A stretch of 64,000 nucleotides of DNA from a phage. The first letter of the stretch is position 1; every line of letters begins with the position of its first letter. Positions 1 through 64,000 of this stretch are shown one piece after another. The stretch is taken from sequence record NC_100371.1. One strand, 5' to 3'. The notes beneath the pieces were generated by a model. That model did no database searches. It saw only the letters and a list, made by a program, of their open reading frames with translations, and was not told where the DNA came from. Both the position numbers and the translations under genes were made by a program.

Positions 1-893
1 TGAGCGTACTCTTTCTTAAGCTCGATGGTGACCACGTGCAGTGTTTTAGCCACATCTAAAGGGCTGTCAATCTTAAACCCGCGATCCAGGATGATCTGCA
101 ATGCATTGATACTGTGCCCTGTCTCTACACCGATGGGGTCGTAAGAGGATTTACGCTTACCACCAGAACCTTGTGTACCGTTCTCTGCTTTAGGCGGGTA
201 GGCCTTGAAGCCGCTGATAATATTCCCGGTGTCTTTGTCAACAATAGCTGCAACACGACCGCCAACCACCAGGTCTTTAAGCTGCTCATCAGAGACAACC
301 ATAGCACCTTCACCAATCTTGTGATCATTGACAGTAACCACGTTGCCAACAATCTGAGTCACATCACCATAGATGCGTAAAACGTCCTGATTGGCATTCT
401 GCTGAGGTTTCTGCTTCTGGCCTTGTGATTGTGTGCCTTGTTGCTGTTTTTGTTGCTGTGGAGCTGCTGGAGCCTCTCCTGCCCCCAACTTAACCATTTT
501 AGCCAGTGAGCCTTTGTAGTAGGTCTTGCCGTTATGCTCGTTTGCCTTCAAAGGGATATTTACGATCCATCCTGGCGTTACGGTTTCCCACTTGTCGTCA
601 ATTTTAACAGAGACGGAGTCTTGATGACCAGGCTTAAGCAGCTTATCACCCATACTGATCCAAACTTCTTCACCACCTTGGAGCAGGTTATCAGAGGAGT
701 CCAGTTCAGAAATCAGTAAAGAGATGGTGTGGCTGGATTCAATTTTCTTACCTTGCCACACAGTGGTTTTAATACCTGTTGTAGGATCAGCACCTTTAAT
801 GGGCTTGATGCTGACACGTTTAATCATACCGTGAGCCAGTAAAACAGTTTCACGCGGATTCATCGGGTTGGCAAATTGTTGAATAACGCTCAT
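1..893 (-). CDS. hypothetical protein, partial (3' end beyond window); two domains joined by a Gln-rich linker
   Basis: Manual translation of the minus strand from ATG at 893-891 is open through position 1 (~297 codons, no stop); absent from the ORF track because it runs off the edge. Start overlaps the upstream stop (TAATG). Low-complexity APAAPQQQKQQQGTQSQGQKQKPQQNANQ linker. Confidence 0.55.
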   Translation of the reverse strand, partial: MSVIQQFANPMNPRETVLLAHGMIKRVSIKPIKGADPTTGIKTTVWQGKKIESSHTISLLISELDSSDNLLQGGEEVWISMGDKLLKPGHQDSVSVKIDDKWETVTPGWIVNIPLKANEHNGKTYYKGSLAKMVKLGAGEAPAAPQQQKQQQGTQSQGQKQKPQQNANQDVLRIYGDVTQIVGNVVTVNDHKIGEGAMVVSDEQLKDLVVGGRVAAIVDKDTGNIISGFKAYPPKAENGTQGSGGKRKSSYDPIGVETGHSINALQIILDRGFKIDSPLDVAKTLHVVTIELKKEYA

Positions 894-1258
894 TATTTGT
901 CTCCTTGTTCTTCGTTGGTGTTTGCTGTGTGTGCAAACCCTGCTTGAATTAATTTGTCCTGGACTTGAGCTAACAGGCCCATTGCAAAACTCGTCGTCCC
1001 AGAAAGGGCCATTAGCATATCTCGTTGTTGAGCTACCCAACCTAAGGCATAATCCAAACGACGATATTTTTCTTCTTCACGCAGAGCCTGAAATAACTGT
1101 TCAGCCTCTGGTTGTTGTGTGAGCTCCTGAAGTCTTCCCATAAAAGAAGAAAGTACCAGCAGAAGAGACACTTGATCTTTGCTTAACCCTAAGAAAAATT
1201 CTTGAGGTTGTTCTTGCTCGTTCATCGCAACCGACGCTTGATCGTTCATTTGTTCCAT
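893..1258 (-). CDS. hypothetical protein
   Basis: ORF track 893..1303; preferred start is the internal ATG (MEQMNDQ...) preceded by GGAGA. Stop overlaps the next start codon. Confidence 0.45.
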   Translation of the reverse strand: MEQMNDQASVAMNEQEQPQEFFLGLSKDQVSLLLVLSSFMGRLQELTQQPEAEQLFQALREEEKYRRLDYALGWVAQQRDMLMALSGTTSFAMGLLAQVQDKLIQAGFAHTANTNEEQGDK

Positions 1259-1340
1259 TGTGGAATCTCCGATTTTATTTGAACAACATAAAGGAGACAC
1301 CATTTTAGCATCTCCCTCTGTAAATTACAACAGATATTTG

Positions 1341-1586
1341 TTAGCCAATTACTTCGAAAGTACCCCAACTCCCGTTCAGCAGGCAGGTGATCGGATCACC
1401 ATCATCGTCAATTATTTCAAAGTTTTCAACATCCAGAATATGGTCATCGAACACAATACTTTCGTCACCACCACCAGAAACAACAGTGTATTCCTTACCT
1501 TGAGTCAAGTTTTGACACCCTTTGCCACCAAAACCTACTTCAACACAACGTACTTTCTGTCCTGCGCGAGCAACTACTTCAGCCAT
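1341..1586 (-). CDS. hypothetical small protein (81 aa)
   Basis: ORF with AGGAGA RBS about 6 nt upstream of ATG; co-oriented with the operon. Confidence 0.5.
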   Translation of the reverse strand: MAEVVARAGQKVRCVEVGFGGKGCQNLTQGKEYTVVSGGGDESIVFDDHILDVENFEIIDDDGDPITCLLNGSWGTFEVIG

Positions 1587-1603
1587 CTTAAGGTCTCCTG
1601 ATA

Positions 1604-1924
1604 TTAATCGTCAAGTTCAAAATAGATTTTAACAGCTTCATCAAAGATTGGAATCCCGATGTTGTTGATAAGCTGCCAAACTACCATATCTTTTCCTGGA
1701 TCTGGGAGAATGTCAACCTTTCTCCATGCGCTGTATATCCAGTTCGGACCGCCTTCTGCACTAACTGGTAGATTTTCACCAGCTTCCTGTAGATACTTAT
1801 ACAGCAAAAGATATTCTGGGTACTCTAGAACACTATCTTCTGTAGTATACAGCAGTTCACGGTATACTTTCAAGAATCCTGTTGGGTTGATGTTTTCAGT
1901 CTTCATTTGCTGCTTCTCCTGCAT
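1604..1924 (-). CDS. hypothetical protein (106 aa)
   Basis: Co-oriented ORF in operon; start uncertain (overlaps upstream gene by 29 nt if the first ATG is used). Confidence 0.4.
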   Translation of the reverse strand: MQEKQQMKTENINPTGFLKVYRELLYTTEDSVLEYPEYLLLYKYLQEAGENLPVSAEGGPNWIYSAWRKVDILPDPGKDMVVWQLINNIGIPIFDEAVKIYFELDD

Positions 1925-2300
1925 TCATCAGATCTGCCATAGCGTCACCAACGAAGAGGACAACCACGTCGTTGACAGCGTCAGCATCATCTTTATTGAT
2001 GTTGCTGAATTTGGGGCACACTGCAATGACCATATAGACCCCGTTGCCCAACTGAACAGTGCGTGTAGTGCACATCAGTGTGGTGCTTGTGCCTTCTTTA
2101 AAGGCAAATCCTTGCAGACGTTCTTCCAGAGAGTCACCTGTTGATTTCAACAAGGCAAGATCTCCCAATGCGTAGGTAGTGTCCTCATAGGTCAGTCCAG
2201 AGGTCAATGTTACCTTTCCATCAGAGACTATAATAACTCCATCGGCACCGTCAAGCTCAGAGGCTTCAAAGATATTAATATCCCAAATGTTTTTCATCAC
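1896..2300 (-). CDS. hypothetical protein (134 aa)
   Basis: ORF with GAGGAA RBS-like sequence upstream; ATGA-type overlap with the upstream gene. Confidence 0.45.
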   Translation of the reverse strand: MMKNIWDINIFEASELDGADGVIIVSDGKVTLTSGLTYEDTTYALGDLALLKSTGDSLEERLQGFAFKEGTSTTLMCTTRTVQLGNGVYMVIAVCPKFSNINKDDADAVNDVVVLFVGDAMADLMNAGEAANED

Positions 2301-2569
2301 GCTTCCTCGTCATCTAAGTAATCATCAAGAGAGGTGAAGATTTCACCGAAGTATTCTAATACCTCCAGCTCTCTGGTGGTGCAACAAACATAATCCCCCT
2401 GGTCATCCTTGATAGTAGCCTCCTTACCTAGCACATCCACTTCAAATTCATCGTTTAGCAGGACGGCCCCTGTGTAAATTTTGTCTGCTGTGCAGTCCCG
2501 AAAAGCAGAGTCCTTCTCCAGATAGTCTGGCTTAACCTTGGCTTTAATTCGTTGATATTGTTTGGTCAT
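2297..2569 (-). CDS. hypothetical small protein, paralog family A (AF[RK]DCT ... DD[QE]GD motif)
   Basis: ORF track 2297..2629 (TTG at 2629); preferred ATG at 2569 has a strong AGGAGA RBS and aligns with the N-terminus of the neighbouring paralog 2633..2887. Confidence 0.5.
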   Translation of the reverse strand: MTKQYQRIKAKVKPDYLEKDSAFRDCTADKIYTGAVLLNDEFEVDVLGKEATIKDDQGDYVCCTTRELEVLEYFGEIFTSLDDYLDDEEA

Positions 2570-2632
2570 TGCTGTGGTCTCCTTTCGTTTTGATAGGGCC
2601 ATTATATTAGGCCCCATCACTGTTGTCAAGTA

Positions 2633-2887
2633 TTAATGTTCAGGTTTTACAAAAACTACTTCATTAACAGTGCACCAGACAGAGTCTCCTTCATCATCTT
2701 TAAAGGTAAGGCACTGTGCTGAGTTTTCCAGCTCATCAATCTCTTCTTGTGATAAAGGGGCCCCTTCTTCCAGAAGGGCTTTTACCCGGGGATTCTCACA
2801 AAACTCTGCTTCATAAATTGCACCGACTGTGCAATCTTTAAAAGCTCGGTCATTTGCAACGCATTCTGGCTTCAAAGTGATTTTCAT
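2633..2887 (-). CDS. hypothetical small protein, paralog family A
   Basis: AAGGAGA RBS upstream; shares KP...AFKDCT...IY...KDDEGD pattern with 2297..2569. Confidence 0.5.
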   Translation of the reverse strand: MKITLKPECVANDRAFKDCTVGAIYEAEFCENPRVKALLEEGAPLSQEEIDELENSAQCLTFKDDEGDSVWCTVNEVVFVKPEH

Positions 2888-2962
2888 CTTGGAGGTCTCC
2901 TTAATTATTTGAAATCAACGCTCTGTTTGTGTGAAGCATCTTATATCTAATCTTACTTCTTG

Positions 2963-3334
2963 TCAATGGCTATTTTCAATCAGCCACACAGGGTCGAGGT
3001 AAATTTGTTGGCGTTTTGCCCAATGACAAACTTCATTGTACATCTGAATCTCTTTGTCTGTCAATTCACGAATAGGCTCATCTATACCCTCATTTTTGTG
3101 GTAATCCCAGTCGGCATCGATTTCCCACAACCATGACTTGTTGTCACCACGCTTACGCACACAGAAGTCACCGGGGCGGCCTGCCAGTGCATTTAAGAAC
3201 TCGTTCTCCGCTCGCTCCTGGAGAATACTGAGGAGCAAAACGTTGGAGCATGACTGTAAAATATGCTTCAGCTCGCAGTCATCAATCTCAACTTCAATAC
3301 GTTGCTTGACTGTGTGGGTACCTTTTACTAACAT
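2963..3334 (-). CDS. hypothetical protein
   Basis: ORF track 2963..3361; internal ATG at 3334 has a GAGGAGG RBS and avoids overlap with the upstream gene. Confidence 0.45.
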   Translation of the reverse strand: MLVKGTHTVKQRIEVEIDDCELKHILQSCSNVLLLSILQERAENEFLNALAGRPGDFCVRKRGDNKSWLWEIDADWDYHKNEGIDEPIRELTDKEIQMYNEVCHWAKRQQIYLDPVWLIENSH

Positions 3335-3344
3335 TCTACCTCCT

Positions 3345-3539
3345 CTATACAAACTCTGCAAGGGTTGTGTTGTTCACCGCACCGCAGTAGATGGAATATC
3401 CCAACCCATTATGGTGCAGAAACCACGGCACACCTTGGTCATCCTTCACGTATACATCTCCATTTTCCGTGAAGGGCCAATACTCTTCCCCAAGGGTAAA
3501 ATACCTACTCATACCTTCAGCCAGATACTTTACTTTCAT
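3345..3539 (-). CDS. hypothetical small protein, paralog family B
   Basis: 64-aa ORF; shares KDDQG-x-W[FY] ... hydrophobic C-terminal pattern with the next two genes; ATGA overlap. Confidence 0.45.
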   Translation of the reverse strand: MKVKYLAEGMSRYFTLGEEYWPFTENGDVYVKDDQGVPWFLHHNGLGYSIYCGAVNNTTLAEFV

Positions 3540-3763
3540 AGATCCTCTTCAACAACTACAAACTTGGCAAGCAGGGTGGTCCCATAGATATGATACTCAC
3601 CATTTGCCAGATGGGAGATATACCAGGAGATACCGTCCTCGTCTTCGATCATATTGTTCCTGCGATCCTTATCGTAATAAACCTTGTAGACCTTACCTTC
3701 TTCAAAGAATGACAGGTCTGTCATCTTTTCTTCTACAAACGTAGCTTTAACCAAAGTTGTCAT
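3536..3763 (-). CDS. hypothetical small protein, paralog family B
   Basis: 75-aa ORF; EDEDGISWYISHL...IYGTTLLAKF resembles flanking paralogs; ATGA overlaps on both sides. Confidence 0.45.
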   Translation of the reverse strand: MTTLVKATFVEEKMTDLSFFEEGKVYKVYYDKDRRNNMIEDEDGISWYISHLANGEYHIYGTTLLAKFVVVEEDL

Positions 3764-4044
3764 TGATCTGTCTCCTTCTTGTTGAGCCGGAACACTGCAA
3801 TAATAGCATTTCCAAGATGCAGTGTCAAATCATTCCCCAGATACCATAACATTCCACGGTCATCTTTAATGAAAGGGTAACAATCCGGTGCCTTCCAGAC
3901 ATTATACACTTTGCCGACCTGAAAGAAATCAGGCCCTGTTGGAATTTTAGTACCGGGCCACACTTGGGACACCTGAACGCACTCTACCTGCATAATGACA
4001 GGGATAGTCATGGAGGTAAATGTTTTTGTTGGTTCTACTACCAT
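3760..4044 (-). CDS. hypothetical small protein, paralog family B
   Basis: 94-aa ORF; KDDRGMLWYL...AIIAVF pattern; RBS AGAGGAGA upstream. Confidence 0.45.
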   Translation of the reverse strand: MVVEPTKTFTSMTIPVIMQVECVQVSQVWPGTKIPTGPDFFQVGKVYNVWKAPDCYPFIKDDRGMLWYLGNDLTLHLGNAIIAVFRLNKKETDQ

Positions 4045-4095
4045 AAAAGTCTCCTCTCTTTGTCTAACAACACTTCCGTGTGTTGATAGTTTACA

Positions 4096-6873
4096 TTAGT
4101 GACAATCGCCCCAGTTACGACCGCACAAGTATTCACCTGTGATCTGGAACGGAACGCCCATCATTTTAGAAGCCTGCCAGAAGCAATGCACCACCATTTC
4201 GCCCACAGGGCTCCAGATAAGTTCAAGCTTTCCGTCATCATTCAAGATAGGATCATATACCGTATTTCCGTCCTTGTCAACCACTTCGTTTCCATCCTCA
4301 TCCTTGCGTGCCTTTTTGTACTTATGACCGTCGAACACATGAAGTTTAGCCTCCTGCTTGGCCTTAAATGTTTCCAGCTCTTCAATTGTGTCGAAGGTGT
4401 ATACGGTTTTATACTTAGGTGTGTCAGGCACTTGAAGCTGATATTCGTCATGGTAATAAATAATACGACGAACACCCTCATCATACCATCCACGCTTCAC
4501 CATCTGGTGGTGCATGAGTATCCCAACTAAGTCACACAATGATGCACCGCCATTTTGCTGGTATGCATTAAGCAAAGAGTGTTTAGAGCGGGTCCAAATA
4601 GCATGACCGTCAAAAGAGTAGATAAATTTCTTACCTGTTGCTTCCCAGAATTTCTCCAGATCCTCTTTGCGCCCCTTAAGACCTGGGTTGGCATCCCAGA
4701 GAGCATCGATTACTCTCTGCCCCAGTTCTGGAGAGATATCCAGCATATCTGCAACTTTATCTTTTTGTGCCCCATACATAACCCCATACGTGATAGGTTT
4801 ACCATCGTTACGAGACACCTCTCTACCTGCTACTTTTGTATATGCCTCAGCATTGTTTTGGTGCGCGTCCCCGTTACTTACAACATCATAATACAGACCG
4901 TTGTCAAACTCAAAGGCACCCCAGGCCCCGATGAGCTGCTCTAAGTTGGACCCGTCAATACCGATCTCAAAGTATCCCGGAGGAACACCCCACAGACTAC
5001 GCATCTCTTTACCCATAACCACTTTAGGAGATGGTTTAGGCATGTTTGCACAGATACTATGTTTCTGTCTGGAAGTGTTTGTTAATCCAGAACTTTTAGC
5101 AGGAAGCTTGTGGTCAATCTTCAAACGTGGATGATTAAGAAGACCAGTATCAACCTTATCTTCCTTGATTGGATCAAGGACCGATCTGCGGTTTCGCAAT
5201 GATAACCACAAAACGATATCTTTAGCCATCTCTCCGTTCAATTTTTCAAGATTCGGGCACAGGTGTCCAAACGTATCTTTCAGTTGCGGAGAAGTAATAA
5301 GCGCTCTGGCTTTTCTACGTATCTTCCCAAACACTTCCTTTTTAATCCTTTCTGAGTTAGGGAAGCTTCGGAACTTATGCACAGTTGTCTGGAACTTGGC
5401 ATCAGTTTTGTTCCAGAAGTTGATAATTAGATCACAATACTCTGACTCCAAAAGCTCGTCCATATATGCATATACGCGTGCATCAACATCTGCATCAGGT
5501 AAAGCTTTCTTCTTACTATCCTTAGTTACATCTTTAGTTCTCCACATTGTTGGGAGCCAACCAGCACTGATCAGGTATCGCTTGATGTCGTCCTGATTGC
5601 TGATTTTCATAGGTATCTTGCAGTCAGGCATTCGCTTCTGCTGCAGATCACTTATTGCCTGATCCATTAGCTCTTTAGGTAAAGGGTGTGGTGTAGAAGT
5701 TCCTTTGATATACCCCCTCAAGAAATCAGCCATCTTATCTGGGTCTTTACAGCCCATCTCTTCACACCATTTTATCCCCATTTTGCTGACATCTCCTGTG
5801 GAGGTAAATGCTCGCTTAGGTGGAGCTTTGAACTCTAAAGCACTCATGTCCACAGGATAGCCAAGCTTGTCTTTTAACCATTTCCAACCATTATTGGAGA
5901 TTGTCCCATCCTGGTTAAACGGCTTTTCAGGGAACTTAGGCCGCTGAGACATTGATAACTCTTTTAAAGGAAGCTGTGGTTCAACACGATCAGCGATCTC
6001 TTTCATCCACGCATCGCAACGGTCACGTAAAGCAATAGCCCCATCTATGTCGAAATACACCCCCTGTCGAGCCTGCAGCTCCATCAGGAAGTGCTGTAAC
6101 ATGCCTCGGCGTAATGCGTTCTTCCAGGTGATCTTCTTGAAGCCTTTCGGCTTCTCTTTGGCAGGATCGTACATAAAGTTCTGCATGTCAGATTTGCCGT
6201 AGAATACACCTTTTGATTCAGCTACCAACTCCTTCCAGAGCAACTCCTGAATGATAACGTCCTCGAACACACGATCCACATACTTCCACAGCGGAAGCTC
6301 ACGCCAGTCATCGATTTGAACTTTCTGGTTACCAAGGGCATAGCCCCATGCCATAAGGCCATGAGGCCCAACAGGCTGCATTTTCTTGGTAACTGGATTG
6401 AATACTGCGTCCGGACAACCTTTTGGCAAAGGGCGGTCAGGCCACAAGATTCTACTCATCGCTAACGTATCAAACAGATTAACCTGGTGGTCATTGATAG
6501 TTCCCATGCATTTAGGATCACGGAACATATCAAAATGAATACCGGATAATCTTTCCATCAGCATAAAGTCGTAACTGTAGCAGTTATGGCAGTTCAAAGC
6601 CGTAGGTGACCAGTCTGAATTGCCTGTAAGCCAGCCTTCCAACTCTGAAAAATCTGCTATGCGAGCCTCAAAATCTGTATAAAGGGTCTTCTTTGCCAGA
6701 ATGAAGTTCTTAGCTTTCTCCACATCCTCTTCAGAGTAGTGTGTGCGGTCATTTAGGGGAAGGAACAGCATAAAACGGTTCTTATTCAGCTCTTTAAACA
6801 AACCGCAGTGATAATAAAGATCTGGGTCTTCCAGCAAGCCAGAGGCCTCAAAATCGAACGACCACATGCTCAT
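4096..6873 (-). CDS. DNA polymerase, family A (Pol I-like) with N-terminal 3'-5' proofreading exonuclease
   Basis: 925 aa. Exo I-like FDFEASGL near N-terminus; Pol A motif A-like IGIDGSNLEQLIGAW, motif B RNDGKPITYGVMYG, motif C YYHDEYQLQV. AAGGAG RBS upstream of ATG. Confidence 0.9.
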   Translation of the reverse strand: MSMWSFDFEASGLLEDPDLYYHCGLFKELNKNRFMLFLPLNDRTHYSEEDVEKAKNFILAKKTLYTDFEARIADFSELEGWLTGNSDWSPTALNCHNCYSYDFMLMERLSGIHFDMFRDPKCMGTINDHQVNLFDTLAMSRILWPDRPLPKGCPDAVFNPVTKKMQPVGPHGLMAWGYALGNQKVQIDDWRELPLWKYVDRVFEDVIIQELLWKELVAESKGVFYGKSDMQNFMYDPAKEKPKGFKKITWKNALRRGMLQHFLMELQARQGVYFDIDGAIALRDRCDAWMKEIADRVEPQLPLKELSMSQRPKFPEKPFNQDGTISNNGWKWLKDKLGYPVDMSALEFKAPPKRAFTSTGDVSKMGIKWCEEMGCKDPDKMADFLRGYIKGTSTPHPLPKELMDQAISDLQQKRMPDCKIPMKISNQDDIKRYLISAGWLPTMWRTKDVTKDSKKKALPDADVDARVYAYMDELLESEYCDLIINFWNKTDAKFQTTVHKFRSFPNSERIKKEVFGKIRRKARALITSPQLKDTFGHLCPNLEKLNGEMAKDIVLWLSLRNRRSVLDPIKEDKVDTGLLNHPRLKIDHKLPAKSSGLTNTSRQKHSICANMPKPSPKVVMGKEMRSLWGVPPGYFEIGIDGSNLEQLIGAWGAFEFDNGLYYDVVSNGDAHQNNAEAYTKVAGREVSRNDGKPITYGVMYGAQKDKVADMLDISPELGQRVIDALWDANPGLKGRKEDLEKFWEATGKKFIYSFDGHAIWTRSKHSLLNAYQQNGGASLCDLVGILMHHQMVKRGWYDEGVRRIIYYHDEYQLQVPDTPKYKTVYTFDTIEELETFKAKQEAKLHVFDGHKYKKARKDEDGNEVVDKDGNTVYDPILNDDGKLELIWSPVGEMVVHCFWQASKMMGVPFQITGEYLCGRNWGDCH

Positions 6874-6931
6874 ATACAGTTCTCCTTAAAGGGGAGGCGG
6901 TTGTACTACCCCTCCCACTCTTGGTTAAACA

Positions 6932-9010
6932 TTAAAAAGGTGTTTCGTCGTCTTCAAAACCAGGAACGTGGTTAGAGGACGGATCATCATACTGAAGATC
7001 TTCCTGTGTGTCAACAGGGTTAACAGCAGGAGTTATAACCTTATCAGCCACAACCTTGCCCACAGGTGTTTCTACAACTGCATGCTCCTGATCCTCAAAC
7101 ATAGCTTGAGGTCTCCAAACAACCTCTCCACCTTCCCCGTCTGTAAACATCTGCATCTCTTTATCCCAATACCAATTGCTGGCATCGTGGAACTTGCCTG
7201 TGTGGGGATCCATAACTAGGGTGTCCGCAATACCTAAGGTTTTTGCTGGGCGGTTTTTAAGACCTACCAGCCGGACACGCCCACGGGAACGATCCACCAT
7301 CTCCTCTGCCTCTACCCCGACAACCACCCAGCTAAGTTGCTCCAATCCGGCACTACCGCGAAGGTTCTCTTTTCGTACAGGGTACCAGAAAGGTAACGGA
7401 TTTCCATCCTTATCCTTCGGAGGTACAATCTCTGTGCGCTTCAGGTGAGCAATCACCAAGATAAACACATTAAACTGCTTACAGAACGCGGCTAGTTGAG
7501 TCATAGCCATGTCAAGCTCTTTACGCTCATCCTTAACATTAAGCCCTGAAATCACCATAGACAAGTGATCCAGCACAATGTAACGGCAGTGATACAGGCA
7601 CACCATTTGTTTAAGCTTAGTGATCAGCTCATCTACAGGGATGGAGCCGAAATGCTTGAACACTTTGATTTTTCCGGCCTTGGCCCAAGATTGATGAATC
7701 TCAGCGTGCTCCTGATCGGTCAGGAACTGACTGGGGTCTTCAACAAACTCTTTAACATCAAACCCCAGCTGGTTAGCGTACAGAGAGTTGATTGCTTCCT
7801 CTGGATCCTCTTCAAGATGAATCAGGCACAGGCGATCATCCTCTTCATAATCATCAGCTTTAGGGCATGTTGGATCCATCAAGTATCTTGCAATGCAGTG
7901 TTCCAGTTTCTTGGCTACAGTTGTTTTACCACCACCAGATGGGCCTGTCAGCATCATCAAGGTGCCTTTGTGGAGCCCTTTCAGCATCTTCTGCAATTTA
8001 GGGAACTCCGCACTGATATCTACGCCATTGGAAGTCTTCTTACGAAGAGATTCAATGGAGAAGTCTTCTAAATCAGATACAGCATCAGGCACATATTTGA
8101 CTGGGTGACGGAACATGTTGACAATATCTTCCAGCTTTTTAGCCTTCAGCATGTCACGGATATCTTTTACACCATCAGGGTCGTTTACCTCGCCAGGATA
8201 TTCCACGTGGTAAACGTTGTCAGCCATCAAAAATGCTGCGATATTATGTGTAGCTTCAACACCTTTGATAACGTGTTTTTGCTTCTCTACCTCGTTAGCT
8301 GCATCGTTGTCCATTGCAAGGACTACTGTTCCGTAGCTACGGATAAATTTCTCATTGTTCGCAAAAGTGTCTACGGCGTTTGCACACCCGCAGTTAATTC
8401 CGACAAAAGGCAGGCATGGTTTTCCTGCCAGATCACCGCCGTTGATAACTGCATCAATCCCATCCTGGACTTCTTTAGCCCACTGCTTCACCTTCGCTGG
8501 GGCTTTAGCATTGGTGAGAATTCCTTTTACTTGTACCTGATATGCAGCCTGCCACGCTGCAATAACATCTCCTTCCCCCTCACAAACGTTAATCTGCTTG
8601 CGGTTGTTGGAGGATGCACACAGCTTTTGACCAAACATCTGGGAGTTGGCCTTTACTATGCCGACAACCGAGAAATGGCCCCTTTGCTCTTTAGGGATTG
8701 TCCAGTCCCGCTTTTTAAAGCCGGATAGATTACCGTAGCGGTCATAGTACGGGAAGTAGGTGGCAGTAACAGTTACACCATCCTCTTGGGATAGGGATGA
8801 TCGTACACCAAAATATTGTGCAGCCATCAGTCCAATATTTTGTTGTGGAACAGGGACAATTTTAGTGTTTTCTAAAACAGTCTCCACAGTTTCAACTTCT
8901 TTTTCATCACGATAGTCTCGTTTCACACTTCCCCCACTTTTATACTTAGTTGCTTTCGGGTTTGGCTCACCGAAACGGTTGTATGCAGATGCCATGAATT
9001 TACTGCCCAT
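6932..9010 (-). CDS. bifunctional DNA primase (TOPRIM) / replicative helicase, T7 gp4-like organisation
   Basis: 692 aa. TOPRIM signatures (VCEGEGD ... LAMDNDAANE) in N-terminal half; Walker A MLTGPSGGGKTT plus DnaB/gp4-like helicase region in C-terminal half. AAGGAGA RBS 7 nt upstream of ATG 9010. Confidence 0.85.
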   Translation of the reverse strand: MGSKFMASAYNRFGEPNPKATKYKSGGSVKRDYRDEKEVETVETVLENTKIVPVPQQNIGLMAAQYFGVRSSLSQEDGVTVTATYFPYYDRYGNLSGFKKRDWTIPKEQRGHFSVVGIVKANSQMFGQKLCASSNNRKQINVCEGEGDVIAAWQAAYQVQVKGILTNAKAPAKVKQWAKEVQDGIDAVINGGDLAGKPCLPFVGINCGCANAVDTFANNEKFIRSYGTVVLAMDNDAANEVEKQKHVIKGVEATHNIAAFLMADNVYHVEYPGEVNDPDGVKDIRDMLKAKKLEDIVNMFRHPVKYVPDAVSDLEDFSIESLRKKTSNGVDISAEFPKLQKMLKGLHKGTLMMLTGPSGGGKTTVAKKLEHCIARYLMDPTCPKADDYEEDDRLCLIHLEEDPEEAINSLYANQLGFDVKEFVEDPSQFLTDQEHAEIHQSWAKAGKIKVFKHFGSIPVDELITKLKQMVCLYHCRYIVLDHLSMVISGLNVKDERKELDMAMTQLAAFCKQFNVFILVIAHLKRTEIVPPKDKDGNPLPFWYPVRKENLRGSAGLEQLSWVVVGVEAEEMVDRSRGRVRLVGLKNRPAKTLGIADTLVMDPHTGKFHDASNWYWDKEMQMFTDGEGGEVVWRPQAMFEDQEHAVVETPVGKVVADKVITPAVNPVDTQEDLQYDDPSSNHVPGFEDDETPF

Positions 9011-9764
9011 TAATTCTTCTCCTTACTGCAGGCTCGTTTGCTAAGAATACAGCTCTTGCCCAGCCACGTGGTGTAAGGCTTCGAATCATCTTCGTCCTTG
9101 CGCTCTTTCCACCTAGCTTAGCGTGTTGCATGGAATAACCACTAACCACATCAACTATTTGCGGGACAGGCTTTGTGGCAGGGATTATAAATCCATTGCC
9201 TATCCAACCGCAAGTTATTTTTGGGTAGGCATCCCGTGGAGCTATAAATTCAGGAAACCAGGGGTTTACATCATCCTCCGGTAAATACCCGCCATAATCT
9301 GAAGGATGAAAACGGTAATCAGGTTTTCGCCACAGTGTTGACATAACTCCTACAGGGTTCTCTACATGCCACGGGCAATCGTAAATCTCTCCCAACTCTT
9401 CTGCAACCCGAGCATCTTTCACAGCATTAATTTGGATCAGAGGATCCTTAGCCAGCTTTTTCTTAAAGTGTGCAGCTCCGGATACTGCTAAATGCGTGCA
9501 CGGAGGGAATGCAAGAATAAAGTCTGGAGCTGGATACATGCAAAAAGTTTCTTGAGGGAACCATGGATCAATCCAATAATCCACATAGTGAATGTTAGGA
9601 TGATCTGTTATCACCTCTGCATAACTGCCGTGGTCAGCACCTTCTGCATTAAAGCACAGGCACAGGTACCCAGCTTTTGCCCAGTCAATAACTGCACCAC
9701 CCGACCCGTCAAATAGACTCCACACAACACCTTTGTGGTAGTGTTCTTTGTAGATAAATTTCAA
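9000..9764 (-). CDS. putative DNA (cytosine-5)-methyltransferase-like protein
   Basis: Motif I-like VWSLFDGSGG, motif IV-like AFPPCTHLAVSG, motif VI-like HVENPVG in canonical C5-MTase order. ORF-track start (GTG 9794) lies inside a hairpin; TTG at 9764 with GGAGA RBS is preferred. Short for a C5-MTase (~255 aa). Confidence 0.5.
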   Translation of the reverse strand: MKFIYKEHYHKGVVWSLFDGSGGAVIDWAKAGYLCLCFNAEGADHGSYAEVITDHPNIHYVDYWIDPWFPQETFCMYPAPDFILAFPPCTHLAVSGAAHFKKKLAKDPLIQINAVKDARVAEELGEIYDCPWHVENPVGVMSTLWRKPDYRFHPSDYGGYLPEDDVNPWFPEFIAPRDAYPKITCGWIGNGFIIPATKPVPQIVDVVSGYSMQHAKLGGKSARTKMIRSLTPRGWARAVFLANEPAVRRRINGQ

Positions 9765-9815
9765 TTTGCTGTCTCCTAATGCAAAAAGCCCCACCCTTTC
9801 GGGCAGGGCCTAGTG

Positions 9816-10298
9816 TTAAACCCGGATACCTATTGTATACTCGGTGGATACCAATGTCAAATCTAAATTTAAAATTTCTTGCATCTCATAGTATGCGTCT
9901 AGGGTGAGATACATTTCACCATCCTTTTCTACATACTTGTCAAGGTGTTTGAGGCATTTTGGATAGCTATCAAGGGCAGCCTTTAGGCACTCAAACTCCG
10001 TGCTGTTGATGAATCCTTCCATCTTGGCTACCCGTTCCGGAGTAACGATAGCACTGTAGTGAGATTTAGCTTCCTGAATGCAATGGGTCCAAGCATCAAC
10101 TTTCTCTTCGAAAAGTCCGAAGAACTTCTTCTTGGTGAGCTTCAGATTCTTTAAGTGCTTAAGAACTCGGTTGCCGATTACAGACACATCACGAAACTTA
10201 AGGATCACTTTGTCAATATCCTCGCGGCCTATTTTCACAAAGCAGGCCTCACACATTTCAGGAGAGGCATAGCCTACTTTCCACATAAAATCTGACAT
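9816..10298 (-). CDS. hypothetical protein (160 aa)
   Basis: Co-oriented ORF; no recognisable motif. Confidence 0.45.
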   Translation of the reverse strand: MSDFMWKVGYASPEMCEACFVKIGREDIDKVILKFRDVSVIGNRVLKHLKNLKLTKKKFFGLFEEKVDAWTHCIQEAKSHYSAIVTPERVAKMEGFINSTEFECLKAALDSYPKCLKHLDKYVEKDGEMYLTLDAYYEMQEILNLDLTLVSTEYTIGIRV

Positions 10299-10310
10299 AA
10301 CACTCTCTCC

Positions 10311-10706
10311 TTATTCCTGAAAAGCAACAATATCATATGCACTTGCAGATGATCCTGGTGAAGAGTGACTCCAGTCTAGGTCATCAGAGTAGTCAGCATA
10401 CTGTGCACCGCTACGTAGTTTGTATTTTACCCACTTACCTGGTGCAGGGTTCTCACCACCTTCCCATGCTTCCCAGCCTTCTGGCAGGCCATCTTGAGAG
10501 TAGTAGTCCACCTCACTAATAATCTTAGGGTTTGGCACCAAGATTCCGGCTGGTTCTTCCTTCTTAGCAAGTGTCCACACAATGTATGTGTCTGAACAGG
10601 AGCATGTCAGTAAAGTATACCCACTGTTCAGAACTTCTGAAAGCTCTTTTTCAGCATCTTCTAATTTGGTTAGGTGGTATTGGATAATCTTCACATCTGT
10701 AATCAT
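10311..10706 (-). CDS. hypothetical protein (131 aa)
   Basis: Co-oriented ORF; 1-nt overlap with the upstream gene. Confidence 0.45.
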   Translation of the reverse strand: MITDVKIIQYHLTKLEDAEKELSEVLNSGYTLLTCSCSDTYIVWTLAKKEEPAGILVPNPKIISEVDYYSQDGLPEGWEAWEGGENPAPGKWVKYKLRSGAQYADYSDDLDWSHSSPGSSASAYDIVAFQE

Positions 10707-11008
10707 TAGAAGCCTCCCACTTCTTCAGCAAATGCTGCCGCTGTCGTCGCTGCATCCAGATAGGACTCTAGTTCACGTGCTGCACGTTTGTAAATCGAGT
10801 GGCGCAGATCGTTTGGTAACTGGTGAAAATCCACCTCTTCTCCGTTGTGGTAAACATGCACATCAGTAATCTGTCTAAATCCATAATAATCAACATCAGA
10901 ATCACGGCACTCCGGATCTGGCAACTGGACAACTGCCTGAGCTTCTACAGTGAGCATATCGTCAAGTTCGAAATCGATTTCAAAAGTGTATGGTTTATAA
11001 CGCTTCAT
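10706..11008 (-). CDS. hypothetical protein (100 aa)
   Basis: Co-oriented ORF. Confidence 0.45.
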   Translation of the reverse strand: MKRYKPYTFEIDFELDDMLTVEAQAVVQLPDPECRDSDVDYYGFRQITDVHVYHNGEEVDFHQLPNDLRHSIYKRAARELESYLDAATTAAAFAEEVGGF

Positions 11009-11067
11009 CGTTTGGTGTTCTCCTTATCTTGTGTGAAGAGTAGACCTACCCTTCGATATTTTAAATA

Positions 11068-12411
11068 TTACTCTAAATCTTCTTCTGAGTCAAGCTTATC
11101 TTTCATAACTAAGTTCGGGGCAAGTTTGTAATAGCGAAAGCCCCCGCCACCTTGCCAGTTTACAGATTTAGAAATACCACTTTGATCTTCGCCATCGATC
11201 ACTTTTTGCAAGCGCGGGATGATATGGGTATGACAATGATCACCTAACTCGACAGAGATCCAACGTCTTTTCATCTTGTGAGCTACAGCAGCAGTAGTTC
11301 CTGAACCGCCGAATGAATCCAAGACTAAATCTCCTTCTCGCGTACACATTTCGAAAATTCGCTTCAAAAGCGCTTCGGGCTTTTTTCCATTTTTGAAACT
11401 AACGCCGCCTTCATTTGCTATTCCATTCCAACTAATGTCGGTCCAAACATCAGTTATTAGTTCAGCAGGCTGCATCTCACCGTCAATTTCCAAAAGCCTA
11501 TTGGAATAAAAGACCATTTGCCTACCATTTGCGATATAAAAGCCTTCGACATCCTCATTTGGATGTACATAAACCTTATCCCTATCTTTCTTTGACTTCT
11601 CGATAGTTTCTTTTCTCTTTATTTTGGCACCACCACCAATTGCAACGGATTGAAATACACGTTCTGCATTATCAATTGCAAATTGTGCTAATTCATCATC
11701 AAATGTATCAGGAAGTTTTTTCTTGGCTTCTTTTGCATCCTTATATCCATTGGCCTTTGCAAACGCATCGGCAATACCGCACCACGTCCAACTTTTATAA
11801 TGGTCATCTGGGTTTAATAGATATTTGTTATATCCCGTATCATACTCTTTAGGTATATAGATTTTGTTAAGTGGTTTCTTGGTACGATCTTTTGCATATA
11901 CAAGCAAAAAGTTTGCTGTGGAGAAAACTGTAGTTCCTGTTGCCTTAAAGCCTGAAGGGCAATTTGTAGTCATCGATATGGTATTTAACTGATTTGCACG
12001 ACCAAAAATCTCGTCCATCAAGACTTTTAAATAAGCCATTTCGCAGTCATCTAAGTGAACGAATATCACTCCATCATCGCTTAGCAGATTACGAATTATT
12101 TCTAATCTGTCCCGCATTAAGCCCAGCCAAAGGGAGTGCTCCAGGCTATCATCGTAGTGCTCAAAATCCCTTCCGGTATTGAATGGCGGGTCTATGTAAA
12201 CACACTTCACTTTGCCTGCATACTCTTGCTCTAGTGCCTTCAATGCCAGTAAGTTATCTCCAAAAATCAGTTTATTATCAAAAATATCGTTTTCGGTCAC
12301 CTTTTTACTGGCGTGATAAGACTTGCTCGAATCTTCTAACAAAATGTGAGGCTCTAGCTTTTTGCGCTCGTTCTTACCTATCCAGGTAAGTTCTAATTTG
12401 GTTTTACTCAT
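11068..12411 (-). CDS. DNA methyltransferase, beta-class N6-adenine/N4-cytosine (N6_N4_Mtase-like)
   Basis: 447 aa. Catalytic motif IV VYIDPPFNTG precedes SAM-binding motif I DSFGGSGTTAAVA (circular permutation typical of beta-class amino-MTases). AAGGAGAG RBS upstream. Confidence 0.85.
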   Translation of the reverse strand: MSKTKLELTWIGKNERKKLEPHILLEDSSKSYHASKKVTENDIFDNKLIFGDNLLALKALEQEYAGKVKCVYIDPPFNTGRDFEHYDDSLEHSLWLGLMRDRLEIIRNLLSDDGVIFVHLDDCEMAYLKVLMDEIFGRANQLNTISMTTNCPSGFKATGTTVFSTANFLLVYAKDRTKKPLNKIYIPKEYDTGYNKYLLNPDDHYKSWTWCGIADAFAKANGYKDAKEAKKKLPDTFDDELAQFAIDNAERVFQSVAIGGGAKIKRKETIEKSKKDRDKVYVHPNEDVEGFYIANGRQMVFYSNRLLEIDGEMQPAELITDVWTDISWNGIANEGGVSFKNGKKPEALLKRIFEMCTREGDLVLDSFGGSGTTAAVAHKMKRRWISVELGDHCHTHIIPRLQKVIDGEDQSGISKSVNWQGGGGFRYYKLAPNLVMKDKLDSEEDLE

Positions 12412-12437
12412 CGTTTGGTGCTCTCCTTAGTTTTTGT

Positions 12438-12455
12438 GGGGAGGAGTGCCTCCCC
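12438..12455. other. perfect 7-bp intergenic stem-loop upstream of the methyltransferase RBS
   Basis: GGGGAGG-AGTG-CCTCCCC; on the minus-strand transcript it is followed by A-rich sequence and the RBS, so not a canonical terminator in that direction. Confidence 0.4.
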
Positions 12456-12472
12456 TTTATACTCACATCTTA

Positions 12473-12814
12473 CTACTCAAGGTCTTCAGAGTCAAGCTCA
12501 AAAAGAATCAAACTGTGCATGCCTGCAGAGAGATCAACACACCCTGCAACAATAAGGGTTTGATAGTAAGGTTCAGCACCCTCAATATCTTCGTTAAAAT
12601 CCACAACAAGGTAGTCACCTTTGTTAAAGGTGTATTTGTCCGATGTAAACGCAAAACCTGCCCAGTCCCCTACTGCAGGATCTTTATCAGTCACCTTTGT
12701 TAGCAGTAGATCTTTTTCACGAGATCTTTTAGTAAAATCGTGAATCACAACATCCTTCTCTTCAGGAGTCGGATTGCCACACACGTAGTTAACGATATTT
12801 CTCCACAAACTCAT
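12473..12814 (-). CDS. hypothetical protein (113 aa)
   Basis: Co-oriented ORF; ATGA overlap with the upstream gene. Confidence 0.45.
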   Translation of the reverse strand: MSLWRNIVNYVCGNPTPEEKDVVIHDFTKRSREKDLLLTKVTDKDPAVGDWAGFAFTSDKYTFNKGDYLVVDFNEDIEGAEPYYQTLIVAGCVDLSAGMHSLILFELDSEDLE

Positions 12815-13458
12815 ACGTCCCCCTTTTCTGCTCTAGTTTCAAAATCTTTCCTGACTTTCTCGTCTAAACCAGGGAAAGTTGTATTATAAAACTCTACGAC
12901 TCTCGGGTCAACAATAATATCCACCTCTCTTAATGGACGCAACAAGTTTATTCCTTGTATCGTCTTAACCCGACTCAAGGCAACATACGTCATTCCGGGA
13001 GAGAAAGCTCCGTTCTTTCCGAGGTCTAGGTTGTAACAATCTAACGTAAGTCCTTGACTTTTATGCGATGTTACTGCGTACCCAGATTTCAAAGGAAGTT
13101 GCTCATAAGACCCGATCACAACCCTCTCTATGAACTTCTCCATCTTCCTTTCGGCAATATTGTACCTCTGGGAAGGTTTGTACTCGTTATTCTCCCACAA
13201 TCTCGGCTCAATTTCAACCTGTGTCCCGTCTTCCAGCTCAACCACCACAGACTTGGTCTTGAATTTTACCACTGTGGCTCGTGTCCCGTTGACATAGTAC
13301 GGAACTTTGTGTGTCGGGTCAACATCGTTTGAGGTTATCATAACCTTCATCCCTATCTTCAGCCTCATTTCCTGCTCCACAGGTAGTGTGGAAGGGAACT
13401 TACCTTTCATTTTACCAATGTAGGTCTTCTCTGGGGCCTTGATGGCATCATAGAAACG
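12811..13458 (-). pseudogene. Pif1/RecD/Dda-like SF1B helicase, C-terminal part (frame-shifted relative to the N-terminal part)
   Basis: Contains helicase motifs V/VI (VTSHKSQGLTLD, TYVALSRVKT). This frame is open upstream to 13458 and overlaps the end of the N-terminal ORF in a different frame. Confidence 0.7.
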
Positions 13459-14179
13459 TCATCACCTCCTCTGCTTGCTTATTGGTGGCACAGATGGTCA
13501 AGGCATCTGTTGGGACACCACCATGATAGCAACGAGTGTTAAGCTCTGCTACAACCTCTTTTATGCGACGACCTTCACGAACACAGTTCAACATTGTGGC
13601 GAAGCGAACAGATTCCTGACGGAACTGGTCTACTAATGCTATGTTGTGAAGATTAAGATCCTCCCAAGATTCTGTATAGCAACACAGATCTGTGTGGTAG
13701 AAGTTGAAGTAGGCTTCTTTCTCCATAGAAGAGACAACTGGAGGTGCTTGGTAGAAATCTCCAAACAATAACACCTGAATGCCTCCGAAAGGTTTGTCAT
13801 TTTTCCGAAGAAAGCGGAGTTTTCTATCCATCTCTATGAACTTGTCAGCACGGATCATAGAGATTTCATCGATAATCAGGATGGTAAATGCCTTGCTTTT
13901 CAGAGGCTTTGCTGTTTTTGCCCTTATTGCTGTCCAGTCTGACTCCATGCTCACACCTGCGGCAAGATCGAAAGTTCGGTGCGCTGTTGCTCCATTAACG
14001 TTTAAAGCGGCTACCCCTGTCGGGGCAACCGTTATGCAAGAGTCTCCATACATGGACTGGATCATGTTGATAAGATATGTCTTCCCGGTTCCACCAGGTC
14101 CACTTACGAAGACATTCTCACCGCTCATGATTGCAACAAGGGCAGCATCTGTGCCTACATCGTACTGCCCTTTTTCCAT
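13448..14179 (-). pseudogene. Pif1/RecD/Dda-like SF1B helicase, N-terminal part
   Basis: Walker A GPGGTGKT, motif II LIIDEISM, motif III LLFGDFYQAPPV; ends ...ATNKQAEEVMTFL and continues in another frame as the C-terminal part. Confidence 0.7.
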
Positions 14180-15420
14180 TACGCCTCCTCGTAGATAATG
14201 TCGATAGTATTACCGTCGCGGTCAACCACGTACTCAATTGGGTCGCCATCTTTGCGCGATTCTGGAGCTACTACGATTTCGTAGCGGCATGCACGGCACT
14301 TGGCGCTGTTGTGTTGGTAAGGTACACTAACTACATCAGCAGGGTCAACCATAACCGTCATCACAGTTCCGTAGCTCTTTGCATACTCTTTGCTGGCACA
14401 GTGCAGGCCATAAGAGCATGCAGCTTCCGGATCATCCTCTACAAAGTTACGAGGCATGGATACAAAAGCCCCCTGGTATTGTGGGACTTTACCACTGTGC
14501 CAATCCACCCACTTGTCGCCGTTAAACTGAACCCCTTTGTAGCAAATGATTCGACCATCTTCTGCAATCTGAATGTCGTTTGCCTGCATAAAATCGTAGA
14601 GCATGTTTACAGATTTTGCAGAAGGATTGCGTAGCAGGCGAACGAGGAATTTCACATAGCGGTCATCCAGTGTTCCGTCTGCATAATCTTTCTCAATTTT
14701 CTTTGCAATGGTGGATCGCATCTCTACACCGTAGTAGTAGAGCTTACCATCTTTCATGATCAGGTTGTCTGCAAGTGTGGTGAACTCATTCTTGCGTTCC
14801 AGCCAGACAAGGATTTCACCAATTGCCTCGTCATATTCCTGAACAGAGATATGGTCGAAGACTTTCTGGTAAACTTCCTCACTTTCACTGCGGCGAATTT
14901 CAAAAATACCTTCGTTGCAGGTGATCTGGAGGAGTTCCCCGCAAATAACCACCAAAGGCTCGATGCTTCGGGTCTGTTGCTGAGACACACTGCTCACCAC
15001 CTCCAGCACCGGGTCTTTGACTTCTACTAAAGGTTCTTCTGACTTGATTGCTACCCCAGTGAACCCTACACCGTGAACAACACACAGCGGATATACCACG
15101 CCCCAACGTTTAACGGAACCTTCGCCTAAGTCTAAGATCATGGCGTACTTACCGTTATCTTCCAGCCCATATCGAAATAAACGGGCCTCTTCACGGGTTT
15201 CAAAATCCTCACGGGTGTAGCAGACGCTGTCACGGTCAGGATCGAACAACTCTGGGGCACCTACTGCCAGTGTCCAGGTTGTGTTACCTTTCTCAATAGC
15301 GCATGTGAAACCCTTCTTCTCAAGCTCTGCACGGCGGTCACGTGCTTCTTTACGAGTTTTGAAATGTTCGTAGATGAAAATCATCTTGGTCTCCTTATTT
15401 GATGTTATTCTTTGTATCAA
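14179..15420 (-). CDS. hypothetical protein with two N-terminal ~45-aa repeats
   Basis: 413 aa; repeated F-x-TR-x-EAR-x(4)-LE-x(2)-G motif (IFIYEHFKTRKEARDRRAELEKKG / YTREDFETREEARLFRYGLEDNG). Overlaps the GHKL gene by 26 nt. Confidence 0.5.
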   Translation of the reverse strand: MIQRITSNKETKMIFIYEHFKTRKEARDRRAELEKKGFTCAIEKGNTTWTLAVGAPELFDPDRDSVCYTREDFETREEARLFRYGLEDNGKYAMILDLGEGSVKRWGVVYPLCVVHGVGFTGVAIKSEEPLVEVKDPVLEVVSSVSQQQTRSIEPLVVICGELLQITCNEGIFEIRRSESEEVYQKVFDHISVQEYDEAIGEILVWLERKNEFTTLADNLIMKDGKLYYYGVEMRSTIAKKIEKDYADGTLDDRYVKFLVRLLRNPSAKSVNMLYDFMQANDIQIAEDGRIICYKGVQFNGDKWVDWHSGKVPQYQGAFVSMPRNFVEDDPEAACSYGLHCASKEYAKSYGTVMTVMVDPADVVSVPYQHNSAKCRACRYEIVVAPESRKDGDPIEYVVDRDGNTIDIIYEEA

Positions 15421-17377
15421 TCAGTTCACGGTATTCAATCATAGCAGGAGTGTCCCAATATTTCAAGCCTACATGCTTCAAAAGTGGATATTTCTTTTCC
15501 AATCTTGCAATATAGGCCTTCCCGCACTTAACCCGGTTGGCGATTAAGATTTTGGCACGATGATTTAGCTCACCGTACTTCCACGTGGTGCTACCTTCCC
15601 ACTTGTGGAAATGTGGCCGATAACTTCCAAAATCCTGCATGGGGATAATTTTACCTAACTGTCTGTACAGGTTGTCATATGAAGTTTCATTTGCTGCGCG
15701 AGTTAGTAAGAATTTCCAAGCATCCTCTTTCAACAAATGTTCCACATTCTTCTCTGTAACATATTGGCAATCAGGATCAGTCCAAAGCAGACGAGATTCC
15801 GACACCAGGTACAGATCTTCCCCTTCAGGAATCTGGAGTGCCGCACGCACACGGTCATAATCTTGCTGGTAGATGTTGCTCATCTGCCCTAGCCAACAAC
15901 TTCCGCGTTGGATATCCCCCTCATACGGTATGCAGTGCTTAATCTTCCTGAACTCTGCCTTAGTAATACGCTCACGCCGGAAGTAACCATCCTTCTCAAG
16001 TTTTTTAACCCAATAGCCTGGTTCGTAACGGGTTTTGGTTTCACCTTTCTTCGTAGGTCGGCGTGGAAGCTCCGATAACAATTTGACCGTATCTGCAAAA
16101 AACGGATGGTGTGCCGCCTCTTTAAACTCTTTCACCAGATCCGTGTTACGGCAATAGAAAACGTTGCGTCCGGTAATCTCGCTTAAGTAGTTACACTTAT
16201 TCCGGTTATATTTGCCGTCTCCGTCGTTAAATACTAAATAAACTCCCCGTAAGAATTCTACCTTTCCGTAGCAGGCGTAACCTATGCGGCCTTTATTTAA
16301 GCCGCCAGCGAAGATCTCGCAGTCCCCCAAATTTCCTAGCCCTGTTTCTTCCCAGCGGTCATACATAAAATTCTTACCGAAGATGTGCCCGAACACTCCA
16401 CTGTTCTTCATCATCTCGCGTGCTTCTGAGGATGTTTTTGCTGTCTCCAGTTCTGCAACAACTTCTGCTCCACGAAGGCGAATGCCTTCTTTGACAAAAG
16501 CTTCCAAACGCTCTTGGAATCCACCATCGTCGTGACCTTCTATGGTCCATTCACGCCCTGGGTTAATATTGCAATCTCCGATAGGGATCTCTACACAAAT
16601 TGCAGGATAATCTATTAGTGTCTCCAGGAACTTAGAACGGTAAGGTTGGTGACCCATTACCACACGACTCTCGTCAGAGCTGGTATAACCCTTCAGGATG
16701 GTCATCTTCCAACCATCTTTTTCATAATAATACTGCGCCTCTACTTTGTCTCCCTCCAGCATCTTGCTCGTCATCGGGTCGGTGACAGTGAACGGAAATT
16801 TTGCATAGCGCAGGCATGATGCAATAGCGGTGCGATATTTCAGAACATGCTCTTTCTTAACATGAAACTGAACTTTTACCCCGTTGTGCTCTTCAGTCTT
16901 CCGCTCACGGATCTTGGTGACATTTGGGATACCCTGGTCCAAGAACAATAGGTATGTGCTTTCCACACCGTTGTGCACACTGATTACATCGAAAGTGTCC
17001 ACCATGCTGAACGGGGCCTTTGAACCAACACCTTTATTGCCTACCAGAGCGTTGCTGTTGCGCTTGGTCGACTCACCGAGGTTCATGAAAGTGTTACGGA
17101 CCATCTCTTCTGACATGCCTAATCCAACGTCCTGCACAAAGAAGTATGGTTCAAGGTCTGTAGGAGAGTGAATGATGATCGGAACATCACCCCGTCCAGA
17201 CTCAACATGGGAGTCCACAGCATTGAAGATCGGTTCACGGCAGCTTGCCAGTACCTTATCTTCATAAATCCCTTTGATGATTAGCCCAAAAGTCTCTTTG
17301 TTCAGAGAAATTGATCCCCTGGTTACCTCCATATTCCCAGTTAGCACCGCTTTAGTTTCATTGCTGTTTACAATCAT
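15395..17377 (-). CDS. GHKL-superfamily ATPase (Hsp90/MORC-like ATP-binding domain) with ~450-aa C-terminal region of unknown function
   Basis: 660 aa. N-terminal Bergerat-fold motifs: REPIFNAVDS (N box), DVGLGMSEEM (G1), GNKGVGSKAPF (G2). Confidence 0.65.
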   Translation of the reverse strand: MIVNSNETKAVLTGNMEVTRGSISLNKETFGLIIKGIYEDKVLASCREPIFNAVDSHVESGRGDVPIIIHSPTDLEPYFFVQDVGLGMSEEMVRNTFMNLGESTKRNSNALVGNKGVGSKAPFSMVDTFDVISVHNGVESTYLLFLDQGIPNVTKIRERKTEEHNGVKVQFHVKKEHVLKYRTAIASCLRYAKFPFTVTDPMTSKMLEGDKVEAQYYYEKDGWKMTILKGYTSSDESRVVMGHQPYRSKFLETLIDYPAICVEIPIGDCNINPGREWTIEGHDDGGFQERLEAFVKEGIRLRGAEVVAELETAKTSSEAREMMKNSGVFGHIFGKNFMYDRWEETGLGNLGDCEIFAGGLNKGRIGYACYGKVEFLRGVYLVFNDGDGKYNRNKCNYLSEITGRNVFYCRNTDLVKEFKEAAHHPFFADTVKLLSELPRRPTKKGETKTRYEPGYWVKKLEKDGYFRRERITKAEFRKIKHCIPYEGDIQRGSCWLGQMSNIYQQDYDRVRAALQIPEGEDLYLVSESRLLWTDPDCQYVTEKNVEHLLKEDAWKFLLTRAANETSYDNLYRQLGKIIPMQDFGSYRPHFHKWEGSTTWKYGELNHRAKILIANRVKCGKAYIARLEKKYPLLKHVGLKYWDTPAMIEYRELIDTKNNIK

Positions 17378-17874
17378 TTATTGCGCTCCTTGTAGTAGAT
17401 ATGACTCCCGAATTGAGCTGTCCTCTGCATCTTTTTTGCCCATTTCGGTCGTACTTTTGTTGTATGGTAGTGTGTTGCTCCACCTGTTATATCCATAGCC
17501 ATGTATGCAACATGGTTGTTATTATAAACCTTTAGAAGCATCTTTGCAAGACTTTTAGCGTGATCCCATGAATCTTTTTCTGTCACCTTAAAAGTTTTGC
17601 CGTGGTTTGTCCACGAAAACTGGTTAGGTTGGTAGACAATCTTTCTTATAGTGTCTGGGTATTTGGGGTGAGATTTCCTGTTTAGTGTGGCAAATCCGGA
17701 TGCCAGCATCCCCATCGTGCCATCCCCTCTAGCCTCCCTGTAGATATTGCATGCTAGAATGTTTTCCTTAGTATCCGACGGCTTGCAAGTGTGATATACT
17801 TTTTGTTTTGGTGCTGCAACAACAGGCAGCGATAAAAATGCGCTCAAAATAATAGCAAAGATTTTAATTTTCAC
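17374..17874 (-). CDS. secreted SleB/CwlJ-family cell-wall hydrolase (candidate signal-peptide endolysin)
   Basis: 166 aa, GTG start with GGAG RBS. N-terminal signal-peptide-like MKIKIFAIILSAFLSLPVVAAP; SleB/CwlJ signature ACNIYREARGDG ... LNR ... QPNQFSW. Confidence 0.75.
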   Translation of the reverse strand: MKIKIFAIILSAFLSLPVVAAPKQKVYHTCKPSDTKENILACNIYREARGDGTMGMLASGFATLNRKSHPKYPDTIRKIVYQPNQFSWTNHGKTFKVTEKDSWDHAKSLAKMLLKVYNNNHVAYMAMDITGGATHYHTTKVRPKWAKKMQRTAQFGSHIYYKERNK

Positions 17875-17894
17875 AATAGCTCCAAATAGAAAAT

Positions 17895-17910
17895 CCCCGC
17901 CGAAGCGGGG
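17895..17910 (-). terminator. intrinsic terminator (UUCG-loop hairpin)
   Basis: Minus-strand RNA CCCCGC-UUCG-GCGGGG followed by AUUUUCUAUUU; same 16-mer as at 44316-44331. Confidence 0.55.
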
Positions 17911-17923
17911 TGTGTCTTAGAAA

Positions 17924-18304
17924 TTAATCGTAGTGTGCCAAAATCTCTCCATCGTTGCAAGTCCCCTCTACGAAGTTGTGAAGATTCATGCATTCATCTT
18001 GATAGAAGAATTTACCGCTTTTCAGCCGTAGACCAAACAACTCCGCATCTCCACGATGGCAAGCCTCTACAAGTTCATAGATTTCATACGGTAATTCCCC
18101 ATCGTCATGGAAGAACCCCGCTTTATCGTTGACATAGATGAAGAAATAGTCACTGCTGTCGCAAGCGTCCAGTATTTTAAACCAGATTTCATCCACATCT
18201 TTTTCTCGGATATCGATCACACAAGTGGAGCTGCATTCGTACTCCTTCTCCGGCTCCTCGGTCAATACCACTAGGTAGTTTCCCCGCTTACCTACTTTAG
18301 CCAT
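17924..18304 (-). CDS. hypothetical protein (126 aa)
   Basis: Co-oriented ORF followed by a terminator hairpin. Confidence 0.45.
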   Translation of the reverse strand: MAKVGKRGNYLVVLTEEPEKEYECSSTCVIDIREKDVDEIWFKILDACDSSDYFFIYVNDKAGFFHDDGELPYEIYELVEACHRGDAELFGLRLKSGKFFYQDECMNLHNFVEGTCNDGEILAHYD

Positions 18305-18313
18305 ACAACCTCC

Positions 18314-19498
18314 TCAAGCTTTAGCTAAAATGGCGCTAAACTCTTCACCAAACTCTTTTACAATCTTCATCAGGTTTGGGTATGCTTTGATCAGCTGAGC
18401 AACGATCTTGTCCCTGCCTTTACCAATAAGTAAGGCATTTCCTAAGGCGTTAGGTTTCATCATCGCCATAAAGACTGAGAATACAAAGTCTCGGTTCTCA
18501 TCCTTGAAATTTTCCCAAAGGAAATCAAGGAAGTTTGCCACACAGCTGACGAGATCTTCGTCGGAGATACTTGCATTTTCCATCATATTACGAATAGCGA
18601 TACAACCTTCAGACCCCAGAATCCACAAGATGTCTGGCTGCTTAGGACCTACATATTCTTTGCAGCCTCCTGCCATAATCCGACCGATTTCTGGCAAGTT
18701 TCGTTTCTTGGTGTGGTAGGTCCAAATTTCTACCGCTGCAGTGTGACCAATTGCACCTTGTAGAAGGACACGGGCCATAGCGTCAGAAATAATACCGCTG
18801 TCAAAATCGTGCAGGATGTCAGATGCAGCAACCCAAGATCGCGGTGTAGCAAAAGATGGACAATTAATCTCAGCCATGGCCTCATAATTATCGATGGCTG
18901 ATGGGACTCTTTTCAGATATCCAATTACCGAGGAGTGCACCCCATTAAGGAATGCATAGTCCTCAATAAACACCTCTGCACTGCTTGTAACTTCTACAAT
19001 GATAAAGCGGTTAGCTAGAGGAGCTTCGAGCGCCGAAAGAACAGCACCGTCTGTAGCACGGTTACCTGCAGCTACAAAAACAGAGCCCTTAGGAAATGCA
19101 TAGGTGCCGCACTTGTGGTCGAGCATAATTTGCATTGCAACCTTCTGCAGGTAGTTATCTGCATGAGTAAGCTCATCTAGAAAGATAATTCCGCTCCAGT
19201 CCGGATCTGCAGGCCAAAATTCTGGAATTGCAAACACTGTGCGTGTAGTCCCATCCGACTCTACAGGGATAGGTAGCCCAGATAAGTCAGCAGGATCTTT
19301 ATCTGACAACCGCACGTCAACCAGGTTGTCATCTCGCTCACCGAACATATTATCAGCAATCTGCTTCATCACCTGGCTCTTCCCCACGCCCATCGGTCCT
19401 AAAATCAGGACAGATCGGTTATGACGCTGGGCAAATTGAATAATAGCTGGCAACTCGCGGACAGTGATTTGACCACTTTCGAATACGTTTCTTGACAT
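18314..19498 (-). CDS. MoxR-family AAA+ ATPase (AAA_5; CobS/RavA-like)
   Basis: 394 aa. Walker A ILGPMGVGKS, Walker B IIFLDELTHA, sensor/arginine region AAGNRATDG ... ANRF typical of MoxR/CobS AAA+ proteins. Confidence 0.8.
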   Translation of the reverse strand: MSRNVFESGQITVRELPAIIQFAQRHNRSVLILGPMGVGKSQVMKQIADNMFGERDDNLVDVRLSDKDPADLSGLPIPVESDGTTRTVFAIPEFWPADPDWSGIIFLDELTHADNYLQKVAMQIMLDHKCGTYAFPKGSVFVAAGNRATDGAVLSALEAPLANRFIIVEVTSSAEVFIEDYAFLNGVHSSVIGYLKRVPSAIDNYEAMAEINCPSFATPRSWVAASDILHDFDSGIISDAMARVLLQGAIGHTAAVEIWTYHTKKRNLPEIGRIMAGGCKEYVGPKQPDILWILGSEGCIAIRNMMENASISDEDLVSCVANFLDFLWENFKDENRDFVFSVFMAMMKPNALGNALLIGKGRDKIVAQLIKAYPNLMKIVKEFGEEFSAILAKA

Positions 19499-19767
19499 TA
19501 GTAAAAGTCCTCTACTTGTGTGTAAGTGTTTTCAAAGTTTTCCAAAACAGACATCACATCGGATCTGTCAATATCATACGCAACTCTCCAGCCATATGCA
19601 ACCCTTTCTGCTGTTGCCTCTTCTGGCGCTAGTCGTCTGCTGGCATAAAAGAGTGTTGGAGTACACTTTCTTGCTTGCCCTCTAACTTTCCCATAATAAT
19701 ATCTGTGAATATCTTTGTCAAAATTTAATTCTTTTTCTGCACGAAGTTCGTACTGCTGGTATAACAT
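19498..19767 (-). CDS. hypothetical protein (89 aa)
   Basis: Co-oriented ORF; 1-nt overlap with the MoxR gene. Confidence 0.4.
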   Translation of the reverse strand: MLYQQYELRAEKELNFDKDIHRYYYGKVRGQARKCTPTLFYASRRLAPEEATAERVAYGWRVAYDIDRSDVMSVLENFENTYTQVEDFY

Positions 19768-19811
19768 CTCTACTGCTCCTTAAGCAGCATCCTTGCCGCC
19801 ATCCCTACCCA

Positions 19812-20192
19812 CTAAAATGCAGTCCGAATCCAGACAAGGTTCTTATCTGCCCAATCATAGAGGCAAGTCATTGCACTATTGAATTGCTCACACGGAGGAT
19901 AATCTTCTTCCATCTTGCGCATAGCAGAGCCTTGTGGGTAAAGCTCCCGTGCTGCAAACCACGCGTCGTAGTCATCAACGGTATCGAAGTAGTATACAAC
20001 ATCCTCCAACTCAGGATCGAACTTTGAACTATCAGGATCCAGCCGTTCAGGGAACTTGGAGCGTAACTTGCCAGCCACAATACTTGCCAACTCGCTAACA
20101 TGTTTGTTGTCCCACTCTACCAGTTTCCCGTCTTCAGTTATGCGTCCTAACCACTGATCATGAAGGTCAACTGTTGTCTTCCACTGGGCCAT
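19812..20192 (-). CDS. hypothetical protein (126 aa)
   Basis: Co-oriented ORF. Confidence 0.45.
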   Translation of the reverse strand: MAQWKTTVDLHDQWLGRITEDGKLVEWDNKHVSELASIVAGKLRSKFPERLDPDSSKFDPELEDVVYYFDTVDDYDAWFAARELYPQGSAMRKMEEDYPPCEQFNSAMTCLYDWADKNLVWIRTAF

Positions 20193-20194
20193 TA

Positions 20195-20452
20195 TCAGTC
20201 TACCTCTTCTTCTCGTTGCAGTTCAAGATACCCATAGGTCTGGATATCTTCAAAGGTGTGGAACTCTCCATCTGCCGCTAAGGCACGGACAACCTGGCAT
20301 AGAGTTTTATAAGGTACTTTCTCCAAACCCAGATTCAGCGCAGGAAAAACCTTATCTAAGTCAACAAAATATACAAACTGTAGCTCACCAGTTTCAAAAG
20401 GCGTATCTTCGATAAACATCTTCTCGGCATTAGTTAAGATTTGCACTTTCAT
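20195..20452 (-). CDS. hypothetical protein (85 aa)
   Basis: Co-oriented ORF; tightly packed. Confidence 0.4.
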   Translation of the reverse strand: MKVQILTNAEKMFIEDTPFETGELQFVYFVDLDKVFPALNLGLEKVPYKTLCQVVRALAADGEFHTFEDIQTYGYLELQREEEVD

Positions 20453-20808
20453 TATTCTGCCTCCTCTTCTTTTTCTTCAGCATTAGTTTCAGTACCACCC
20501 CACTCTGGAGTTTCCACCTCGACAGTAAACTCACGCACTACACGGTAATTGCCCATGAAGCGCTCCACTTCTTCAAGGCTTATGGAGAGGCCATTGGCAA
20601 CCAAGTCTGCAGCACCCTTCTCTACCAGGTAGTCCAGATTGGCTTCCAAGGCTTCAGGCTCAAACCCTGTCAATGCAATCATATAACCTTCCCCTTCATC
20701 AGGGAGGGCAATACAGCCCAACTGATTTTCTTTAAAAAAGCAGTGACCATCACTATTGATTGGTTGCTCATTGCAGTAAATAGCTGCACGATAAGTAACT
20801 TTAGACAT
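20452..20808 (-). CDS. hypothetical protein (118 aa), acidic C-terminus
   Basis: Co-oriented ORF; C-terminal AEEKEEEAE tail. Confidence 0.45.
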   Translation of the reverse strand: MSKVTYRAAIYCNEQPINSDGHCFFKENQLGCIALPDEGEGYMIALTGFEPEALEANLDYLVEKGAADLVANGLSISLEEVERFMGNYRVVREFTVEVETPEWGGTETNAEEKEEEAE

Positions 20809-20820
20809 TGATAGGCCTCC

Positions 20821-21099
20821 TTAGGCAACTGTCATTTTACATTCTTGAAATTTTAGCACAAGACGGTGATTGTGTCTAGTGTCTAAAAAGATTTTTTCAA
20901 CCATCAGGCACACGGTATAACCGTCTGTCTTGTTGACAACAAAATCCCCAGGGTGAGGGAGAATGTCCCCAGGATTGGGGAAACATAACCCGCTCAAGAA
21001 GGCATCATCGGTGGTGGACTTAATGGATTTCCACACACTATCTGCCTGAACATTCTCACCAACATAATATACACTACCACATGACTTCATCATAGTCAA
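20821..21099 (-). CDS. hypothetical protein (92 aa)
   Basis: Co-oriented ORF. Confidence 0.4.
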   Translation of the reverse strand: MTMMKSCGSVYYVGENVQADSVWKSIKSTTDDAFLSGLCFPNPGDILPHPGDFVVNKTDGYTVCLMVEKIFLDTRHNHRLVLKFQECKMTVA

Positions 21100-21995
21100 A
21101 TCTCCGCGTAAATTAAACTGGAATCAGTATACTTCTTTAGTGGGTAAATATCCTGTCCATAGATGCCGTCATTAAACACCTCATCTACCCAAAGGCTACA
21201 CTTATATCCCATCATCTCTAAAACACCCATCTCTTCTTCGGTAAACTTATCACCGCTCTTGCAAGATGTCAACACCTCATTCTGTACTCTTGCTACCTCG
21301 AAGCGATTATTGGCAATATCGCTATTGGCGATCAAATACTCACCTAAAGGGTGTGCGGCATTAAAGATGCACAGTGGGCGGTTGACGTAATAGTCTCCAG
21401 GTGTATAAAAATTATTGAGGTCTTTCACTAGGACATTCTTATCAGTCACTTCATTTATAACATCATGCATATCGCACATCTTTATATGTTTGAGGATTCC
21501 ATCCCCCATCACAAAATAAAAACTTGCTGAGACACTCTCGGCATAGATCTTACTAGATCCGTTGTAGTTGTATTTTACTCGGATGCTAACGGGGGTTTTT
21601 CCTGTCGCGTTAGCCATCATCCAAAGAAATGGCAGCTCATACTTCTCCTCTGAGGAAACAAAAGGTGAAGTTGCCAGAGATCGGAAACCTCCAGAGAAGT
21701 TGAAAGTTACAGAACCGCTCCGGCGGTATGATACTGCGTATTCCACTTTTATATCAACATATCCGTTGGAGTAAGTATGCCCTCCATTATCAAGGTATGT
21801 CCACTTATCTGACCCAGATACCAACCTCCGCTCAATTACCTTCATCACTACAGGGATTAGCGGATTAGTACAAACCGATTTTGAAGTAGCTTTATCATCC
21901 AAAGCCTCGTAAATTGCAGAAAGGATATCACCTGCTGAGAGATTGGTTGTGATATCTTGTTTCCACCTGGTGCTAAAACTGTTAAGATTTGCCAT
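21096..21995 (-). CDS. hypothetical protein (299 aa), first gene of the leftward operon
   Basis: ATG at 21995 with AGGAG RBS; immediately downstream of the minus-strand promoter. Confidence 0.5.
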   Translation of the reverse strand: MANLNSFSTRWKQDITTNLSAGDILSAIYEALDDKATSKSVCTNPLIPVVMKVIERRLVSGSDKWTYLDNGGHTYSNGYVDIKVEYAVSYRRSGSVTFNFSGGFRSLATSPFVSSEEKYELPFLWMMANATGKTPVSIRVKYNYNGSSKIYAESVSASFYFVMGDGILKHIKMCDMHDVINEVTDKNVLVKDLNNFYTPGDYYVNRPLCIFNAAHPLGEYLIANSDIANNRFEVARVQNEVLTSCKSGDKFTEEEMGVLEMMGYKCSLWVDEVFNDGIYGQDIYPLKKYTDSSLIYAEI

Positions 21996-22035
21996 GAGTA
22001 AGTGCTCCTATGTTAGTTTTCTTTTGAATGGGTGC

Positions 22036-22064
22036 ACTATATCGTGGATTTAGAGTAAAGTCAA
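22036..22064 (-). promoter_or_regulatory. sigma70-type promoter, leftward (-35 TTGACT, 17-nt spacer, -10 TATAGT)
   Basis: Read on minus strand: TTGACT-N17-TATAGT in the divergent intergenic region upstream of gene 21096..21995. Confidence 0.6.
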
Positions 22065-22077
22065 TACGTTTTTCAGG

Positions 22078-22106
22078 TTGACATCTTCTCAGGCACTTGG
22101 TAAGAT
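22078..22106 (+). promoter_or_regulatory. sigma70-type promoter, rightward (-35 TTGACA, 17-nt spacer, -10 TAAGAT)
   Basis: TTGACA at 22078-22083, 17-nt spacer, TAAGAT at 22101-22106; upstream of the first plus-strand gene. Confidence 0.6.
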
Positions 22107-22138
22107 TTCTCCACCCACAGAGAACAAGAGACAACTCA

Positions 22139-23127
22139 TGAATCTTGAAAAATATTATACACCAGAAGAGTTAGAGCGCTTGCTCAAAAAATACAGACGC
22201 AAACAGAATAACGCACGGAAACGGGATATAGAGTTCAACCTGTCATGGGAAGAATATCTCCTATTTGGTAAAAAACTTTTAGGAGAGGGAGTATGCGACT
22301 ATACCCTTATACCTTTCGACATGCACACAGATGAAAACGGACTGGGAAATCCTTTCTACCCATCTCTAGAGCGGATAGATGATGAAGGTCCTTATGCGGT
22401 TGATAACTGTTGTGTGGTAGGATTGAGATGCAACTCTCTAAAGGACTGTCTGGTAGATAAAAAGACCGCAGTCTTGATTAAAGACAAAACTGATCGAAAA
22501 ATTGTCCAGCAGATGATGCTCCACCTGAGCGAAGAGCGTATGGAGAAATTGAAAGGTGATTACACTTTTGAAGATTTCATCTTGCAATATGGAACGGAAG
22601 AGGATAAACTAGCACTCTTTGACGAAGAATGGGAGGAAGATATGTCACCAATGCAGGATTTTAAAAACTTCATGGCTAATCGTGGAGCCAACAAGCACAT
22701 TTCTGACATTGTAAACGAGCCTGCAGTAGAGGAGATTGAAGAGATGACGCAACAGGCTTACGAAGAGGAAAAAGAGCCTCAAGGGGTCGAAGAAGAGCTT
22801 ACAGAAGAGGTTCCTGCACTGCCTGACGATGTTGAGATTGCCAAAGCTTACACTTTCTATTGCCAGACGTTCTACGATGCAGGTATGAAAGTTGATCTGT
22901 CATTCAGCCAGTTTAAGAGCACATACATTCGAAAATGTTGTGCTTTAACTGGTGAACGTCTCGGTGCCGGACTTAAACCCCTATTAGTTACCGACTGGAA
23001 CAAAGGTTTCACCAAAGGTAACTTCATGGTAGTATCTCCAATCATGGAGAAGGCTATGACAGACCTTATGAAGACCACTCGCATGACAATGACCGAGTTG
23101 GCTGGTATTTTCAAGCACGTTAAATAA
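22139..23127 (+). CDS. hypothetical protein with internal duplication and acidic linker
   Basis: ORF track 22078..23127 starts at a TTG inside the promoter; ATG at 22139 preferred. Two related segments (…SLERIDDEGPYAVDNCCVV… / …LTGERLGAGLKPLLVTDWNKGF…NFMVV…) separated by a Glu-rich region. Confidence 0.5.
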
Positions 23128-23160
23128 TGACAGGGGCCAATGGCCCCTTCTGGAGTTTTA

Positions 23161-24621
23161 ATGGATAGCAGAAGTTCAGAAATCATTACCGCACAAAAAG
23201 ATGATGCCTTGCGAATGCTGCAGGCCGCTCGCATGTACCTTCTTGAAAAGCTGCCGTTTTATGGCACACTGTTGTCAGGGTTACAGTTCGTAGAAAACCA
23301 CACATGGTGCTCCACTATGGCAACAGACCATAAACGCATCTACTACAGTCCTGAGTTCATTATGGGGTTGGCAGATGAGCGTAAAACCATTCTTAAAGCA
23401 TCTCTGACTGACAAGCAGTTTGAGATGGCTGAAGTTTTCTATTCCCCAAAATCTGTGAAAGAGGTGGCCTTTCTTCTGTCACATGAGGTGGGGCATATTA
23501 TCTGTGATCATCTGGTCCGTGGTAAAAGCTTTGAGCCGGAACTGTTCAATATTGCTTGTGATCACGTTATCAACACAGGTCTTGTGGTTGACTTTAGCAA
23601 GCCTCCTTGTGTTTTCTTCCCGAAGGGGAAAAGCACTGAGTTCGTAAAAGGTAAGCCTTTTGGCTTCTTAGCCAGTTGCTACTGCGACATGGAGTTTCAT
23701 GGATGGATTGCTGAGAACGTCTATGCAGTTCTTGATAAACAAAGAGATCAGAATAGCGGTAAAAGTAAGAACGGTAAAGGTGAGAACTCCCAAGGAGATA
23801 AACGACAAACCGATGATCACATGAGTGGGAACGGTGGCACCAGTGATGATCTTGGAAAGGCTATGGGGTATGATCAGCCGCAACCAGTAATCAGTCAATC
23901 TGATAAAGATCAGGCCATGCAGGACTCTGGTGACATGTTGGAAGCAGCAATGCAAGCTTCAGGAGGTCGTTGCCCCGAGGCGGTGCGCGAGTTTGTCAAA
24001 AACAGAGGCAAGCCTGTAATCAATTATATAGATATTATTAAGCAACGTATGTTATCTAAAAGAAAGGCTGAGTTAACCTACAGAAAACCTGGTCGCCGAT
24101 CTGGGTCTTTGACCACCACAATGCGAAAAGTTGGAGCTATAAACAAGAATCAACACGTTATTGTTCCTGGTCGTAATCCGGAAAACACTATAGATATTGT
24201 AGTGGCTTTAGACGTTTCTGGATCGATCTCACAAAGAACTTTAAAGAAAATGTTCAATGAGATCACCGGGTTGTGCAATTTGTATAAAGAGTTTAAGGTT
24301 ACGATGTTCTGTTGGTCAACCGAGGTTGGAGAGGTTAAAGTATACACTCGCGGTAACATCGATGAGATGATCAACTATGAGGTCCACTCAACATGGGGCA
24401 CAACAGCCGCCTGCGTGTTCGAGTATCTGGATGCTAACATACCGAATGCAAAAGATGTCATCGTCCTTACCGATCTCTACTTTGAGCATAACTTTGAACA
24501 AAAGGCTGTTGACAACAAGTGGAAAAAGTACGATACTTTATGGGTTCTCACTGAAGGGTATAATAAAAATTATATCCCGAGCTTTGGGAAAACTGTGGAA
24601 TTAATCGAGTACGTTAAATAA
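23161..24621 (+). CDS. HExxH metallopeptidase-like / von Willebrand factor A (vWA) domain protein
   Basis: N-terminal HExxH (LLSHEVGHIICDH); C-terminal vWA with MIDAS DxSGS (VVALDVSGSIS) and VIVLTDLYF. Preferred start ATG 23161 (GGAG RBS) after hairpin 23132-23148; ORF-track start 23140. Confidence 0.7.
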   Translation: MDSRSSEIITAQKDDALRMLQAARMYLLEKLPFYGTLLSGLQFVENHTWCSTMATDHKRIYYSPEFIMGLADERKTILKASLTDKQFEMAEVFYSPKSVKEVAFLLSHEVGHIICDHLVRGKSFEPELFNIACDHVINTGLVVDFSKPPCVFFPKGKSTEFVKGKPFGFLASCYCDMEFHGWIAENVYAVLDKQRDQNSGKSKNGKGENSQGDKRQTDDHMSGNGGTSDDLGKAMGYDQPQPVISQSDKDQAMQDSGDMLEAAMQASGGRCPEAVREFVKNRGKPVINYIDIIKQRMLSKRKAELTYRKPGRRSGSLTTTMRKVGAINKNQHVIVPGRNPENTIDIVVALDVSGSISQRTLKKMFNEITGLCNLYKEFKVTMFCWSTEVGEVKVYTRGNIDEMINYEVHSTWGTTAACVFEYLDANIPNAKDVIVLTDLYFEHNFEQKAVDNKWKKYDTLWVLTEGYNKNYIPSFGKTVELIEYVK

Positions 24622-24636
24622 AGGAGGAGATTATTT

Positions 24637-24900
24637 ATGGCAACAGAGTTAAAATTTGCATCCAACCGTAAAACTAAGAAGTATCTGTCTTCAGTAGCTC
24701 CAGGTACTGTGGTGATGTTTGTTGATGAACTTGGAGATGTGAATACAGCACTTGTTGTGAGATCACATCCTGCAAACATATATGTTGGGGTATTTGACCT
24801 GTTCAGAAAGGTGTTTGCAGAACTACCTCACACCTTGGTTGTTACAGAAATGGATGCCTGCATAGAAATTCTTGGCGAAGTTATGGTGGAGGAACAATAA
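24637..24900 (+). CDS. hypothetical small protein, tandem paralog 1 of 4 (87 aa)
   Basis: AAGGAGGAG RBS; MAT...GTVV...D..G pattern shared with the next three genes. Confidence 0.55.
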   Translation: MATELKFASNRKTKKYLSSVAPGTVVMFVDELGDVNTALVVRSHPANIYVGVFDLFRKVFAELPHTLVVTEMDACIEILGEVMVEEQ

Positions 24901-25163
24901 TGGCTACTAGCATTGTATTCAATTCTAAAGTGAAGAACAAAAAGCGTGCAGACAGTTTTCCATGTGGGACCGTGGTAAGTTGTGACGGAGACGGCATTCA
25001 AAACATAGTTATGATTGTCAAAACAGGGGAACATTGTGTATGGGGGTTCGATTTAGAAAATAATGAGTTGTACGATCTGCCACCAAACATGAAAGTTACA
25101 GAGCTTGACACCAAAATTACCATCCTTGGAGAGACAAGCTATTCAAAAGAAGGAGGAGAATAA
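24900..25163 (+). CDS. hypothetical small protein, tandem paralog 2 of 4 (87 aa)
   Basis: TAATG stop/start overlap; same length and pattern (MATSIVF...CGTVVSCDGDG). Confidence 0.55.
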   Translation: MATSIVFNSKVKNKKRADSFPCGTVVSCDGDGIQNIVMIVKTGEHCVWGFDLENNELYDLPPNMKVTELDTKITILGETSYSKEGGE

Positions 25164-25426
25164 TGACCACGAAAATCACCATTGCAGAACCAAAAGCTAA
25201 CACGCAACCTATCGAAAAGTTTAAATGCGGTGAGGTGGTAACATTTACACCAGATAATGAAGATGCTAAGATTTTTGCCATGGTAACAGCCGAGTGGATG
25301 TGTGACAATACCACACAGGTGCTGCGTTTTGACACCTATCTTACAGATGAAATCAGGAACGACAAGATCGTGACTGGTGTGGATACTGAGATTATTTTCT
25401 ACAAGAGCTTTTTAGAGGGTTTCTGA
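25163..25426 (+). CDS. hypothetical small protein, tandem paralog 3 of 4 (87 aa)
   Basis: TAATG overlap; KFKCGEVVTF pattern. Confidence 0.55.
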   Translation: MTTKITIAEPKANTQPIEKFKCGEVVTFTPDNEDAKIFAMVTAEWMCDNTTQVLRFDTYLTDEIRNDKIVTGVDTEIIFYKSFLEGF

Positions 25427-25427
25427 T

Positions 25428-25661
25428 ATGGCAAAAATTCGTAAATTATCCAGCAATCAGGTTGTGAAAGACTTTGAATCTGGAGAGATCTTGTATGTCC
25501 GTGATGCAGATGATGAATGTGAAGATCTTGTTATGCTGGTAGGGCACGCTGAAGACGGATGCATCCAGGCTGTTTTTCTTGAAACAGCGATGGTGCACTG
25601 GATAGAGCTGGACCTGAAAGCACGAAAACCTAAAGCAGAAATCATTATTTACGAAGATTAA
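25428..25661 (+). CDS. hypothetical small protein, tandem paralog 4 of 4 (77 aa, more divergent)
   Basis: Adjacent, co-oriented; FESGEILYVRDADDECEDLVMLV pattern resembles paralogs 1-3. Confidence 0.5.
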   Translation: MAKIRKLSSNQVVKDFESGEILYVRDADDECEDLVMLVGHAEDGCIQAVFLETAMVHWIELDLKARKPKAEIIIYED

Positions 25662-25677
25662 CAAGAAGGAGAGAGCC

Positions 25678-26127
25678 GTGTTGAGCAAACGTGAATGCGA
25701 CAGCATTAGCCTGAATTCTTATAAGAAACAATGGTTTGGGGTAGAAGTTTGCCGACTACGGCTGGGCTCCTACTTGAACTTCGTCTATTATGAGAGTGAC
25801 AGTCGTATCGTTTCTTATGAAGTGTTCTACACTAAGAATACATTCGAGCTGAGACGTAAGGTGGATGGCGGGAGATCTACCGCCCAGAATAATTGGGAAA
25901 CTATTCTGCCTCCAGATGTTATAGGAAGTCCCCTGAATGTATCTGAAGATGAAAATCTTATGGTTCATGCTATGATGGGACTTGACAGCTTAGAGCTGGC
26001 GATCTATGATATGTCTATCGAAGCAGTTAAGCTGGACTACATCGAAAACACTTTAGAGGAAGGTATCAAGAAGTTTCTCGGTGAGAAATTGAAAGCCCAC
26101 TTTCATAAGGAGCTATATCTGTTATGA
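25678..26127 (+). CDS. hypothetical protein (149 aa)
   Basis: ORF with AAGGAGAG RBS; non-ATG (GTG/TTG) start likely. Confidence 0.45.
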   Translation: MLSKRECDSISLNSYKKQWFGVEVCRLRLGSYLNFVYYESDSRIVSYEVFYTKNTFELRRKVDGGRSTAQNNWETILPPDVIGSPLNVSEDENLMVHAMMGLDSLELAIYDMSIEAVKLDYIENTLEEGIKKFLGEKLKAHFHKELYLL

Positions 26128-26369
26128 AGACCCGTAAAGAACGTAACAAGATTTTACCTGGCGCTCTCGAACACATGATGAAGTGCAGATCTATCTGGCA
26201 CTCTGCCAAGGAGGGGCAGCATGTGGTCGTGGTTAGTGATAATGCCAACCCGTTCGGTGATTATGTCACCATGATGACTCCATACATCCGCGACGGTGTT
26301 GTGGAAGTGGTTCCTTATAGTGGTCTGCATGAGAGGCATTTTGAGAGCACTTTGCTAGTGGAGCTATAA
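26124..26369 (+). CDS. hypothetical protein (81 aa)
   Basis: ATGA overlap with the upstream gene. Confidence 0.45.
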   Translation: MKTRKERNKILPGALEHMMKCRSIWHSAKEGQHVVVVSDNANPFGDYVTMMTPYIRDGVVEVVPYSGLHERHFESTLLVEL

Positions 26370-26371
26370 TT

Positions 26372-26938
26372 ATGGCGGTCAATGTGGCTTACAACACAGG
26401 AAAGCTTGACAGAGACATTGGGTGTCTTGTCCTTTCAGATACAGAGGAGTATTGGGGTTATGGGTTGCTGTCAGACCCACACCCGAGCAACCTTGTATCA
26501 ACAGTGCTATATCGCTACGACCCTGTACCAACGGTGCACGACAAAGATATTCACGACCTTCGGGTCAAGTGTCTGGAAGATCTTCTGAACAATGGCTGCA
26601 ACGATCTGCAGGTAGCCAAGGAGAAGCTTACAAACATCCACAAAGAGGAAGTGATGAGCACCCTCAGTAAGAGGTCAGTGCACAAAAAGATGATGCTGAA
26701 CTTTGCAATGGGTATCTACATGGATGGGTATAAGGGAGGGGATCCGATCCTCAAGCTTCGCTGCCCAACACTGTGGGAAAGAGTGGTTGACAGTAAGGAC
26801 GGTACTGCCCTGCTAGAACTCCACACTGCAGGTTGGATTTGGCGGTATGTAGACGGATACCCTCTGTGGGCATGTGGACCCGGTGAGTTTGTTGACAGAC
26901 CTAGCGCGGTGGTGGATTTGCTATTGCAGTTTGAATAA
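26372..26938 (+). CDS. hypothetical protein (188 aa)
   Basis: Co-oriented ORF, 2-nt spacing from the upstream gene. Confidence 0.5.
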   Translation: MAVNVAYNTGKLDRDIGCLVLSDTEEYWGYGLLSDPHPSNLVSTVLYRYDPVPTVHDKDIHDLRVKCLEDLLNNGCNDLQVAKEKLTNIHKEEVMSTLSKRSVHKKMMLNFAMGIYMDGYKGGDPILKLRCPTLWERVVDSKDGTALLELHTAGWIWRYVDGYPLWACGPGEFVDRPSAVVDLLLQFE

Positions 26939-26994
26939 AAGGTGAGTTATAAAGCATTCATACACCTATCAACAATACAACAAGAGAGACTGAG

Positions 26995-27270
26995 ATGACG
27001 AAAGAAGAAGCTGACGTATTAGACTTTGCACTAGAGGCTACGCAAGAGGCTCTAGTGTTAGCTTGGAAAATGAACCAACGTGCTGCAGAATGCAACCGCC
27101 GAATCAATGAGATCCTGGGTATGTCTATGTATGATTTCACCATGCATGCTGGAGAGATTCCTGAATTAACTGCTGAGATGAATGATCTTGACAATAAAAT
27201 TAATATCATTCTGAAGACAGCAGAAACAACTCACCAAACCGCCCGTAAATTTATCAACGAGAAGGTGTGA
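26995..27270 (+). CDS. hypothetical protein (91 aa), predicted helical
   Basis: Co-oriented ORF. Confidence 0.45.
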   Translation: MTKEEADVLDFALEATQEALVLAWKMNQRAAECNRRINEILGMSMYDFTMHAGEIPELTAEMNDLDNKINIILKTAETTHQTARKFINEKV

Positions 27271-27746
27271 ATATGGACTACAGCTACTGCGGAGAAGAAG
27301 TACCTTTTAACTACAGCAATCTCACCACGAGCAATCCATATGAGACTCGTCACGGCACGCATATCATTGCTATTGACTTTGATGGAACGTTTAATGCGAG
27401 CCCTTTCATCTTCTCCCGCCTTATTAAGGACCTGAAGAAGGAGGGGTGGACAGTCTATCTTGTGACTTTCCGATTCATCACTCAAGACAACGTGGACATC
27501 GAATACTGGCGCAAGGAGCTCGATGTTGGAGTGTTTTATACTGGAGGCGTTCAGAAGGCCGCTTATCTGGCGCAGTTTGATATCTACCCAGACATCTGGG
27601 TTGATGATTCTCCAGCTTGCATTCCGGCTAAGAATCAGTTAGAGTTTGCAATGAAGGAGATTGAGTATAAGTCTGACGCTAAGCGTAACGGATGGCCCTT
27701 TATTATTGAAGATTACCCAGATCCTGAACCGGAGAAAGAACCATGA
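27267..27746 (+). CDS. HAD-superfamily phosphatase (possible nucleotidase)
   Basis: HAD motif I IIAIDFDGT and C-terminal acidic motif IWVDDSP. Confidence 0.6.
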   Translation: MNMDYSYCGEEVPFNYSNLTTSNPYETRHGTHIIAIDFDGTFNASPFIFSRLIKDLKKEGWTVYLVTFRFITQDNVDIEYWRKELDVGVFYTGGVQKAAYLAQFDIYPDIWVDDSPACIPAKNQLEFAMKEIEYKSDAKRNGWPFIIEDYPDPEPEKEP

Positions 27747-27913
27747 AACGAAGATACCATTACGTGATGTGGAAGTTATATCATGGTGCTGCTAAGGCTT
27801 ATCGAGCCGTGTTTGGTAATGACAATCACTGCATTATGTTACACCTTACATCCATTGAGCATCACAATGAGTGGATTCGTGAAATCGTAATAGGTGACAA
27901 AGACTTTAAGTAA
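27743..27913 (+). CDS. hypothetical small protein (56 aa), below the ORF-track length cutoff
   Basis: Manual translation MKRRYHYVMWKLYHGAAKAYRAVFGNDNHCIMLHLTSIEHHNEWIREIVIGDKDFK; ATGA overlap with HAD gene stop; GGAGA RBS ~7 nt upstream. Confidence 0.4.
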   Translation: MKRRYHYVMWKLYHGAAKAYRAVFGNDNHCIMLHLTSIEHHNEWIREIVIGDKDFK

Positions 27914-27943
27914 AGTATGGCTTTCTAGATGGAGACTGACTAA

Positions 27944-28324
27944 ATGTGCAAGTGTAAATCTTATAATTGGAAAGTGAAAGGTGCCAAGCATCCAAATGTT
28001 ATCGTTGATGTGCCTAAAAAGCTCCGTGACGGCAAAAAACGTGTGTGCCTTGATAAGTGCATGGCTAAACCTATCATGAGTCTATGGGCGGCAGGATTGA
28101 AAACTCTAAACTGCTGCTGTGGTCATAACAAAGATGTTCCAAGCATCATTATCCCAGAGGATGCAGACCCTAAAGCTTATGCCAAAATACTGACTCGCTA
28201 CCCCAGCACCTTTCTGATCGGAAAATGGTGTCACGATGAACTTCAATGGTGGATAGCGTACGGTAGTGTAGGTGCTGCTTTTGGCTTCCCAGCTTTGTCA
28301 GAGCGCTACGTCAAATCGTCATAA
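27944..28324 (+). CDS. Cys-rich hypothetical protein (126 aa)
   Basis: Cysteine clusters CKC...C...C and NCCCGH; GGAG RBS. Confidence 0.5.
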   Translation: MCKCKSYNWKVKGAKHPNVIVDVPKKLRDGKKRVCLDKCMAKPIMSLWAAGLKTLNCCCGHNKDVPSIIIPEDADPKAYAKILTRYPSTFLIGKWCHDELQWWIAYGSVGAAFGFPALSERYVKSS

Positions 28325-28428
28325 TCTGTTTTAAGGCCTCAAACGAGGCCTGTGCCTTCATAAACTGCCTACCTCTGTGTGATTACCTCTCTAAATAAAA
28401 TACCCTCTCAAATTGCTTAAAATTAAGC

Positions 28429-28457
28429 TTGACATCAACACCAGATTTATATATGAT
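28429..28457 (+). promoter_or_regulatory. sigma70-type promoter (-35 TTGACA, 17-nt spacer, -10 TATGAT)
   Basis: TTGACA 28429-28434, TATGAT 28452-28457, ~30 nt upstream of ATG 28488; preceded by hairpin AGGCCTC-AAAC-GAGGCCT (28331-28350). Confidence 0.55.
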
Positions 28458-28487
28458 TATCTCATCAACCAAGCAGAGGAGATTGTC

Positions 28488-28895
28488 ATGGATAATCTTG
28501 CAAGTGTGAACGTCGAAATTGTTAAACTAAAGTTCTTGGGCTTTCGAGACCCTAATTCTCTAACAGCTATACTGATGGATACCCACTTCACACCTGGGAA
28601 AGAGTACACTGCCTTCCGTTATATTTGTGGAGATCACGAATCGGCCTATAGTGTGAATACAAACCTCGGCGAGGGGTATTTCATCAAAGATATCACAGAT
28701 CACTTGTGGGGTATGTGGGAATTGGTGGAAGAAGAGAATAAATCCCTTCCCAAAGAGATTTGGGTGCACACCTTCCACACAGGTAAGTTCGGAGGTACGG
28801 AACATAAGTCTATCCACTATGAAGAAGAAAGTGCCATCAAACAACAAGCTGTGCTTGGTGGATCTGTAGAAAAATTTGTTAAATGCGAGGACTGA
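28488..28895 (+). CDS. hypothetical protein (135 aa)
   Basis: ORF track 28413..28895; ATG 28488 preferred (GAGGAG RBS, downstream of promoter). Confidence 0.5.
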   Translation: MDNLASVNVEIVKLKFLGFRDPNSLTAILMDTHFTPGKEYTAFRYICGDHESAYSVNTNLGEGYFIKDITDHLWGMWELVEEENKSLPKEIWVHTFHTGKFGGTEHKSIHYEEESAIKQQAVLGGSVEKFVKCED

Positions 28896-28898
28896 GAA

Positions 28899-29099
28899 AT
28901 GGCTGATTTTTGTAAAGATTGCTCTGAAGAGTTGTTTGGCTTTGACTGCAAAGATTTGGAAGGTCTGATCACTGAGGATCAGTGGAAGGAAGGCTATGCA
29001 GCACCTGTTATTTGTGAAGGTTGTGGCTATACCTATGTTGACCATAAAGGTAAGCGCGTCAAGCCGTCTGAAGATGGGGCATGTTGGGAGTATTACTAA
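28899..29099 (+). CDS. small zinc-ribbon-like Cys-rich protein (66 aa)
   Basis: CKDC ... CEGCG cysteine pairs. Confidence 0.45.
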   Translation: MADFCKDCSEELFGFDCKDLEGLITEDQWKEGYAAPVICEGCGYTYVDHKGKRVKPSEDGACWEYY

Positions 29100-29112
29100 C
29101 TATAAAAAGAAA

Positions 29113-29137
29113 GGGGCCATTTGGCCCCCCTTTTTTA
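29113..29137. terminator. bidirectional intrinsic terminator between convergent operons
   Basis: GGGGCC-ATTT-GGCCCC hairpin flanked by an A-run upstream and a T-run (TTTTTT) downstream. Confidence 0.7.
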
Positions 29138-29148
29138 TCTACTACTTG

Positions 29149-32100
29149 TTAAAGAGAGAAAGTCGCGTAGGCTCCCAGACGATACTGCTGGTCACCAGGG
29201 AACATAACACCTATAGAGGCTGTCCCTAGAATCCTGCCTTCCTTTCCAGACTCCATTCTGAACCCTACCCATCCTGAACTCCTTGCAGCCTCGATGTTGT
29301 CGCTATACCCGAAAGTGGCAAGATCGTCAACACCAGCCCCAAACAGCAACTGAAGCTGACTTCTCGGAAGCCCTATAATTTCAGGAATATATGCACCAAA
29401 GTACACCATCTGCCCTACCTTAGGACCGCTGCCGTACTCCATCGGCTTGCTTGTAGCAAAAGTCTTCATACCAGAAGTCCCTGCCGGATTAGGGTATGCC
29501 CCGTTTGTTGCTGTACCTATCCACATTCTCCACTGTGGTGTCATCTGTTTGACAGTAAAAGATGTTGAAGACGTTTTGCGACCTGCATCATCAGTAGCTA
29601 CAAACTTTATAGTGACATTACCAGGAGCTTTAAATGTTACCAGCCCTGTGGTAGCATACACTGTTGCAATGTTGGTATTACTGCTTTCCCAAGTCTTTCT
29701 AATCCCAGACACATTGGAAGGGGTAATAGAAGGTTCCTGCATCTGCAGTTTACCACCCACAATCCCTATGCCGTTACCTGGGTTATACAACGCACCAACT
29801 TCATCTATAATGTTACCTGCCTTGAGACTGTACTTCCTTGAGAAGTTGTAAGTTCCGTTATAAGCGTGTGTCCCTGAGAAGGTGACATCTGCTTTTCCGT
29901 AAGAGATGCAAACCAAAGCATACTTCCTGTCAGGCAACGTTTCTCCAGTCTCTGGGTGAGTTTTACCTACCTGGAACACACTCGGGTCAGTGGAGTCGTG
30001 GCTATCACTAACGGAGCTTGGACCACCCATCAGTTGTGACAAGCAATTCCTTACCCATGTCCAGTTATTGTCACTGGAGAAGTCTACGGTCAAATCAAAC
30101 ACAACCCACTCATTTGGCTTCCACACAGGTGTTGTGATCAACTTACCAACACCCCCACCCTGAAGAGTAGGAGATTGTTCAGTGATCAGGGCAGAGTATG
30201 CCAGAGTGCCCAACTGCATAGTCTGGCTTGCTGTCCTCACTACCTTAGAATCAGCATCTGTGAAGTTGTTGATGATCTGGAATGTGCCATAAGTGTTTTT
30301 ACAGGTAATTCTGGCGTTCAGTGTGTCAATCTTCCTCACATCTGCCATAGCAGTGTTAGACACAGAGAAGTCAGAAGCTTTAGCTGAGTTTGCCGCAACA
30401 GCAGGATCAACGTTAAGAGTTGCGTTGAACTGACAAGCAGGGGTAACCAGCAGCTTGTTATCACCTATTTGCTTCCATGAAACACTTTGAACAGGGAGAT
30501 TCCATTTAATACCTGAGAAAACTTTAGCAACCCTTGGTCCCAGGGCTCCAGTCCTGTTGTCTTTACAGCACATGGACATGGTGATCGTTGACGGAGTTGC
30601 CTGACCAAACAATTGCTGTGCTTTTGCAGAGGACATAGTGTAGAAATTGTCCTTAACAAACTCATCAGCCGCTAACGATCCGTCAGATCTCCACCATTGT
30701 ACCTGGTATCCTGTCTTATCCCAGCCACCAACCTGCTTCAAGTCCTCCCAAGAGATTTCCAGATCCCCAGTGGTAGGGTTGATTGCCGCAGTTCCTGGTG
30801 TTCCAGATGACCATATTGGGATATCGAACCACGCTGGTTTAACAGACTGCACTGCGTTAGGTCCTATTGCAGCAGCAAGTTGTTGACCCATCAATACGCG
30901 AGCATCTTTCACCAGGCCCCACTCAATCATAGATCCAGAGTAACCCTCTTTCTTATATGCAGAGGACCCGTTCAAATGGATGAGCCTGCTGCAGTCGAAG
31001 CCATACGCTCCACCACCATTAGGGTCTGCGAAGTTAGTTATGATTCTATCCCTAATATTTTTCCATGCCCTACCCCCAATCTCGTAGTCATGGTCATAAC
31101 ATCTTTGCAGCGTTGTCCAGCAAATGATTGCCATTCTTCTGCCACCTGTAAACCCGAAAGCGCCGTCATTCAACTCTTTCCACAGGTAGCAGTTAGTTGT
31201 CCACATAGCTCTGTGAATGTTGAACCAGTTTATGGACTTGGCTGAGTTATCCCACTGAGTCCCAGGTAATTCAGGCCACACTGCATTAACCAGCATGTCT
31301 TCTGTTCCTGCATCAACCAAGAACCCTCTTACCTTTTTACCCATGCCTACCCTGTCTTTTGCAATCCAACTGCCAAACAATCTCAGTTTTGGACCGTAAA
31401 CAACATCTTCCGGATGCTCAAAAGAGACATACTTTAAGTAGATTGTTGGGTCACCGTAGGTGCCATCACAAACACTTTTGTGCATGTTTTCGCCAAGATC
31501 TAGACGAAGCCCTGTCACCACTTTAGACGTGTCAGTGAATTTGTCTGTTAAATCAAATTCATACCACCACCATCCACCACCAAGCATAAATTTCTTGCAT
31601 CGAGTATTGTCTGTATCAGATATTCTCTTATCCCCTGCAAAAGGTGAATCAGCAAACTGATAATGCAGAGCAGTCTCGAATAGATGTGTTGAGGTTCCGT
31701 TTTCTGCAAGAACTTGCTTACCTATTAAGTCGCACTTAATGATCATCACAACACGTTTGTACCCGTTTGTTACTGGAACTTGCATAGATATGGATGTTCC
31801 GTCCATGTTCGATCTTAGTGCTGTCATGATGATATATGGGTCAACAGCGTTGCCTAAAGTTTCAGGCCCTGGGATTATCTTGTACTTCTTAACCTGCCCC
31901 ATGAACCTGTCACTGGCGTAAGTTGCAGCCTCAAAGCAAGATCCTCCATTAGGCAGTTCGCCAGGACCCCAGAAAAATGCGCCATAACAGTTATAAAACC
32001 ACTTGTTAGGGTCGTATTTGTTCTTGAAGGTCTGAACCTCGTTAGCCTGTTTTGTCAAGAAAACCTGCGTATCTGTAAAGATTGCAGGATTTACTCTCGC

Positions 32101-32883
32101 CTGACGTTGAGGGTACCCTGTCGATTGGTTAAACCACTGATTACAAGAGTAATCTCTCATATAGTCATAATCAGAGTATTTGTTTGCATCTTCGTTCCAA
32201 CACATATTTAGGTTGGTACCGCCCATGCACACAATGTATTCTGCGATATACTTATCGCTTCTGGTAGGAATACCTATGAACCATCTATTAACAGGCTCAT
32301 CCCAAGCTGTGCGCTCATCTTTAACGCAGATAGCAATCCAGTCATGTGTTCCTGTTTTCTTGCATACATCTCGCTTCATACCGTAGTAGAACTCTTTAGT
32401 ATTCGGCTCAGGTGCATTTATCAGGTAACTCCATGCCTGATTTGCATAAGTTCCATTGGTTCGCGGGTCATGATCAAAGGCATACATGATGATCCTTTCC
32501 CCACCAAGATGTTCGCCAAGAGTAACTTTGACATTCACATCGCCGTAACCATTGCGAACAACATCCATATTATCAATAGAGATGCCCCTAGGGGTGTAGG
32601 CAATTTTCAGAGAGCTATCTTCACTGGTGCCTCCAAGTGTAATCCCTATGTTGTTTGTTGTCCCGTCGGCATATCTTACTGTGGCTTCCCAGCGTATTCC
32701 GAAATATCCTGCATCATGGCTGACAATTTTCAGTGTACGAGCACCTGGGTGAGGTTTTCCAGGATCAGGCCAAGGGTCTGGGTGTTCGTGGACAGTCAAC
32801 GACGTTCCGTTTTGCTCGTTAACCTGCAACATTTTACCGCCTCTGCCGTTAGGGTTGAACTCCCATACGGCCTGTGTCTGCAC
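29149..32883 (-). CDS. large virion-associated protein with C-terminal Big_2-like Ig domain (putative distal fibre/adhesin)
   Basis: 1244 aa; last gene of the tail operon. Ig-like Big_2-type segment (ITPSNVSGIRKTWESSNTNIATVYATTGLVTFKAPGNVTIKFVATDDAGRKTSSTSFTV). Confidence 0.55.
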   Translation of the reverse strand: MQTQAVWEFNPNGRGGKMLQVNEQNGTSLTVHEHPDPWPDPGKPHPGARTLKIVSHDAGYFGIRWEATVRYADGTTNNIGITLGGTSEDSSLKIAYTPRGISIDNMDVVRNGYGDVNVKVTLGEHLGGERIIMYAFDHDPRTNGTYANQAWSYLINAPEPNTKEFYYGMKRDVCKKTGTHDWIAICVKDERTAWDEPVNRWFIGIPTRSDKYIAEYIVCMGGTNLNMCWNEDANKYSDYDYMRDYSCNQWFNQSTGYPQRQARVNPAIFTDTQVFLTKQANEVQTFKNKYDPNKWFYNCYGAFFWGPGELPNGGSCFEAATYASDRFMGQVKKYKIIPGPETLGNAVDPYIIMTALRSNMDGTSISMQVPVTNGYKRVVMIIKCDLIGKQVLAENGTSTHLFETALHYQFADSPFAGDKRISDTDNTRCKKFMLGGGWWWYEFDLTDKFTDTSKVVTGLRLDLGENMHKSVCDGTYGDPTIYLKYVSFEHPEDVVYGPKLRLFGSWIAKDRVGMGKKVRGFLVDAGTEDMLVNAVWPELPGTQWDNSAKSINWFNIHRAMWTTNCYLWKELNDGAFGFTGGRRMAIICWTTLQRCYDHDYEIGGRAWKNIRDRIITNFADPNGGGAYGFDCSRLIHLNGSSAYKKEGYSGSMIEWGLVKDARVLMGQQLAAAIGPNAVQSVKPAWFDIPIWSSGTPGTAAINPTTGDLEISWEDLKQVGGWDKTGYQVQWWRSDGSLAADEFVKDNFYTMSSAKAQQLFGQATPSTITMSMCCKDNRTGALGPRVAKVFSGIKWNLPVQSVSWKQIGDNKLLVTPACQFNATLNVDPAVAANSAKASDFSVSNTAMADVRKIDTLNARITCKNTYGTFQIINNFTDADSKVVRTASQTMQLGTLAYSALITEQSPTLQGGGVGKLITTPVWKPNEWVVFDLTVDFSSDNNWTWVRNCLSQLMGGPSSVSDSHDSTDPSVFQVGKTHPETGETLPDRKYALVCISYGKADVTFSGTHAYNGTYNFSRKYSLKAGNIIDEVGALYNPGNGIGIVGGKLQMQEPSITPSNVSGIRKTWESSNTNIATVYATTGLVTFKAPGNVTIKFVATDDAGRKTSSTSFTVKQMTPQWRMWIGTATNGAYPNPAGTSGMKTFATSKPMEYGSGPKVGQMVYFGAYIPEIIGLPRSQLQLLFGAGVDDLATFGYSDNIEAARSSGWVGFRMESGKEGRILGTASIGVMFPGDQQYRLGAYATFSL

Positions 32884-32934
32884 TAAGTTGTTGTAGGTAT
32901 TTCGTCTCTGATCATAAATCTCTTGGGTAACATC

Positions 32935-34785
32935 CTAGGTGACTGATCCAGCATCCATTCTGTGGAGTCGGACCATATACGATGTATCTCCTTCTACCGC
33001 AGGCTGAGTCCCATTCAGCCCGAAGTATACAGTATCGTTAACATGGAACTGCTTGTTTCTACCAACGGTATGCCACTTACCGTCAGAAGGATACGCAGGA
33101 ACTATGGTGTTCCAGTTCAAAGTCCTTGTCGTGTGAGTTCTTCCTGTGCCATGTTTGTCATGATAGGTTATTTTTACAGAGTACAGGCCACGTCTGTTAA
33201 CATTCCTGTTATACTGAGTAACAACAACTTCGTTGGCCCCGCCGTGGTTCCAGTTGGTGGAGAATTGGTAATTTGCATCTGTAACAACCGTACCCGCAGC
33301 ATTTACCAGTTCAATCTTGTCAATAATGAACGTAGCCCCCTCTGGCTGAGGCTTCAATTTCATCTTGACCGTGTCACCAATGTAAATATTGCTAACACTG
33401 CTAACACCGTTAACGTCAAAAATATCATCAACACCCCAACTGTCTACTGGGACATTTTTATACCAATTCTCAGGAACCTCTGTGAACCCCTGACTATTAA
33501 GTCTTCCGCCAAACAGGTTGTTAGAGCCTGCAAAACTTCCCCTTGGGATGCCTGACCACCAAAGTTTACCATTAACAACAGTAAAGGTACCTAAAAAACC
33601 TTCTCTGTGAATGCCCTGGAAATAAACACTCTCTGTCCAGCTAACTGGGAGGCGTTGCTCAACGTATTTGGCTGTGGCAAGAGCTTGATAGTGGATAAAA
33701 TTGGCCCTAGGGTTATTGTTTGCAGATTGTGCGCCAATATCATTACATAAGTTGCGAGAGAATCCGCGATACTGCTTAGTGCCATTATTGAAGAAAATGC
33801 CACTTGTTCCGTACCCACGAGCCATTATTACTTCATGGGTGTAGGTAATATTTAAGGAACGCCATGTATCATCTCCCCAGACATCTTGCCCGTAGAATAC
33901 GTTAACAAGCTGCTGATCATTAGGCTTGTGCATCCTCTGCGTTGCAATTATCGCCCCGTTCGGACCACACATGAATCCTTTCCACTCCTCATCTGCAGGA
34001 ATGCCTTTCAAATCGTTGCGAGTAATCTGAGCAGGGGGCCAAACAAGGTCGTTTCTACTGTTGTTTCTCAGAAAGTCGTATCCAGCAATCCAAAAACCTC
34101 TGGGCCCACCGAAAATAACAGAGTTGTCATGCACCTCGCAGTTGATACTTGGGTTTTTCCAAGGGCCTGTTTCAGGATTTTCCGATGTTTCACCAATCTT
34201 TACAGGGGTTGCATGCTGGTTCTTATCTACATGTAAAGATCCGTAGGTGTTGTTACCAGACCCGTACAGGTGTAAAATGCCGTCACCCTCAGCCTCTGCC
34301 ATAACCCAAACAGTGTTGTTAATACCGCCCATTACCTCGATAAGGCGCTCTGGGTGGGTGTCAAGGTGCAATCCTTGAACAATCTGTTCCGGAAGAGGTG
34401 TCCACTCGTTTACGCAAACATCGTTACCACCTGCCGCAGTGGATCCGATAAGACCTGCAGTGCAGCCGATGTAGAAAAACTGGTTATCAAAAGTCCGGAT
34501 CACAAACGCACGGTCTGCTCTCCACACATGATCAACATTCCAGGCCGTCTCGCTCGGGTAGTTTATAGGGTTACGATCCCCAGTGCGACACTCCCCGAAC
34601 TTGTTATAGCCAGTAATATTAAGCTGACCATCGTCAAAAAGTATAGCTAAGCTATTTACATAAGCTACTGTAGTGCTTGTACCGTCACTGTTGTCTATTG
34701 GGTATGACAGAACAGCAAGTTCCTTAACTCCACCCCTCTTATCGAGGAAATGACGACCAAGTTTTAGCAAAGGGATTGGAAGCAT
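32935..34785 (-). CDS. putative tail fibre / receptor-binding protein
   Basis: 616 aa, Gly/Asn-rich beta-type sequence; located in fibre cluster. Confidence 0.45.
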   Translation of the reverse strand: MLPIPLLKLGRHFLDKRGGVKELAVLSYPIDNSDGTSTTVAYVNSLAILFDDGQLNITGYNKFGECRTGDRNPINYPSETAWNVDHVWRADRAFVIRTFDNQFFYIGCTAGLIGSTAAGGNDVCVNEWTPLPEQIVQGLHLDTHPERLIEVMGGINNTVWVMAEAEGDGILHLYGSGNNTYGSLHVDKNQHATPVKIGETSENPETGPWKNPSINCEVHDNSVIFGGPRGFWIAGYDFLRNNSRNDLVWPPAQITRNDLKGIPADEEWKGFMCGPNGAIIATQRMHKPNDQQLVNVFYGQDVWGDDTWRSLNITYTHEVIMARGYGTSGIFFNNGTKQYRGFSRNLCNDIGAQSANNNPRANFIHYQALATAKYVEQRLPVSWTESVYFQGIHREGFLGTFTVVNGKLWWSGIPRGSFAGSNNLFGGRLNSQGFTEVPENWYKNVPVDSWGVDDIFDVNGVSSVSNIYIGDTVKMKLKPQPEGATFIIDKIELVNAAGTVVTDANYQFSTNWNHGGANEVVVTQYNRNVNRRGLYSVKITYHDKHGTGRTHTTRTLNWNTIVPAYPSDGKWHTVGRNKQFHVNDTVYFGLNGTQPAVEGDTSYMVRLHRMDAGSVT

Positions 34786-34833
34786 TGTGTTCTCCAGATA
34801 AGAAAACCGCCCCGTCAGGAGCGGTCAGATATA

Positions 34834-36579
34834 TTAACGTTGTGCAATAACCACATCCACAATATCACCAACACCACAATATGTCAATTGTAGCAAGGTG
34901 ACACTGTTGGCTTTGTTGTTAATAACAGGAGTAGCCGACAGTATGGCATATTTATCGTGTAAAGTCACGTTGTGGCCTACAGCATCCTGAATGACATAGA
35001 TGATTGCAGTGAACGGGTAAGGTTTATCTTCAGCCGATGTTCCAGGCCATTGCCCTATTGTAAAATCCCCTTTCGCGTGGACAACATACATATTGGCCTG
35101 CCCGTTAGGTGTCCATGTCCCACTAGATGCGTCAGCCTCCTCTAAGTCAAACTCCACCTTCCCTGCATGGAAAGCAGGGGCAGTAATAGTTTTACCAGCT
35201 TCAATTTCTTGAGAGGTGGTTATCTTGCCACTAGAGTTAATGCCATTACAGACAAAGTTGACATTAGAGAAGTCTGGCAGCCACCCAGTCACTGTACCTG
35301 ATATTTCAAGGTTGTGAAGGTGGGTGGTGCCAGTCCCTGCTGCGTTTAAACTAACATCTCCATTTACCTGCAAGTTTCTGGTAACGTTGCAGTTTTCAGA
35401 GTTTGCAGTTGTTGCAGTTAAAGTGGTGGTTGTCAGCTCGGTAATTACACCTTTGTTGGCTGTAAGTCCTTCTCCTTCAAAAGTGGCACGCTCATTCACC
35501 CTCAGAGTATTTAAAGATATGTTCTGGACAGATGCTGTGCCACGAATGACTATAGATCCTCCAACCTCTAAATCTCCATTGATCAGTGCATCTCCCGTGC
35601 TTTCAATATAGCTAGGGTAGATCATGGTGCCATCTACAGAGTAGGTTATCCCTGTAACGGTGCCTGTCACCTCAAGGTTCTTAACCCTAGTGGTCCCATC
35701 AACCTGCAATGTCGGTTCGGTGGCTGCCTTCATGGCATTACCGCGAATGTACACGTAGTCAAAAAAGTTATTACCTAGACCATCAAAATGCACATCGTTG
35801 TTATTAGCCACTGGTTTCCCAGAAGTTATAGTGTCAGCTATAACTCTGTGAGTTGATACTTCATGAGGTTGCAGCTCTGTGCTCCTCCAGTCTGCATGCT
35901 TAGGATCGCTCCACGCAAAAGTCAGTGTAGAAGTATTTGCCGTAAGGATTAGGTTCCTGAAGCGTGCAGTAGAATCTGCTCCATTAACAGGTCCGTGTAA
36001 GGTAAGGGTACCCCCAACTATAGTGTTAGCAAGTTCTGTAAGACCTTTTACCACCAAAGATCCTACAGTAACTTTCATCCCCTCCATGGCTTTAAATATG
36101 CTATCCACATAGTCAACAACAAACTCTGTGTTTGCTATAGACTCGGACTTATCATCCATTGGAGGTGTAGGTACTCTCGGGTCACCTTCGAACCTTGGGC
36201 TGTTAAGTTTTGCGTAGTATTTTGCCATTACTGCAGAGTCGGTGTATAATCTCCAGTTCGGAGATTGTGAAGGATCTGCTGGCATCCTAACCGGGTTAGA
36301 TTTTGACGCTGCTGGAGCGTACCACCACTGAGGGCCTGTATCTCCTTTAAACTCATACAGCTGGTTAAAAACTGTTGTGGATGCACCATACGCCCAAGGG
36401 ATCGGTGGCGTTTTAAAATAAAGGTTGTCAAGCATGGCTTTTCGTACCGTAGGGATAGTGGTCCCATCCTCTACGACAACTTCATCCACAGCGTTACCGT
36501 TGACAACCAAGTGCAAACGTTCAGAATCAACAATTACTTGATCTACCGCCTGCTCGAAGCTTGTCATGTCTTGCGCCAT
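34834..36579 (-). CDS. putative tail fibre protein (beta-helix-like repeats)
   Basis: 581 aa; repetitive Thr/Gly/Asn-rich segments (NLEVTGTVTGITY, LEVGGSIVIRGTASVQNISL). Confidence 0.5.
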   Translation of the reverse strand: MAQDMTSFEQAVDQVIVDSERLHLVVNGNAVDEVVVEDGTTIPTVRKAMLDNLYFKTPPIPWAYGASTTVFNQLYEFKGDTGPQWWYAPAASKSNPVRMPADPSQSPNWRLYTDSAVMAKYYAKLNSPRFEGDPRVPTPPMDDKSESIANTEFVVDYVDSIFKAMEGMKVTVGSLVVKGLTELANTIVGGTLTLHGPVNGADSTARFRNLILTANTSTLTFAWSDPKHADWRSTELQPHEVSTHRVIADTITSGKPVANNNDVHFDGLGNNFFDYVYIRGNAMKAATEPTLQVDGTTRVKNLEVTGTVTGITYSVDGTMIYPSYIESTGDALINGDLEVGGSIVIRGTASVQNISLNTLRVNERATFEGEGLTANKGVITELTTTTLTATTANSENCNVTRNLQVNGDVSLNAAGTGTTHLHNLEISGTVTGWLPDFSNVNFVCNGINSSGKITTSQEIEAGKTITAPAFHAGKVEFDLEEADASSGTWTPNGQANMYVVHAKGDFTIGQWPGTSAEDKPYPFTAIIYVIQDAVGHNVTLHDKYAILSATPVINNKANSVTLLQLTYCGVGDIVDVVIAQR

Positions 36580-36588
36580 GATTTCTCC

Positions 36589-36780
36589 TTAAGCTTTTTG
36601 CTCTTCGTTTTTAACGTGGTCAGGGTGCTGGCAACCCCACCGGAGCGAGATGAATTTGCTAATAAGCTGGGGGCAGGCTACTGAAGGTGCGTATATCCAC
36701 GCATACCATTCAGGAAGCGTATCATTGTACCCCATATGAATAAACACCCCAGTCATCACTGCCATGCCTATGTAGACCAT
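36589..36780 (-). CDS. questionable small ORF (63 aa) with hydrophobic N-terminus
   Basis: Only ORF in a 284-bp gap; no convincing RBS. Confidence 0.2.
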   Translation of the reverse strand: MVYIGMAVMTGVFIHMGYNDTLPEWYAWIYAPSVACPQLISKFISLRWGCQHPDHVKNEEQKA

Positions 36781-36863
36781 AGCTTAGATTGGGACACTTT
36801 CGTAGGGTCATCCGATGCCGCAACCAACCCCCATAAAAACTGAGTTAATTTCATTTACCCTCT

Positions 36864-37907
36864 TTAAGCATAAGATATAGTGATCCATTGACCGTTTACA
36901 AATTTTTGAATGGCACCAGTCCAATAGTCGCCTTGATACGGGTGTTTATAGGCGTAATTGCCGGAGCACATTACATGCCCAGGGTATACTCTTGATTCTC
37001 TGTAGGTGGTTCTGAAACGGTTTGCTATCCTTACATCTTCAACACCCCTACTAGGCATAGGAATAGTAAGGTTACCACTGCTATCTGCGCTACTACCATT
37101 TACCCTGCGGACCACGTTTCTCCCACCAACTGTTGCATATTGACCCCTGGCGGTGTTATCGTTACAATCCACTCTTCCACCTATTTGAGCGCTGCCGCAG
37201 GATTGTTGTCCATTAACAGTGGCTCTTGGTATCGTTACCGCATTAGCATTTGCAGAGGAGCTTTTTGCATCATTGCATTCAAGATTCCCTTGGATAGCCA
37301 GTCTTGCACGGTTGGCAGTTATAGCATTAAGCTTCATAGCCGAAAACACAGGCTGCCCACCAGAAGGTTGAAATCTCCAACGGAAACCGTCTATTTGGTG
37401 AGAAGGATCATCAAGGTCTGTGCCGTCAGCGCCGCCGATGTTGTCCATAATCCAGAAATCCATCATCGTTTTGTCTGGAGTTATGGTGGTGTATATCGCT
37501 GCATTGTCTGTTGACGCGGATGCAAACTCGATTCTTTGAAGACCCAAAGTTTGAGTCTGGGTCATTGTGTCTCCAGTCTTGTCAACATACAGGTCATCCA
37601 TTTCTTCAGGCGAGTATACATTGAGGACTTTACGTGCAGCAGCTTTGTCTGGAACGTCTGCCAGATTATTAGTGACCCTTAAGAATCTATTATCCCATCC
37701 AGGGACAACATCTTCTGTTAAATGCTTTAGCCACGCAGAGAGCATGTGGAGTTCAAAGTTAACAACTTCACATGCTATCCTTTGTGTCATATCCCAACCT
37801 TTCAATCTCTCTTCTTTGTTCGGTTGAGACTTGTTCAACTCTCCTGTATTTTCAAGCACAACATCCTGATTGGCCCAAATATCGAGAGGGATAACTGGTT
37901 TAGTCAT
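36864..37907 (-). CDS. tail fibre protein, P2 gpH-like C-terminus (paralog 2)
   Basis: Paralog of 38923..39963 at both ends (MTKPVIPLDIW ... QKFVNGQWITISYA); C-terminus resembles the gpH-family tip. ATG 37907 with AGGAGA RBS (ORF-track GTG at 37910). Confidence 0.6.
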   Translation of the reverse strand: MTKPVIPLDIWANQDVVLENTGELNKSQPNKEERLKGWDMTQRIACEVVNFELHMLSAWLKHLTEDVVPGWDNRFLRVTNNLADVPDKAAARKVLNVYSPEEMDDLYVDKTGDTMTQTQTLGLQRIEFASASTDNAAIYTTITPDKTMMDFWIMDNIGGADGTDLDDPSHQIDGFRWRFQPSGGQPVFSAMKLNAITANRARLAIQGNLECNDAKSSSANANAVTIPRATVNGQQSCGSAQIGGRVDCNDNTARGQYATVGGRNVVRRVNGSSADSSGNLTIPMPSRGVEDVRIANRFRTTYRESRVYPGHVMCSGNYAYKHPYQGDYWTGAIQKFVNGQWITISYA

Positions 37908-37926
37908 CACATTCTCCTGAGAAAAT

Positions 37927-37989
37927 TCCTTAAGGACTATTTTAACACTTTAGAGAACAAAATGCAAGAACGGCATCCTTACCGTTCTT
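37927..37989 (-). promoter_or_regulatory. terminator hairpin followed by extended -10 promoter-like motif
   Basis: Minus strand: hairpin AAGAACGG-N8-CCGTTCTT (37966-37989) then TTGCAT-N17-TGT-TAAAAT (-10 at 37939-37944) upstream of fibre gene start 37907. Confidence 0.4.
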
Positions 37990-37997
37990 ACCTTTGT

Positions 37998-38312
37998 TTA
38001 CCTTTTACTATGCTCTACAAGCATGTGCAAAATCTTTTGTACATCAGCTCGGATACCGGAGACATCTGTCCTGACATCTTGCTTAAGGTCGTTAATATCG
38101 GCCTCTAGCTTACTTAACCGGGTCTCGATAATGGAATCAAGTCTATCTTTTGTAACCATGCTATTTTTCACTAAAATGAGGTCTTTCTCCAGCTCATCCA
38201 ACCTCTTGGAAATGCCTTTCCATTTGGTGTGCCACTGGTTGAAAGCCCATACACAGATCGGGACAACGGTACCCATGCAGATACCGTACAATGCCGCCAA
38301 ATCCAACTCCAC
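37998..38312 (-). CDS. membrane-anchored coiled-coil protein (104 aa)
   Basis: N-terminal hydrophobic segment LAALYGICMGTVVPICVWAF followed by charged helical region. Confidence 0.45.
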   Translation of the reverse strand: MELDLAALYGICMGTVVPICVWAFNQWHTKWKGISKRLDELEKDLILVKNSMVTKDRLDSIIETRLSKLEADINDLKQDVRTDVSGIRADVQKILHMLVEHSKR

Positions 38313-38323
38313 AACACCTCCTC

Positions 38324-38908
38324 TTAGAGGGTAGGTCGTTCCGGGAAGAAAATGTCAGGGGCTTTAGATGTATCTATTTCAAGAAGTTTTACCCTGTACA
38401 TTTTCAAATCTCTGATGTTGCGTTTTTGGTCATCAGTAAGATCGTATTCAAGGTCAATCATGTCTTGATAGGCACCAATTCTAGCAGTAGCCCAAGCAAG
38501 TTCTGTCTCTATGACACCCTCTGCCTGTTGAACAAAGAATTCATTGTCTGTGACAAATTCATCACCAACTAAACGCAAAGCGTCGTGGTGGAGCATAATG
38601 TTTTCTGGTACCTCTTCTTTTTTGGCGATAACCACACGAAGACCTGGAGCAGGCCACAAGGCATCAGGTTCTTCTGTAGATGTCTTAAGAATACCCTTCT
38701 CGTCAACAAGTAAGAAGATACAGCCGGGATTTTCTTGTCGCAGTGTTCGTGATTGCACATACCAATCGCCATCATCATTACGTAAAAAATATCCAGTGTA
38801 TGCTGTGTAATCCTCAACCTCCTGAGGAGTCAGCTCCTTGGTCTCCTTGTTGGTGTAGTATTCGCCAGATCCCGGTTGGTAAAGTTTAAACTCTTGAAGT
38901 ATTTTCAT
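38324..38908 (-). CDS. tail fibre assembly protein (Tfa / P2 gpG-like chaperone)
   Basis: 194 aa immediately downstream of a fibre gene; C-terminal region DQKRNIRDLKMYRVKLLEIDTSKAPDIFFPERP matches the conserved Tfa C-terminal pattern. Confidence 0.7.
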   Translation of the reverse strand: MKILQEFKLYQPGSGEYYTNKETKELTPQEVEDYTAYTGYFLRNDDGDWYVQSRTLRQENPGCIFLLVDEKGILKTSTEEPDALWPAPGLRVVIAKKEEVPENIMLHHDALRLVGDEFVTDNEFFVQQAEGVIETELAWATARIGAYQDMIDLEYDLTDDQKRNIRDLKMYRVKLLEIDTSKAPDIFFPERPTL

Positions 38909-38922
38909 GCTAGTCCTCCGAT

Positions 38923-39963
38923 CTACGCATAATTAACAGTGATCCATTGACCATTTACAAGTTTTTGTAAAGGTCCTGCCCAGTAGGTTGAACCACGCAT
39001 CTCTTTTTTATCACCAAAATGCCAACCTGTGACAACGTAGCCGTTGCGAACTGGAGATTCAGAAACACCATCAACAAGTCTTGCACCGATTCTGATATCC
39101 TGTACCCCTGTCTGCGGGATGGTGATCGTTACATCTCCGTTACCGTTAGCCGTCACTCCATTCACAGAGCGCACCACATTTCTGTTACCGACAACACAAT
39201 GCTGGCTTCTTACAACCATACTGTCACAACTTGCACCGCCATTAACATATACGGACCCAGCGGTCAACTGACTAGCCACATTACAGTTGGTGAATGTTGC
39301 TGTGCTGCTGATGGTAAGGTTGTTACACCGCATGTTATCGACAACTTCAACATTACCTACCACTTTCAACAGCGCACGGTTAGCCGTGATCGCGTTCAGG
39401 TACATCAAAGTGAACTCTGGATTAATGTCTGGCTGAGTTGGCTGGAATCTCCAACGAAACGCATCTACTGTAGATGTGCCACCATCATCAAACGCCCCAG
39501 TGTTATCACTTAACCCAAAGTCGAGAGTTGTCTTATCTGGACCAATAGTTGTCTCTATCCAAGCCTTATCTGTCTCGGCAGCTTTAAAGTTGATACGCTG
39601 CAAACCTAAGGGGCCTGTCATTGTATCGCCTGTAACTTTTACATACCTGGCGTCTGCCTCTTCCTTAGTGATAATCCCAAGGTTTCTACGGGCAACAGGA
39701 ATGTTCAAAAGATCGCTCAGGTTATTATCACGTACCAGATAACGGCCCTCTTGGGCAGGGATCTGCTCGTCAGCAATATATTTTGCCCAAGTCCCGAGCA
39801 TATTGAAAATATAGTTAAGTTCTTCACATGACGGCTTTTGACCAAGATCCCAACCTTTTCTCCACAAATCATCAATCGGGCGTAGCCTGTTCTGTCTGTG
39901 GGTGTTAGGCAGAACCTGATCCTCCTCTGCCCAAATCTCTAATGGAAAACTAGGTTTTGACAT
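38923..39963 (-). CDS. tail fibre protein, P2 gpH-like C-terminus (paralog 1)
   Basis: 346 aa; N-terminus MSKPSFPLEIW and C-terminus LQKLVNGQWITVNYA shared with 36864..37907. Confidence 0.6.
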   Translation of the reverse strand: MSKPSFPLEIWAEEDQVLPNTHRQNRLRPIDDLWRKGWDLGQKPSCEELNYIFNMLGTWAKYIADEQIPAQEGRYLVRDNNLSDLLNIPVARRNLGIITKEEADARYVKVTGDTMTGPLGLQRINFKAAETDKAWIETTIGPDKTTLDFGLSDNTGAFDDGGTSTVDAFRWRFQPTQPDINPEFTLMYLNAITANRALLKVVGNVEVVDNMRCNNLTISSTATFTNCNVASQLTAGSVYVNGGASCDSMVVRSQHCVVGNRNVVRSVNGVTANGNGDVTITIPQTGVQDIRIGARLVDGVSESPVRNGYVVTGWHFGDKKEMRGSTYWAGPLQKLVNGQWITVNYA

Positions 39964-39975
39964 TTTATCTCCTGA

Positions 39976-42048
39976 TTATGAGAAGTCTGGCGGAACAACA
40001 TCTTCTACATACCCTTTCAGAGCAACCTGCCCCATATGCAGAACAGTAGAATCTCTGGCGGTAACAGTGATGCTGTCAGACATTACTTGCGGGTATGCCC
40101 ACACATACTGTTTTACCTCAGGGTATCTATACTCTATGGTTGCCATGTTTCCGCAAATACATCTCCATAAAAATTCTTGGTAATTCCTGGTTGGGTCGTA
40201 GCCATATACCGGAGCAAGCTCTTTGCTAGGAACGAACCCTGCAAGGTATTGTATTTCAGACGGTTTCCAACCTAACTTAACGATAGGTATGTTTACAGAC
40301 TCTTTTGCCTTTTCAATACCTCCCTGCATCACCCAATCGTAGCACTCAGTGCAGAAGAAATCAAGAGCACCTGCTTCCTTTTTATATTGGTCAGCAAGGT
40401 TCAGTTTTTGCGTAAGCTCGGTTTCCATAATAGTGGGGAAAAACAGTAAAGCTGTCATCTGAGCCGATGCAGCGTGTGCTTTTATTGCCTTTGAAATGGC
40501 TGCAATACGAGCGCCAAGCTTACCACGACAAAATGCTACATACTTGTCATAAACACCGCCAGTTTTAGGATCGTCAATAGTCCCAATGTCTAGTGCATAT
40601 TCACCAGTCTCATCATAAAACGCCTGCTTTGTAGGGTAGTCATAAATACAAGGCTTACGAGTATCGGTATTGAACCACCACCACGGTTCACCAATCTGCA
40701 TAATCACTGGCAGGTTGTTTCTCATAGCGGCTGATGCAAAATTCTTAAATACTGCAGTAAGGAAATTCATGCCCTCTTCAATGGTTGGAGACAGGAGGTA
40801 ACTACAAGGCGTATAGCCTGTTTTAGCATAGTTATCGTTCCAGTCTCTCTGGGTCCATTCCAACGGACAGGCATCGCTATAAAGCTCAAAGCTTACAGAC
40901 TGCATAACGTCGAAGTCATGTCGTTTGGCATTGTACATAAAATCATCATGCCATTTATAAGCTGCAGCGTTTAGAGCTCCTGTTTTGTTTATAGACCATT
41001 GGGTTCCTGACCATGTGTAGTCATAATAATGGCTCATACCAACATAATGGTTTATGGTTCCTGTATAGCCCAGACGCTTGATATTGCTCAACACCCTTAA
41101 AGGGGATACGTTCCACATATCGTCATATGCTGTGCAGATCCCAACATCGTGTTCTTTCACCTGAATATTGTTAAGTTGCATCATTTTCCAGCCTGTGTCC
41201 GGCTGAAGAAGATCTAGACGCAACTCACACTCTACATTTTCCGTTCTCGGGTCTGTGCTATTACCTACCCAATCTTTAGGCATAAGTGGTATTAGAATCC
41301 TTCTCACCTGCCGAGGATCAACACCCATCATGTTGTTGTTCTGGTCCATCCCGACGCAGTCCTCGAAATCAATATGAATTTCTGCAACATTCTTATCCTC
41401 TGAGATGCTGACAGCATATTGAGCTAAAGGAACATAGATGATTGTACCATCAACAAGGTCTACAGTCATAATCATCTTTTCAGGGGTGGAGAAGTTGCTG
41501 GCATTGGTTATTGACATTCTGAACCAAAGCTTGGTGTTTCTCATCTCGTAGTGATCATCAAATCCAATGCCGAAATGGTCATACTTGTCAACTGTTTCCC
41601 AAATGCACCCAGCCATGCCCCCATATGTTCTTGACACTAAACGGTTAATACAGCAGTTATTATCCGCAACAATACAGGTGCTTTCAGTCTGCTGTGTGGT
41701 TGTAACCCAGTATCTTGGGTGAAACATTCTCTCCTCAACTGTATCCCAAGATATTCTGTCAAGATTCTCATCTGAAACTATTGTACATTTCGCTCTTTGT
41801 GTTCCAATCATAACCCCTTGGGAGTTTGATGAAAACTCCATAAAGAAGCTCCTTGGCAACCTGTTTGGCAATTTGTCAACAATTTCTACAGGGATCTCGA
41901 TACTGGTTGCCCCAACCGGGATAGTTACATCGCCCTCAACATGATCATAATCCCTACCCGGAACTGCAGTATCCTGAACTGTGCGGTAATGAAACCGTGC
42001 AGCCATTGTAGAGTAATCACGGTAAGGTTTAAAAACAGCTGTTGCCAT
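39976..42048 (-). CDS. baseplate-associated structural protein (possible fibre or glycan-binding/hydrolase)
   Basis: 690 aa; follows gpI-like gene; N-terminal Calx-beta-like segment (RDYDHVEGDVTIPVGATSIEIPVEIVD). Confidence 0.4.
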   Translation of the reverse strand: MATAVFKPYRDYSTMAARFHYRTVQDTAVPGRDYDHVEGDVTIPVGATSIEIPVEIVDKLPNRLPRSFFMEFSSNSQGVMIGTQRAKCTIVSDENLDRISWDTVEERMFHPRYWVTTTQQTESTCIVADNNCCINRLVSRTYGGMAGCIWETVDKYDHFGIGFDDHYEMRNTKLWFRMSITNASNFSTPEKMIMTVDLVDGTIIYVPLAQYAVSISEDKNVAEIHIDFEDCVGMDQNNNMMGVDPRQVRRILIPLMPKDWVGNSTDPRTENVECELRLDLLQPDTGWKMMQLNNIQVKEHDVGICTAYDDMWNVSPLRVLSNIKRLGYTGTINHYVGMSHYYDYTWSGTQWSINKTGALNAAAYKWHDDFMYNAKRHDFDVMQSVSFELYSDACPLEWTQRDWNDNYAKTGYTPCSYLLSPTIEEGMNFLTAVFKNFASAAMRNNLPVIMQIGEPWWWFNTDTRKPCIYDYPTKQAFYDETGEYALDIGTIDDPKTGGVYDKYVAFCRGKLGARIAAISKAIKAHAASAQMTALLFFPTIMETELTQKLNLADQYKKEAGALDFFCTECYDWVMQGGIEKAKESVNIPIVKLGWKPSEIQYLAGFVPSKELAPVYGYDPTRNYQEFLWRCICGNMATIEYRYPEVKQYVWAYPQVMSDSITVTARDSTVLHMGQVALKGYVEDVVPPDFS

Positions 42049-42734
42049 TAACCCTCCTGTCTAGTTGCGTTTACTGTAATACTTTCACAATAAATGGTTG
42101 TAGTGTCCCAATCAAGTCTTACGTCAGGAACATATAACAAAGTAGCCAGCCCACCAACCCCGAACTGATTTTCTTCCCACACTGATCCAAAGCCGAGAGC
42201 TGTAGAGTCCCCTTCAAAACCAAAAGCTTGTCCTTGCGACTCCGTAAGACGCAAATGACAAGGCAATGGCAGCATATCTAAGATTTGGTCGATAGACTGC
42301 AATATGTCAAAGCAAGTTTTTCTAATGTTTATGTCAAACCTGAAATTGTCACCTTTCCACGTATCGAAATTATCTCTTCCGAACAACTGTCGTAAGGTGG
42401 AGATGACATCTTCGCGAGTACCACCTCTTGATGATGCTGCCTGCTGAATAATCAGCGTAGCACGAAAATCCGCGTCTGAAAGACCATTCCTAAGAATACC
42501 AAGTTGATTACCAACTTCGTCAAGGTATCTCCCGCTGGCATTGTTAAGCAATCTTCCTTCAGCCAAGCCTACCAGCATTTTATCAACATTCTCCAACCTT
42601 TTAAGGTACACGGTTAAGAATGTGACTAAATTAACCTTCTCAGCCAGAAAATCCCCAGAGAGGTAATCAAGACCTCCCTGAACAAAATCTGGCAGAGTGT
42701 GGATGTGGTTGACATCCGACTTAATCTCTGCCAT
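42048..42734 (-). CDS. putative baseplate wedge protein (P2 gpI / Mu gp48-like position)
   Basis: 228 aa immediately downstream of the Baseplate_J-like gene with 1-nt overlap; assignment by synteny only. Confidence 0.35.
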   Translation of the reverse strand: MAEIKSDVNHIHTLPDFVQGGLDYLSGDFLAEKVNLVTFLTVYLKRLENVDKMLVGLAEGRLLNNASGRYLDEVGNQLGILRNGLSDADFRATLIIQQAASSRGGTREDVISTLRQLFGRDNFDTWKGDNFRFDINIRKTCFDILQSIDQILDMLPLPCHLRLTESQGQAFGFEGDSTALGFGSVWEENQFGVGGLATLLYVPDVRLDWDTTTIYCESITVNATRQEG

Positions 42735-42745
42735 ATCTCACCGCC

Positions 42746-44236
42746 TTAAATAGTTTGTTGGAAAGTTATATTACTTTCGTCTAGATCAAACACCTCAGTC
42801 ATGTTTGCAACAATATCGTTTGTGGTGTAAGCTTCATCAGAGGCCCCCACAGGTTTGACTTGAATTACAAGTCTGTTAAATCTGCCTATTGACACAGCAG
42901 CCGATGCAGCACCAACCAATTGGATATTGTACAATGTATCTGCAACATCCAGTCCGTTAACAACCTGCAAAAGAGCCTCTACAATGGCATCTTTTTCGGT
43001 TGTAGAAAGCGCAGCACCTGAGTAGGTAATTCTTACATCTAGGCGGTAGGTATTTGCCTTGGAGTAATAAATCCTTTCAGTCTGACCGTCTGATGTGGTA
43101 ATATCGTAGAAGATATTCCCATAAGTTCTGTTTGTGCAAGCTATGGTTTGATACAGCGCCTGACAGATATCCTCTGTTGCACCACCAAACACCACCACTT
43201 GAAACTTATAAGGTGGTATACCTTTCGCATCCGTTTTATCGGTGTTGTTAGAGAACACTCTTACTTTCTCAACACCCTTCACCTCGCTTACAGCGCTAAG
43301 GATTGCAGGACGGGTAGCTTTAGATGTCAACTGTTTAGTGCTGGAAGCTCTTAGGCGATACTCAGAGTCTTTCTCAACATCCCTGCCCTCATTGAATCTT
43401 TCTCGGTTGGTAAGCTTGATAAATCCACTGGGAGTAGGTGACATTGTTGTCACGGTTTCTGCCTCTCTTGACAGCTCACCCGCCTCGTTAGCGATAACAT
43501 CTAGGGTGATAGTTCTTTCCCCTACAATCGGGGATACTCTGAAATCTACCCTGCTATTAAGTCCAACTTGATCAAGATTCGAATTGTACCCTATCCACAA
43601 CGTCCCTGTCAACATATCTATCTGAATTAAATCATCATTCAGCAGGGTTGTATTATCGACAATGAATTGCTTAATCTCGCCGTAAAAGCTTGGCAAATCA
43701 GAAGAGTCCAGAGCCTTATCTGTTAAAACCAGACTTTTTGTTTTGATACTTCCGTCTGTCTGGTTGGTAATTTGAAAGTTGTATTTCCCAATTCTTAGGT
43801 CTGGAGCGTTTATTCTGTGAGCAATAAGATTTCCCGCCACCTGCACATCGTTGCTAAGAACAAAGTTGCCACTGTCCAGCGTATAAGTTTTGGAATCATA
43901 AATCATATTGTACGGCACAGTTGTATTGATTGTCAACTGGCAGGTACCTGATGATTTAGAACGGCCTCTTCGGTAAATACCCTGTCTTCCAAGAAGCTCA
44001 TCCAGGTAAATACCTTCTGCCCCATATAGCGTCTGTGATGCGTATACAGATGCTGCCATAAGAATAAGTTGATATTCTCGCTCGTTGAAAATAGTGGTCA
44101 GCTTATCTGCAACTGAGTTACTTTGTACGTTGAAGTTTTCGCCAAAAGCACGGATCAGGCTTTGCTTAGTTTCAACGATTAGGTCATTTAGGGTTGGTAT
44201 AACGAAACCAGCCTCTGTCAATCCATACTTAGCCAC
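42746..44236 (-). CDS. baseplate wedge protein, Baseplate_J-like (P2 gpJ / Mu gp47 family)
   Basis: 496 aa; N-terminal MAKYGLTEAGFVIPTLNDLIVETKQSLIRAFGENF typical of Baseplate_J proteins. Confidence 0.55.
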   Translation of the reverse strand: MAKYGLTEAGFVIPTLNDLIVETKQSLIRAFGENFNVQSNSVADKLTTIFNEREYQLILMAASVYASQTLYGAEGIYLDELLGRQGIYRRGRSKSSGTCQLTINTTVPYNMIYDSKTYTLDSGNFVLSNDVQVAGNLIAHRINAPDLRIGKYNFQITNQTDGSIKTKSLVLTDKALDSSDLPSFYGEIKQFIVDNTTLLNDDLIQIDMLTGTLWIGYNSNLDQVGLNSRVDFRVSPIVGERTITLDVIANEAGELSREAETVTTMSPTPSGFIKLTNRERFNEGRDVEKDSEYRLRASSTKQLTSKATRPAILSAVSEVKGVEKVRVFSNNTDKTDAKGIPPYKFQVVVFGGATEDICQALYQTIACTNRTYGNIFYDITTSDGQTERIYYSKANTYRLDVRITYSGAALSTTEKDAIVEALLQVVNGLDVADTLYNIQLVGAASAAVSIGRFNRLVIQVKPVGASDEAYTTNDIVANMTEVFDLDESNITFQQTI

Positions 44237-44269
44237 GTCACTCCTCCGGTATGAAAATCTCTACAAGGT

Positions 44270-44331
44270 ATTTTACCAAATTTTGTAACAATAGTCAATC
44301 TGAGCATAAAAATAAACCCCGCCGAAGCGGG
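44270..44331 (-). promoter_or_regulatory. intrinsic terminator (UUCG-loop hairpin) followed by extended -10 promoter
   Basis: Minus strand: CCCCGC-TTCG-GCGGGG (44316-44331) + U-rich tract, then TTGACT (44297-44292), 16-nt spacer, TGG-TAAAAT (-10 at 44275-44270). Confidence 0.55.
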
Positions 44332-44341
44332 GCTTTAAAGG

Positions 44342-47300
44342 TTAGTCGTGAGACTCGTTCCAAGGTCCCTGGAAGCTTGAGTTAGAACGACTAACGATCA
44401 CAGTGGGACAGGAGATTGTGACACCTGTCACGCTAGACGTTGACCACGGTGTGTAAATCTCGATAACAATGTCTATAGTTTGTTCACCCAGACCTGTTAT
44501 CCCTACCGCACACATGCCGTTGTTGTCGTTAAAATACTTCTTGCCAGCAAGGATCTGATGACCAGCTATCCATGCATTCAGCTGGGAGCTGGCAAGAGTA
44601 CCATTCAGTTTAAAGAAGAATGTTACGTTCTTACCCTGACCTGAAACGTTATCTACGTATCTCCACCTCCAACGGCAAACCCTTTGCTGGGAGTTATATA
44701 CTGGAGCACAATCTCCGTAAGTCCTGTGTGCAACGATTGCACCTTCGAACTGGTTAGCACGGATAACGGAAGCTTCTACACGTCCACGGAATGTACCTCC
44801 TGTTGCATCTATGGTCCCTCTAAAGCTACCGTTGTTGGCATAAACATCCCCACGGAAGGTACCACTGGTGGCGTTAACTGCCCCTGTGAAGTTACCTGCA
44901 CTAGCGTTAATGTTACCTTTCACCCACACATCCATAAACTGGGCGTGCCCGTTCTTGTTAATATACCAACCGTATTTGTGGTACCCATTGCCATCGTAGT
45001 TGTTTGACGAAATTTCTTGCGCGATCTTGGCAGAAGAGATCGTGCCGTTCTCTATAAAAGCGTCTTTCAAGAACGCTTGGTTGTTCTTGATTGCGAAAGC
45101 AAGGGTTGCTGTCCCATTGCCCGGGTTGTATACCGCAAAGTTGTTTGCGCTAACCATGAAATATGACTGAACTTGGCCTCCAGAGCCTTCCATGCCTAAC
45201 TGGATACCTGCCACATACTTATTCCCTGCGGAGTCTACCTGTATTTTTGTGCCCCATTGAGCATTTACTTTGCCCTCTAAGTCGGTCACAGCCTTAGATG
45301 TTGTAGCCACTGCAGCTCTGAGCTCTGACACATCCCCAACATCATCAATGATCTCCTGCTTAGCAACAGCAAGTTCTTGACGAATAGCTGACGCTGTGCC
45401 GTTAATAAGATCCACGGTTGCTTTGTTGGTATCGGAAATTGTAGCATCCAGAGCTGTCTTTGTGGAGGTCAGTTTACCATCTAAATCCTTAATCGCCTGT
45501 TTGTTGGTAGAAATCTCCCCACGTGCAGAGGTTATCTGCTCTGACAGTGCAGAGGTTTTCTGATTCAACAAATCGGTGGTGGCCTTGTTGGTATTGGCAA
45601 TCAAGGTATTGAGATCAGTTTTTGCGGTAGTTATCTTACCATCAAGGGTGGTATAGTTTTTAGATACCGTCGCGTTTGTCTGACTAATCTTTTGATCCAG
45701 GGTCTCAGAGGTCTTGTTCAAAAGATCCACTGTCGCTTTGTTGGTGCTCAGGATGCTTGCATCAAGTTCCGTTCTCTGGGTGTTGATCTTGCCATCCAGA
45801 GTTTTATCTCCGGCAAGGTATCCGCTCTCCACACCATCTATTTGTTCTACCAACTCCCCTTTGGCTGCAACCAATTTCTCGTCTAAAGCCTCTGTCTTTT
45901 TGTTCAGAAGATCAGTGGTTGCTTTATTGGTTGTCTCGATCAGGGATGCCAGTCTTCCACTTTCAGTGTTCAGATCGTTGGTGAACTTGTTCTGTGCAGC
46001 AACAAGTTTCCTATCCAGAGCTGTGATATTTCCATTGACATCCTCAAACTTCTGAGTTGTCTCTGTAACTACCGCACCTATCCTATCTCCAAGTTGTTGG
46101 AATGCCTCATCTACCCTTCCGTCCATGTACTTGTTAAGCTCTGTGACACGATTTTCAACCTCCTCGATAGAGGAATCTAAAGTGCTCATCAACTCTTTAT
46201 AAGTTTCTGTCTTTTTAAATTCAGCATCTATCTGAGGCATCAAATCTTCAATAGAGGTGTAGCAGCGTGCAGCGCATTCTACAAACTGAGAACTACCAAA
46301 AGCGTTTGTGGTTCGAATATACCAATAATAAATCTTATCGTTCTGCAGACCTTCAGATGTCCAAGTTGAACCAACACCCATACGGGTGGCTTTTGAAGTA
46401 ACGGTTGCATCACTTGTGTCCGGCAACCTTGTCATACCAGATGTCCAAAAATCATACTGGGTGCTTACACTTGCTAAGTCCCTGCTGTGCGGAATCAAGG
46501 TGATAGCAAAGTATCCCTGCTTAACTTCTACAGAAACAGGAGCTTCAGGTGCTTGAATGTTGAACTCGCAGTAGGCTTCTGGAGATACACCACCTTTATA
46601 AGATGTTGCAACCACGGTTGCTGTGTATGACCCTTTGGTCAATCCTTCTACGCGGACAAACTGCTCGACTGTTTGTGCTGTCCAAATAATCTCTCCGTTC
46701 TTTCTTACCTGCACAATATTTTGAGCATAAGTTCCAACGTTGTCCCAAGCCAAAACACCATGAGTTACTTCCCCAGCTTGAAGAACAGAGTATCTGAAGT
46801 TTTGCGGTTGAGCTACGCCGGACGGGGATATCGGAATATCCACATCTCCAGAATCCGGAAGTTGCCCTGTGGCATCATTCCACTCTTTAGCATCTTGACG
46901 GAGTTTTACCTTGACACCGCCCTTTTTGGTGAACTCCCATTCAAGAACCCTCATTTCTTGGCCCACTATACCAATACTTGGAAGGTCCATCGTAACGTAA
47001 CGCCCAGGCTTAAATTTAAAACCCCGCATATTGCAGGTTACTTCAATAATCCTGCCAGCTCTGGCACGTCTTAAGAATATTGCGGAAACACGCTGAGCCT
47101 GATAAGGACTGGTAACAAAACGATAATCTATATCAATTATCTTTCTTTCTCCGTCCTTCTCTACCCATTCAGGTACGAACACCGACGGGAAGTCTGTTTC
47201 AGAATACCCTTTGGTTGGACTGGTGAATCTTCCGGTTATTGTGTTTGATCTTTTGTCGAAGGAGGCTTCAGGATAGATCTTAACCTCACCGCAAACACAG

Positions 47301-48181
47301 TCCTCACTCAGTGTCATTGTTGCCGGGCCATAGTATGCACCTACCAGTAGACCATATTTGCCAGCCACATAGCTAAGGTCTGCACCACAAGCCTTCAGCA
47401 TCTCTGCCATAATACTTGCTGGTGCTTCGTCCATGTCGAACTCGCCATTAATGGTGTAACGGCGCTCACTGGTTCCGTCCGCGTTTTTTACAGCCTCGTC
47501 GCATATGTTGGCAGCTTCCTTGAAGGACTCCCAGTTGATGGTTTCGTCAGGACATTTAAGGTACGTTCTTAGATAGTCCAGAATCACCAAGGCAGCGTTA
47601 TTGGTATACATCTCTTTACTGATACGAGGATCATAACATTTTTTACCAACCTTGACAAGTGTAACGTTTGGCAACCCAAAAGGAAACTTGTTAGGGTCAA
47701 ACTTAAAGCTGGCACGTAGCCAACTGATACCTCTACCTATCATGTCTGGTGACCACGAAGGGCAGTGTGTTCCCATGAAAGGATCAGAGGTTTTCCTGTC
47801 GTTATGTAACTCCCACGATACCAAATCCCCATACGAGGAAATAGGATTACCGTCGATAAGTATATCTTCTATACCTTCCAAGGGATGATTGGCAAGAACA
47901 ATAGCACAATGAAGGGTTCTGTCCCTGTCCTGCTCCAAAAACGCAAGCAACCCAGATGTGCGTGTCTTCCCATACACTACAGAGCAAGGTGCAGCAGAAG
48001 ATCTGAGAAGTTTTTGTCTATCTTGCTGACTCCTGTAAGATTTGTTTCCTTCGAAAATCTTATCCAGGGTTCTGGTGGTAACAGTGTTCAGGCTGTCAGC
48101 CAGAGCTGCCTTGGATGCGTTCCAGTCATAGCTCGAAGATCTTGCAGAAGCAACGATGTTATCAATCATTGCAATTGGCAT
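44342..48181 (-). CDS. central tail fibre / host-specificity protein, lambda gpJ-like, with internal coiled-coil tandem-repeat insertion
   Basis: 1279 aa. FN3-like region (APEAPVSVEVKQGYFAITLIP ... YYWYIRTTNAFGSSQFVE) and C-terminal region (FMVSANNFAVYNPGNGTATLAF) resemble lambda J from memory; ~200-aa insertion with TNKAT[TV]DLLN-type repeats. Confidence 0.65.
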   Translation of the reverse strand: MPIAMIDNIVASARSSSYDWNASKAALADSLNTVTTRTLDKIFEGNKSYRSQQDRQKLLRSSAAPCSVVYGKTRTSGLLAFLEQDRDRTLHCAIVLANHPLEGIEDILIDGNPISSYGDLVSWELHNDRKTSDPFMGTHCPSWSPDMIGRGISWLRASFKFDPNKFPFGLPNVTLVKVGKKCYDPRISKEMYTNNAALVILDYLRTYLKCPDETINWESFKEAANICDEAVKNADGTSERRYTINGEFDMDEAPASIMAEMLKACGADLSYVAGKYGLLVGAYYGPATMTLSEDCVCGEVKIYPEASFDKRSNTITGRFTSPTKGYSETDFPSVFVPEWVEKDGERKIIDIDYRFVTSPYQAQRVSAIFLRRARAGRIIEVTCNMRGFKFKPGRYVTMDLPSIGIVGQEMRVLEWEFTKKGGVKVKLRQDAKEWNDATGQLPDSGDVDIPISPSGVAQPQNFRYSVLQAGEVTHGVLAWDNVGTYAQNIVQVRKNGEIIWTAQTVEQFVRVEGLTKGSYTATVVATSYKGGVSPEAYCEFNIQAPEAPVSVEVKQGYFAITLIPHSRDLASVSTQYDFWTSGMTRLPDTSDATVTSKATRMGVGSTWTSEGLQNDKIYYWYIRTTNAFGSSQFVECAARCYTSIEDLMPQIDAEFKKTETYKELMSTLDSSIEEVENRVTELNKYMDGRVDEAFQQLGDRIGAVVTETTQKFEDVNGNITALDRKLVAAQNKFTNDLNTESGRLASLIETTNKATTDLLNKKTEALDEKLVAAKGELVEQIDGVESGYLAGDKTLDGKINTQRTELDASILSTNKATVDLLNKTSETLDQKISQTNATVSKNYTTLDGKITTAKTDLNTLIANTNKATTDLLNQKTSALSEQITSARGEISTNKQAIKDLDGKLTSTKTALDATISDTNKATVDLINGTASAIRQELAVAKQEIIDDVGDVSELRAAVATTSKAVTDLEGKVNAQWGTKIQVDSAGNKYVAGIQLGMEGSGGQVQSYFMVSANNFAVYNPGNGTATLAFAIKNNQAFLKDAFIENGTISSAKIAQEISSNNYDGNGYHKYGWYINKNGHAQFMDVWVKGNINASAGNFTGAVNATSGTFRGDVYANNGSFRGTIDATGGTFRGRVEASVIRANQFEGAIVAHRTYGDCAPVYNSQQRVCRWRWRYVDNVSGQGKNVTFFFKLNGTLASSQLNAWIAGHQILAGKKYFNDNNGMCAVGITGLGEQTIDIVIEIYTPWSTSSVTGVTISCPTVIVSRSNSSFQGPWNESHD
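45380..46010 (-). repeat. imperfect tandem repeats (~160 bp unit, about 4 copies) inside the gpJ-like gene
   Basis: Recurrent DNA segments near 45400, 45560, 45720 and 45905 (e.g. gatccac[tg]gt[tc]gctttgttgg) encoding repeated TNKATxDLLN units. Confidence 0.55.
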
Positions 48182-48618
48182 TAATACCTCCAGACATCAA
48201 CAACGATAGAATCTTTCATGTCGAACATAAAGATCCCTTTATCACCTTTCGCCCAAATCTGGTTGTTCCAGAACACACCAGCGGTTAGCCCGTTCAGACC
48301 TTTGAAAATAACAATATCACCACGCTGAACCTGTTTAGGAGTATCCAGTCGAGTCAAAAAGAGATCAAAAATAGTAGGCAGGTGTGTGGTTTTGAAACGA
48401 AGCATGCACCATCTCTTGCTTTCCAACTCTGTTTTATATGTTCCTTCAAAGTTAGAAATAAAATCTGTTCCGTATTGGGCATCAACACACTTAGCCGCAA
48501 AGGTGCAGCAATCGTGGAATCCCCATTCAAACGGGACGGTGGCTTCTTCGTCAAACACTTTCCACAATCTTTCTTGCCAGTCTACTAAACGAGGGTGTGT
48601 GCTCATTAAACCTCCCAA
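48181..48618 (-). CDS. tail assembly protein, NlpC/P60-like (lambda gpK-like position)
   Basis: 145 aa directly upstream of gpJ-like gene (start/stop overlap); HDCCTF and GDIVIF resemble a possibly degenerate NlpC/P60 fold. Confidence 0.35.
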   Translation of the reverse strand: MGGLMSTHPRLVDWQERLWKVFDEEATVPFEWGFHDCCTFAAKCVDAQYGTDFISNFEGTYKTELESKRWCMLRFKTTHLPTIFDLFLTRLDTPKQVQRGDIVIFKGLNGLTAGVFWNNQIWAKGDKGIFMFDMKDSIVVDVWRY

Positions 48619-49172
48619 ATGATCGGGCGGCTTGCCACCTGATCCACATATTTAAAAAATCTGTCATTATCGTTTCTTGAGCTATGGCTTTCCTCTGTGT
48701 ATCGATAAGGAAAACCTCTTAACCAGCTGTTGAAGATGGAAGAGATGGATATAGACAAAGCACTATTCTCCCCTGTCTGAATAGCCATGTCTGTTATAAG
48801 GCCGTCAAACAAGCCATTAGTTGTAACAGGTAAACCATTCTCCATAGCGGTGATATATAACGTGGCACGGCAACCAGAATACTCCGTCTTCAGCAGATCA
48901 CCTACATACTTGGGATCAAACCCGTTCAATGTTGCTACCACAGATCCGAAGTTGGTGGCATCTTTCTCAGACACAGCAGTCAATGTTGCTGATCCACCTA
49001 TTCCTATAAAATGTTGCCCCTCAATCACCACAACACCAGTGCCTGAGCACACCCTGACAGTTCCTGTTGGCAGCTCTAGCTTTGCAGCAATTAAGATCTC
49101 AACACTATCAAGCTCTAGCTTTTCAAGAAATAAATTATCTAATGGCGCTCTTATCATCTTAGAAATCCTCAA
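48606..49172 (-). CDS. putative minor tail protein (lambda gpL-like position)
   Basis: 188 aa; synteny upstream of K-like and J-like genes. Confidence 0.3.
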   Translation of the reverse strand: MRISKMIRAPLDNLFLEKLELDSVEILIAAKLELPTGTVRVCSGTGVVVIEGQHFIGIGGSATLTAVSEKDATNFGSVVATLNGFDPKYVGDLLKTEYSGCRATLYITAMENGLPVTTNGLFDGLITDMAIQTGENSALSISISSIFNSWLRGFPYRYTEESHSSRNDNDRFFKYVDQVASRPIIWEV

Positions 49173-49749
49173 AGAAGTTGATAACTATATTGTCACCTTT
49201 CTGCATAGCATCAACCTTTTGCTTAATCTTATAGAGATCCCTGATATGAAATCTACCCTTCGGAGATTGAGTTATTATCTTCATAGTATCTCCTGCGGCA
49301 ATAGGTTTCCTAAGTCTTGGTGATATGTTTATAACAGCTGCCCCCACACCATCACTTCGCACTGAGGATGTTACAACTTTCAACTCATCATTGACAGATA
49401 TTTTATCCCCAGCCCTGACTATATCTCTGTTCGGTTCCCAACCAACCGTCTTCAAAAAATCGTCATTACCAGTTGGTCCTAGAGCGATTGGCTCATTGGA
49501 AGTAACTGAATGACCATAGGCCTTGATAAGAAAAATGTTTCCATCTTTGTAAACCTGATCAACAAAACTTTTAAGCTCCAATAGCTGGGACTCACTTATA
49601 TTGGAAACCGTCAAAGTTCCTTTCCAGTTGGGCGTGGCATAGGTTACTTTTTGCGTCTTACCTGTAAACGGGCTTTTAAACGTAACAATATCTGCCAGCA
49701 ACTCCAATCTAATATCTGGAAGATATCTAGGTCTTTCCCATAAAAACAT
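49159..49749 (-). CDS. putative tail protein (196 aa)
   Basis: First gene after a terminator/promoter junction; GGAGG RBS. Confidence 0.4.
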   Translation of the reverse strand: MFLWERPRYLPDIRLELLADIVTFKSPFTGKTQKVTYATPNWKGTLTVSNISESQLLELKSFVDQVYKDGNIFLIKAYGHSVTSNEPIALGPTGNDDFLKTVGWEPNRDIVRAGDKISVNDELKVVTSSVRSDGVGAAVINISPRLRKPIAAGDTMKIITQSPKGRFHIRDLYKIKQKVDAMQKGDNIVINFFEDF

Positions 49750-49780
49750 TATGCCTCCAGGTTAAACAATTATGATAGTT

Positions 49781-49840
49781 ATTTTACCAGATTTTAAGTT
49801 AATACGCAATACAAACAAAAAGCCCTCGCCGAAGCGAGGG
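49781..49840 (-). promoter_or_regulatory. intrinsic terminator (UUCG-loop hairpin) followed by extended -10 promoter-like motif
   Basis: Minus strand: CCCTCGC-TTCG-GCGAGGG (49823-49840) + CUUUUUGUUUG, then TTGCGT (49809-49804), 17-nt spacer, TGG-TAAAAT (-10 at 49786-49781). Confidence 0.5.
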
Positions 49841-49854
49841 CAATACTTTATACT

Positions 49855-50187
49855 TTAAAGTGCTTCCAAGGTAGATACTGATGGGTCGAACATGTTCAAC
49901 CTTATCGGATCTACAATTTTTCCGCTTTTAGAGATGATATTTTCTGCATCTTCGTCCAGAGCCAGAACGTTGACATAAAACAATTTACTTTTCTCGCAAA
50001 CTGGGTAGACAACCATGTTGCCAAACTCATCCTCGGCCTCATAAGTGTCTTCAGTTTCTGTGTAAATGAACCCGACAACCTCTACAAGAAGGGTGTTTTG
50101 CAACACCTCATTCTCGTAAAAGCCGATTTCGTCCATGAAACCGTTAAAATCCTCCCTACCAGTAAACCCAAGGGTAAAAGTATTCAT
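49855..50187 (-). CDS. hypothetical protein (110 aa), possible fibre chaperone
   Basis: Start overlaps the stop of the 1479-aa fibre gene; acidic. Confidence 0.4.
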   Translation of the reverse strand: MNTFTLGFTGREDFNGFMDEIGFYENEVLQNTLLVEVVGFIYTETEDTYEAEDEFGNMVVYPVCEKSKLFYVNVLALDEDAENIISKSGKIVDPIRLNMFDPSVSTLEAL

Positions 50188-53100
50188 TATTCAACACTCT
50201 CCATCATAAGCTGGGTGTCGGTCAATGCAGAGTTCCAAACTCTTACATCTTTAATATGACCAAACAAATGTCTTTCACCTGTCGCCGTTTGACCTCCGAG
50301 ACGGATGAGAGCGCCTCCTGCCAGGAATTCCCAAGAAGATTGCGTTTCCGTACTCACCAATCCGTTAGCAAAAGAGCAGGTTTTACCGTCATCTTTTATC
50401 CTGAACCCAATTTTCAATTTACGTGTTTTAGCCATCTCATAGACACGTCTGTTTGAACCGCCAATATCACAATATGGATAACCATCTTCTGCAATATTTG
50501 CTGCAGAGCCAAATCCCATGATAAATGCAGCACCGTATTGGTGGCCCTCTGTATCAATAACTCTAGGAGCTGCGTTAGGAGCTTTTCCCCAACCTCTCCA
50601 GTTGGCATCCACCGTAGCGGCGATGGTGAACGGTCTAGGTGCTAAATTATCAGTCATTGGGAATTTACAAAGGTCTGCTGCCCTAGTCACTGGTGAAGAC
50701 CCTGTAGGGATAAACGAGGACTCACAAGATCCTAACTCGAACTGAGGTATTGCGACGTCAACCCAATCCCCTACGGCATGTTGAGAACCATCCGGTGGGG
50801 CAATCTGGAACTGGCACCCAATATTCATGTCAGAGTCCACTGCCTCAAACGTAGCAACAACTCTTATCCAAGCAGGTCCGGCTGTTTGCCATCTCTCAGC
50901 TTTTACTTTAATTCTCCCAGCTGCAACACCTGTTGTTTTAACTTCAAGTGTTGACAGGTTAACATAGGCATCACCTTGGAATACTGTGGTGGATCCGTTA
51001 TACATGTCAAATCTTACACGCAGTCTCTGGTGAGCTTTACCACCTCTTGCAATAATAGACCCAGTACAAAATTTCTCAGCACCTGTTACATCTGCACCAC
51101 GGGTGGCTGGAACTGTAGCCAGGTTTAACGCTGTTGTTTCTACACCGGATACGTTGCTTACTGTAAATCTTGCACCTTTTGTGCCGTTGGTGTTTGTTAC
51201 AGTGTTACCGACCGTAATCTGTGACTGGGCTCCCCATTTGCTCGGATCTTCACTGTTAAGCATCAGATTTGTCCTTTGACCTTCAATGAGCAGACCATCT
51301 CTTTCGAAACGTGGTTGGTTTGCCTGTGCAACAGCCATGACACCGCGCTTAGTGAAATAGGTTGCGGTAGAAGGTCTGGAGAAGATCATCTCCCCCTCAC
51401 CTAACACAGGTTTCAGGTTAGAGGTTAAAGGTAGCCACAGATCTGGCATAACTGGGGCAGTTGTACTTTCTGGGAAGCTAGTTCTCTTCCAAGGGCTCCA
51501 GTTCATTCCACTGCCAGTGTTATTATAATACCTTTCCCACGTTCCACCAAGATACATTTTATATATCTGGACACACCCTGTACCCTCGTTGGCAGAGTTT
51601 CTAAGCACGATAAGCGTACCAGCCATCTGCTGTCCTGGTGGGTAGTGTCTCTCCGCTGTGGCGTTGGCATTTGCCTCTTGATGGTAAATACCTTCGCGAT
51701 CCGCTTTGTAATCGTTAAGGTCGCTAGTTCCCAACCCTTGTCCACGGTGCTGAATAACTTTGTTCCACGCTCTGTGGTTACCCTGCTCTATGGAACGGGT
51801 GTACAGCTGATCTAAACGACCTGCCATCTGGAAAGCATAGTTTCCAGAAAATGCCACAGACAACCCACCAACAACCATTGAACCTTCAGGCCCGTTGACG
51901 TTGCCAGCCAGTATTTTGGACGGATTATTATTTCCGAACTGGTTGTTCCAGTCTGCACCTGTGTGGCATACAAAACCACCTGGGGCCGAGAAAGTACCGT
52001 CTTTGTTGAAATTGTAGAATCTGTGAGCTGTGCCAACAACATCGCGAACAATAACTTGACCCGCTTCTGGAGTAGATCTGAACTCTGCCTGACCTTTGAG
52101 ACCAGCACCATTGCCGCATTTAGAGGTAAATGTGCCGTTAGTCAGATCCTCTGTCCCATCTGATGCACACTGGAATCCTGCATTAGAGAATAACGCCTTT
52201 CTAGGACTGCTGTAGCACAAATAGTCAATACCGTCTGCCCATAGCTCGACTTTCGGCATGTTCATTTTGCTCATCACTGCATAGCGTTCAGCAGTGCCTA
52301 TATAGTGCCACTGTGTGCCGCCGCCAGTGTAGAACCCAGAAGTACCTTTGAAGTCAACAATAGGTCTGGTGTTTGTATTGTTATCTCCAAGAACAGCAAG
52401 ATTCAAGTCTGCCGACTGGAGAGGTGAAACGAACTTAACACCGTCCTGATTGTTTGTTACAGAGCCGACCTGATAATCTTGCTCTCTGGTAAACACTTCG
52501 ACAACATTTCTACTTGCGTATATGCTAACAGGGAAAGCACGAGCCTCTACATAGAAAGCAACATACTCTTGTTTACCCCTTGTTGGAGCAACCATCCCAA
52601 GAATTGCTTTTTCATTCTGGTAGAAATTTACTACCCCGTAGAAAGAGTCTCCTCTGTCTGTCCAACCACCAGTTCTATAGTGACACTGCAAGGTGGCGCA
52701 GTTCATAGGGTCACCGCCAGATGAAGATCTGGTAACTATGGTAATATCAGTGCCAGTTGCTGGAGCATAGTACGGATCTGTTCTGACGATGATCGGGTAG
52801 TATTTCCCATCTTCCATTCCTGCGGTTCTTGGCAGTGTTAAGAAGTCTTTTACACCTGCTGCTATAGGAACTTTGAACAGATTCTGAGCATCTGCTAAAG
52901 TTGTAGCCCCAGTGCCGCCTGCGGCTTGAGGTAAAGGTTCCCACTTGGCCTTCCGGTTGTTATACACACCCCATTCCAGAGTGCCGTTACCGGATTCATC
53001 CATCCCTCCATCCCAAACGACCATTTTTGCGGCTTTCTTGGATCCCCAGAACCCTCTTTCTGCTCCTGAACTACGGATCCATTCCCCAAGTCCCCAGTTT

Positions 53101-54626
53101 GTCAGCTGACCAGTGAGATCCCCAACCTGCATGTATTTAGGACAATCTAATACGCCATCCTCACGGAATCCTAAATATCTATGAGTTTCAGATCCTTTTG
53201 CACCTTTGTGGAGGTGAATTGTTAACCAAGCCTTATTATCGTTTCTTACCTCGGAGTAGATCCTATACCCATGCTCAAGAACACCGTCGGTGTCATATTT
53301 ATCCCCATGGAGAATACCTGAAGCAGATTTAACATCTCCTGAGTATTGAGCCAAGTAAAGGTGCCCGAAAGCAGGGGAGTTGTTTTTACCAAGGCCGATA
53401 TGAGATCTGAAGGTGTCATCATTCCGAGGTCTGACCATCGGCTGCCATGCAGTCCACTGGTTTGTGTTGGCCTGATAGGTTCTCAAATACCAAACATCTA
53501 CGTTAGAGAATGGATAGTATTCCTGACGACAGCCAGTGCCACCGTTAGCATTGTTCTGCCAAACAATCAGGTGACCAGCACCAGAACCTGCAGGGTAACC
53601 ATTTGCCTCAGTTGCATTAGCGGTTATCGGCTGGTAGTATATGCCGTCCTGATTACCAGTCAAGTTATTGATATTGAAATTTGCCTCAAGGGCTGCACGT
53701 TGCTTATAGAAAGCACCGATATTGATACGGACTCCAGCGGCATCTCTAGCTCCTGTACCGCCTTGCTCTATAGCAAGAGGTTGCCACGAGGCTGTTTGTT
53801 GGTTCCACATGCCCCAACGGCCTGCTGCATCAAGCTGCAAATACCCTGCCGTGTTTAAATCATCTCCGGCACGGATAACTGTTCTTGTTGGGTTGTTTGC
53901 CTCTAGGCGTTTAAATTCATCACGAAGTGCTATTCTTTTTGTTGTTGCCACACCGTTGGTCACTGCAATGGTGTACATGGCTCCGGAGGTAGCGCCACGG
54001 AAAATACCATCAACAGTTGTAGTATCACGACGAGATACCACACCGTTCAGAAATTTTTCACCAGCTGCTTCAGAAGGGTAGTTAGTAGTTCTTCCCTCTT
54101 CAATAACTGCAGGACCCACAAAGTTGACAAGGTGAATAACATCGCCTACAGTATGCACTGTACCAAAATCTACCCGCTGTGCAAGTGCTTTAGCATCGTT
54201 GGCTGTCTGAACAGTAACATCCATTACATCCTGGACAGACTGCCCTTCGGCTGTCATGATCATAGATGCGCCAATGGTAGATTCCAGCTCCTCCCTTAAG
54301 GACGGATCTGTATATACCATCCATGCAGCGTCAGTAATCCCCCCGTCGGAGTACGGTGAAGACAGTGCAGGAACAGTGTGTGGAAATTCGCCTTTCCAAC
54401 GCAGGTAGAGGTCTTCCTCTTCGAAGTAGGCAAAATCCATTGGGCCGTTTAACTTACCACCTTCCTTAAAGGAGATTACATGAGAAACAGTCCCATCCAC
54501 ATGGACAACATCGCCAATTTTTACACGACGGGTCAGGTCTGGTTGTTGAACAACCAGGTAATCATCCTCTGTCACTGCGGTAGTGGCAGGAAGAGATTCA
54601 ATTCTGACAACTTTAATATCAGCCAT
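50187..54626 (-). CDS. large tail fibre / receptor-binding protein with N-terminal anchor domain and C-terminal LamG/ConA-like lectin domain
   Basis: 1479 aa. N-terminal ~100 aa shared with 57263..57931; repeated W-x-PL-x(3-5)-GGTGA motifs; C-terminal LFGHIKDVRVWNSALTDTQL resembles the LamG-type signature. Confidence 0.6.
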   Translation of the reverse strand: MADIKVVRIESLPATTAVTEDDYLVVQQPDLTRRVKIGDVVHVDGTVSHVISFKEGGKLNGPMDFAYFEEEDLYLRWKGEFPHTVPALSSPYSDGGITDAAWMVYTDPSLREELESTIGASMIMTAEGQSVQDVMDVTVQTANDAKALAQRVDFGTVHTVGDVIHLVNFVGPAVIEEGRTTNYPSEAAGEKFLNGVVSRRDTTTVDGIFRGATSGAMYTIAVTNGVATTKRIALRDEFKRLEANNPTRTVIRAGDDLNTAGYLQLDAAGRWGMWNQQTASWQPLAIEQGGTGARDAAGVRINIGAFYKQRAALEANFNINNLTGNQDGIYYQPITANATEANGYPAGSGAGHLIVWQNNANGGTGCRQEYYPFSNVDVWYLRTYQANTNQWTAWQPMVRPRNDDTFRSHIGLGKNNSPAFGHLYLAQYSGDVKSASGILHGDKYDTDGVLEHGYRIYSEVRNDNKAWLTIHLHKGAKGSETHRYLGFREDGVLDCPKYMQVGDLTGQLTNWGLGEWIRSSGAERGFWGSKKAAKMVVWDGGMDESGNGTLEWGVYNNRKAKWEPLPQAAGGTGATTLADAQNLFKVPIAAGVKDFLTLPRTAGMEDGKYYPIIVRTDPYYAPATGTDITIVTRSSSGGDPMNCATLQCHYRTGGWTDRGDSFYGVVNFYQNEKAILGMVAPTRGKQEYVAFYVEARAFPVSIYASRNVVEVFTREQDYQVGSVTNNQDGVKFVSPLQSADLNLAVLGDNNTNTRPIVDFKGTSGFYTGGGTQWHYIGTAERYAVMSKMNMPKVELWADGIDYLCYSSPRKALFSNAGFQCASDGTEDLTNGTFTSKCGNGAGLKGQAEFRSTPEAGQVIVRDVVGTAHRFYNFNKDGTFSAPGGFVCHTGADWNNQFGNNNPSKILAGNVNGPEGSMVVGGLSVAFSGNYAFQMAGRLDQLYTRSIEQGNHRAWNKVIQHRGQGLGTSDLNDYKADREGIYHQEANANATAERHYPPGQQMAGTLIVLRNSANEGTGCVQIYKMYLGGTWERYYNNTGSGMNWSPWKRTSFPESTTAPVMPDLWLPLTSNLKPVLGEGEMIFSRPSTATYFTKRGVMAVAQANQPRFERDGLLIEGQRTNLMLNSEDPSKWGAQSQITVGNTVTNTNGTKGARFTVSNVSGVETTALNLATVPATRGADVTGAEKFCTGSIIARGGKAHQRLRVRFDMYNGSTTVFQGDAYVNLSTLEVKTTGVAAGRIKVKAERWQTAGPAWIRVVATFEAVDSDMNIGCQFQIAPPDGSQHAVGDWVDVAIPQFELGSCESSFIPTGSSPVTRAADLCKFPMTDNLAPRPFTIAATVDANWRGWGKAPNAAPRVIDTEGHQYGAAFIMGFGSAANIAEDGYPYCDIGGSNRRVYEMAKTRKLKIGFRIKDDGKTCSFANGLVSTETQSSWEFLAGGALIRLGGQTATGERHLFGHIKDVRVWNSALTDTQLMMESVE

Positions 54627-54640
54627 TCTTTCTCCTGAAA

Positions 54641-54657
54641 GGGGGCAAACAGCCCCC
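54641..54657 (-). terminator. intergenic hairpin (weak terminator/attenuator) between 865-aa and 1479-aa genes
   Basis: GGGGGC-AAACA-GCCCCC with only a short U tract on the minus-strand RNA, immediately before the RBS AGGAGAAAG of the next gene. Confidence 0.35.
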
Positions 54658-54663
54658 TATATG

Positions 54664-57261
54664 TTAAAGGTACAATCCACGGTATTGAGCATAAAGACCC
54701 AGACCGCGAAGGATTTCGCCAGAGTGATAGCCAACCGGATCAGAAACTGCCCAGCAGCCGTTTAAAATATTATCCCCGTTAATGAAGTGGTGCTTTTGCA
54801 GTAACTTCACACAGGCCTCTACAACAATATCTATTTGAGGTATTGTCTCTGAATACCCGCAAAGACCTAGCCAGCAGCAACCTGCAAGCCATTCACCTAC
54901 CACCCACATCCTGTCACCTCTGTCTTGATAAGAGTATCCACCAGAGGTGTTAAAGTCTGTAGGCAAATTTCCTGAATGGGATGACTGGAATCTGTTGAGG
55001 AACCATGCCCATTTCTGGCAGAACAGGAATAGTCTTTCATCAACAGGCTCTTTATGTTTCTTGAGCTCATATATTGTGCGGCACGCAGCAACAAAAGATC
55101 TTGACTGGAGTTTAGAGTTATCTACCATCTCCCACCAACCAGTCAACCCTTCATTACCTCTCTGCCATACATAACGTGAGGCAACTGGACCCTCTGTCTT
55201 AAATGTATTGTTATACCAGACTTGAGAGTCATACAGAAAGCCTATTGTATTTGACAATCTATGGCGGTCTATGTTTTCTGCGCCCATGCAGTAGACTGCT
55301 GGGTATTGCATACCAGGGTAGGGCCAATTTGGCCTTTCCTCTAAGAGATAATTTTCCTTATCTATCACCTTTCCGGCAGGGAACACACCCGGCGTGTGCC
55401 TGTATGCACCTTGCTTGTAGTTTCTGACATAACAATCGCCAACCTTAGCGGTCGATTCTGTCTTGCTTGCCATCCATACACTAAACCAAATTAGGTAAGC
55501 ATCTCTATCTGCAACATAAAATTGCGGTAGCGTGTTGACGCAATACAGATCAAACAAGCCATTGCCTATCTGCCTGTCGCTCAGACTGAAATCTACAGAG
55601 GTGATCCCCTTGGTGTTAGCAAAGAAAGGTTTAATCTCCTCTTCGGTGTGATGAGGTTGTGTAGGGTCTAGTTTAAAATCTCCCAGAGTAAGAGTTTCTG
55701 TTATCCATTGTCCATTAGTGGCATATAGATCAGCATACCATAACCAACGGTCTTTGTCAAGAAATTTGACCCTTACCATCTCATCATCTGATCGATAAGT
55801 CACTGAGTTTAAAGAAATCTCTCTTCCAAAATTGAAAGTTACTTTGCCTTTTACTATATTGCAACGGGTGAAGTTGTCAGAGTGGTTGTAAATGTCGGTA
55901 TCATACTGCATACTAACACTAGCGCCACCGCTTACGGCAATGTTTTCCTCTTTTGGCAAGAGATATGGGTTACCGTCTTTACCAACCACCTCTACAAAAT
56001 CAGTAACCTTGGCAACTGTTTCTGTTACCTCTGCCCCTCCAAAAGGGACACCTATTCTGTACTGTTTTTTGTTATTGTTGCCATCATTAAGGATGAAATG
56101 TGGCTGGAACAGAACCCCTTCTCCTCCGAAATTCATAACAATTTCAGCATCTCTGCCTATTTTGTATGTAGTCCCTTTTTGGATTATTTCGCAAGGCTGG
56201 CGTGCGTTCATTCTAAAATTGATATATCCGTCACTATCCCTACTTATGACAGGTACTGTTCCTGCAACTAGACAAGTGCCATCTGTGAACGGGGCCTTAA
56301 TCAACGTGGTCTTTCTGAACAGCTTGTCGTAGGCATTTATATCACTAAAATTAAGCAACTTATTGTAAGACTGCTTAAACGCGGTGTAATACTTTTCCTC
56401 ACCTGTCAGGGTGTAGAGTTGATAACAAGCGTCACACCACATCTCTTCCCCATCTAACTCTGGGGCTTGATTGTCTGCAACCACGTTTATAGGATTTACA
56501 ATTACAGGGGATCCAGCAGGTATCACCGATCCGCCCTGCTCTTGAGGCAATCTCACACAATAGGTAACCTTGTGGTTGCCTGTAACACCCTTATCTTGCA
56601 GTTGGATTGTGCCGAACTCTGCAGACGTATGACCACTGTCGGCTATGCTACCGTTGGCCCAATAGCGGTTACCATCCCATGCTATATACCACTCAACCCA
56701 CCAACTTAATCCGGAAGTTGTCCAATTAGGATTAGCATCTGTGCCGCCGTAAACATCAGAGTCTACAGTGTTTCTTCCTAAAACACCGTTATACGCCTGA
56801 AAAGCCTTGTCCAAGTATTCTCCCCATGTCGGGGATCCTGCTGGTATTTTTCCTCTACCTTTGTTAAAAGACACAACCACATCTTTAAACCCACCATGTG
56901 ATGGAACTCCATCTGTGGATAACGGGTAGTGGGACAATCTTTGCATTTTACTTTCTACTGCATATACGCCCAGAAGATGACTGTTGTAGGCTTCCCAAGC
57001 CTCTTTGGCCCTGTCTAGATAAAAATCGCTTTTTGATGCCCTGTATGCCTCAATGTATCCCAGAATCAACACAGCTTGGGACTCATGCATTGCCCAATCA
57101 TTATTTATCTTACTCCCTGACCAACCTGACGCTATAAGTCCATCCTGGTTTACCAGTTTGTTCTGTGTAGGGAGATTGGTAATACCTGTGTTGTTATCGA
57201 GGCACTTCCTGTGCCCCTCGATCATCTGAAATACGTTATCAATGTTGTGTTGAATACGCAT
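54664..57261 (-). CDS. virion structural protein, putative tailspike / glycan-degrading enzyme
   Basis: 865 aa in fibre cluster; aromatic-rich sequence faintly reminiscent of alpha/alpha-toroid glycosidases. Confidence 0.35.
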   Translation of the reverse strand: MRIQHNIDNVFQMIEGHRKCLDNNTGITNLPTQNKLVNQDGLIASGWSGSKINNDWAMHESQAVLILGYIEAYRASKSDFYLDRAKEAWEAYNSHLLGVYAVESKMQRLSHYPLSTDGVPSHGGFKDVVVSFNKGRGKIPAGSPTWGEYLDKAFQAYNGVLGRNTVDSDVYGGTDANPNWTTSGLSWWVEWYIAWDGNRYWANGSIADSGHTSAEFGTIQLQDKGVTGNHKVTYCVRLPQEQGGSVIPAGSPVIVNPINVVADNQAPELDGEEMWCDACYQLYTLTGEEKYYTAFKQSYNKLLNFSDINAYDKLFRKTTLIKAPFTDGTCLVAGTVPVISRDSDGYINFRMNARQPCEIIQKGTTYKIGRDAEIVMNFGGEGVLFQPHFILNDGNNNKKQYRIGVPFGGAEVTETVAKVTDFVEVVGKDGNPYLLPKEENIAVSGGASVSMQYDTDIYNHSDNFTRCNIVKGKVTFNFGREISLNSVTYRSDDEMVRVKFLDKDRWLWYADLYATNGQWITETLTLGDFKLDPTQPHHTEEEIKPFFANTKGITSVDFSLSDRQIGNGLFDLYCVNTLPQFYVADRDAYLIWFSVWMASKTESTAKVGDCYVRNYKQGAYRHTPGVFPAGKVIDKENYLLEERPNWPYPGMQYPAVYCMGAENIDRHRLSNTIGFLYDSQVWYNNTFKTEGPVASRYVWQRGNEGLTGWWEMVDNSKLQSRSFVAACRTIYELKKHKEPVDERLFLFCQKWAWFLNRFQSSHSGNLPTDFNTSGGYSYQDRGDRMWVVGEWLAGCCWLGLCGYSETIPQIDIVVEACVKLLQKHHFINGDNILNGCWAVSDPVGYHSGEILRGLGLYAQYRGLYL

Positions 57262-57262
57262 C

Positions 57263-57931
57263 TTAGATAGCTCCTGCGATGATCAGTGCCCCGTACCAAG
57301 TTAGTCCATTATCATATGTTTCCAACTTGAAAATGTCTGTTGCACCAGCTGTAAATGTTAGGATAGGATCTCTTCCGTAGGCCCATTTAACATTGTCAGG
57401 CCAATAAACTTTGTTACCACCAGAGGTCTGCGTTATGCATACAGTTATAGTTCTTGCCACTCCGTCGAGCCCTTCTGTTTGATTTTCAAAAGAGATTGTG
57501 GTGTTTGAAGTGAGCCGAACTTTAAACGTGTCTGCAACGTCAAGATCCATGTCAAGTTGACCACCAATAGAGCCGTAATCAACTATCCTACCTGAAGAAG
57601 TTGCAGCAAGCTCTCCAAAAACAGACCATGCTTTTGCAGACACACCTCCGGCACCCTCTACAGTGGAATCTGGGAGGATTATTTTAGGATAATCTCCATT
57701 CCATGTGTAGTAGCGCTTAGTTTCCGGATCATAAGCAAAATCCTTCTTGCTCTTAAGATAACCGCCCTCTGTGAAATAAACTATTTTAGTAATGCTAAGA
57801 TCATTGACAACATCATCAATCTTAGCCTTTCTTGTCCCGTCAGTCTGGTTGACAACCAAGAAGTCATCACTCAAGACTGTTTCTGCATCTTCAAGATCTG
57901 GGATTGGTATTGTAGGATAAGCTACAGCCAT
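57263..57931 (-). CDS. tail fibre adaptor-like protein sharing N-terminal domain with the 1479-aa fibre
   Basis: 222 aa; N-terminus LEDAETVLSDDFLVVNQTDGTRKAKIDDVVNDL aligns with the 1479-aa protein N-terminus LPATTAVTEDDYLVVQQPDLTRRVKIGDVVHVD. Confidence 0.5.
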   Translation of the reverse strand: MAVAYPTIPIPDLEDAETVLSDDFLVVNQTDGTRKAKIDDVVNDLSITKIVYFTEGGYLKSKKDFAYDPETKRYYTWNGDYPKIILPDSTVEGAGGVSAKAWSVFGELAATSSGRIVDYGSIGGQLDMDLDVADTFKVRLTSNTTISFENQTEGLDGVARTITVCITQTSGGNKVYWPDNVKWAYGRDPILTFTAGATDIFKLETYDNGLTWYGALIIAGAI

Positions 57932-57940
57932 GATTTCTCC

Positions 57941-58657
57941 TTAGTTAACATCAATAGCACGACCAGACTGGTTGGCAATAGCCTCATCATTAGAGGTAGC
58001 AATAACACCAGAATATTCGCGCTCATCTGGAGCAAGCGTCCAGGTATTGCGGTTAATGGTTTGTTCTGCATCAGTCATCAGCAGATCTTTATCCTGAGTC
58101 AACAGAGAACCTACAGGGATCGGGTTTTCCATCTCAGGACCAGCATACTGGTTCCACCACGTAGCATCCCCAGTTCTAGGCAATCTGAAATTGATCAGGT
58201 AGTACAGTTTATTAGCCCACTTAATCCAACCTTCATCATCACAAAGAGAGGTTGCCCCGTCATCAGGCTGTGGGTAGGTAAACTGATCAAGACCTACGAA
58301 AGCCAGCCTTACAATCTCGTTCTCCTTGGTAACAACCTCAAAGAACGCTTGGTATGTTCTCGATCTTCGATCCATAGTAGACTGGAAGTTTATGATGTTT
58401 AGCACATCTGGCTCTTGTCTTGCCACTTCCATAATCTTGTTATCAAGAACAGTCTTCATGACCTTCTTACTGAGAAAGTCCATATAAGGGAAACCAAACA
58501 ACTCATCAAAGTACCAGCTCCCCTTCCATGTATTAAACCTCATCCACAGGCGCTGGCGCAGACTTACTTGGTTTGAATCTATCAACTCAAGACCTTTGTC
58601 TATCGCCAAATCACCTGTCTGTGGGTCCATCAATATATCACTATAAAGCGTAGCCAT
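57941..58657 (-). CDS. putative baseplate protein (gp25/W-like or Mu gp46-like)
   Basis: 238 aa; N-terminal LAIDKGLELIDSNQVSLRQRLWMRFNTWKGSWYFDELFGFPY resembles small baseplate wedge proteins. Confidence 0.4.
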   Translation of the reverse strand: MATLYSDILMDPQTGDLAIDKGLELIDSNQVSLRQRLWMRFNTWKGSWYFDELFGFPYMDFLSKKVMKTVLDNKIMEVARQEPDVLNIINFQSTMDRRSRTYQAFFEVVTKENEIVRLAFVGLDQFTYPQPDDGATSLCDDEGWIKWANKLYYLINFRLPRTGDATWWNQYAGPEMENPIPVGSLLTQDKDLLMTDAEQTINRNTWTLAPDEREYSGVIATSNDEAIANQSGRAIDVN

Positions 58658-58669
58658 TCAAGCCCTCTA

Positions 58670-59347
58670 TTAGTGCGGTCCACTTGTCTCGCCATCAGGG
58701 CAAGAGTGGGTATGACCTTTATATTCTGCATAGAATGAGTCCAAATCCACACCAGCAGCCGTTATAATTCTACCTGATGGGTCTATTGTGGCACCATTCA
58801 TTCTGATATTTCCATCCACAGCAGCTCGTAAATTGGCAGCCCCGTTGGTGAAAGAAAACTCCCCGCTACTGTCGCACCGTAATGTTCCACCAGGTGTTTG
58901 AAGCTCAAAATCACCAGAAGGTGTCAGCTTAAAATAAACCCTATCATTCCATAACTCCACATTATCAGGATCGATCTGTAAAGCGTTAGAGTCTGAATGA
59001 ACAGAGGTTATTGCCCACCCTGGAAACAGGCCGTGAGTTTGTTGATCATCATTATTGTTTTCATTTCTCTCTGAAAACTGCAATCCTACAACATCACCAG
59101 CCTTAATAGGAAGTGTTAACCTTGCCTTCCCGCTGTTTGCAGACATCACCTGGATTGGCACATCATAGATAAGAGGGTATCTCTCAACATCCCCGTCATC
59201 AAACGTGGTTTCAGCTATTGGCTGCACTGCTGCGGAGGGGATACTGTAATCTACACTGACAACTCTGGCCCTGATACTGGTGTGGTAGTCCCTCATTATT
59301 TTTTCTATAAAGGATCTTACAGCAGCATCTTTCCTATTAATTGCCAT
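58670..59347 (-). CDS. baseplate spike protein (P2 gpV / Mu gp45-like)
   Basis: 225 aa; C-terminal YKGHTHSCPDGETSGPH resembles the spike-apex HxH motif. Confidence 0.5.
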   Translation of the reverse strand: MAINRKDAAVRSFIEKIMRDYHTSIRARVVSVDYSIPSAAVQPIAETTFDDGDVERYPLIYDVPIQVMSANSGKARLTLPIKAGDVVGLQFSERNENNNDDQQTHGLFPGWAITSVHSDSNALQIDPDNVELWNDRVYFKLTPSGDFELQTPGGTLRCDSSGEFSFTNGAANLRAAVDGNIRMNGATIDPSGRIITAAGVDLDSFYAEYKGHTHSCPDGETSGPH

Positions 59348-60348
59348 TATACCTCCTCAGTTTTGTCAACAACTCCACCCACTGTTTCCCCAAGGCCAAG
59401 CTCTGTAGTGTAATCACCACCTTCTATGGTGCCCTTATGATGGACTGTGATCACCTTATAGAAGCCTGTGTATTGCCTACTTTTAAGATAAATGGTGGAC
59501 TCTGGGAGGATAGCCCCGTTAAGACATGTGGTTACAGTAAGACCAACATCCTCTCTCGGGTTTTTCTTTTTCTTCTTACTTGTGCCACCTTTCGCAGCAG
59601 CTTTAGCTTTTCGTTTTTTAGCAGGTTCTGGGTTTTTAGGTGTGGGTGAACCGTGCATCCCAGACTCTGCACTTATTTCAAACACAGAGTCCTTGAACCT
59701 TTTTCCAACCTTGGTCCAATATAAAGCCCCGTCCTGAACGCTAAATGTTGAGTTTGTCAGCCTTGCAAACCTGCGCAGGTTCTCTGCGGTGTTTCCGGAG
59801 AAAGCCATAGAGTATTGCAAAGTTTGGTTTCCAAAACCAACAACCCTCCCTTTTGGCAAGTTCATATCCTTCAGCAGGTCATTAAGCACAGAGTTCAGAG
59901 GTGTACCTTTCTGATAAGATCTTGTGCTTTGGCACTTAATGATGTTCTCAGTGCCATCCCCAAAGATGAACTTAGTTTTTCTGGTAGGGCCTTCCCATCT
60001 GTCCTCAACAAACTCTACAGTTCCGGAGAATATCAACTGGTTCTCATTATCATAGCCAGCCTCAAACATAACTGCAAGAGCATCAGCTTGATGCATATCT
60101 AGATAGTTAACTGTATCGTCAGACAGGTTGTAAACTGTCACATAGCCTTTGTTTGGCTCTTTGGTATTGTCCTTTTGTATGTCAAACTCTATATTGGCAG
60201 CACCAGTGTCCGAGCTAATCTCATAAACTCCGGAATCACTTTCTCCTTTCTTTTCAACAGATTTCGGGATATTGGTTTTTGATTTACCACCATGCTCTAC
60301 AGGGCGACCAAATAACAATCGCCATGTTCTACGTCTGTACTCTGCCAT
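59347..60348 (-). CDS. putative baseplate hub protein with internal Lys-rich segment
   Basis: 333 aa directly upstream of spike gene (start/stop overlap); KKRKAKAAAKGGTSKKKKKNP stretch; assignment by position. Confidence 0.35.
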   Translation of the reverse strand: MAEYRRRTWRLLFGRPVEHGGKSKTNIPKSVEKKGESDSGVYEISSDTGAANIEFDIQKDNTKEPNKGYVTVYNLSDDTVNYLDMHQADALAVMFEAGYDNENQLIFSGTVEFVEDRWEGPTRKTKFIFGDGTENIIKCQSTRSYQKGTPLNSVLNDLLKDMNLPKGRVVGFGNQTLQYSMAFSGNTAENLRRFARLTNSTFSVQDGALYWTKVGKRFKDSVFEISAESGMHGSPTPKNPEPAKKRKAKAAAKGGTSKKKKKNPREDVGLTVTTCLNGAILPESTIYLKSRQYTGFYKVITVHHKGTIEGGDYTTELGLGETVGGVVDKTEEV

Positions 60349-60728
60349 TATTCTAACCCTTGCTGTTCCTTGTAAAGATCAACTGGAGTACCGTATACAA
60401 GTTGCAACTCAGATCTTGCTCCAAGGTTGTATCTTCCAACTCTCCCCCAATATTGATCGTCTTTAAACGACAGCGCCATCAATCTACCTTTCGGTAAATC
60501 GTCTCTGTAATGCAGTCCGTCTAGAATATCTTGACAAGCTGTTACTTTTCTGGTTACTAAAGGGCTGTCACCTACCGGACCAAGAGATAACCACCAGGAC
60601 TCATCCCTCTCATTCCATTGCATACGCATTTCATACGTCTCATTGTCTAAAACAACACGCATGGTTTGATCAGGAAAGCCGTCAATGTCCCACACAAAGG
60701 TGATTATGCACCAATCTTTAAGCTCCAT
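60348..60728 (-). CDS. putative small baseplate/tail protein (126 aa)
   Basis: Co-oriented tightly packed ORF between the TMP-proximal gene and hub. Confidence 0.35.
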   Translation of the reverse strand: MELKDWCIITFVWDIDGFPDQTMRVVLDNETYEMRMQWNERDESWWLSLGPVGDSPLVTRKVTACQDILDGLHYRDDLPKGRLMALSFKDDQYWGRVGRYNLGARSELQLVYGTPVDLYKEQQGLE

Positions 60729-60739
60729 TGCACGCCCCC

Positions 60740-61651
60740 TTATTTTCCGTTAACTTTGTTGTAGTTTCCCTGCTCAGATGGGACTATGGTAGAAGGTCTT
60801 CCATATTCCTGATAGTACCAATCCGCAGCAGATTGGGTGACACCGTTTTCATCTGTCCACATCATAGATTTGTATGGCTGCCACTCTTCTGCGGCATTTG
60901 TGGATGCAGTGTCTGCAAATGCCCCTGTGTCCCTCTTGTTACCTACGTTACTGCCATTCTTACAGTCGTTGACAGCACCTTTTTGCTGGGTCTTGCCTAC
61001 TTTCTTAGGGTTGCTGTATACAGTTGCATTAACAACCTTGTTCAAGTAGAATGTGCGGAACTCTGTAAGTTCTACATCAAACACCATCGCAGCACCTTCA
61101 CCAACAGACTTGTTGGCAGAAAGGCTGGTTATGATGTAGTTCTCAAGGAGTCTTTCCTCGGTAACCAAAGAAACCAACTGGCGCTTATTAATGATCTCAG
61201 TCAAAGCCTCCAGTGCAGCGCCTGGTCGCATAGATGCTGCAGGATTTTTAGAGTCAGTATTCCTGTCAATGTAGTTTTGCTCATAGATTATATGTGGTGA
61301 TGTATTTACCCTACCAGTAAAAGAAAATACACCATCTTTAATTACAGCGTGGTCTGACAGAGTAGATTTATCTTCCACCGCAAACCCAGTTTTATCAACA
61401 GAATGTTTGAAAGAGTAGTTCTCAACCTGATCGAAGATAATGGCAAGATCGTTAGTAAAGTTTTTACCCTTCATCTCCATATTGCGACCACCATAGTTAA
61501 GACCGCTGACAAACATAGTGTACTTTACATCGCTTTCAGTTTGCTGCTCTGCCTTTTCAGCCTTTGGAGATTTAACCTCTTGAGGCTTGTACAGGTCTTT
61601 TTCATCAACTATATTGCTTGGCATAACCTCTCCAGGACACTCCGATACCAT
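60740..61651 (-). CDS. putative tail protein following tape measure (distal tail / DNA-circulation-like position)
   Basis: 303 aa; first gene after TMP; start may be at a downstream ATG (MPSNIV...). Confidence 0.35.
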   Translation of the reverse strand: MVSECPGEVMPSNIVDEKDLYKPQEVKSPKAEKAEQQTESDVKYTMFVSGLNYGGRNMEMKGKNFTNDLAIIFDQVENYSFKHSVDKTGFAVEDKSTLSDHAVIKDGVFSFTGRVNTSPHIIYEQNYIDRNTDSKNPAASMRPGAALEALTEIINKRQLVSLVTEERLLENYIITSLSANKSVGEGAAMVFDVELTEFRTFYLNKVVNATVYSNPKKVGKTQQKGAVNDCKNGSNVGNKRDTGAFADTASTNAAEEWQPYKSMMWTDENGVTQSAADWYYQEYGRPSTIVPSEQGNYNKVNGK

Positions 61652-61701
61652 CTAGATATTGTATCATAAAATAGCCGTTTTTACAACACCGATAAAATAA
61701 A

Positions 61702-61717
61702 GGGGGCCGGAGCCCCC
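61702..61717 (-). terminator. intrinsic terminator-like hairpin after the tape-measure gene
   Basis: GGGGGC-N4-GCCCCC followed by UUUAUUUUAU on the minus-strand RNA. Confidence 0.5.
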
Positions 61718-61730
61718 TATGTGCCGTTTA

Positions 61731-63920
61731 TTACCAAAGATCTGTTGACATAAAGTTAATATCTTTGTTGTTCTCCCACTCAAGTTTTGCATCAATTATT
61801 TTGTTAAACTCGCCCTCATTTATTGAAATAGTGATTTTCCCATCACTGATCTCTAAAGGTAGCATTTCCATAGTTCTTAATTGAGAAGCAAAACCAGGGC
61901 CACCTGGCAACGGAAGAGTACCGCCAAGTAAGGTGTCCAAAGGATCAACAAACCCGTTACCTCCCGATATGATATCTTTGCGAATCATATCGCTGATAGT
62001 ATCCAGTTGCTGATTTCTCTCACTCAGTGGGTTGAAACGGTCATTAAATAACTCTCCGGCGCTCAATATTGTACCGATAATACCCAGCTTACCAAGCAGG
62101 CCAACTTTACCACCAGGTGTCTTGAGGCCACCTCCACCTTTTCCTGCCGCGCCACCACCACCAGATCCTTCTGCAGTAGCTGCACCTGCTGCTCCAGCTG
62201 CGCCTCTTATAGAGCTAAGGAATTTAAAGGTTTTTACAAGCATAGATGCCATGACAAAACCTTTTGTTAGGGCGTTGACGACCAGCATGATGGCAGCAGC
62301 AAAACCTGCCCATTTAGCATAACTAAAGGTGTCATGAAGCTCTTCAGAATATTCCTTCGTCTTAGCTGTTATGAATCCCCATTTAATCCCCCATTCAAGG
62401 AAAAACAGGCGGATCTTGACTATGGTATTGTTTAGTTCACCAACTACCCAGTTGAGGCCTCTCACAAACCCGCTAACAAAATCACCAGAGGCATCCCACA
62501 CAAATTGCAAAGTCTCACCAGTGCGAATCAGTGTATAATAGAACTCTGTTAGTTCGTCAGCCCAACGGGTGAACAGTTTCTGACGGGACAGTTCGATGAA
62601 GGTTTTCAGCCTGTTTTCTGCCAACACGTTAGACTTCTGCATTCTCTCATAACCAGCTGCAGATGCCTCGTTCATGTACTTAGCCACATACTTCATGATC
62701 TTGGCTGTTTTAACCTCGCCTTTCTTCATCATGTCCATGAACTGATCCATGGAGAGTTCAGAAAGACCAAAAGCCTCTTTGGTGGCCTTGATAAAAGGTT
62801 CATATGCCCCAGGTAACGCTTCAGCAAGCTGTTGCTTAAGTTCTTCGGACATTACCTGCCCTTTACCGAGCATTTGCTGGATTGCCATAATACCGCGCTG
62901 GTATTTTACCTCATCAGCACCATAAGCAGCAGCATACTGGGAGTATGCAGAGAATAGCTCATGGACCTCTTGGTTTGTCATCTGGTTTTTGGCGTTTACC
63001 GCCATCTGGGCGTAACCTTGAAGACCAGATTTGAGATCAAAACCAAGACGCATAGCCTCTTGCTGGACAAACGCAACCTCACTGTTGGCTTTGTTTGGAT
63101 CTCCAGTAACAGCAGTAAGAGCAGCACTTGCCCCCTCCATCATGTGACCAGATCTGTTCACAGCAGTAAATCCAGAGAAAGCCGTATACGCAGCTGTTGC
63201 ATTAATAACAGATCTACGTAAGTCTCTCATGGCATCGCCTAGTGTAAGCGTTTGGCTGGTGGCGCTTTTAAATCCAGACTGCAGCGCTGACAGGTGGGCG
63301 TTAAAGGTTGACTTTTTCATCTCTCCGCGAGCAAACCTAGACTCTAACTCTGAGTATCCAGGCAAGCTTCCACGGAATCCGGCTCCATACTTGGCAGAAA
63401 GTCTTATTGCAGAGTTGTAGAGGTGGGTTCTCCTTGCCTCACGATCCGACATAAGCCTATTATCCATACCAGCTTTACTGTCCCTTCTTAGCTGTCTATG
63501 ATAACGATTCATAGCTGCTGTCTGAGCTTTCACAAGGTTAGGGTCGGAAGCCACACCACCCATATTAGGGTTACCGGGGATATACTTGAAAGATTTGGCA
63601 TTAGCCAAAACTCTTGCCTTAGGTGCCTTATAACCGCCGTAAGACACTGGTGCAGATTTGGCAACCTTTTTGGCCTCTTTAGCTTGCTGCTGGTAGAACT
63701 TACGCATCCTAGCCATTTCTGGATTTTTAGCGGTAAGATTACCTACAGCTTGTTTACGTCTCGCGTTCTCCCTACGTTCTATTGCAGCCCTTACTGCAGC
63801 CTCTTTCTTGGCTTGTGTTACGCTCTCCCTGTGCAGTTTAGCATTTGCCTGAGATTGCTGTCTGGCAACCCGCTGCATTGTTTGCTGGGTTTTAACAGCC
63901 ACTGCCTGCCATCTACTCAT
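61731..63920 (-). CDS. tail tape measure protein (possibly 5'-partial)
   Basis: 729 aa from first in-window ATG; reading frame stays open upstream to the window edge. Helical Ala/Gln/Lys-rich N-terminus, hydrophobic segment, Gly-rich stretch GAAGAAGAATAEGSGGGGAAGKGGGG. Confidence 0.65.
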   Translation of the reverse strand: MSRWQAVAVKTQQTMQRVARQQSQANAKLHRESVTQAKKEAAVRAAIERRENARRKQAVGNLTAKNPEMARMRKFYQQQAKEAKKVAKSAPVSYGGYKAPKARVLANAKSFKYIPGNPNMGGVASDPNLVKAQTAAMNRYHRQLRRDSKAGMDNRLMSDREARRTHLYNSAIRLSAKYGAGFRGSLPGYSELESRFARGEMKKSTFNAHLSALQSGFKSATSQTLTLGDAMRDLRRSVINATAAYTAFSGFTAVNRSGHMMEGASAALTAVTGDPNKANSEVAFVQQEAMRLGFDLKSGLQGYAQMAVNAKNQMTNQEVHELFSAYSQYAAAYGADEVKYQRGIMAIQQMLGKGQVMSEELKQQLAEALPGAYEPFIKATKEAFGLSELSMDQFMDMMKKGEVKTAKIMKYVAKYMNEASAAGYERMQKSNVLAENRLKTFIELSRQKLFTRWADELTEFYYTLIRTGETLQFVWDASGDFVSGFVRGLNWVVGELNNTIVKIRLFFLEWGIKWGFITAKTKEYSEELHDTFSYAKWAGFAAAIMLVVNALTKGFVMASMLVKTFKFLSSIRGAAGAAGAATAEGSGGGGAAGKGGGGLKTPGGKVGLLGKLGIIGTILSAGELFNDRFNPLSERNQQLDTISDMIRKDIISGGNGFVDPLDTLLGGTLPLPGGPGFASQLRTMEMLPLEISDGKITISINEGEFNKIIDAKLEWENNKDINFMSTDLW

Positions 63921-64000
63921 TGGGTTGGCTGAGTTAAAATCCTCGCCCAGTTTCCTGAACTCCCTCCCAATACTGCGAATTTTCTCTACAGCTTTTTTGT

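Follow-up and report, generated by a model that had tools for sequence, protein, structure and literature searches.

Four short open reading frames (ORFs) follow one another on the plus strand of a phage genome (record NC_100371.1), raising the question of whether they descend from a single duplicated gene and what such an array might do for the phage. The stretch analysed here, referred to as the window, comprises 64,000 nucleotides. Comparison of positions 23100-27300 with Escherichia phage B9-1 revealed an identity of 99.5%, which places the phage among the Vequintavirus (rV5-like) coliphages, and the same segment is 90-95% identical in over 100 further rV5-like members of this genus. The four ORFs are present exactly as the earlier note on this DNA had described them, with lengths of 87, 87, 87 and 77 residues: copy 1 (c1, 24637-24900, pI 5.0), copy 2 (c2, 24900-25163, pI 4.9), copy 3 (c3, 25163-25426, pI 4.5) and copy 4 (c4, 25428-25661, pI 4.6). 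The models phrog_10698 (c1 and c2), phrog_12861 (c3) and phrog_12046 (c4) match the window proteins over their full length with E-values of 1e-41 to 1e-62. They represent direct orthologues or paralogues, all of them hypothetical and kept separate by PHROGs. In all records the four ORFs are annotated as hypothetical proteins, with the exception of c1 in B9-1, which is labelled 'excinuclease ATPase subunit'. We rejected this label, as Pfam, NCBIfam and PDB sequence searches with the copies yielded nothing above noise.

Inspection of the junctions showed a TAATG one-base overlap between c1 and c2 and between c2 and c3. The claim that all copies are joined in this way does not extend to the c3/c4 junction, which reads TGA-t-ATG and leaves a gap of 1 nt without overlap. 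The ATG of each gene is preceded at 4-8 nt by a Shine-Dalgarno site, namely AGGAGGAG at 24622-24629 for c1, GGAGGA at 24888-24893 for c2, AGGAGGAG at 25151-25158 for c3 and AGAGGG at 25414-25419 for c4, and the site of each downstream gene lies within the C-terminal codons of the upstream gene. The same stop/start and Shine-Dalgarno geometry was found in the array of the more distant contig L014. Stop and start codons that abut or overlap, together with Shine-Dalgarno sites inside the upstream coding sequence, are characteristic of a translationally coupled block, and the array would accordingly be translated as such. Of the coupling proposed by the earlier note, the geometry (a 1-nt overlap at two junctions, a 1-nt gap at the third and embedded Shine-Dalgarno sites) is as expected, and coupling itself is what this geometry suggests.

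Comparison with orthologues gave dN/dS values of 0.12-0.25 for c1, 0-0.15 for c2, 0-0.05 for c3 and 0-0.15 for c4. The c3 gene differs from that of rV5 by 25 synonymous and 0 non-synonymous changes, and from that of phage Aya by 47 synonymous and 6 non-synonymous changes. Because synonymous changes greatly outnumber non-synonymous ones, the constraint acts on the protein encoded in the plus frame, and the minus-strand ORFs overlapping the array were dismissed as spurious. As judged from these substitutions, the four ORFs are shown to be genuine translated genes under purifying selection. The opposite case, that the ORFs are chance or untranslated frames in a region acting as RNA or regulatory DNA, is effectively refuted by the large excess of synonymous changes in all four frames (dN/dS 0-0.25 throughout). 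A strong Shine-Dalgarno site ahead of every ATG, the absence of any Rfam family or tRNA in the window and the retention of the ORFs across 117 phage genomes also speak against it, leaving this explanation a negligible probability.

The relationship among the copies was assessed by pairwise and by profile comparison. The proteins c1 and c2 share 38% identity with a BLASTP E-value of 4e-12, and their Smith-Waterman score is far above those of 2000 shuffles (z = 17); they are certainly paralogues. BLASTP gave no alignment at all for c2 with c3 or for c3 with c4, and the corresponding z-scores of 4.5 and 4.3 (2000 shuffles) are near the value of 3.6 obtained for an unrelated control pair. The shared sequence pattern that had drawn attention to the array is present, with the N-termini MAT, MAT, MTT and MAK and the motifs GTVV, GTVV, GEVV and GEIL in c1 to c4, respectively, though it becomes looser in c3 and c4; M1, G23 and I73 are the only positions without variation in the four families. 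No similarity between the copies was found at the nucleotide level outside the Shine-Dalgarno regions, indicating that the duplications are old rather than recent.

Profile comparison recovered both of the copies that pairwise alignment had left near the control. A profile of the c1/c2/gp14 family was built from 11 sequences, including rV5 gp014, other alleles and the divergent members P0027, P0028 and P0029. With hhalign, it matched the c3 family with P = 1.1e-6 (hhalign probability 91%) and the c4 family with P = 4.7e-5 over 69 columns of the 77 residues. Upon addition of c3 to the profile, the match to c4 improved to P = 1.6e-6 (hhalign probability 90%), compared with P values of 0.026-0.53 for six reversed-sequence controls. 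A first, smaller profile had not settled the membership of c4, and direct comparison of the c3 family with the c4 family remained below significance (P = 0.04). In addition, a profile built without c3 and c4 was run against all 124 ATG-initiated ORFs of 55-160 residues in the window. The top two non-self matches were c3 (7.9e-7) and c4 (2.4e-4), and the third-ranked ORF (2.5e-3) aligned over merely 10 columns. No further paralogue was found, neither among the small neighbours gp17, gp18 and gp20 nor in the whole window.

These results have to be weighed against the alternative that only c1, c2 and rV5 gp014 are truly paralogous, and that c3, c4 or both are unrelated proteins sharing a common small beta-barrel fold, length and position. 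Such an explanation would agree with the silence of BLASTP, with pairwise z-scores involving c3 or c4 that span 2.5-4.5 and thus overlap the unrelated control, with the weak direct match between the c3 and c4 families and with the division of the genes into three PHROG families; small phage proteins are also rich in SH3-like barrels. However, the profile lacking c3 and c4 puts exactly these two adjacent genes at the top of the 124 ORFs, and the c4 alignment is collinear and nearly full-length, gaining further significance with c3 in the profile. The motif F-x-x-G-E/T-V/I and a C-terminal x-I-x-I strand occur in the same register across the copies, and the predicted strand order is identical. 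We therefore regard unrelated origins of c3 or c4 as improbable. Significant similarity to a common profile, as well as the same fold and strand order in independent models, was found for c1 to c4. The tandem duplication suggested by the earlier note is hence proven for c1 and c2, has good support for c3 and is probable for c4, the paralogue diverging most; it rests on the profile P values, the strand order and fold class, the adjacency of the genes, and a single-copy relative in the same slot. The analysis of profiles and predicted models unites three PHROG families, listed apart as 'hypothetical', in one paralogous, putative small-barrel family. We found no source that treats phrog_10698, phrog_12861 and phrog_12046 as one paralogous family or as an array of variable copy number.

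The AlphaFold2 models of c2 (pLDDT 76, pTM 0.61) and c4 (pLDDT 71, pTM 0.60) consist of beta structure throughout and agree in strand order and spacing, although c4 was modelled from an input of its own family only. All copies are acidic (pI 4.2-5.7), small and soluble, without a catalytic or metal-binding motif. The models show the fold class, in that the copies are predicted to be acidic all-beta proteins of the cytoplasm that adopt a small barrel of the SH3/Tudor-like type. The five-stranded SH3-like barrel typical of the Tudor 'royal family' is seen in the predicted models, a likeness at the level of the fold only and without bearing on the ligand. The fold comparators include the Tudor domain of PHF19 (6wau), the capped Tudor domain of Sds3 (7sxi), the SMN Tudor domain (1g5v), the C-terminal domain of uL2 and the C-terminal Tudor domain of UvrD/PcrA (7egs/5dma). 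Identity between the copies and SH3-like, Tudor, PWWP or BAH barrels is 4-18%, which amounts to no relationship at the sequence level, and the models carry a hairpin at the N-terminus and a strand at the C-terminus that Tudor/SH3-like barrels do not have. Conserved aromatic columns or an aromatic cage were not found across the four families. A role as Tudor-type readers of methyl-lysine or methyl-arginine was rejected for the lack of such a cage and of any profile match, and ring-forming RNA-binding proteins of the Sm/Hfq type were rejected since the models have no N-terminal helix and no Sm1/Sm2 motifs. Similar in length are many other uncharacterised phage proteins of 70-90 residues, which weakly match the c2 model in Foldseek with TM scores of 0.5-0.7, E-values of 1e-3 to 5e-2 and identities of 10-20%. 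Such barrel proteins occur in Escherichia phage SU7 (A0A8F3C9H7), N4 (gp21) and phages 172-1, NJ01, EP335 and ZC08. In a BFVD search with the c2 model, orthologues of c3 and c4 were not among the best 50 matches, so that this search supplied no direct structural link between the copies.

Comparison across relatives confirmed that the copy number varies. Three genes, gp014, gp015 (c3) and gp016 (c4), are found in rV5, in Bas54 (bas54_0054, bas54_0053 and bas54_0052) and in 74 of 117 phage records; these genes are direct orthologues or paralogues of the four in the window. Four genes are present in the window, in 43 of the 117 Vequintavirus records (those with c2) and in the more distant contigs L014-L016. 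The rV5 protein gp014 has 85 residues and is about 40% identical to c1 and to c2. A single family member lies between the metallopeptidase gene and a gp17-like gene in the 123-kb contig L008, in which c3 and c4 are absent and the metallopeptidase shares 62% identity with that of the window. Contig L012 provides a second context with one copy and without c3 or c4, and the family member P0028 stands alone in a different gene context. The copy numbers observed are therefore one, three and four.

Nucleotide alignment of the window with rV5 and with contig L007 revealed that homology ends at 24651, 15 nt into c1, and restarts at 25152, in the Shine-Dalgarno site of c3. The intervening polymorphic cassette (24652..25151, plus strand) consists of the body of c1, which opens it, and all of c2, its second gene. 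At this place, rV5-type phages have about 230 bp that are unrelated at the nucleotide level and code for one 85-residue paralogue, gp014. Given these breaks in homology, c1 plus c2 and gp014 are alternative cassettes of one slot. An 18-nt repeat that includes the Shine-Dalgarno site flanks the cassette (24616-24633 and 25145-25162). Phage Pr121LW has the same species assignment as Murica and carries the other cassette, indicating that cassettes are exchanged. At least six divergent alleles exist, with one or two genes each. This variable first slot had escaped the earlier note.

The copies also differ strikingly in their conservation. Amino acid identity between the window and L014 is 56% for c1, 64% for c2, 97% for c3 and 92% for c4, compared with 81% for the flanking metallopeptidase and 61% for gp17. 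Protein c3 is very strongly conserved, with at least 94% identity in 117 of 117 phage records, and c3 and c4 are 94-100% identical to the rV5 proteins. Conservation of c3 and c4 is hence much higher than that of the adjacent genes, whereas the first slot is fast-evolving and swappable.

When 1.84 billion cluster representatives were searched exhaustively with a profile, only 10 proteins were found, among them the new divergent members P0027, P0028 and P0029. The 408-residue repeat protein P0030 from this search was judged spurious because its score was summed over four internal repeats. Word-indexed searches with c1, c3 and c4 retrieved close orthologues only (at least 79% identity), and IMG/VR yielded two loci only. 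Outside Vequintavirus, other genera of the Vequintavirinae and an N4-like phage have the metallopeptidase gene, but no family member was detectable beside it in Seunavirus, Henunavirus, Certrevirus, UPEC06 or the N4-like phage, where GAP31_032 and Hena1_02310 gave non-significant hints (P 0.01-0.03). As far as sequence searches can tell, the family is confined to Vequintavirus and its closest relatives.

The array is embedded in a longer series of genes on the plus strand, in the order Srd-like anti-sigma factor, DUF2201 metallopeptidase/VWA, array and further small genes. A consensus scan found a sigma-70-type promoter-like site at 22078..22106 (TTGACA-17-TAAGAT with an extended -10 TG), at the position homologous to rV5 P11, which is probably the start of the array-bearing operon. 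The first gene of the operon (22138..23127) encodes a putative Srd-like anti-sigma factor (phrog_3118; Srd anti-sigma phrog_1400; sigma-70 decoy phrog_4592), the start of which is placed at 22138, 22150 or 22180 in the records of B9-1, Murica and rV5. It is followed by a gene for a putative DUF2201 metallopeptidase with a VWA-like domain (23161..24621; Pfam PF13203, 2.2e-28; PF09967, 3.6e-11), and 15 nt separate its stop codon from the ATG of c1. On the 3' side, the array is bounded by a non-paralogous gene similar to rV5 gp017 (25678..26127, 149 residues), which has a GTG start and its own Shine-Dalgarno site and is also found directly 3' of the single copy in L008. A bidirectional intrinsic terminator at 29113..29128 (with its surroundings, near 29113-29131), corresponding to the rV5 terminator between genes 26 and 27, closes the operon. 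Genes 11-26 of rV5 have been proposed to form one transcription unit with host-type promoters, in a genome paper that does not discuss gp14-16 (PMC3606486). We found no Vequintavirinae transcriptome or expression-timing data in the literature; the array operon is presumably early and driven by the host RNA polymerase.

Experimental data are available for the orthologues in phage Bas54 (MZ501093), for which a saturated transposon map was obtained by HIDEN-SEQ (10.1101/2025.11.20.689424). Insertions hit 17 of 17 TA sites in bas54_0054 (gp14-type), 13 of 15 in bas54_0053 (c3) and 12 of 12 in bas54_0052 (c4), and all three genes were classed as Non-essential on K-12, as was the whole operon (10.1101/2025.11.20.689424). 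This tolerance bears out the description of the region as accessory. In a competition on K-12 versus the clinical isolate CFE311, no significant conditional phenotype was seen for the three orthologues; the log2FC values were +0.46 for bas54_0054, +0.33 for bas54_0053 and -1.32 for bas54_0052 (q >= 0.68), and the metallopeptidase gene bas54_0055 was depleted on CFE311 with a log2FC of -2.2 (q = 0.009) (10.1101/2025.11.20.689424). An ATPase annotated as MoxR (bas54_0063), encoded in a divergent operon, is a validated anti-defence gene against DS-28 (10.1101/2025.11.20.689424). By the transposon and CFE311 data, the array therefore has accessory and anti-defence genes around it but so far lacks a phenotype itself, and the host-takeover or anti-defence role that the earlier note mentioned for such arrays finds no support in this competition. 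The preprint supplement also has a table for CFE303, which seems to repeat the CFE311 run (10.1101/2025.11.20.689424).

Based on the fold class, charge, genomic context, dispensability and evolutionary pattern, we propose that the copies act as stoichiometric binders of host proteins. A single gene located just 3' of the DUF2201 metallopeptidase/VWA gene would have undergone ancient tandem duplication, and its descendants would be expressed early from a host-RNA-polymerase operon headed by the Srd-like anti-sigma factor, with coupled translation. Each barrel might then bind or inhibit one host protein, with c3 and c4 directed to conserved targets and the cassette copies to a variable, strain-specific target, e.g. 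a defence component. The array would thus help the phage under some conditions without being needed on laboratory E. coli K-12. Early timing, translational coupling and a protein-binding or anti-host function are what we infer for the array, and the explanation as a whole, from ancient duplicated small-barrel paralogues in a coupled block to diverged binders of host proteins, is in our judgement slightly more probable than not. The null result on CFE311 for the Bas54 orthologues, the lack of a conserved candidate functional site and the lack of c3 and c4 among the best 50 BFVD matches were counted against the binder proposal. A more elaborate version would make the array a modular binder system. 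In it, c3 and c4 would provide a scaffold or act on conserved host machinery, and phages would swap the specificity cassette in the first slot by recombination at the conserved start/Shine-Dalgarno boundaries. The cassette would adjust the phage to strain-specific host defences and so be a small determinant of host range or anti-defence; we consider this version improbable.

Two other functions could be imagined for the same genes. The paralogues might be subunits of one hetero-oligomer, comparable to heteromeric Sm/Tudor-like barrels, with translational coupling setting the stoichiometry, c3 and c4 acting as scaffold and the cassette supplying an exchangeable specificity subunit. The tight stop/start coupling of all copies would fit such an assembly, as would the presence of strongly conserved c3 and c4 beside a swappable first slot. 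However, L008 and L012 carry a single copy without c3 or c4, suggesting that one member can function alone, and neither the c2 nor the c4 model contains an N-terminal helix or Sm motif, so that a hetero-oligomer seems unlikely. Alternatively, the barrels might serve the DUF2201 metallopeptidase/VWA protein and the AAA+ ATPase (annotated MoxR) nearby as adaptors, or be their substrates, and act in that anti-defence pathway. The short distance between the metallopeptidase stop codon and c1, the same position of the single copy in L008, the significant depletion of the metallopeptidase orthologue on CFE311 and the validated activity of the MoxR-annotated ATPase against DS-28 all point in this direction. 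In contrast, the gp14-type orthologue and that of c3 responded to insertion on CFE311 unlike the metallopeptidase gene, and the value for the c4 orthologue was non-significant. Phages GAP31, Hena1, CR9, UPEC06 and ZC08 encode the metallopeptidase/VWA protein, and a family member could not be detected in any of them (best P 0.01-0.03), even though CR9 and UPEC06 also have the adjoining ATPase gene, and P0028 occurs away from this context. Membership in a MoxR-VWA accessory module was rejected, as co-occurrence across lineages was not observed. The Bas54 data and the missing co-occurrence elsewhere thus disfavour the adaptor function, which we judge unlikely, and binding of host proteins by the individual barrels is the reading that we retain.

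The rV5-like phages are widely used candidates for therapy and biocontrol, and their early genes are mostly dark matter. The array is a well-supported but fairly ordinary set of small paralogous accessory genes of a lytic phage; what sets it apart is that the first slot can be swapped and that c3 is extremely conserved. Proteins c3 and c4 are under unusually strong protein-level constraint despite their dispensability in the laboratory, and four genes of 0.25 kb offer a concrete and cheap target for anti-defence and host-factor screens. If the cassette is a determinant of host specificity, it would aid the prediction or engineering of host range; otherwise the locus is one more ordinary array of accessory paralogues. 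Several misleading database labels were also corrected by the analysis.

Small early gene arrays of lytic phages that carry host-takeover or anti-defence factors include arn/arn.1-4 and motB.1-2 of T4, the host-takeover module of SPO1 and anti-CRISPR loci. Similar to such arrays, the genes described here are small, acidic, tightly packed, probably co-transcribed from a host-type promoter and dispensable in the laboratory, and their content varies among close relatives. Most such early clusters are not built from paralogues of one fold, whereas the array in the window consists of paralogues that are predicted to share a single fold.

Comparison of c3, the third gene of the array (window 25163-25426), with its counterpart in phage Aya (L005 2764-3027) revealed changes at 47 of about 54 synonymous sites (pS 0.865) and only 6 non-synonymous changes. 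The same comparison gave pS values of 0.28 and 0.16 for the flanking genes c2 and c4, respectively. In L014, a more distant four-copy contig, c3 and c4 share 89-91% nucleotide identity with the window and the flanks only 72-75%. Judging from these sequence comparisons, the c3 region is a local mosaic, with deep c3 allele classes that encode nearly the same protein. In addition, the swappable c1+c2 cassette of the first slot is bracketed by an 18-nt direct repeat with a Shine-Dalgarno site (AAATAAAGGAGGAGATTA / AAAAGAAGGAGGAGAATA; window 24616-24633 and 25145-25162), which may serve as microhomology for cassette exchange or unequal crossing-over.

An ORF of 86-88 aa is located between the Srd-like anti-sigma gene and the metallopeptidase gene in Seunavirus (GAP31_032, L017 2668-2928) and Henunavirus (Hena1_02310, L018 2687-2953). 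Searched against the profile of the array's small beta-barrel proteins, both yielded a best but non-significant match (P 0.01-0.03) over about 40 columns, centred on a G-D-x-V ... W-x-F motif. They could be very distant relatives of the family in a different slot. The metagenomic protein P0030 (408 aa) consists of a unit of about 105 aa present in four near-identical copies, and it matched the four-family profile with an E-value of 1e-5. This score is summed over the repeats, and we judged P0030 a spurious family member.

Among the relatives, 16 GenBank records MG0656xx (e.g. L011, MG065677.1) are titled 'Campylobacter phage', with C. jejuni as the stated host, and are marked UNVERIFIED. All 16 are Vequintaviruses with at least 90% nucleotide identity to the array region of E. 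coli rV5-like phages, making the host label questionable on sequence grounds. In the distant single-copy relative (L008 / L009 119-1258), a gene of the IS605 OrfB/TnpB type with a Cas12f1-like TNB domain lies directly upstream of the Srd-like gene.

The DUF2201 metallopeptidase/VWA gene is divided into gp012 and gp013 in the rV5 RefSeq record (L003 1757-3218), and is a single intact ORF of 493 aa in the window (23140-24621), with the Pfam domains DUF2201_N and DUF2201 and no HNH domain. The name 'HNH endonuclease', given to gp011 and gp012 in the rV5 RefSeq record and to phrog_1314 and phrog_3118 in PHROGs, looks like a propagated mis-annotation. Both PHROGs and RefSeq give the gp17-like gene (window 25678-26127) the name 'tail protein', a doubtful label: the gene shares its host-promoter operon with accessory genes, and bas54_0051, the orthologue in Bas54, is non-essential, with 30 of 33 TA sites hit (10.1101/2025.11.20.689424). 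On the clinical E. coli isolate CFE311, bas54_0051 showed a non-significant depletion (log2FC -2.28, q = 0.195) in the same preprint.

The competition values for the array orthologues taken from this preprint are those of the CFE311 comparison. Supplement 9 of the preprint (sheets Data S6 and S7) includes one headed 'K-12 versus CFE303', whose console command and values are those belonging to the CFE311 run.

In the divergent operon, the window encodes an AAA+ ATPase of 394 aa (18314-19498, minus strand), whose matches to the Pfam AAA/MoxR models were all below threshold. Bas54 bas54_0063, annotated as MoxR in the preprint, is of equal length and occupies the corresponding position; it is reported to be necessary against DS-28, a predicted defence system in E. 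coli CFE311 (10.1101/2025.11.20.689424). The Bas54 orthologue of the metallopeptidase/VWA gene (window 23161-24621) is likewise depleted on CFE311 (q = 0.009; 10.1101/2025.11.20.689424). The AAA+ ATPase and the metallopeptidase/VWA protein may act as an ATPase-VWA pair.

Follow-up and report, generated by a model that had tools for sequence, protein, structure and literature searches.

The locus considered here carries two tail-fibre genes in one orientation and a single gene for a tail-fibre assembly chaperone (Tfa), and it raises the question of how the two fibres are related, where the second one came from and what it does. rV5-like phages are among the most often isolated E. coli phages, serve in O157 typing and are therapy candidates, and the assignment of fibres to terminal receptors matters for host-range prediction and engineering. 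The DNA analysed, called the window below, is a stretch of 64,000 nucleotides from sequence record NC_100371.1. The fibre gene transcribed first is designated A and the other B. We consider it probable that this is the short-tail-fibre locus of Vequintavirus, in which A and B are old paralogs, each likely forming a homotrimeric short fibre.

Layout of the locus and its relatives

The window belongs to an E. coli myophage of the genus Vequintavirus, similar to rV5 and FV3; over 11.4 kb, its nucleotide identity is 98.5% to EI-SP-GF, 98.2% to ECP32 and 95.6% to FV3. The four open reading frames proposed in the preliminary description are all present and all lie on the minus strand (Table 1), where they are transcribed in the order A, Tfa, a 104-aa protein and, after a gap of 87 nt, B. 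The claim that the upstream copy is followed by a Tfa and a small membrane/coiled-coil protein is therefore correct in the order of transcription, with A as the upstream copy.

Table 1. Features of the short-tail-fibre locus in the window
Feature	Position	Strand	Remarks
Short tail fibre paralog A	38923..39963	-	346 aa; orthologue of rV5 gp33 / FV3_00033
Tail fibre assembly chaperone, Tfa family	38324..38908	-	194 aa; orthologue of rV5 gp32
104-aa protein, hydrophobic N-terminus and charged, coiled-coil-like rest	37998..38312	-	orthologue of rV5 gp31
Terminator-like hairpin	37964..37991	-	pattern scan, RNA fold; directly after the 104-aa gene
Late-promoter-like motif TGTTAAAATA	37938..37947	-	upstream of B; counterpart of rV5 P030
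Short tail fibre paralog B	36864..37907	-	347 aa from ATG; orthologue of rV5 gp30 / FV3_00030
Small membrane-protein gene, frameshifted	36589..36854	-	orthologue of rV5 gp29 / FV3_00029; 88 aa in relatives

FV3 and the BASEL phage EduardKellenberger have an identical gene order, with locus proteins 96-100% identical to those of the window. A is 99-100% identical to their copies, which are annotated as tail fibre or short tail fibre, and the annotations of EduardKellenberger name two genes 'short tail fiber protein' and one 'tail fiber chaperone'. In FV3, EduardKellenberger, ECP32 and three metagenomic contigs, A, Tfa and B lie between baseplate/NGR-fibre genes and a gene for a 581-aa fibre. 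The order, the sizes (346/347, 194 and 104 aa), the sequence and the late-promoter motif before the second fibre are shared by rV5 (gp33/gp32/gp31/gp30), FV3 and the BASEL Vequintavirinae, and within the fibre-chaperone finding nothing substantive differs from the rV5/FV3 locus. In the BASEL work, two paralogous short tail fibres and a chaperone were described as related to Mu GpS/GpU (Maffei 2021, PMC8594841). The pair of fibres, their chaperone and the predicted promoter preceding B had thus already been published in 2013 and 2021 and are ordinary for the genus; the window confirms the arrangement in one more isolate, with no further new biology. What is added here is the genus-wide copy count, the purifying selection, and the finding that A is ancestral while B occupies the slot of a 157-aa gene.

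More distant relatives share the framework. Seunavirus (SSE121, GAP31), TH18 and the phi92-like Justusliebigvirus have the same order of short tail fibre (STF), Tfa and small protein between baseplate and large fibre genes, the small protein again having a hydrophobic N-terminal segment and a coiled-coil-like rest, but contain one fibre gene, 24-50% identical to A and B. The small protein after Tfa is homologous to the 104-aa protein in TH18, SSE121 and GAP31 (32-33% identity, same position), and no match to it was detectable in the phi92-like JohannJBalmer, where the protein in that slot gave no tblastn match to the window and a weak match to an Rz-like spanin family (phrog_739, E=5e-4). The 104-aa protein itself matches phrog_5345 (E=1e-48).

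Homology and domain architecture of the two fibres

That the fibres are paralogs, as had been suggested, is borne out on proper alignment: BLASTP aligns A and B from end to end with 153/356 identical residues (43%, E=8e-95), and each covers all 342 residues of phrog_4465, 'tail fiber protein' (A, E=4.5e-171; B, E=1.8e-163). For rV5 gp30 and gp33, an identity of 42.3% has been reported (Kropinski 2013, PMC3606486). The distribution of the similarity was described beforehand as similar ends and a divergent middle, and this stands only in part. The quoted C-terminal strings are right, and the C-terminal ends are nearly identical (...QK(L/F)VNGQWIT(V/I)(N/S)YA), but the most alike stretch is central, with identity peaking at 64-67% around residues 101-150 of A. 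Identity is 50% in the first 30 residues and 27-37% in residues 31-100 of A, reaches its minimum (16-33%) at about 205-247, and, within the tip, is 27-29% at 293-324 before returning to 44% in the last 25 residues or so. The tips of A and B as a whole are 43% identical and equal in length. At the DNA level, similarity is confined to 63 nt at the 3' ends (76%). Because amino acid identity is 43% and there are no DNA-level tracts, the duplication is old. Gene conversion between A and B was also considered and rejected, since this 63-nt stretch is the sole likeness of their DNA.

The N-terminus of A (residues 1-108) matches residues 1-111 of the phiTE STF (PDB 9cuy_c) with E=1.5e-19, and that of B (residues 2-83) matches the same chain with E=2.4e-08; the family profile does so with E=1.5e-29. 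Judged by these matches, both N-termini are the short-tail-fibre docking domain of the Vequintavirinae/phiTE type, the copy in B being more diverged. In phiTE, a Pectobacterium phage of the genus Certrevirus (Vequintavirinae), residues 3-92 of the STF form the joint between the trimer and wedge 1 (PMC11972413). Homology of the phiTE STF (PDB 9cuy/9mjn, PMC11972413) to A and B covers its N-terminal 90-110 residues or so, and beyond the docking domain the match is only faint and C-terminal. That fibre, of 554 aa, contains a coiled coil and, distally, Ig-like domains; it is the single such fibre of its phage, which is flagellotropic.

At the other end, hhalign gave 96.5% probability for P2 H residues 587-669 (E=7e-10) and 96.4% for Mu S residues 437-503 (E=1e-9); BLASTP aligned 64 aa with P2 H at 28% identity and 61 aa with Mu S at 36%. 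A matches Mu S (5yvq_A) in phmmer with E=1.4e-06, and the matches of B alone to the Mu S and P2 H tips are marginal (BLASTP E=0.014-0.047). Outside the tip, no significant BLASTP alignment of A or B to P2 H was found, and for A and Mu S, BLASTP gave one weak alignment there (E=0.001), at 'NLSD..AR.NLG'; forced alignments of the first 65 residues to Mu S and P2 H gave 8-20% identity. The label 'P2 gpH-like' thus holds for the last 60-85 residues, which Mu S matches equally well, but not for the rest, as the N-terminus is of the phiTE type and gpH is twice as long as these proteins.

The comparison with Mu S/U (PDB 5yvq) and P2 gpH/gpG can be stated more fully. The tip, ...V.D.RLG...GH.(I/M)TG...P(I/V)QK.(I/V)NG.W..., is homologous, and a Tfa-family gene likewise lies directly downstream of A. 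However, Mu S has 504 aa and P2 H 669 aa, as against 346-347 aa here, and their N-termini and shafts are unrelated. In Mu, S/U and S'/U' alternate by DNA inversion, whereas here there are two complete genes in the same orientation and one chaperone. An invertible switch of the Mu G segment type was rejected because both genes are on the same strand and inverted repeats of at least 16 nt are absent from positions 36500-40100.

Pfam and NCBIfam contain no family matching either fibre, and no Pfam fibre-repeat family was among the matches. For rV5 fibres, HHpred matches to a T4 gp12 structure have been reported with probabilities of 98.4% and 97.7% (Kropinski 2013, PMC3606486); hhalign of our profile, a shallow one of eight sequences, against the single sequence of T4 gp12 gave 0.08%, a result too limited in depth to count against the published one. 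An AlphaFold2 model of the B monomer from an 8-row alignment (mean pLDDT 33, pTM 0.21) was too poor for use of the fold, as could be expected when one chain of a trimer is modelled from so few sequences. Taken together, each fibre would begin with an N-terminal domain docking on a baseplate wedge protein, continue as a shaft and end in a small tip, akin to those of Mu S and P2 H, that binds the receptor.

One chaperone and a separate predicted promoter

The chaperone assignment rests on residues 121-192, the conserved C-terminal domain, which match PF02413 (Caudo_TAP) with 45.5 bits, the Pfam gathering score being 22.1; on phrog_136 (E=1e-36); and on a weak BLASTP match to Mu U' (E=4e-4); a search of PDB sequences with Tfa returned chance-level matches alone, Mu Tfa not being among them. 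The gene starts 15 nt past the stop codon of A, and B is followed instead by the small membrane-protein gene. By tblastn, Tfa has one place per Vequintavirus genome (246 places in 244 records), and no second Tfa was found in these genomes, in agreement with the earlier statement that only one fibre, the transcriptionally upstream A, adjoins a chaperone. In Tfa proteins, the N-domain, which binds the fibre, is variable and the C-domain conserved; Mu Tfa remains on the fibre (PMC9608196). The single Tfa would be needed for the folding and trimerisation of such tips. Because there is no second Tfa, the tips are equal in length and the C-terminal ends are nearly identical, we infer that one Tfa may serve both A and B.

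In the gap before B, the terminator-promoter junction that the preliminary description attributed to the second copy was recovered as sequence motifs, a hairpin followed by a late-promoter-like motif. The hairpin has a folding energy of -23.7 kcal/mol (z=-5.9), and none of 200 shuffled sequences was as stable. The motif, TGTTAAAATA, differs at one of its 10 positions from TGGTAAAATA, the late motif of rV5. With at most one mismatch, the rV5 late motif occurs 14 times in the window against 5.5 expected, and 12 of the 14 matches are on the minus strand, which holds most of the window's genes. Both hairpin and TGTTAAAATA motif are conserved in ECP32, FV3 and EduardKellenberger, the motif being invariant across the four phages. 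A near-identical sequence is listed for rV5 as P030, a predicted late promoter before gene 30 (Table S4 of Kropinski 2013, PMC3606486); the hairpin before B is absent from the list of predicted terminators in the same paper. B is therefore predicted to have its own late promoter after the hairpin.

Origin and role of the second fibre

Of 50,697 phage records searched, 116 contain B with an identity of at least 90%, always together with A. Whether relatives carry one copy or both was thereby answered: about 115 Vequintavirus genomes contain both fibre copies and one Tfa, and the sister genera contain one copy. Both genes are under strong purifying selection, with dN/dS of 0.005-0.033 for A and about 0.05 for B. 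In a lineage of about 75% nucleotide identity (L011), both are retained, A with 88% and B with 77.5% amino acid identity, and the tips are 93% (A) and 88% (B) identical. The expression 'duplicated host-range cassette' is too strong, since the duplication includes the fibre gene but not the chaperone; moreover, both copies are highly conserved rather than variable, and the duplication is old and fixed in the genus. Likewise, a lack of considerable allelic variation has been reported (Maffei 2021, PMC8594841).

A has the position of the single STF in TH18, SSE121, GAP31 and phi92-like phages. Its N-terminus is 58-65% identical to those of TH18, SSE121 and GAP31, compared with 45-46% for B (38% and 35%, respectively, to JohannJBalmer), and its tip is 57-58% identical to those of SSE121 and JohannJBalmer, compared with 33-40% for B. 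Over the whole protein, A and the sole STF of Seunavirus SSE121 have 50% identity, A and B 43-44%; B is 39-44% identical to the fibres of TH18, SSE121 and GAP31 and 24% identical to that of JohannJBalmer. Since A corresponds in position to the lone STF of the relatives and is closer to those STFs than B is, we regard A as the syntenic ancestral copy and B as the derived, more diverged one. B occupies the slot that in TH18, SSE121 and GAP31 is filled by a gene for a 157-aa polytopic membrane protein. It would have arisen by duplication within the Vequintavirus lineage, landing in place of that gene, would have acquired or kept its own late promoter, and would then have diverged in docking domain and tip.

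The alternative that survives best is that B was not duplicated inside Vequintavirus but imported horizontally from an unsampled relative into the place of the 157-aa gene. The exchange of tail-fibre genes is common among phages, and such an import would agree with the separate position of B, its own promoter, the replacement of a gene found in relatives, and the fact that A is closer to the SSE121 fibre (50%) than to B (44%). Nevertheless, we consider it unlikely. No non-Vequintavirus protein closer to B than A is was present in the 50,697 phage records; the best outside matches have 35-44% identity, and where it exceeds 40% the alignment extends over only 60% of B. A search of 5.8 billion proteins gave six matches, all of Vequintavirus type or 39-41% identical, and brought a divergent lineage to light. 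In addition, A and B have features in common that set them apart from TH18, SSE121 and GAP31: they do not have the shaft insert of about 30 residues, they share the ...VNGQWIT..YA end that is missing in those phages, and their mutual identity of 64-67% at residues 101-150 equals or exceeds the identity of either to TH18 or SSE121 there.

As to the role of the fibres, gp30, gp32 and gp33 were all detected in rV5 virions by mass spectrometry (Kropinski 2013, PMC3606486), and genetic evidence for Vequintavirinae as a whole indicates dependence on the LPS core (waaG/waaC; Maffei 2021, PMC8594841). A would most likely bind the conserved LPS outer-core glucose described for the group. Because B has diverged in both docking domain and tip, it would most likely give the phage a second specificity for the LPS core, a second place of attachment to the baseplate, or both. 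On the other hand, the lack of allelic variation has been argued to mean one common terminal receptor (Maffei 2021, PMC8594841), and on that view two specificities are not required.

A more specific proposal, which we put forward tentatively and as a possibility only, is that B is a neofunctionalised second short fibre that occupies another baseplate site, recognises another LPS-core chemotype and is served by the same Tfa acting as a bispecific chaperone. It fits the drift of the docking domain of B from the subfamily consensus, which is far greater than that of A, and a tip that is distinct from that of A yet 88% conserved across lineages. The displacement of a membrane-protein gene that is conserved in the sister genera and the gain of a late promoter also fit. 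If it is true, the dual core specificity of A and B would help to account for the breadth of the host range that rV5-like phages have within E. coli.

As another alternative, A and B might co-assemble as heterotrimers into one mixed short fibre, as their lengths (346 and 347 aa, with few alignment gaps), their conserved centre (64-67% at A 101-150), their near-identical C-terminal ends and the single chaperone gene between them would allow. However, overall identity is 43%, there are differences in the tip and in the docking domain (27-50% at A 1-100), a promoter is predicted for B alone, and the solved relatives, the phiTE STF and Mu S (PDB 5yvq), are homotrimers, so that we regard a mixed fibre as improbable. 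Finally, it is very improbable that B is a redundant or decaying duplicate without a separate function: the BASEL phages do show no allelic variation and one common LPS-core dependence (Maffei 2021, PMC8594841), and the protein has evolved at about twice the rate of A (22.5% against 12% divergence to L011), but its dN/dS is about 0.05, about 116 genomes and the 75%-identical lineage carry the gene intact, in the latter with an 88% conserved tip, and its product has been detected in rV5 virions (Kropinski 2013, PMC3606486). The idea of a pseudogene was rejected on the same dN/dS and on the retention in lineage L011.

Two lesions of this genome may be recorded separately. The small membrane-protein gene next to B (phrog_1322) has a 1-nt deletion relative to FV3, ECP32 and EduardKellenberger, and the FV3_00029-type protein of FV3 matches the window in two reading frames. 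The large Ig-like fibre gene of this genome carries an amber codon.

Gene layout and expression signals of the fibre locus

The window is from a Vequintavirus, an rV5-like myophage. In the 11.4 kb around the locus, its nucleotide identity is 98.5% with Escherichia phage EI-SP-GF, 98.2% with ECP32 and 95.6% with FV3; 110 phage records in all match at least 80% of this region. Every gene of the fibre locus lies on the minus strand. The preliminary description, which reported two P2 gpH-like tail-fibre paralogs (here A and B) with a single Tfa chaperone, gave exact coordinates, and it correctly placed the chaperone next to the upstream copy when the locus is read on the minus strand.

Features of the fibre locus and of the Ig-like fibre gene; genes of the fibre locus are in order of transcription
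Feature	Coordinates	Strand	Remarks
690-aa fibre, N4-gp65-like NCTSP/TIM-barrel domains	42048..39976	-	PF23845, E=7e-80
Fibre A, 346 aa	39963..38923	-	
Tfa-family chaperone	38908..38324	-	PF02413, 45.5 bits vs cut-off 22.1
104-aa protein	38312..37998	-	phrog_5345; N-terminal hydrophobic segment, rest charged, coiled-coil-like
Gap, 87 nt			Between 104-aa gene and B
Hairpin	37991..37964	-	3' of 104-aa gene; -23.7 kcal/mol, z=-5.9
TGTTAAAATA	37947..37938		Downstream of hairpin; then Shine-Dalgarno, then ATG of B
Fibre B, 347 aa	37907..36864	-	
Small membrane-protein gene	36589..36854	-	phrog_1322; rV5 gp29 orthologue; directly downstream of B
581-aa fibre		-	Downstream of small membrane-protein gene
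Ig-like fibre, 616-aa ORF	34785..32935	-	
TAG in Ig-like fibre gene	32935..32937	-	
Ig-like fibre, 1244-aa ORF	32883..29149	-	In frame with 616-aa ORF

The two-fibre arrangement is characteristic of rV5-like phages across the genus and has been described before, in two publications. Kropinski et al. (2013, PMC3606486) reported that rV5 gp30 (347 aa, the B orthologue) is 42.3% identical to the similarly sized gp33 (the A orthologue), found by HHpred that both resemble T4 gp12, proposed the possible recognition of two LPS chemotypes, and listed a putative late promoter, P030 (TTGTTCTCTAAAGTGTTAAAATAGTCCTAAGGAATTT), in Table S4. Maffei et al. (2021, PMC8594841) described a pair of paralogous short tail fibres along with a chaperone in Vequintavirinae sensu stricto, related this locus to its counterpart with one fibre in phi92-like phages and ultimately to Mu GpS/GpU, saw no considerable allelic variation in the paralogs, and reported an LPS-core requirement (waaC, waaG) for all of these phages. 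In the annotations, FV3 has a "similar to rV5" tail fibre, a tail fibre assembly protein and a tail fibre, and the BASEL phage EduardKellenberger has two copies of "short tail fiber protein" with a "tail fiber chaperone" between them. The observation of the preliminary description is confirmed, and its interpretation is partly supported.

That interpretation included a possible independent expression of B. The hairpin, TGTTAAAATA, the Shine-Dalgarno sequence and the ATG of B are all kept in four phages, and the gap before B has the P030 sequence of rV5 save one extra T. With at most one mismatch allowed, the motif TGGTAAAATA is present 14 times in the window, where 5.5 occurrences would be expected; 12 of the 14 lie on the minus strand, on which most of the window's genes are encoded. 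At the motif level only, these signals support transcription of B on its own. A Mu-like invertible switch is excluded because 36500-40100 has no inverted repeats of at least 16 nt.

Similarity and domains of the two fibres

A and B are homologous end to end (BLASTP: 43% identity, E=8e-95), and both match phrog_4465 across the full profile. The profile is more complicated than the similar ends and divergent middle first proposed. In residues of A, identity is 50% over the first 30, 27-37% over 31-100, and 64-67% over ~101-150, so that the most similar stretch is central; it then falls to 16-33% over ~205-247, the least similar stretch, and is 27-29% over the tip (293-324) and 44% over the last ~25, where both proteins share the near-identical end ...QK(L/F)VNGQWIT..YA. 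At the DNA level, likeness is recognisable only in 63 nt at the 3' ends (76%), so the duplication is old and shows no sign of recent gene conversion between A and B.

Both proteins begin with ~85-110 residues homologous to the N-terminus of phiTE's short tail fibre (PDB 9cuy_c; A, E=1.5e-19; B, E=2.4e-08; family profile, E=1.5e-29), of which residues 3-92 form, in the cryo-EM structure, the joint holding the trimer on the wedge 1 protein (PMC11972413). At the C-terminus, homology is with the tips of Mu S (hhalign 96.4%, E=1e-9) and of P2 H (96.5%, E=7e-10) and spans 60-85 residues. Nothing in the rest of P2 H is related to A or B, and therefore "P2 gpH-like" holds for the tip module only; each protein is accurately described as a "Vequintavirinae short tail fibre with a Mu-S/P2-H-type tip". 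The T4 gp12 similarity was not reproduced with a shallow profile against a single gp12 sequence, a comparison that lacks the power to call the published HHpred finding into question. Pfam and NCBIfam contain no model for the fibres, a PDB sequence search with Tfa matched nothing meaningful, and the AlphaFold2 monomer model of B is unusable (pLDDT 33).

Distribution and origin of the second fibre

As to whether related phages carry one or both copies, tblastn with A gives two matching places for each of the ~115 records at least 95% identical, and a single A-like place in Seunavirus (SSE121, GAP31), phage TH18, phi92-like phages, and Klebsiella, Cronobacter and Erwinia relatives. B has a match of at least 90% identity in 116 records, every one of which also has A, and Tfa occurs once per genome (246 places, 244 records). 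In a search of 5.8 billion proteins, B matched six clusters. One of these, at 78% identity, comes from contigs that are ~75% identical to the window in nucleotide sequence and preserve the entire layout (amino acid identity: A 88%, B 77.5%). No match from outside the genus comes closer to B than A does; the best are 35-44% identical, those above 40% covering only 60% of B, and we give low weight to a horizontal import of B.

A is the ancestral copy and the syntenic one, because it occupies the position of the single fibre of relatives, directly before Tfa, and is closer to the single fibres than B. Against TH18, SSE121 and GAP31, A is 47-50% identical over the whole protein and 58-65% over the first 65 residues (B, 39-44% and 45-46%); over the last 60 residues, the values against SSE121 and the phi92-like JohannJBalmer are 57-58% for A and 33-40% for B, and against the whole JohannJBalmer fibre 29% and 24%. 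The gene order in TH18, SSE121 and GAP31 is fibre, Tfa, 104-aa protein, 157-aa polytopic membrane protein, 88-aa membrane protein and large fibre, whereas in Vequintavirus B takes the exact place of the 157-aa gene. Purifying selection on both paralogs is strong (dN/dS: A, 0.005-0.033; B, about 0.05), and the tip of B is better conserved towards the divergent lineage than the rest (88% vs 77.5%); that B is a redundant copy likewise carries little weight.

The 157-aa protein (phrog_7451) is conserved in TH18 (L003 7020-7493), SSE121 (L004 5997-6470) and GAP31 (L006 5961-6434), flanked by homologues of the 104-aa and 88-aa proteins, so that a trio of small membrane proteins is embedded in the fibre cluster of these relatives. 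The counterpart region is 36864..37997, and the window contains no homologue of the 157-aa protein. After Tfa, JohannJBalmer encodes a 113-aa protein (L005 5555-5896) that has no tblastn match to the window and weakly matches Rz-like spanins (phrog_739, E=5e-4) and 'lipoprotein' PHROGs, a very weak hint that the 104-aa protein may have a lysis- or envelope-related role.

About 17-21 GenBank 'Campylobacter phage' records (MG065xxx; host Campylobacter jejuni) are ~94% identical to the locus of this E. coli Vequintavirus and have both paralogs; their host labels seem doubtful.

Proposed roles and other features of the window

We favour a reading in which two short fibres, presumably homotrimeric, are both present in the virion. 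Each would dock through an N-terminal domain of a shared type and bear a Mu-S-type tip, and one Tfa would fold the tips of both; heterotrimers of A and B are given low weight. In Tfa proteins, a variable N-domain binds fibre tips and a conserved C-domain trimerises, and Mu Tfa remains on its fibre (PMC9608196); the rV5 virion proteome includes gp30, gp33 and, in parallel to Mu Tfa, gp32 (Kropinski et al. 2013, PMC3606486). Under the favoured two-fibre reading, A most likely binds the conserved outer-core glucose, and B most likely adds a second specificity, with a separate receptor, or a second attachment position, as its drifted docking domain and its distinct but conserved tip would suggest.

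Three metagenomic Vequintavirus-like contigs (L011, L012, L013), at ~75% nucleotide identity with the window, have retained the two-fibre locus and diverge from one another downstream, where L011 (9124-13044) has 475-aa, 183-aa and 1209-aa genes and L012 one Ig-like fibre of 1876 aa. Variation thus seems to lie mainly in the large lateral fibres, in agreement with BASEL. In the window, the Ig-like lateral tail fibre gene (rV5 gp27 orthologue; about 1877 aa in ECP32, FV3 and EduardKellenberger) is broken by a TAG, at which ECP32 and FV3 have TAT and EduardKellenberger TAC; the TAG is a genuine amber mutation in a host-range fibre or else results from a sequencing error. At ~36775 (-), the window has GGTC-TAC where ECP32 and FV3 have GGTCAAAC, a 1-nt deletion that frameshifts the 88-aa membrane-protein gene directly 3' of B; matches to the FV3 protein are spread over two reading frames of the window. 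The signs of GC skew and AT skew change at ~22000..29000, unlike in the rest of the window, which marks a plus-strand gene block flanked by a minus-strand block on either side, in keeping with the divergent and convergent transcription units described in rV5.

Follow-up and report, generated by a model that had tools for sequence, protein, structure and literature searches.

How does a contractile-tailed phage come to carry a lambda J-like tail-tip protein beside its own hub and spike, and what could that protein do there? The question was raised by a preliminary description of 64,000 nucleotides of phage DNA (NC_100371.1; this whole stretch is the window below), which took the presence of a hub/spike pair and a J-like Tal in one tail module to be unusual. 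The window comes from a Vequintavirus, that is, an rV5-like E. coli myophage, and more than 100 published genomes are 92-97% identical to it at the nucleotide level. All open reading frames named in that description are present, have the sizes given there and lie on the minus strand, as do all features given with coordinates below. The tape measure protein gene (61731..64000) is 97-98% identical to those of EmilHeitz and HMD-6; the gene runs past the end of the window, which removes its 5′ part, and reads as 729 aa here against the 775 aa annotated in EmilHeitz. The mixed set of baseplate and tail-tip genes is rare among sequenced phages, yet the sequence is not new, as over 100 deposited genomes of Vequintavirus contain it. 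The cassette genes analyzed here are already in the databases, some labelled "tip attachment protein J", and in the literature we found no paper describing the whole cassette, its origin or its virion location.

The contractile-tail baseplate

The baseplate genes of the locus are those of an ordinary contractile tail of phi92/phiTE type and code for tube initiator, plug, hub, spike, sheath initiator and two wedge proteins. Judged by HMMs and homology, these proteins (303, 126, 333, 225, 238, 496 and 228 aa) are orthologous to those of the phi92 and phiTE baseplates solved by cryo-EM (phi92 structure, PMC13450770; further solved-baseplate source, PMC11972413). Between the tape measure and tube initiator genes are an intrinsic terminator (61701-61718) and an extended -10 promoter-like site (together 61658..61718). 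The tube initiator (303 aa, 60740..61651; Pfam Dit_like, E = 2.5e-22) is the myophage's own Dit-like ring; it is gp135 in phi92 (PMC13450770), and its homologues in Seunavirus, Certrevirus and phi92-like phages are encoded at the same position. The baseplate plug or spacer (126 aa, 60348..60728) matches Pam3_gp18 of Pfam (E = 2.9e-18) and is 39% identical to the phi92-like gp136 homologue. The hub (333 aa, 59347..60348) belongs to the baseplate hub family phrog_196 (E = 2.9e-83), with 36-59% identity to the hubs of the sister genera and 36% to the phi92-like gp137 homologue. The central spike (225 aa, 58670..59347) is recognised by the phi92 spike N-domain family of Pfam (E = 1.4e-9); its apex motif, HTH, lies at residues 212-214. 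As the phi92 spike binds iron via HxH motifs (PMC13450770), the present spike, with an HxH apex as in phi92, is by analogy putatively iron-tipped.

The sheath initiator (238 aa, 57941..58657) is assigned to the T4 gp25/P2 gpW class by PDB matches to the sheath initiator of phiTE (E = 5e-61), phi92 gp139 (E = 3e-16) and Pam3 gp21 (E = 0.003). The wedge protein of the Baseplate_J/T4 gp6 class (496 aa, 42746..44236) scores 36.6 bits against PF04865 (cut-off 21.1), falls into the wedge family phrog_6 and is 32-61% identical to its counterparts in the sister genera. The second wedge protein (228 aa, 42048..42734; phrog_4056 baseplate protein, E = 1e-101) has 29-62% identity to the product of the gene after Baseplate_J in these genera and 29% to the phi92-like gp146 homologue; by position and partnership it is of the P2 gpI/T4 gp7 class. 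HMMs and phi92/phiTE homology thus agree with the earlier assignment of the hub, the spike with its HxH motif and the gp25/W-like, Baseplate_J-like and gpI-like proteins, and all the refuting tests proposed in that description were run without moving any protein, the 333-, 225-, 238- and 496-aa proteins included, to another role. The set had been labelled P2/Mu-like; the baseplate is best described as of the phi92/phiTE/Pam3 type, within the simple class of contractile baseplates to which P2 and Mu also belong.

The tail-tip cassette

The locus further contains a complete siphophage tail-tip set, consisting of a distal tail protein of the pb9 family, a hub protein with the gpL/g13 fold, a DUF6950 protein and a J/pb3-type tip protein. 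The distal tail protein (196 aa, 49159..49749) matches phrog_1302 over its full length (E = 5e-49), a family that also takes in T5 pb9 (E = 3e-63) and the first gene after the tape measure gene of SeppeHuegi (E = 6e-71); identity to this first gene in siphophage loci is 30-40%, and structure prediction yielded no usable fold (pLDDT 35). The hub protein (188 aa, 48606..49172) has the fold of lambda gpL, RcGTA g13 and the T5 pb3 N-terminus. Its AF2 model (pLDDT 90.4) retrieves siphophage tip proteins from the PDB with Foldseek, namely T5 pb3 (E = 9e-7), JBD30, lambda gpL (E = 8e-5), GTA (E = 3e-4), T1 and Chi. Six of 104 relatives match Pfam PF09931. The protein is without conserved cysteines and therefore without the gpL-type Fe-S site. 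The DUF6950 protein (145 aa, 48181..48618; PF22262, E = 1e-33) occupies the position of lambda K and GTA g14 and has 32-46% identity to the syntenic siphophage gene product. The small genes upstream of J, previously called K/L-like, are accordingly three and not two; the L-like part holds for the fold of the 188-aa protein, whereas the 145-aa protein shows no detectable homology to lambda K and is K-like by position only. Sequence comparison with lambda M, L and K detects nothing for the cassette proteins, and an equivalent of gpI is also absent.

The fourth gene (44342..48181) codes for the 1279-aa protein that corresponds to rV5 gp37. It has a hub region (1 to about 470), Ig/FN3 domains (about 490-650), a proline-free coiled coil of four repeats of about 52-55 aa (about 645-955), the Phage_Tail_Tip domain (957-1097) and a unique C-terminus of about 180 aa. 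The claim of lambda J-likeness stands, with matches to Phage_Tail_Tip (E = 2.4e-38), Ig_J_second (E = 1.4e-30) and lambda J in the PDB (E = 3.6e-28); a profile of the N-terminal region aligns with residues 164-482 of lambda J (E = 1e-30) and 266-849 of T5 pb3 (E = 6e-29). Of the HMMs named at the outset, Baseplate_J was found, but Pfam Phage-tail_3 stayed under its threshold on the 1279-aa sequence alone (13 vs 23 bits). Membership in the J/Tal family is confirmed over the whole length. A myophage anchor domain is recognisable neither in the J protein nor in the three small cassette proteins.

The cassette is, as predicted from its flanks, a separate late transcription unit at a fibre-gene hot-spot between the sheath initiator and wedge genes. 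Both flanks combine a strong terminator with a promoter-like site containing TGGTAAAATA. Upstream (49769..49841), an intrinsic terminator with TTCG loop and T-run (49822-49841) is followed by an extended -10 promoter-like site (TGGTAAAATA at 49780-49789); downstream (44270..44335), the terminator (44314-44335) precedes a site TTGACT-17-TAAAAT (TGGTAAAATA at 44269-44278) which probably drives the wedge genes.

Neighbouring fibre genes

At least six large fibre or spike genes had been counted; at least eight are present (865, 1479, 690, 346, 348, 581, 616 and 1244 aa). A 222-aa fibre adaptor (57263..57931) has a Tail_spike_N domain (PF18668, E = 3e-10) and homologues in Seunavirus and phi92-like phages, and the 865-aa lateral fibre or tailspike (54664..57261) is 33-34% identical to fibres encoded at the same position in these phages. 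The 1479-aa lateral fibre (50187..54626) is chimeric by Pfam and by similarity to SeppeHuegi: a myophage-type Tail_spike_N anchor is joined to a Seuratvirus-type shaft (aa 183-967) and a lectin-like C-terminus. It shares 34% identity over 607 aa with the SeppeHuegi lateral tail fibre, whose N-terminus is phage_tail_N instead. The siphophage anchor thus appears to have been swapped for a myophage anchor, which would be a precedent for re-anchoring within the same locus. In siphophage contigs of Queuovirinae-like type, the lateral fibre gene is followed by a small gene to which the adjacent 110-aa gene (49855..50187) is related (L021 15814-16092: 34% identity, E = 2e-11). The sister myophages compared (Seunavirus, Certrevirus, phi92-like) have no counterpart of the 110-aa gene. 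Outside the cassette, the N4-gp65-type fibre (690 aa, 39976..42048; Pfam TIM-barrel_NCTSP, E = 7e-80) has 42% identical homologues in phi92-like phages; a homologous domain of a Vequintavirus/phi92-like tail fibre protein was proposed to be an NGR glycan binder (10.64898/2026.04.02.716166).

Origin and conservation of the cassette

The nearest relatives of the cassette are the tail tips of the E. coli Queuovirinae siphophages (Seuratvirus, Nonagvirus). In SeppeHuegi the gene order after the tape measure gene is identical, the sizes are similar (194/194/144/1040 aa vs 196/188/145/1279 aa), the PHROG and Pfam families are equal and identity is 33, 40, 44 and 54% for genes 1 to 4, the last value holding for aa 48-758 of the 1279-aa protein. 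The four-gene arrangement also occurs in a Proteus prophage with lambda-type tape measure protein and gpT chaperone and, in matching order, on 77 IMG/VR viral contigs. In 67 of 78 scored siphophage-type loci (the IMG/VR contigs together with those of the Proteus prophage and SeppeHuegi) an open reading frame with a median of 1026 aa lies directly upstream; no hub, spike, sheath-initiator or wedge homologue was found in these loci. Among the matches listed from the phage collection, those below 60% identity are all in genomes of 29-83 kb. Conversely, the core genes are present at 26-70% identity in the loci of Seunavirus, Certrevirus and phi92-like phages, where the cassette gave no match; among the sister myophage genera examined the cassette is confined to Vequintavirus. 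With this complete cassette, its Seuratvirus synteny and its absence from sister genera, the mosaic is confirmed and is sharper than the preliminary description proposed.

All four cassette genes are under strong purifying selection. Their dN/dS values (0.006-0.095) are in the range of the core baseplate genes, and in about 117 deposited genomes the open reading frames are intact, with 95-100% conservation at the protein level (dS 0.12-0.83, dN/dS at most 0.1). Mass spectrometry of purified rV5 virions detected gp37 with four peptides and five spectra, one being a high-confidence tryptic peptide. Of the nine fibres annotated in the near-identical phages Bas49 and Bas54, cryo-EM resolved only three, and the J-like protein was not located (PMC12143355).

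Proposed role and alternatives

We suggest that the cassette was acquired by horizontal transfer from a co-infecting siphophage, and the same kind of donor may have supplied the shaft of the 1479-aa fibre and its small partner gene. The four proteins would most likely self-assemble as in the donor: the hub protein could cap a J trimer, possibly together with the ring of the distal tail protein, to give a tip without a tube. The lambda-J-type tip domain and a novel C-terminal domain for receptor binding would be kept at a distance from the particle by the long coiled coil. Such a complex may be an extra receptor-binding fibre of a multivalent "Swiss-army-knife" adsorption apparatus; it would be attached to the baseplate or the fibre network away from the axis and would not conduct the DNA. 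An accessory receptor-binding fibre mounted off-axis is the most likely role. Taken as a whole, a captured siphophage tip that self-assembles into such a fibre is the best explanation and, in our judgement, somewhat favoured to be correct. The off-axis placement is argued from the conservation of hub and spike with relatives without cassette and with phi92, in which both occupy the axis. The "central fibre" of the preliminary description stands as a family name rather than as a statement of location; an orthodox hub and spike already take the tail axis.

It is also conceivable, though we consider it rather unlikely, that the J trimer alone is a structural fibre and that the 196-, 188- and 145-aa proteins are mainly assembly factors or present in traces, with no Dit-hub-Tal complex in the virion. 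Lambda K functions during assembly and is no major constituent of the virion. The ring of a distal tail protein normally sits on a tail tube; a second tube gene is absent, which would leave the Dit ring with nothing to dock on. The rV5 analysis found gp37 and not gp38-40 among the detected proteins, but this proteome is very shallow (19 proteins, the sheath with only 15 spectra). Moreover, the constraint on the three small genes equals that on structural baseplate genes, and in solved siphophage tips both Dit and the gpL-fold protein are structural parts with defined stoichiometry.

Two further placements seem to us improbable to an equal degree. The complex could be axial, a true central fibre stacked beneath or around hub and spike in a composite tip, as the homologous proteins are axial in every solved siphophage, e.g., lambda, T5 and T1, and Dit-type rings bind tube-like rings, of which the myophage tube initiator and hub have the domains. 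However, the spike retains its membrane-piercing HxH apex; hub, spike, plug and wedges have orthologues in phi92, Seunavirus and Certrevirus, all without the cassette, and are under the same constraint; and the phi92 axis ends distally at the spike tip (PMC13450770). Alternatively, the complex could be mounted at the neck, the collar or a capsid vertex, or could act inside the cell, for instance in superinfection or adsorption interference. It is missing from the baseplate-proximal maps of Bas49 and Bas54, and one other annotated fibre of the BASEL set was suggested to be at the neck (PMC12143355). On the other hand, averaging routinely loses flexible fibres, and the cassette lies amid late baseplate and fibre operons whose promoter-terminator punctuation it shares. 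The idea of a functionless remnant, decaying or selfish, which the foreign origin of the cassette and three sister genera managing without it might suggest, is already close to refuted by the intact and constrained reading frames of the cassette, its own predicted promoter and terminator and the gp37 peptides from virions.

Comparison with known systems

In phi92 (Justusliebigvirus) and phiTE (Certrevirus) the tube initiator, plug or spacer, hub, spike, sheath initiator and both wedge proteins are orthologous to ours and the gene order is identical; unlike the present phage, both lack the Dit-hub-DUF6950-J cassette. Fibre genes are likewise inserted between sheath initiator and wedge genes in phi92-like phages and Seunavirus.

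The same four-gene cassette is found in the Queuovirinae (Seuratvirus SeppeHuegi and Seurat; Nonagvirus 9g and JenP1) and related enterobacterial prophages, and these siphophages also have the lateral-fibre shaft and its small downstream gene in common with our phage. There, the tape measure gene of a non-contractile tail is immediately followed by the cassette, whose products make up the DNA-conducting tip, whereas here the cassette sits between myophage fibre and wedge genes without cognate tape measure or tube gene, and the J protein has a longer coiled coil (about 300 aa, four repeats) and different C-terminal residues (about 180). The hub, Ig and tip-fibre domains of J match lambda J (M-L-K-I-J, PDB 8IYK) and T5 pb3 (pb9-pb3, 7ZHJ), T5 pb9 is in the same PHROG as the 196-aa protein, and the fold of the 188-aa protein is that of lambda gpL, the GTA hub (RcGTA g12-g15, 6TBA), T1 (9L9P) and the pb3 N-terminus. 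In the solved siphophage tips these proteins are the end of the tube, a role that is impossible here in the usual way.

Branched multi-tailspike organelles, such as the phi92 "Swiss army knife" and those of CBA120 and G7C, co-display several receptor-binding proteins via Tail_spike_N-type adaptors, as here. While those phages add tailspikes or fibres, one of the units added by the present phage is a whole multi-protein siphophage tip assembly.

Results

More than 100 deposited genomes of Vequintavirus, the rV5-like E. coli myophages, share 92–97% nucleotide identity with the 19.6-kb region; B9-1, HMD-6, EmilHeitz/Bas49 and O157 typing phage 4 are among them. Virions of rV5 carry contractile tails (PMC3606486). 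[quoted passage not shown] Sheath and tube genes, in this case outside the window, are placed in the same genome by way of EmilHeitz (93% identical), where they are found immediately upstream of the TMP gene.

In the direction of transcription the TMP gene is followed by genes for a tube initiator (303 aa; Pfam Dit_like, E = 2.5e-22), a plug (126 aa; Pam3_gp18, E = 2.9e-18), the hub (333 aa; phrog_196, E = 2.9e-83), the spike (225 aa; Pfam N-domain of the phi92 spike, E = 1.4e-9), the sheath initiator (238 aa; PDB matches to the phiTE sheath initiator, E = 5e-61, phi92 gp139, E = 3e-16, and Pam3 gp21), the Baseplate_J wedge (496 aa; PF04865 at 36.6 bits, where the cut-off is 21.1, and phrog_6) and a second wedge protein (228 aa; phrog_4056). 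This is the full set of the simple contractile-tail baseplate class (phi92/phiTE/Pam3/P2-Mu), encoded downstream of the TMP in one operon. The preliminary description had proposed the hub, the gp25/W-class and the Baseplate_J proteins as well as a gpV-like spike with an HxH apex, and these calls are upheld; the apex is H-T-H at residues 212–214. Its gpI-like 228-aa protein likewise stands as a baseplate component. Each of the baseplate proteins has a positional homologue in the sister myophage genera, with 55–70% identity in SPLA5a (Seunavirus), 41–57% in CR3 (Certrevirus) and 26–39% in the phi92-like PATM. Cryo-EM of phi92 (PMC13450770) and phiTE (PMC11972413) assigned the same roles to these proteins.

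The locus further contains a cassette of four genes which code for proteins of 196, 188, 145 and 1279 aa. The largest of them (44342–48181, -) had been called lambda J-like, and this holds across its whole length. Domain searches gave Ig_J_second (E = 1.4e-30), Phage_Tail_Tip (E = 2.4e-38) and, from NCBIfam, lambda_TipJ (E = 8.5e-44), with Ig_J below threshold (24 versus 29 bits). In the PDB it matches lambda J (E = 3.6e-28), covering lambda J 666–850 and the C-terminal fragments. For the N-terminal 470 residues Pfam Phage-tail_3 remained below threshold (13 versus 23 bits), and the same family (PF13550) is recorded in relatives which are 40–52% identical. A profile built from 26 relatives of the N-terminal region recovers lambda J 164–482 (E = 1e-30) and T5 pb3 266–849 (E = 6e-29), the single-sequence search against pb3 giving E = 8e-4. 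The protein thus has both the hub-domain homology and the succession of Ig/FN3 domains and a C-terminal tail-tip fibre domain which characterize the J/pb3 family. Residues ~645–955 (~300 aa) are free of proline, which is consistent with a long coiled coil. Within this stretch, at residues ~735–955, are four repeats of ~52–55 aa with the motif ...TNKAT(T/V)DL(L/I)N...; they are seen at the protein level only, as the J gene has no tandem repeats at the DNA level. For the final ~180 residues no match was found.

The 196-aa protein matches phrog_1302 ("distal tail protein") over its full length (E = 5e-49), and so does pb9, the distal tail protein of T5 (E = 3e-63). It is thus a member of a sequence family with a structurally characterized distal tail protein (Dit). 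An AlphaFold2 (AF2) model from an alignment of just five near-identical sequences was unusable (pLDDT 35).

For the 188-aa protein Pfam gives no match, and word-indexed homologue searches returned near-identical proteins only, as they did for the 196-aa protein. Exhaustive searching with HMMER recovered 638 relatives. The AF2 model built from 104 relatives has a pLDDT of 90.4, and with Foldseek this model matches the N-terminus of T5 pb3 (E = 9e-7, TMq 0.60) and lambda gpL (E = 8e-5, TMq 0.58), followed by the tip proteins of RcGTA (E = 3e-4), T1, JBD30, Chi and R4C. The predicted fold is hence that of solved tip hub proteins. PF09931, for which the Pfam description reads "Baseplate hub protein, N-terminal attachment domain", is matched by six of the 104 relatives. 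In lambda gpL an Fe-S centre is bound by a C-terminal cysteine cluster. The 188-aa family alignments contain no invariant cysteine and no gpL-type cluster, and hhalign of the family profile against the single lambda gpL sequence was negative. The protein belongs by its model to the gpL fold class and is not a gpL orthologue. The term L-like for a small gene before J thus applies to the fold class.

For the K-like small gene the place before J is confirmed. The 145-aa protein (48181–48618, -) matches Pfam DUF6950 alone (E = 1e-33), and hhalign against lambda K gave a probability of 9% over 17 columns. Because no homology to lambda K, a protein with MPN and NlpC/P60 domains, is detectable, the protein is K-like by position only. 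In the DUF6950 family W-G-x-x-D-C-C-x-F-A is invariant and a histidine never is. The motif together with an R-G-D strand is reminiscent of NlpC/P60-type cysteine peptidases. As the invariant histidine is missing, the "cell wall hydrolase" of GenBank may in the window protein be an inactive or non-canonical enzyme.

With all three small proteins, sequence searches of the PDB yielded nothing significant and neither did profile searches, which were empty for the 196- and 145-aa proteins. The hhalign comparisons of the family profiles with the single sequences of lambda M, L and K and of T5 pb9 (E = 0.083 for the 196-aa family) were negative or marginal. We read these alignments as low sensitivity against single-sequence templates and not as counter-evidence to a shared fold.

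Before the J gene the genes for Dit, hub protein and DUF6950 protein follow each other exactly in the siphophage order, and the sole TMP gene lies 12 kb upstream. This myophage TMP shows no similarity to siphophage TMPs. In the siphophage SeppeHuegi/Bas24 (Seuratvirus) the genes after the TMP code for proteins of 194, 194, 144 and 1040 aa, which are 33, 40, 44 and 54% identical to the cassette proteins. A pattern scan of IMG/VR gave 80 loci. The 77 which are not from Vequintavirus lie on contigs of 5–84 kb and keep the order Dit, hub protein, DUF6950, J, and none of them has, within 9 kb, any gene homologous to those for the hub, spike, sheath initiator or wedge of the myophage. We scored 78 siphophage-type loci, comprising these IMG/VR contigs, a Proteus mirabilis prophage and SeppeHuegi, and 67 of them have an ORF directly upstream, with a median length of 1026 aa. 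Dit is the first gene after the TMP in these siphophage relatives; here a pair of fibre genes and a terminator come before the 196-aa gene.

In the Seunavirus, Certrevirus and phi92-like loci which we examined, none of the cassette genes has a match. CR3 has its wedge genes directly after the sheath initiator, and in SPLA5a and PATM nothing but adaptor and tailspike genes lies in between. In the phage collection, matches to the J N-terminus or to the 188-aa protein fall into two groups, those from Vequintavirus with 95% identity or more and those with less than 60%; the rows below 60% that were sampled for the 188-aa protein all come from genomes of 29–83 kb. Three of the four cassette proteins are closest to Queuovirinae, and E. 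coli is a host common to both groups.

The cassette is flanked by two intergenic regions of 105 nt, each of which contains a GC-rich terminator with a TTCG loop and a T-run as well as an RBS and an extended -10-like promoter site. The extended -10-like 10-mer TGGTAAAATA occurs exactly twice in the 64 kb, at 44269–44278 and 49780–49789 (-), that is, in both flanks. Related TG(A/G)TA(A/C)AATA sites are placed behind terminators in front of the tube initiator gene of this genome; CR3 and SPLA5a have such sites, with the same terminator-promoter punctuation, in front of the wedge gene. The pattern appears to be the way in which this phage group punctuates its late genes with promoters and terminators. 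In comparison with EmilHeitz, HMD-6 and one IMG/VR contig (dS 0.12–0.83), dN/dS of the four cassette genes is 0.006–0.095, the same range as for the tube initiator, the spike and the wedges. The cassette is a discrete, maintained unit. Peptides of rV5 gp37, the counterpart of the J-like protein, were detected in purified virions, four of them in a shallow proteome of 19 proteins, among which the counterparts of the small proteins, gp38–40, are not found (PMC3606486); this proteome is too shallow for an estimate of copy number.

A further siphophage-derived fibre is the 1479-aa protein (50187–54626, -), whose residues 183–967 are collinear with the Seuratvirus lateral tail fibre at 34% identity. 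The N-terminal anchor is Tail_spike_N here versus phage_tail_N in the siphophage fibre, and the C-terminus is lectin-like, where the siphophage counterpart has a Peptidase_S74 chaperone. The fibre is a chimera of a myophage anchor, a Seuratvirus lateral-fibre shaft and a lectin-like C-terminus. The 110-aa gene directly downstream (49855–50187, -) resembles a small gene of related siphophage contigs, in which it comes after the gene for the lateral fibre. The loci compared with this pair are 15321–18401 in L010 and 15814–16092 in the Queuovirinae-like siphophage contig L021. In the other fibres of the window we found no phage_tail_N anchor able to dock on the J protein.

We rejected a 690-aa TIM-barrel protein (39976–42048, -) as part of the imported set, since homologues with 42% identity are present in phi92-like myophages and N4-like phages. 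Besides a Calx-beta domain it has two domains of the N4 gp65 "non-contractile tail sheath" family, the N-terminal and the TIM-barrel one. According to the proposal of a recent preprint, Vequintavirus and phi92-like phages bind the NGR glycan with a tail fibre protein that has a homologous domain (10.64898/2026.04.02.716166).

Other fibre genes of the window are also of note. Two paralogous short tail fibre genes (36864–37910 and 38923–39963, -; 348 and 346 aa, about 43% identical) enclose a gene for a Caudo_TAP fibre-assembly chaperone (194 aa; 38324–38908, -) and a 104-aa gene. The 1877-aa "lateral tail fiber with intimin domain" of EmilHeitz (rV5 gp27) is present as proteins of 616 and 1244 aa, separated by an in-frame amber codon (32884–32937, -, between the ORFs 32935–34785 and 29149–32883; ACC TAG GAT versus ACT TAC GAT in EmilHeitz). 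The codon may reflect an error of sequencing, a genuine nonsense mutation or a stop that is suppressed; the window contains no tRNA genes.

Discussion

Where on the virion could the J complex be located? The hub and the spike are orthologous to the axis pair of phi92 and to the corresponding proteins of relatives without the cassette, and therefore the J complex is unlikely to be the axial tip. Indirect evidence suggests that hub and spike occupy the tail axis. The cassette is located where relatives have their tailspike genes, and its locus holds another siphophage-derived fibre, the 1479-aa protein, with a visibly swapped anchor. We infer that an accessory off-axis receptor-binding assembly is the most economical reading. 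A J trimer together with the hub protein, possibly also with a Dit ring, would form this assembly, which would be displayed off the axis as one part of a multivalent adsorption apparatus. A myophage-type anchor domain for docking the J complex was not found. In the cryo-EM study of Bas49 and Bas54 three of nine annotated fibres were located, and a Vequintavirinae fibre resembling central tail fibres was noted (PMC12143355).

More speculatively, and in our view with less than even probability, the whole siphophage tip machine of Dit ring, hub protein and J trimer might have become a tube-less side fibre, present in several copies at the periphery of the contractile baseplate. A tip which serves as DNA conduit would then have turned into a pure adhesin, possibly receptor-sensing, and the Dit ring would be re-used as docking adaptor. 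If true, this would be the first case in which an entire tail-tip assembly, and not a single fibre gene, was shifted between tail types and works in a new structural context.

Parts of this picture have been on record. GenBank labels the J gene "tip attachment protein J", "central tail fiber J" or "lateral tail fiber with fibronectin type III domain", and matches of gp37 to COG4733 and to gp27-like proteins were already given in the rV5 paper (PMC3606486). In the literature we found no paper that recognizes the four genes as a cassette, traces them to siphophages, notes that they are confined to a single genus or locates their products on the virion. We also note that about 18–21 "Campylobacter phage" records (GenBank MG065644–MG065662; C2, C7, C9, C11, C15, A142, A147, D# and others) with the stated host C. 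jejuni are 93–99% identical to E. coli Vequintaviruses; these are probably mislabelled or contaminant isolates.

Of the coliphages with a broad host range, the rV5-like phages belong to those isolated most often. Cocktails for therapy and biocontrol make use of them, and the assignment of their genes to fibres is still unclear (PMC8594841, PMC12143355). For structural work the cassette offers a concrete model to be fitted into unassigned density of the existing Bas49 and Bas54 maps, EMD-51868 and EMD-51869. The lambda-J-type tip with its novel C-terminal domain might confer an extra receptor specificity. The cassette also lends itself naturally to engineering, as it forms a transcription unit of its own.

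In summary, the finding belongs to the broader category of receptor-binding module exchange between phages. One "fibre" of these myophages proves to be a complete siphophage tip assembly, showing that such modules can cross tail architectures as multi-gene assemblies. The Proteus mirabilis prophage carries the same string of genes together with a lambda-type TMP and a gpT chaperone, and it has no sheath gene.

Follow-up and report, generated by a model that had tools for sequence, protein, structure and literature searches.

A putative intrinsic terminator and extended -10 promoter between the gpJ-like and Baseplate_J-like genes of an rV5-like phage, and related junctions in the tail modules of Vequintavirinae

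The gpJ-like and Baseplate_J-like genes of the phage analysed here (sequence record NC_100371.1; the window is the whole stretch of 64,000 nucleotides) are separated by a gap of 105 nt on the minus strand, at window positions 44237-44341. More than 110 genomes of Vequintavirus (rV5-like) E. coli myophages share this region with 95-100% identity. At this locus, E. coli Vequintavirus also matches, at 95-100% identity, 17 or 18 GenBank entries that are titled 'Campylobacter phage' (MG0656xx, listed host C. jejuni); judged by these sequences, the host assignments look doubtful. The 1279-aa ORF upstream of the gap matched the Pfam families Phage_Tail_Tip (2.4e-38) and Ig_J_second (1.4e-30), and the 496-aa ORF downstream matched Baseplate_J (4e-9), in agreement with the neighbours named by the first-pass annotation of this DNA. 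The 496-aa gene is the first of a conserved baseplate/tail-fibre operon, and its GTG start was confirmed by the N-termini M-A-x-x-Y-G, which align in other lineages. The features of the locus are as follows.

44342-48181, minus strand: gpJ-like tail-tip/lateral tail-fibre protein, 1279 aa, homologue of rV5 gp37 (ORF list, Pfam, rV5 annotation)
44344-44342, minus strand: TAA stop codon of the 1279-aa ORF (sequence)
44335-44314, minus strand: terminator hairpin AAGCCCCGC-TTCG-GCGGGGTTT (sequence, RNA folding, GenBank terminator annotations)
directly 3' of the hairpin, minus strand: tail ATTTTTAT (sequence)
44306-44316, minus strand: T-tract TTTATTTTTAT, the U-rich terminator tail (sequence)
44298-44293, minus strand: -35 hexamer TTGACT, matching TTGACA in five of six positions (sequence)
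44278-44269, minus strand: extended -10 element TGG-TAAAAT-A, with TGn at 44278-44276, the hexamer at 44275-44270 and the conserved A at 44269
44262-44264, minus strand: predicted transcription start, placed by the usual sigma70 geometry 6-8 nt past the -10
44247-44241, minus strand: Shine-Dalgarno sequence GGAGGAG, 4 nt ahead of the GTG and likewise placed in all lineages (sequence)
44236, minus strand: GTG start of the Baseplate_J-like gene (sequence)
42746-44236, minus strand: Baseplate_J-like wedge protein, 496 aa, GTG start, homologue of rV5 gp36

The hairpin begins 6 nt past the TAA and consists of a 9-bp stem, including six G-C pairs, closed by a cUUCGg tetraloop; the UUCG hairpin that had been reported on the minus strand behind the gpJ-like stop was thereby located. 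Its predicted RNA folding energy was -16.5 kcal/mol (z -2.98 against dinucleotide shuffles), and only 2 of 200 shuffled sequences were as stable. A G+C-rich hairpin with a U-tract, lying downstream of a stop codon, is the sequence arrangement of an intrinsic terminator, and a terminator is annotated here in the GenBank records of phages HdK5, EdH4, Murica and Gotham, the last of which carries a promoter annotation as well. Because an interruption breaks the U-tract (UUUAUUUUUA), termination may be only partial; in the predicted fold, the first three U's of the tract are paired with an upstream AAA. An Rfam scan of 36-56 kb at E<=1 gave a single, sub-threshold match, in which the hairpin aligned to the terminator end of RsmY with 19.8 bits (gathering threshold 57), and therefore no known RNA family was recognized in this interval.

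Beyond the T-tract, the -35 and -10 hexamers are separated by 17 nt, made up of N14 and TGG. The first-pass annotation had given this element as TTGACT-N16-TGG-TAAAAT; both hexamers and the TGG were found in place, and the spacer was corrected to N14 plus TGG from N16 plus TGG. The hexamer TAAAAT agrees with TATAAT in five of six positions, including the A at position 2 and the T at position 6. From the usual sigma70 geometry, the 5'UTR of the Baseplate_J transcript is predicted to be about 26-28 nt long, and it would contain the ribosome-binding site that had been noted as GGAGGA ahead of a gene start at 44236, both of which our reading confirmed. In E. coli promoters, A/T-rich UP elements lie upstream of the -35. 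The T-tract, at about -43 to -53 of the predicted promoter, could double as such an UP-like element.

This promoter has been predicted before. The rV5 genome paper (Kropinski et al. 2013, Virol J 10:76, PMC3606486) lists 33 sigma70-like promoters, 11 of them with an extended -10, and its Additional file 4/Table S4 gives P036 as TATGCTCAGATTGACTATTGTTACAAAATTTGGTAAAATACCTTGT at rV5 28613-28658 (-), upstream of gene 36. The promoter sequence at 44.3 kb in the window is identical to P036, which appears twice in that table, once among the sigma70-like promoters and once among the "putative late promoters". The same table includes P040 and P030, with the motif TggTAaAAtA, which correspond to the 49.8-kb and 37.9-kb sites of the window, and the authors compared the late motif to the T4 late consensus TATAAATA. 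The promoter table has no terminator at the 44.3-kb junction, and neither conservation across genera nor a repeat relationship of two junctions is reported in that paper. The observation at 44.3 kb and its interpretation are therefore already known as published computational predictions; what is new here is the enrichment of the composite motif, its conservation across Vequintavirinae and the homologous repeats that flank a tail-tip cassette. Our searches of the literature on Vequintavirus, Vequintavirinae and rV5 late promoters found no TSS or RNA-seq study for the subfamily, and a search with the literal motif returned unrelated primer matches only. The paper on the Certrevirus phage CB7 describes an early sigma70-like promoter class only, and not the TGnTAAAAT motif.

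The first-pass annotation had also pointed to TGG-TAAAAT at 49.8 kb and TGT-TAAAAT at 37.9 kb; both are present, as TGGTAAAAT at 49781-49789 and TGTTAAAAT at 37939-37947, within two further junctions.

49750-49854, minus strand: 49.8-kb junction (rV5 t041 and P040), with a hairpin at 49841-49822, TTGCGT at 49809-49804 and TGG-TAAAAT-A at 49789-49780
37911-37997, minus strand: 37.9-kb junction (rV5 P030), with a hairpin at 37991-37964, TTGCAT at 37967-37962 and TGT-TAAAAT-A at 37947-37938

The 37.9-kb junction stands upstream of a 348-aa tail-fibre gene. We rejected it as a homologue of the 44.3- and 49.8-kb junctions, since it was not alignable with them beyond the motif. Upstream of the 49.8-kb junction lies a 1479-aa protein (50187-54626, minus strand) in which a Tail_spike_N domain (TSP1/Gp66 N-terminal) was recognized. 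This protein is the counterpart of rV5 gp41, a tail fibre, and not a tape-measure protein. It is far more variable among close relatives (89% in locus L088) than its neighbours (96-100%).

Generic sigma70-like matches were not enriched between 36 and 55 kb, where 38 were counted as compared with 31.7 +/- 5.9 in shuffled sequence. Likeness to the sigma70 consensus alone is therefore weak evidence, and the case rests on the extended motif, its position and its conservation. The search for TGnTAAAAT (TGNTAAAAT), which had been suggested as a check, was run on the window and gave 10 matches as compared with 3.7 +/- 2.0 expected; all ten lie on the minus strand and five or six of them are intragenic. 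The exact 10-mer TGNTAAAATA occurs three times, once in each of the 44.3-, 49.8- and 37.9-kb junctions. The composite TTG-N17-TGnTAAAAT was found four times, each time in an intergenic position, against 0.05 +/- 0.22 expected and a maximum of one in any shuffle. All three junctions have TTG at the -35 with the 17-nt spacing, and each promoter directly follows a hairpin and precedes a Shine-Dalgarno sequence and start codon by 29-33 nt. Between 36 and 55 kb, these three hairpins exceed in strength all other terminator-like hairpins of the minus strand. The proposal of a shared class of internal promoters in the tail module is supported, at the computational level, by this enrichment and positioning and by the conservation described below.

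Several other sites in the window carry the motif or a hairpin. The fourth composite match (1302-1330, minus strand; TTGTAA...TGCTAAAAT) falls between genes of the early/middle region, close to rV5 genes 210/211, and has no entry in the rV5 promoter table. A promoter-like extended -10 site at 20850-20880 on the minus strand, TAGACA-N17-(TGC)TAAAAT, located about 41 nt before the start of a gene whose end is at 20808 (rV5 ~5465), is also missing from that table. The gap at 61652-61730 (minus strand), downstream of a 729-aa gene (61731-63920) that corresponds to rV5 gp49 (tape measure), contains the hairpin GGGGGCTCCGGCCCCC and a T-tract, followed by GTGTTGTAAAAACGG (rV5 'P048'). A second candidate in this gap, TGATACAATA at 61657-61666, overlaps the first ATG of the next ORF, whose true start may be at a more downstream position. 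In rV5 itself, an exact TGATAAAATA occurs at 56322-56331 on the minus strand (6322-6331 of locus L086), within the annotated overlap of gp064 and gp063 and 19 nt ahead of an in-frame-looking ATG with a Shine-Dalgarno sequence; it could be an unlisted internal promoter, or the start of gp063 could be mis-annotated. The late-module gaps at 34786-34833 and 54627-54663 (minus strand) have a G+C-rich hairpin and a T-tract and no promoter motif, with a start codon within about 15-20 nt; not every module terminator is paired with a restart signal.

To assess conservation, we compared the regions upstream of the Baseplate_J orthologue in Seu621 (Mydovirus), CR8 (Certrevirus), 4L372D (Plateaulakevirus), Schickermooser (Phapecoctavirus) and IMG/VR contigs. 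A hairpin and T-tract precede the Baseplate_J orthologue in all sampled Vequintavirinae lineages, whose protein identities range from 100% to 50%. The stem sequences at this orthologous site are unrelated between lineages and the T-rich tail is kept in all of them; locus L009 shows a loop variant, TTAG, with an intact stem. After the T-tract each lineage has TG[G/A]TAAAAT, usually followed by A, 33-37 nt ahead of the start codon. In an alignment of nine lineages with a mean column identity of 42%, TG.TAAAAT was the only invariant block. Its variable base is the 'n' of the sigma70 TGn, which is G or A at orthologous sites and also T or C at paralogous ones. Stems, spacer and UTR diverge across the lineages, and the -35 is often lost.

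A footprint of the same kind was seen in a comparison with the lineage at 80% protein identity (hereafter the 80% lineage). The -35 was kept in 6 of 6 positions and the TGn, -10 and trailing A in 10 of 10, as compared with 5 of 14 positions in the spacer and 10 of 32 in the 5'UTR. The 37.9-kb site is kept in this lineage as well, with the n position altered (TGCTAAAATA). Vequintavirus and the 80% lineage have TTGACT at the -35, and Mydovirus-like genomes have TTGCAA; Certrevirus, Seunavirus and two uncultivated lineages show T-tract sequence in place of a -35 but retain the -10. Across the nine lineage representatives (about 193 kb of tail-module DNA), 15 of the 17 exact motifs on the coding strand were located 20-41 nt upstream of a Shine-Dalgarno sequence and start codon; on the opposite strand there were two motifs, neither of them near a start. 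Plateaulakevirus (Aeromonas, 42% identity) lacks the motif ahead of its Baseplate_J gene, and in Phapecoctavirus (32% identity) there is no intergenic gap at the Baseplate_J position. The class is therefore not found beyond Vequintavirinae.

Taken together, these data suggest that the 44.3-kb gap probably combines an intrinsic terminator with a sigma70 extended -10 promoter behind it. We infer termination and initiation at 44.3 kb, reading by the host sigma70 holoenzyme, and the timing of expression. A Rho-independent terminator, formed by the cUUCGg hairpin and the U-tract, would end at least part of the transcript of the gpJ-like tail-tip cassette, and the sigma70-type promoter TTGACT-N17[..TGG]-TAAAAT-A would restart transcription about 27 nt ahead of the Baseplate_J GTG and drive the conserved baseplate-wedge/tail-fibre operon. 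The promoter would be a member of a structural-module class with the core TGnTAAAATA (the published rV5 motif TggTAaAAtA), in which the -35 may be dispensable owing to the TG dinucleotide. Such a pairing of terminator and promoter could let each tail sub-module set its own transcript level.

A contact with sigma70 region 3 has as its signature a TG placed one base ahead of the -10 hexamer. Three features accord with known sigma70 rules: the TG is invariant, the 'n' is free, and the -35, although kept by the E. coli phages at a distance of 17 bp, can be dispensed with in other lineages. The sites resemble the TGn promoters of E. coli sigma70 in the TG one base 5' of the -10, in the A at position 2 and T at position 6, in the variable -35 and in the 17-bp spacer where a -35 is present. 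They differ from them in that the hexamer is fixed as TAAAAT with a trailing A, not TATAAT, and recognition by sigma70 is what we would expect from the likeness. With a near-consensus -35 and an extended -10, strong activity would be predicted from the start of infection, which is odd for baseplate genes unless something delays it.

An alternative hypothesis, which we consider unlikely but the best of the rivals, is that the TGnTAAAATA sites are dedicated late promoters, read only after a phage protein has reprogrammed the host RNAP. The factor could be a sigma-like or sigma-appropriating protein, or an anti-sigma factor acting on region 4 that silences the -35-dependent early promoters while sparing those with an extended -10. 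The likeness to sigma70 promoters would then give only a part of the picture. The motif is confined to the structural (late) unit, unlike the early class (TTGACA-N17-TATAAT-like), and in rV5 the hexamer TAAAAT occurs in 5 of 8 late-motif sites as compared with 1 of 31 other predicted promoters (Fisher p 5e-4). This confinement to the late, minus-strand unit hints at a reader more specific than plain sigma70. The loss of the -35 in several genera and the strict invariance of TAAAAT and the trailing A across genera, with no drift to the stronger TATAAT at any site of the class, are also what this hypothesis would predict, and rV5 encodes dozens of small early function-unassigned proteins together with one annotated 'transcriptional regulator'. 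On the other hand, the invariant TG bears the region 3 signature of sigma70, and the TTG at the -35, 17 bp away in the E. coli phages and kept 6/6 in the 80% lineage, is hard to explain without sigma70 region 4.

The likeness to T4 late promoters (TATAAATA; gp55/gp33 with the gp45 clamp) that the rV5 authors saw (PMC3606486) lies in a -10-only, A/T-rich element upstream of structural genes. The core G-TAAAATA, however, matches TATAAATA in only 5 of 8 positions, is preceded by the conserved TG, and is accompanied by a -35 in the E. coli phages. At the level of annotation, no gene for a sigma factor or for a gp55- or gp33-like protein is found in the complete rV5 record; the authors reported none either (PMC3606486), and a gp45 homologue is likewise neither reported nor annotated. 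Neither the 5/8 core nor the annotation, in which gp55 and gp33 are missing, fits a late promoter system of the T4 type. A different timing logic is offered by other phages. T4 AsiA and gp39 of the Thermus phage P23-45 disable sigma region 4; P23-45 has extended -10 middle/late promoters, and AsiA-resistant extended -10 promoters are part of T4 biology. By analogy only, a region-4-disabling factor, hypothetical in rV5-like phages, might silence the -35-dependent early promoters and spare the TGn ones.

A second rival, which we regard as improbable, is that the main role of the hairpin is to stabilise the 3' end of a long polycistronic late transcript or to form a processing barrier on it, with a minor promoter and with the baseplate operon expressed mostly by read-through. 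The interrupted U-tract with its three predicted paired U's, the co-orientation of the structural genes on both sides, and the late-module gaps that have a hairpin and no motif, such as 34786-34833 and 54627-54663, are in line with read-through. However, the retention of a T-rich tail behind the hairpin in every lineage, despite unrelated stems, is a hallmark of intrinsic terminators and not of simple stabilisers, and no part of the gap is better conserved than the promoter core, which would be unexpected if read-through sufficed. That the promoter is a functionless chance match to the consensus in an A/T-rich spacer, as the unenriched generic matches and the intragenic copies of TGnTAAAAT might allow, is hardly credible and effectively refuted by the composite motif (4 against 0.05), by the footprint in the 80% lineage, by the retention of the motif at the orthologous site down to 50% protein identity amid unalignable surroundings, and by its specificity of strand and position (15/17).

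The preferred terminator-promoter reading gains a further aspect from the relationship between the 44.3- and 49.8-kb junctions. Both gaps (44237-44341 and 49750-49854, minus strand) are exactly 105 nt long and are direct repeats of each other; their whole-length alignment scored 24 as compared with 3.7 +/- 2.1 in the null (z 9.7), and none of 500 shuffles reached this score. The two junctions bracket a four-gene cassette.

44342-49749, minus strand: siphovirus-type tail-tip cassette, gp40-gp37-like, encoding a Dit-like protein (196 aa), a 188-aa protein, a DUF6950 protein (145 aa) and the gpJ-like protein (1279 aa) (Pfam)

The rV5 record notes that the homologues of this cassette are similar to tail proteins of siphovirus PY54. 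In tblastn searches of 16 loci, the cassette proteins were present in Vequintavirus proper only, and the 80% lineage has a single junction and no tail-tip cassette. The gene upstream of the junction differs between lineages, being the gpJ-like gene in Vequintavirus, a Collar/Phage_fiber tail fibre in the 80% lineage, a Peptidase_S74 tail fibre in Mydovirus and a 177-aa protein with no assigned function in Certrevirus. The GC and skew profile between 36 and 56 kb showed no compositional break at the cassette borders, and therefore gives no support for a recent foreign origin.

A comparable arrangement was found in Mydovirus. The Klebsiella phage Seu621 (locus L003) has two homologous terminator-promoter cassettes, at 5855-6053 and 6882-6991 (z 13.2), which bracket its L-shaped tail-fibre gene (Peptidase_S74). 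A related contig (L035) is without this tail-fibre gene and has a single junction at 2860-3000, the 5' side of which corresponds to copy A of Seu621 (z 39.7) and the 3' side to copy B (z 20.7), with the switch near the -10 and the 5'UTR. As judged from these alignments, the L035 junction is a chimera of the two Seu621 copies, the product that recombination between the repeats would be expected to give. For the 80% lineage, we asked in the same way whether its single junction is a chimera of both Vequintavirus junctions; this was not supported, as the junction resembles the 44.3-kb copy throughout. An indel breakpoint inside the terminator-promoter cassette is thus clear in the Mydovirus-like pair (Seu621/L035) and was not seen for the Vequintavirus tail-tip cassette. 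Because the terminator-promoter cassette is repeated on both sides, it may provide homology for the gain and loss of receptor-binding modules.

Composite terminator/promoter cassettes, the PeSLs, have been described in T4-like phages (Arbiol et al. 2010, PMC2839356; Comeau et al. 2014, PMC4122927). The junctions described here resemble them as small units of stem-loop and promoter repeated around variable gene modules: each 105-nt unit combines a hairpin, a T-tract, a -35 and an extended -10, and homologous copies flank variable modules. In PeSLs the indel breakpoints between related genomes lie inside the cassettes, a point for which two cases were examined here. They differ in that PeSLs carry early promoters and are located in hyperplastic regions full of small ORFs, whereas the present cassettes belong to another phage subfamily, lie in the structural module of Vequintavirus with the late-region motif, carry the promoter class of that module, and flank receptor-binding and tail-tip modules.

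As a single feature, the 44.3-kb junction is of little weight, being a textbook terminator-promoter pair at a site that the rV5 paper predicted exactly. The remaining interest lies in two suggestions, the conservation of the TGnTAAAATA class and the PeSL-like use of cassettes around receptor-binding modules. It is conceivable, although we think it rather doubtful, that TGnTAAAATA marks a Vequintavirinae-wide late regulon read by host RNAP modified by a phage factor unrelated to gp55/gp33, and that the cassettes are portable recombination linkers that move receptor-binding modules between phages; if true, this would be the late-gene counterpart of the PeSLs of T4-like phages. The conservation of TGnTAAAATA throughout the subfamily, with no known late-transcription factor, bears on how these phages may time their late genes. 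Wide use is made of rV5-like phages in collections for phage therapy and biocontrol of E. coli, and a conserved promoter and terminator for each tail sub-module would help the engineering and swapping of receptor-binding modules. Finally, with repeated cassettes around tail-fibre modules, recombination may offer these phages a simple route to the evolution of host range.
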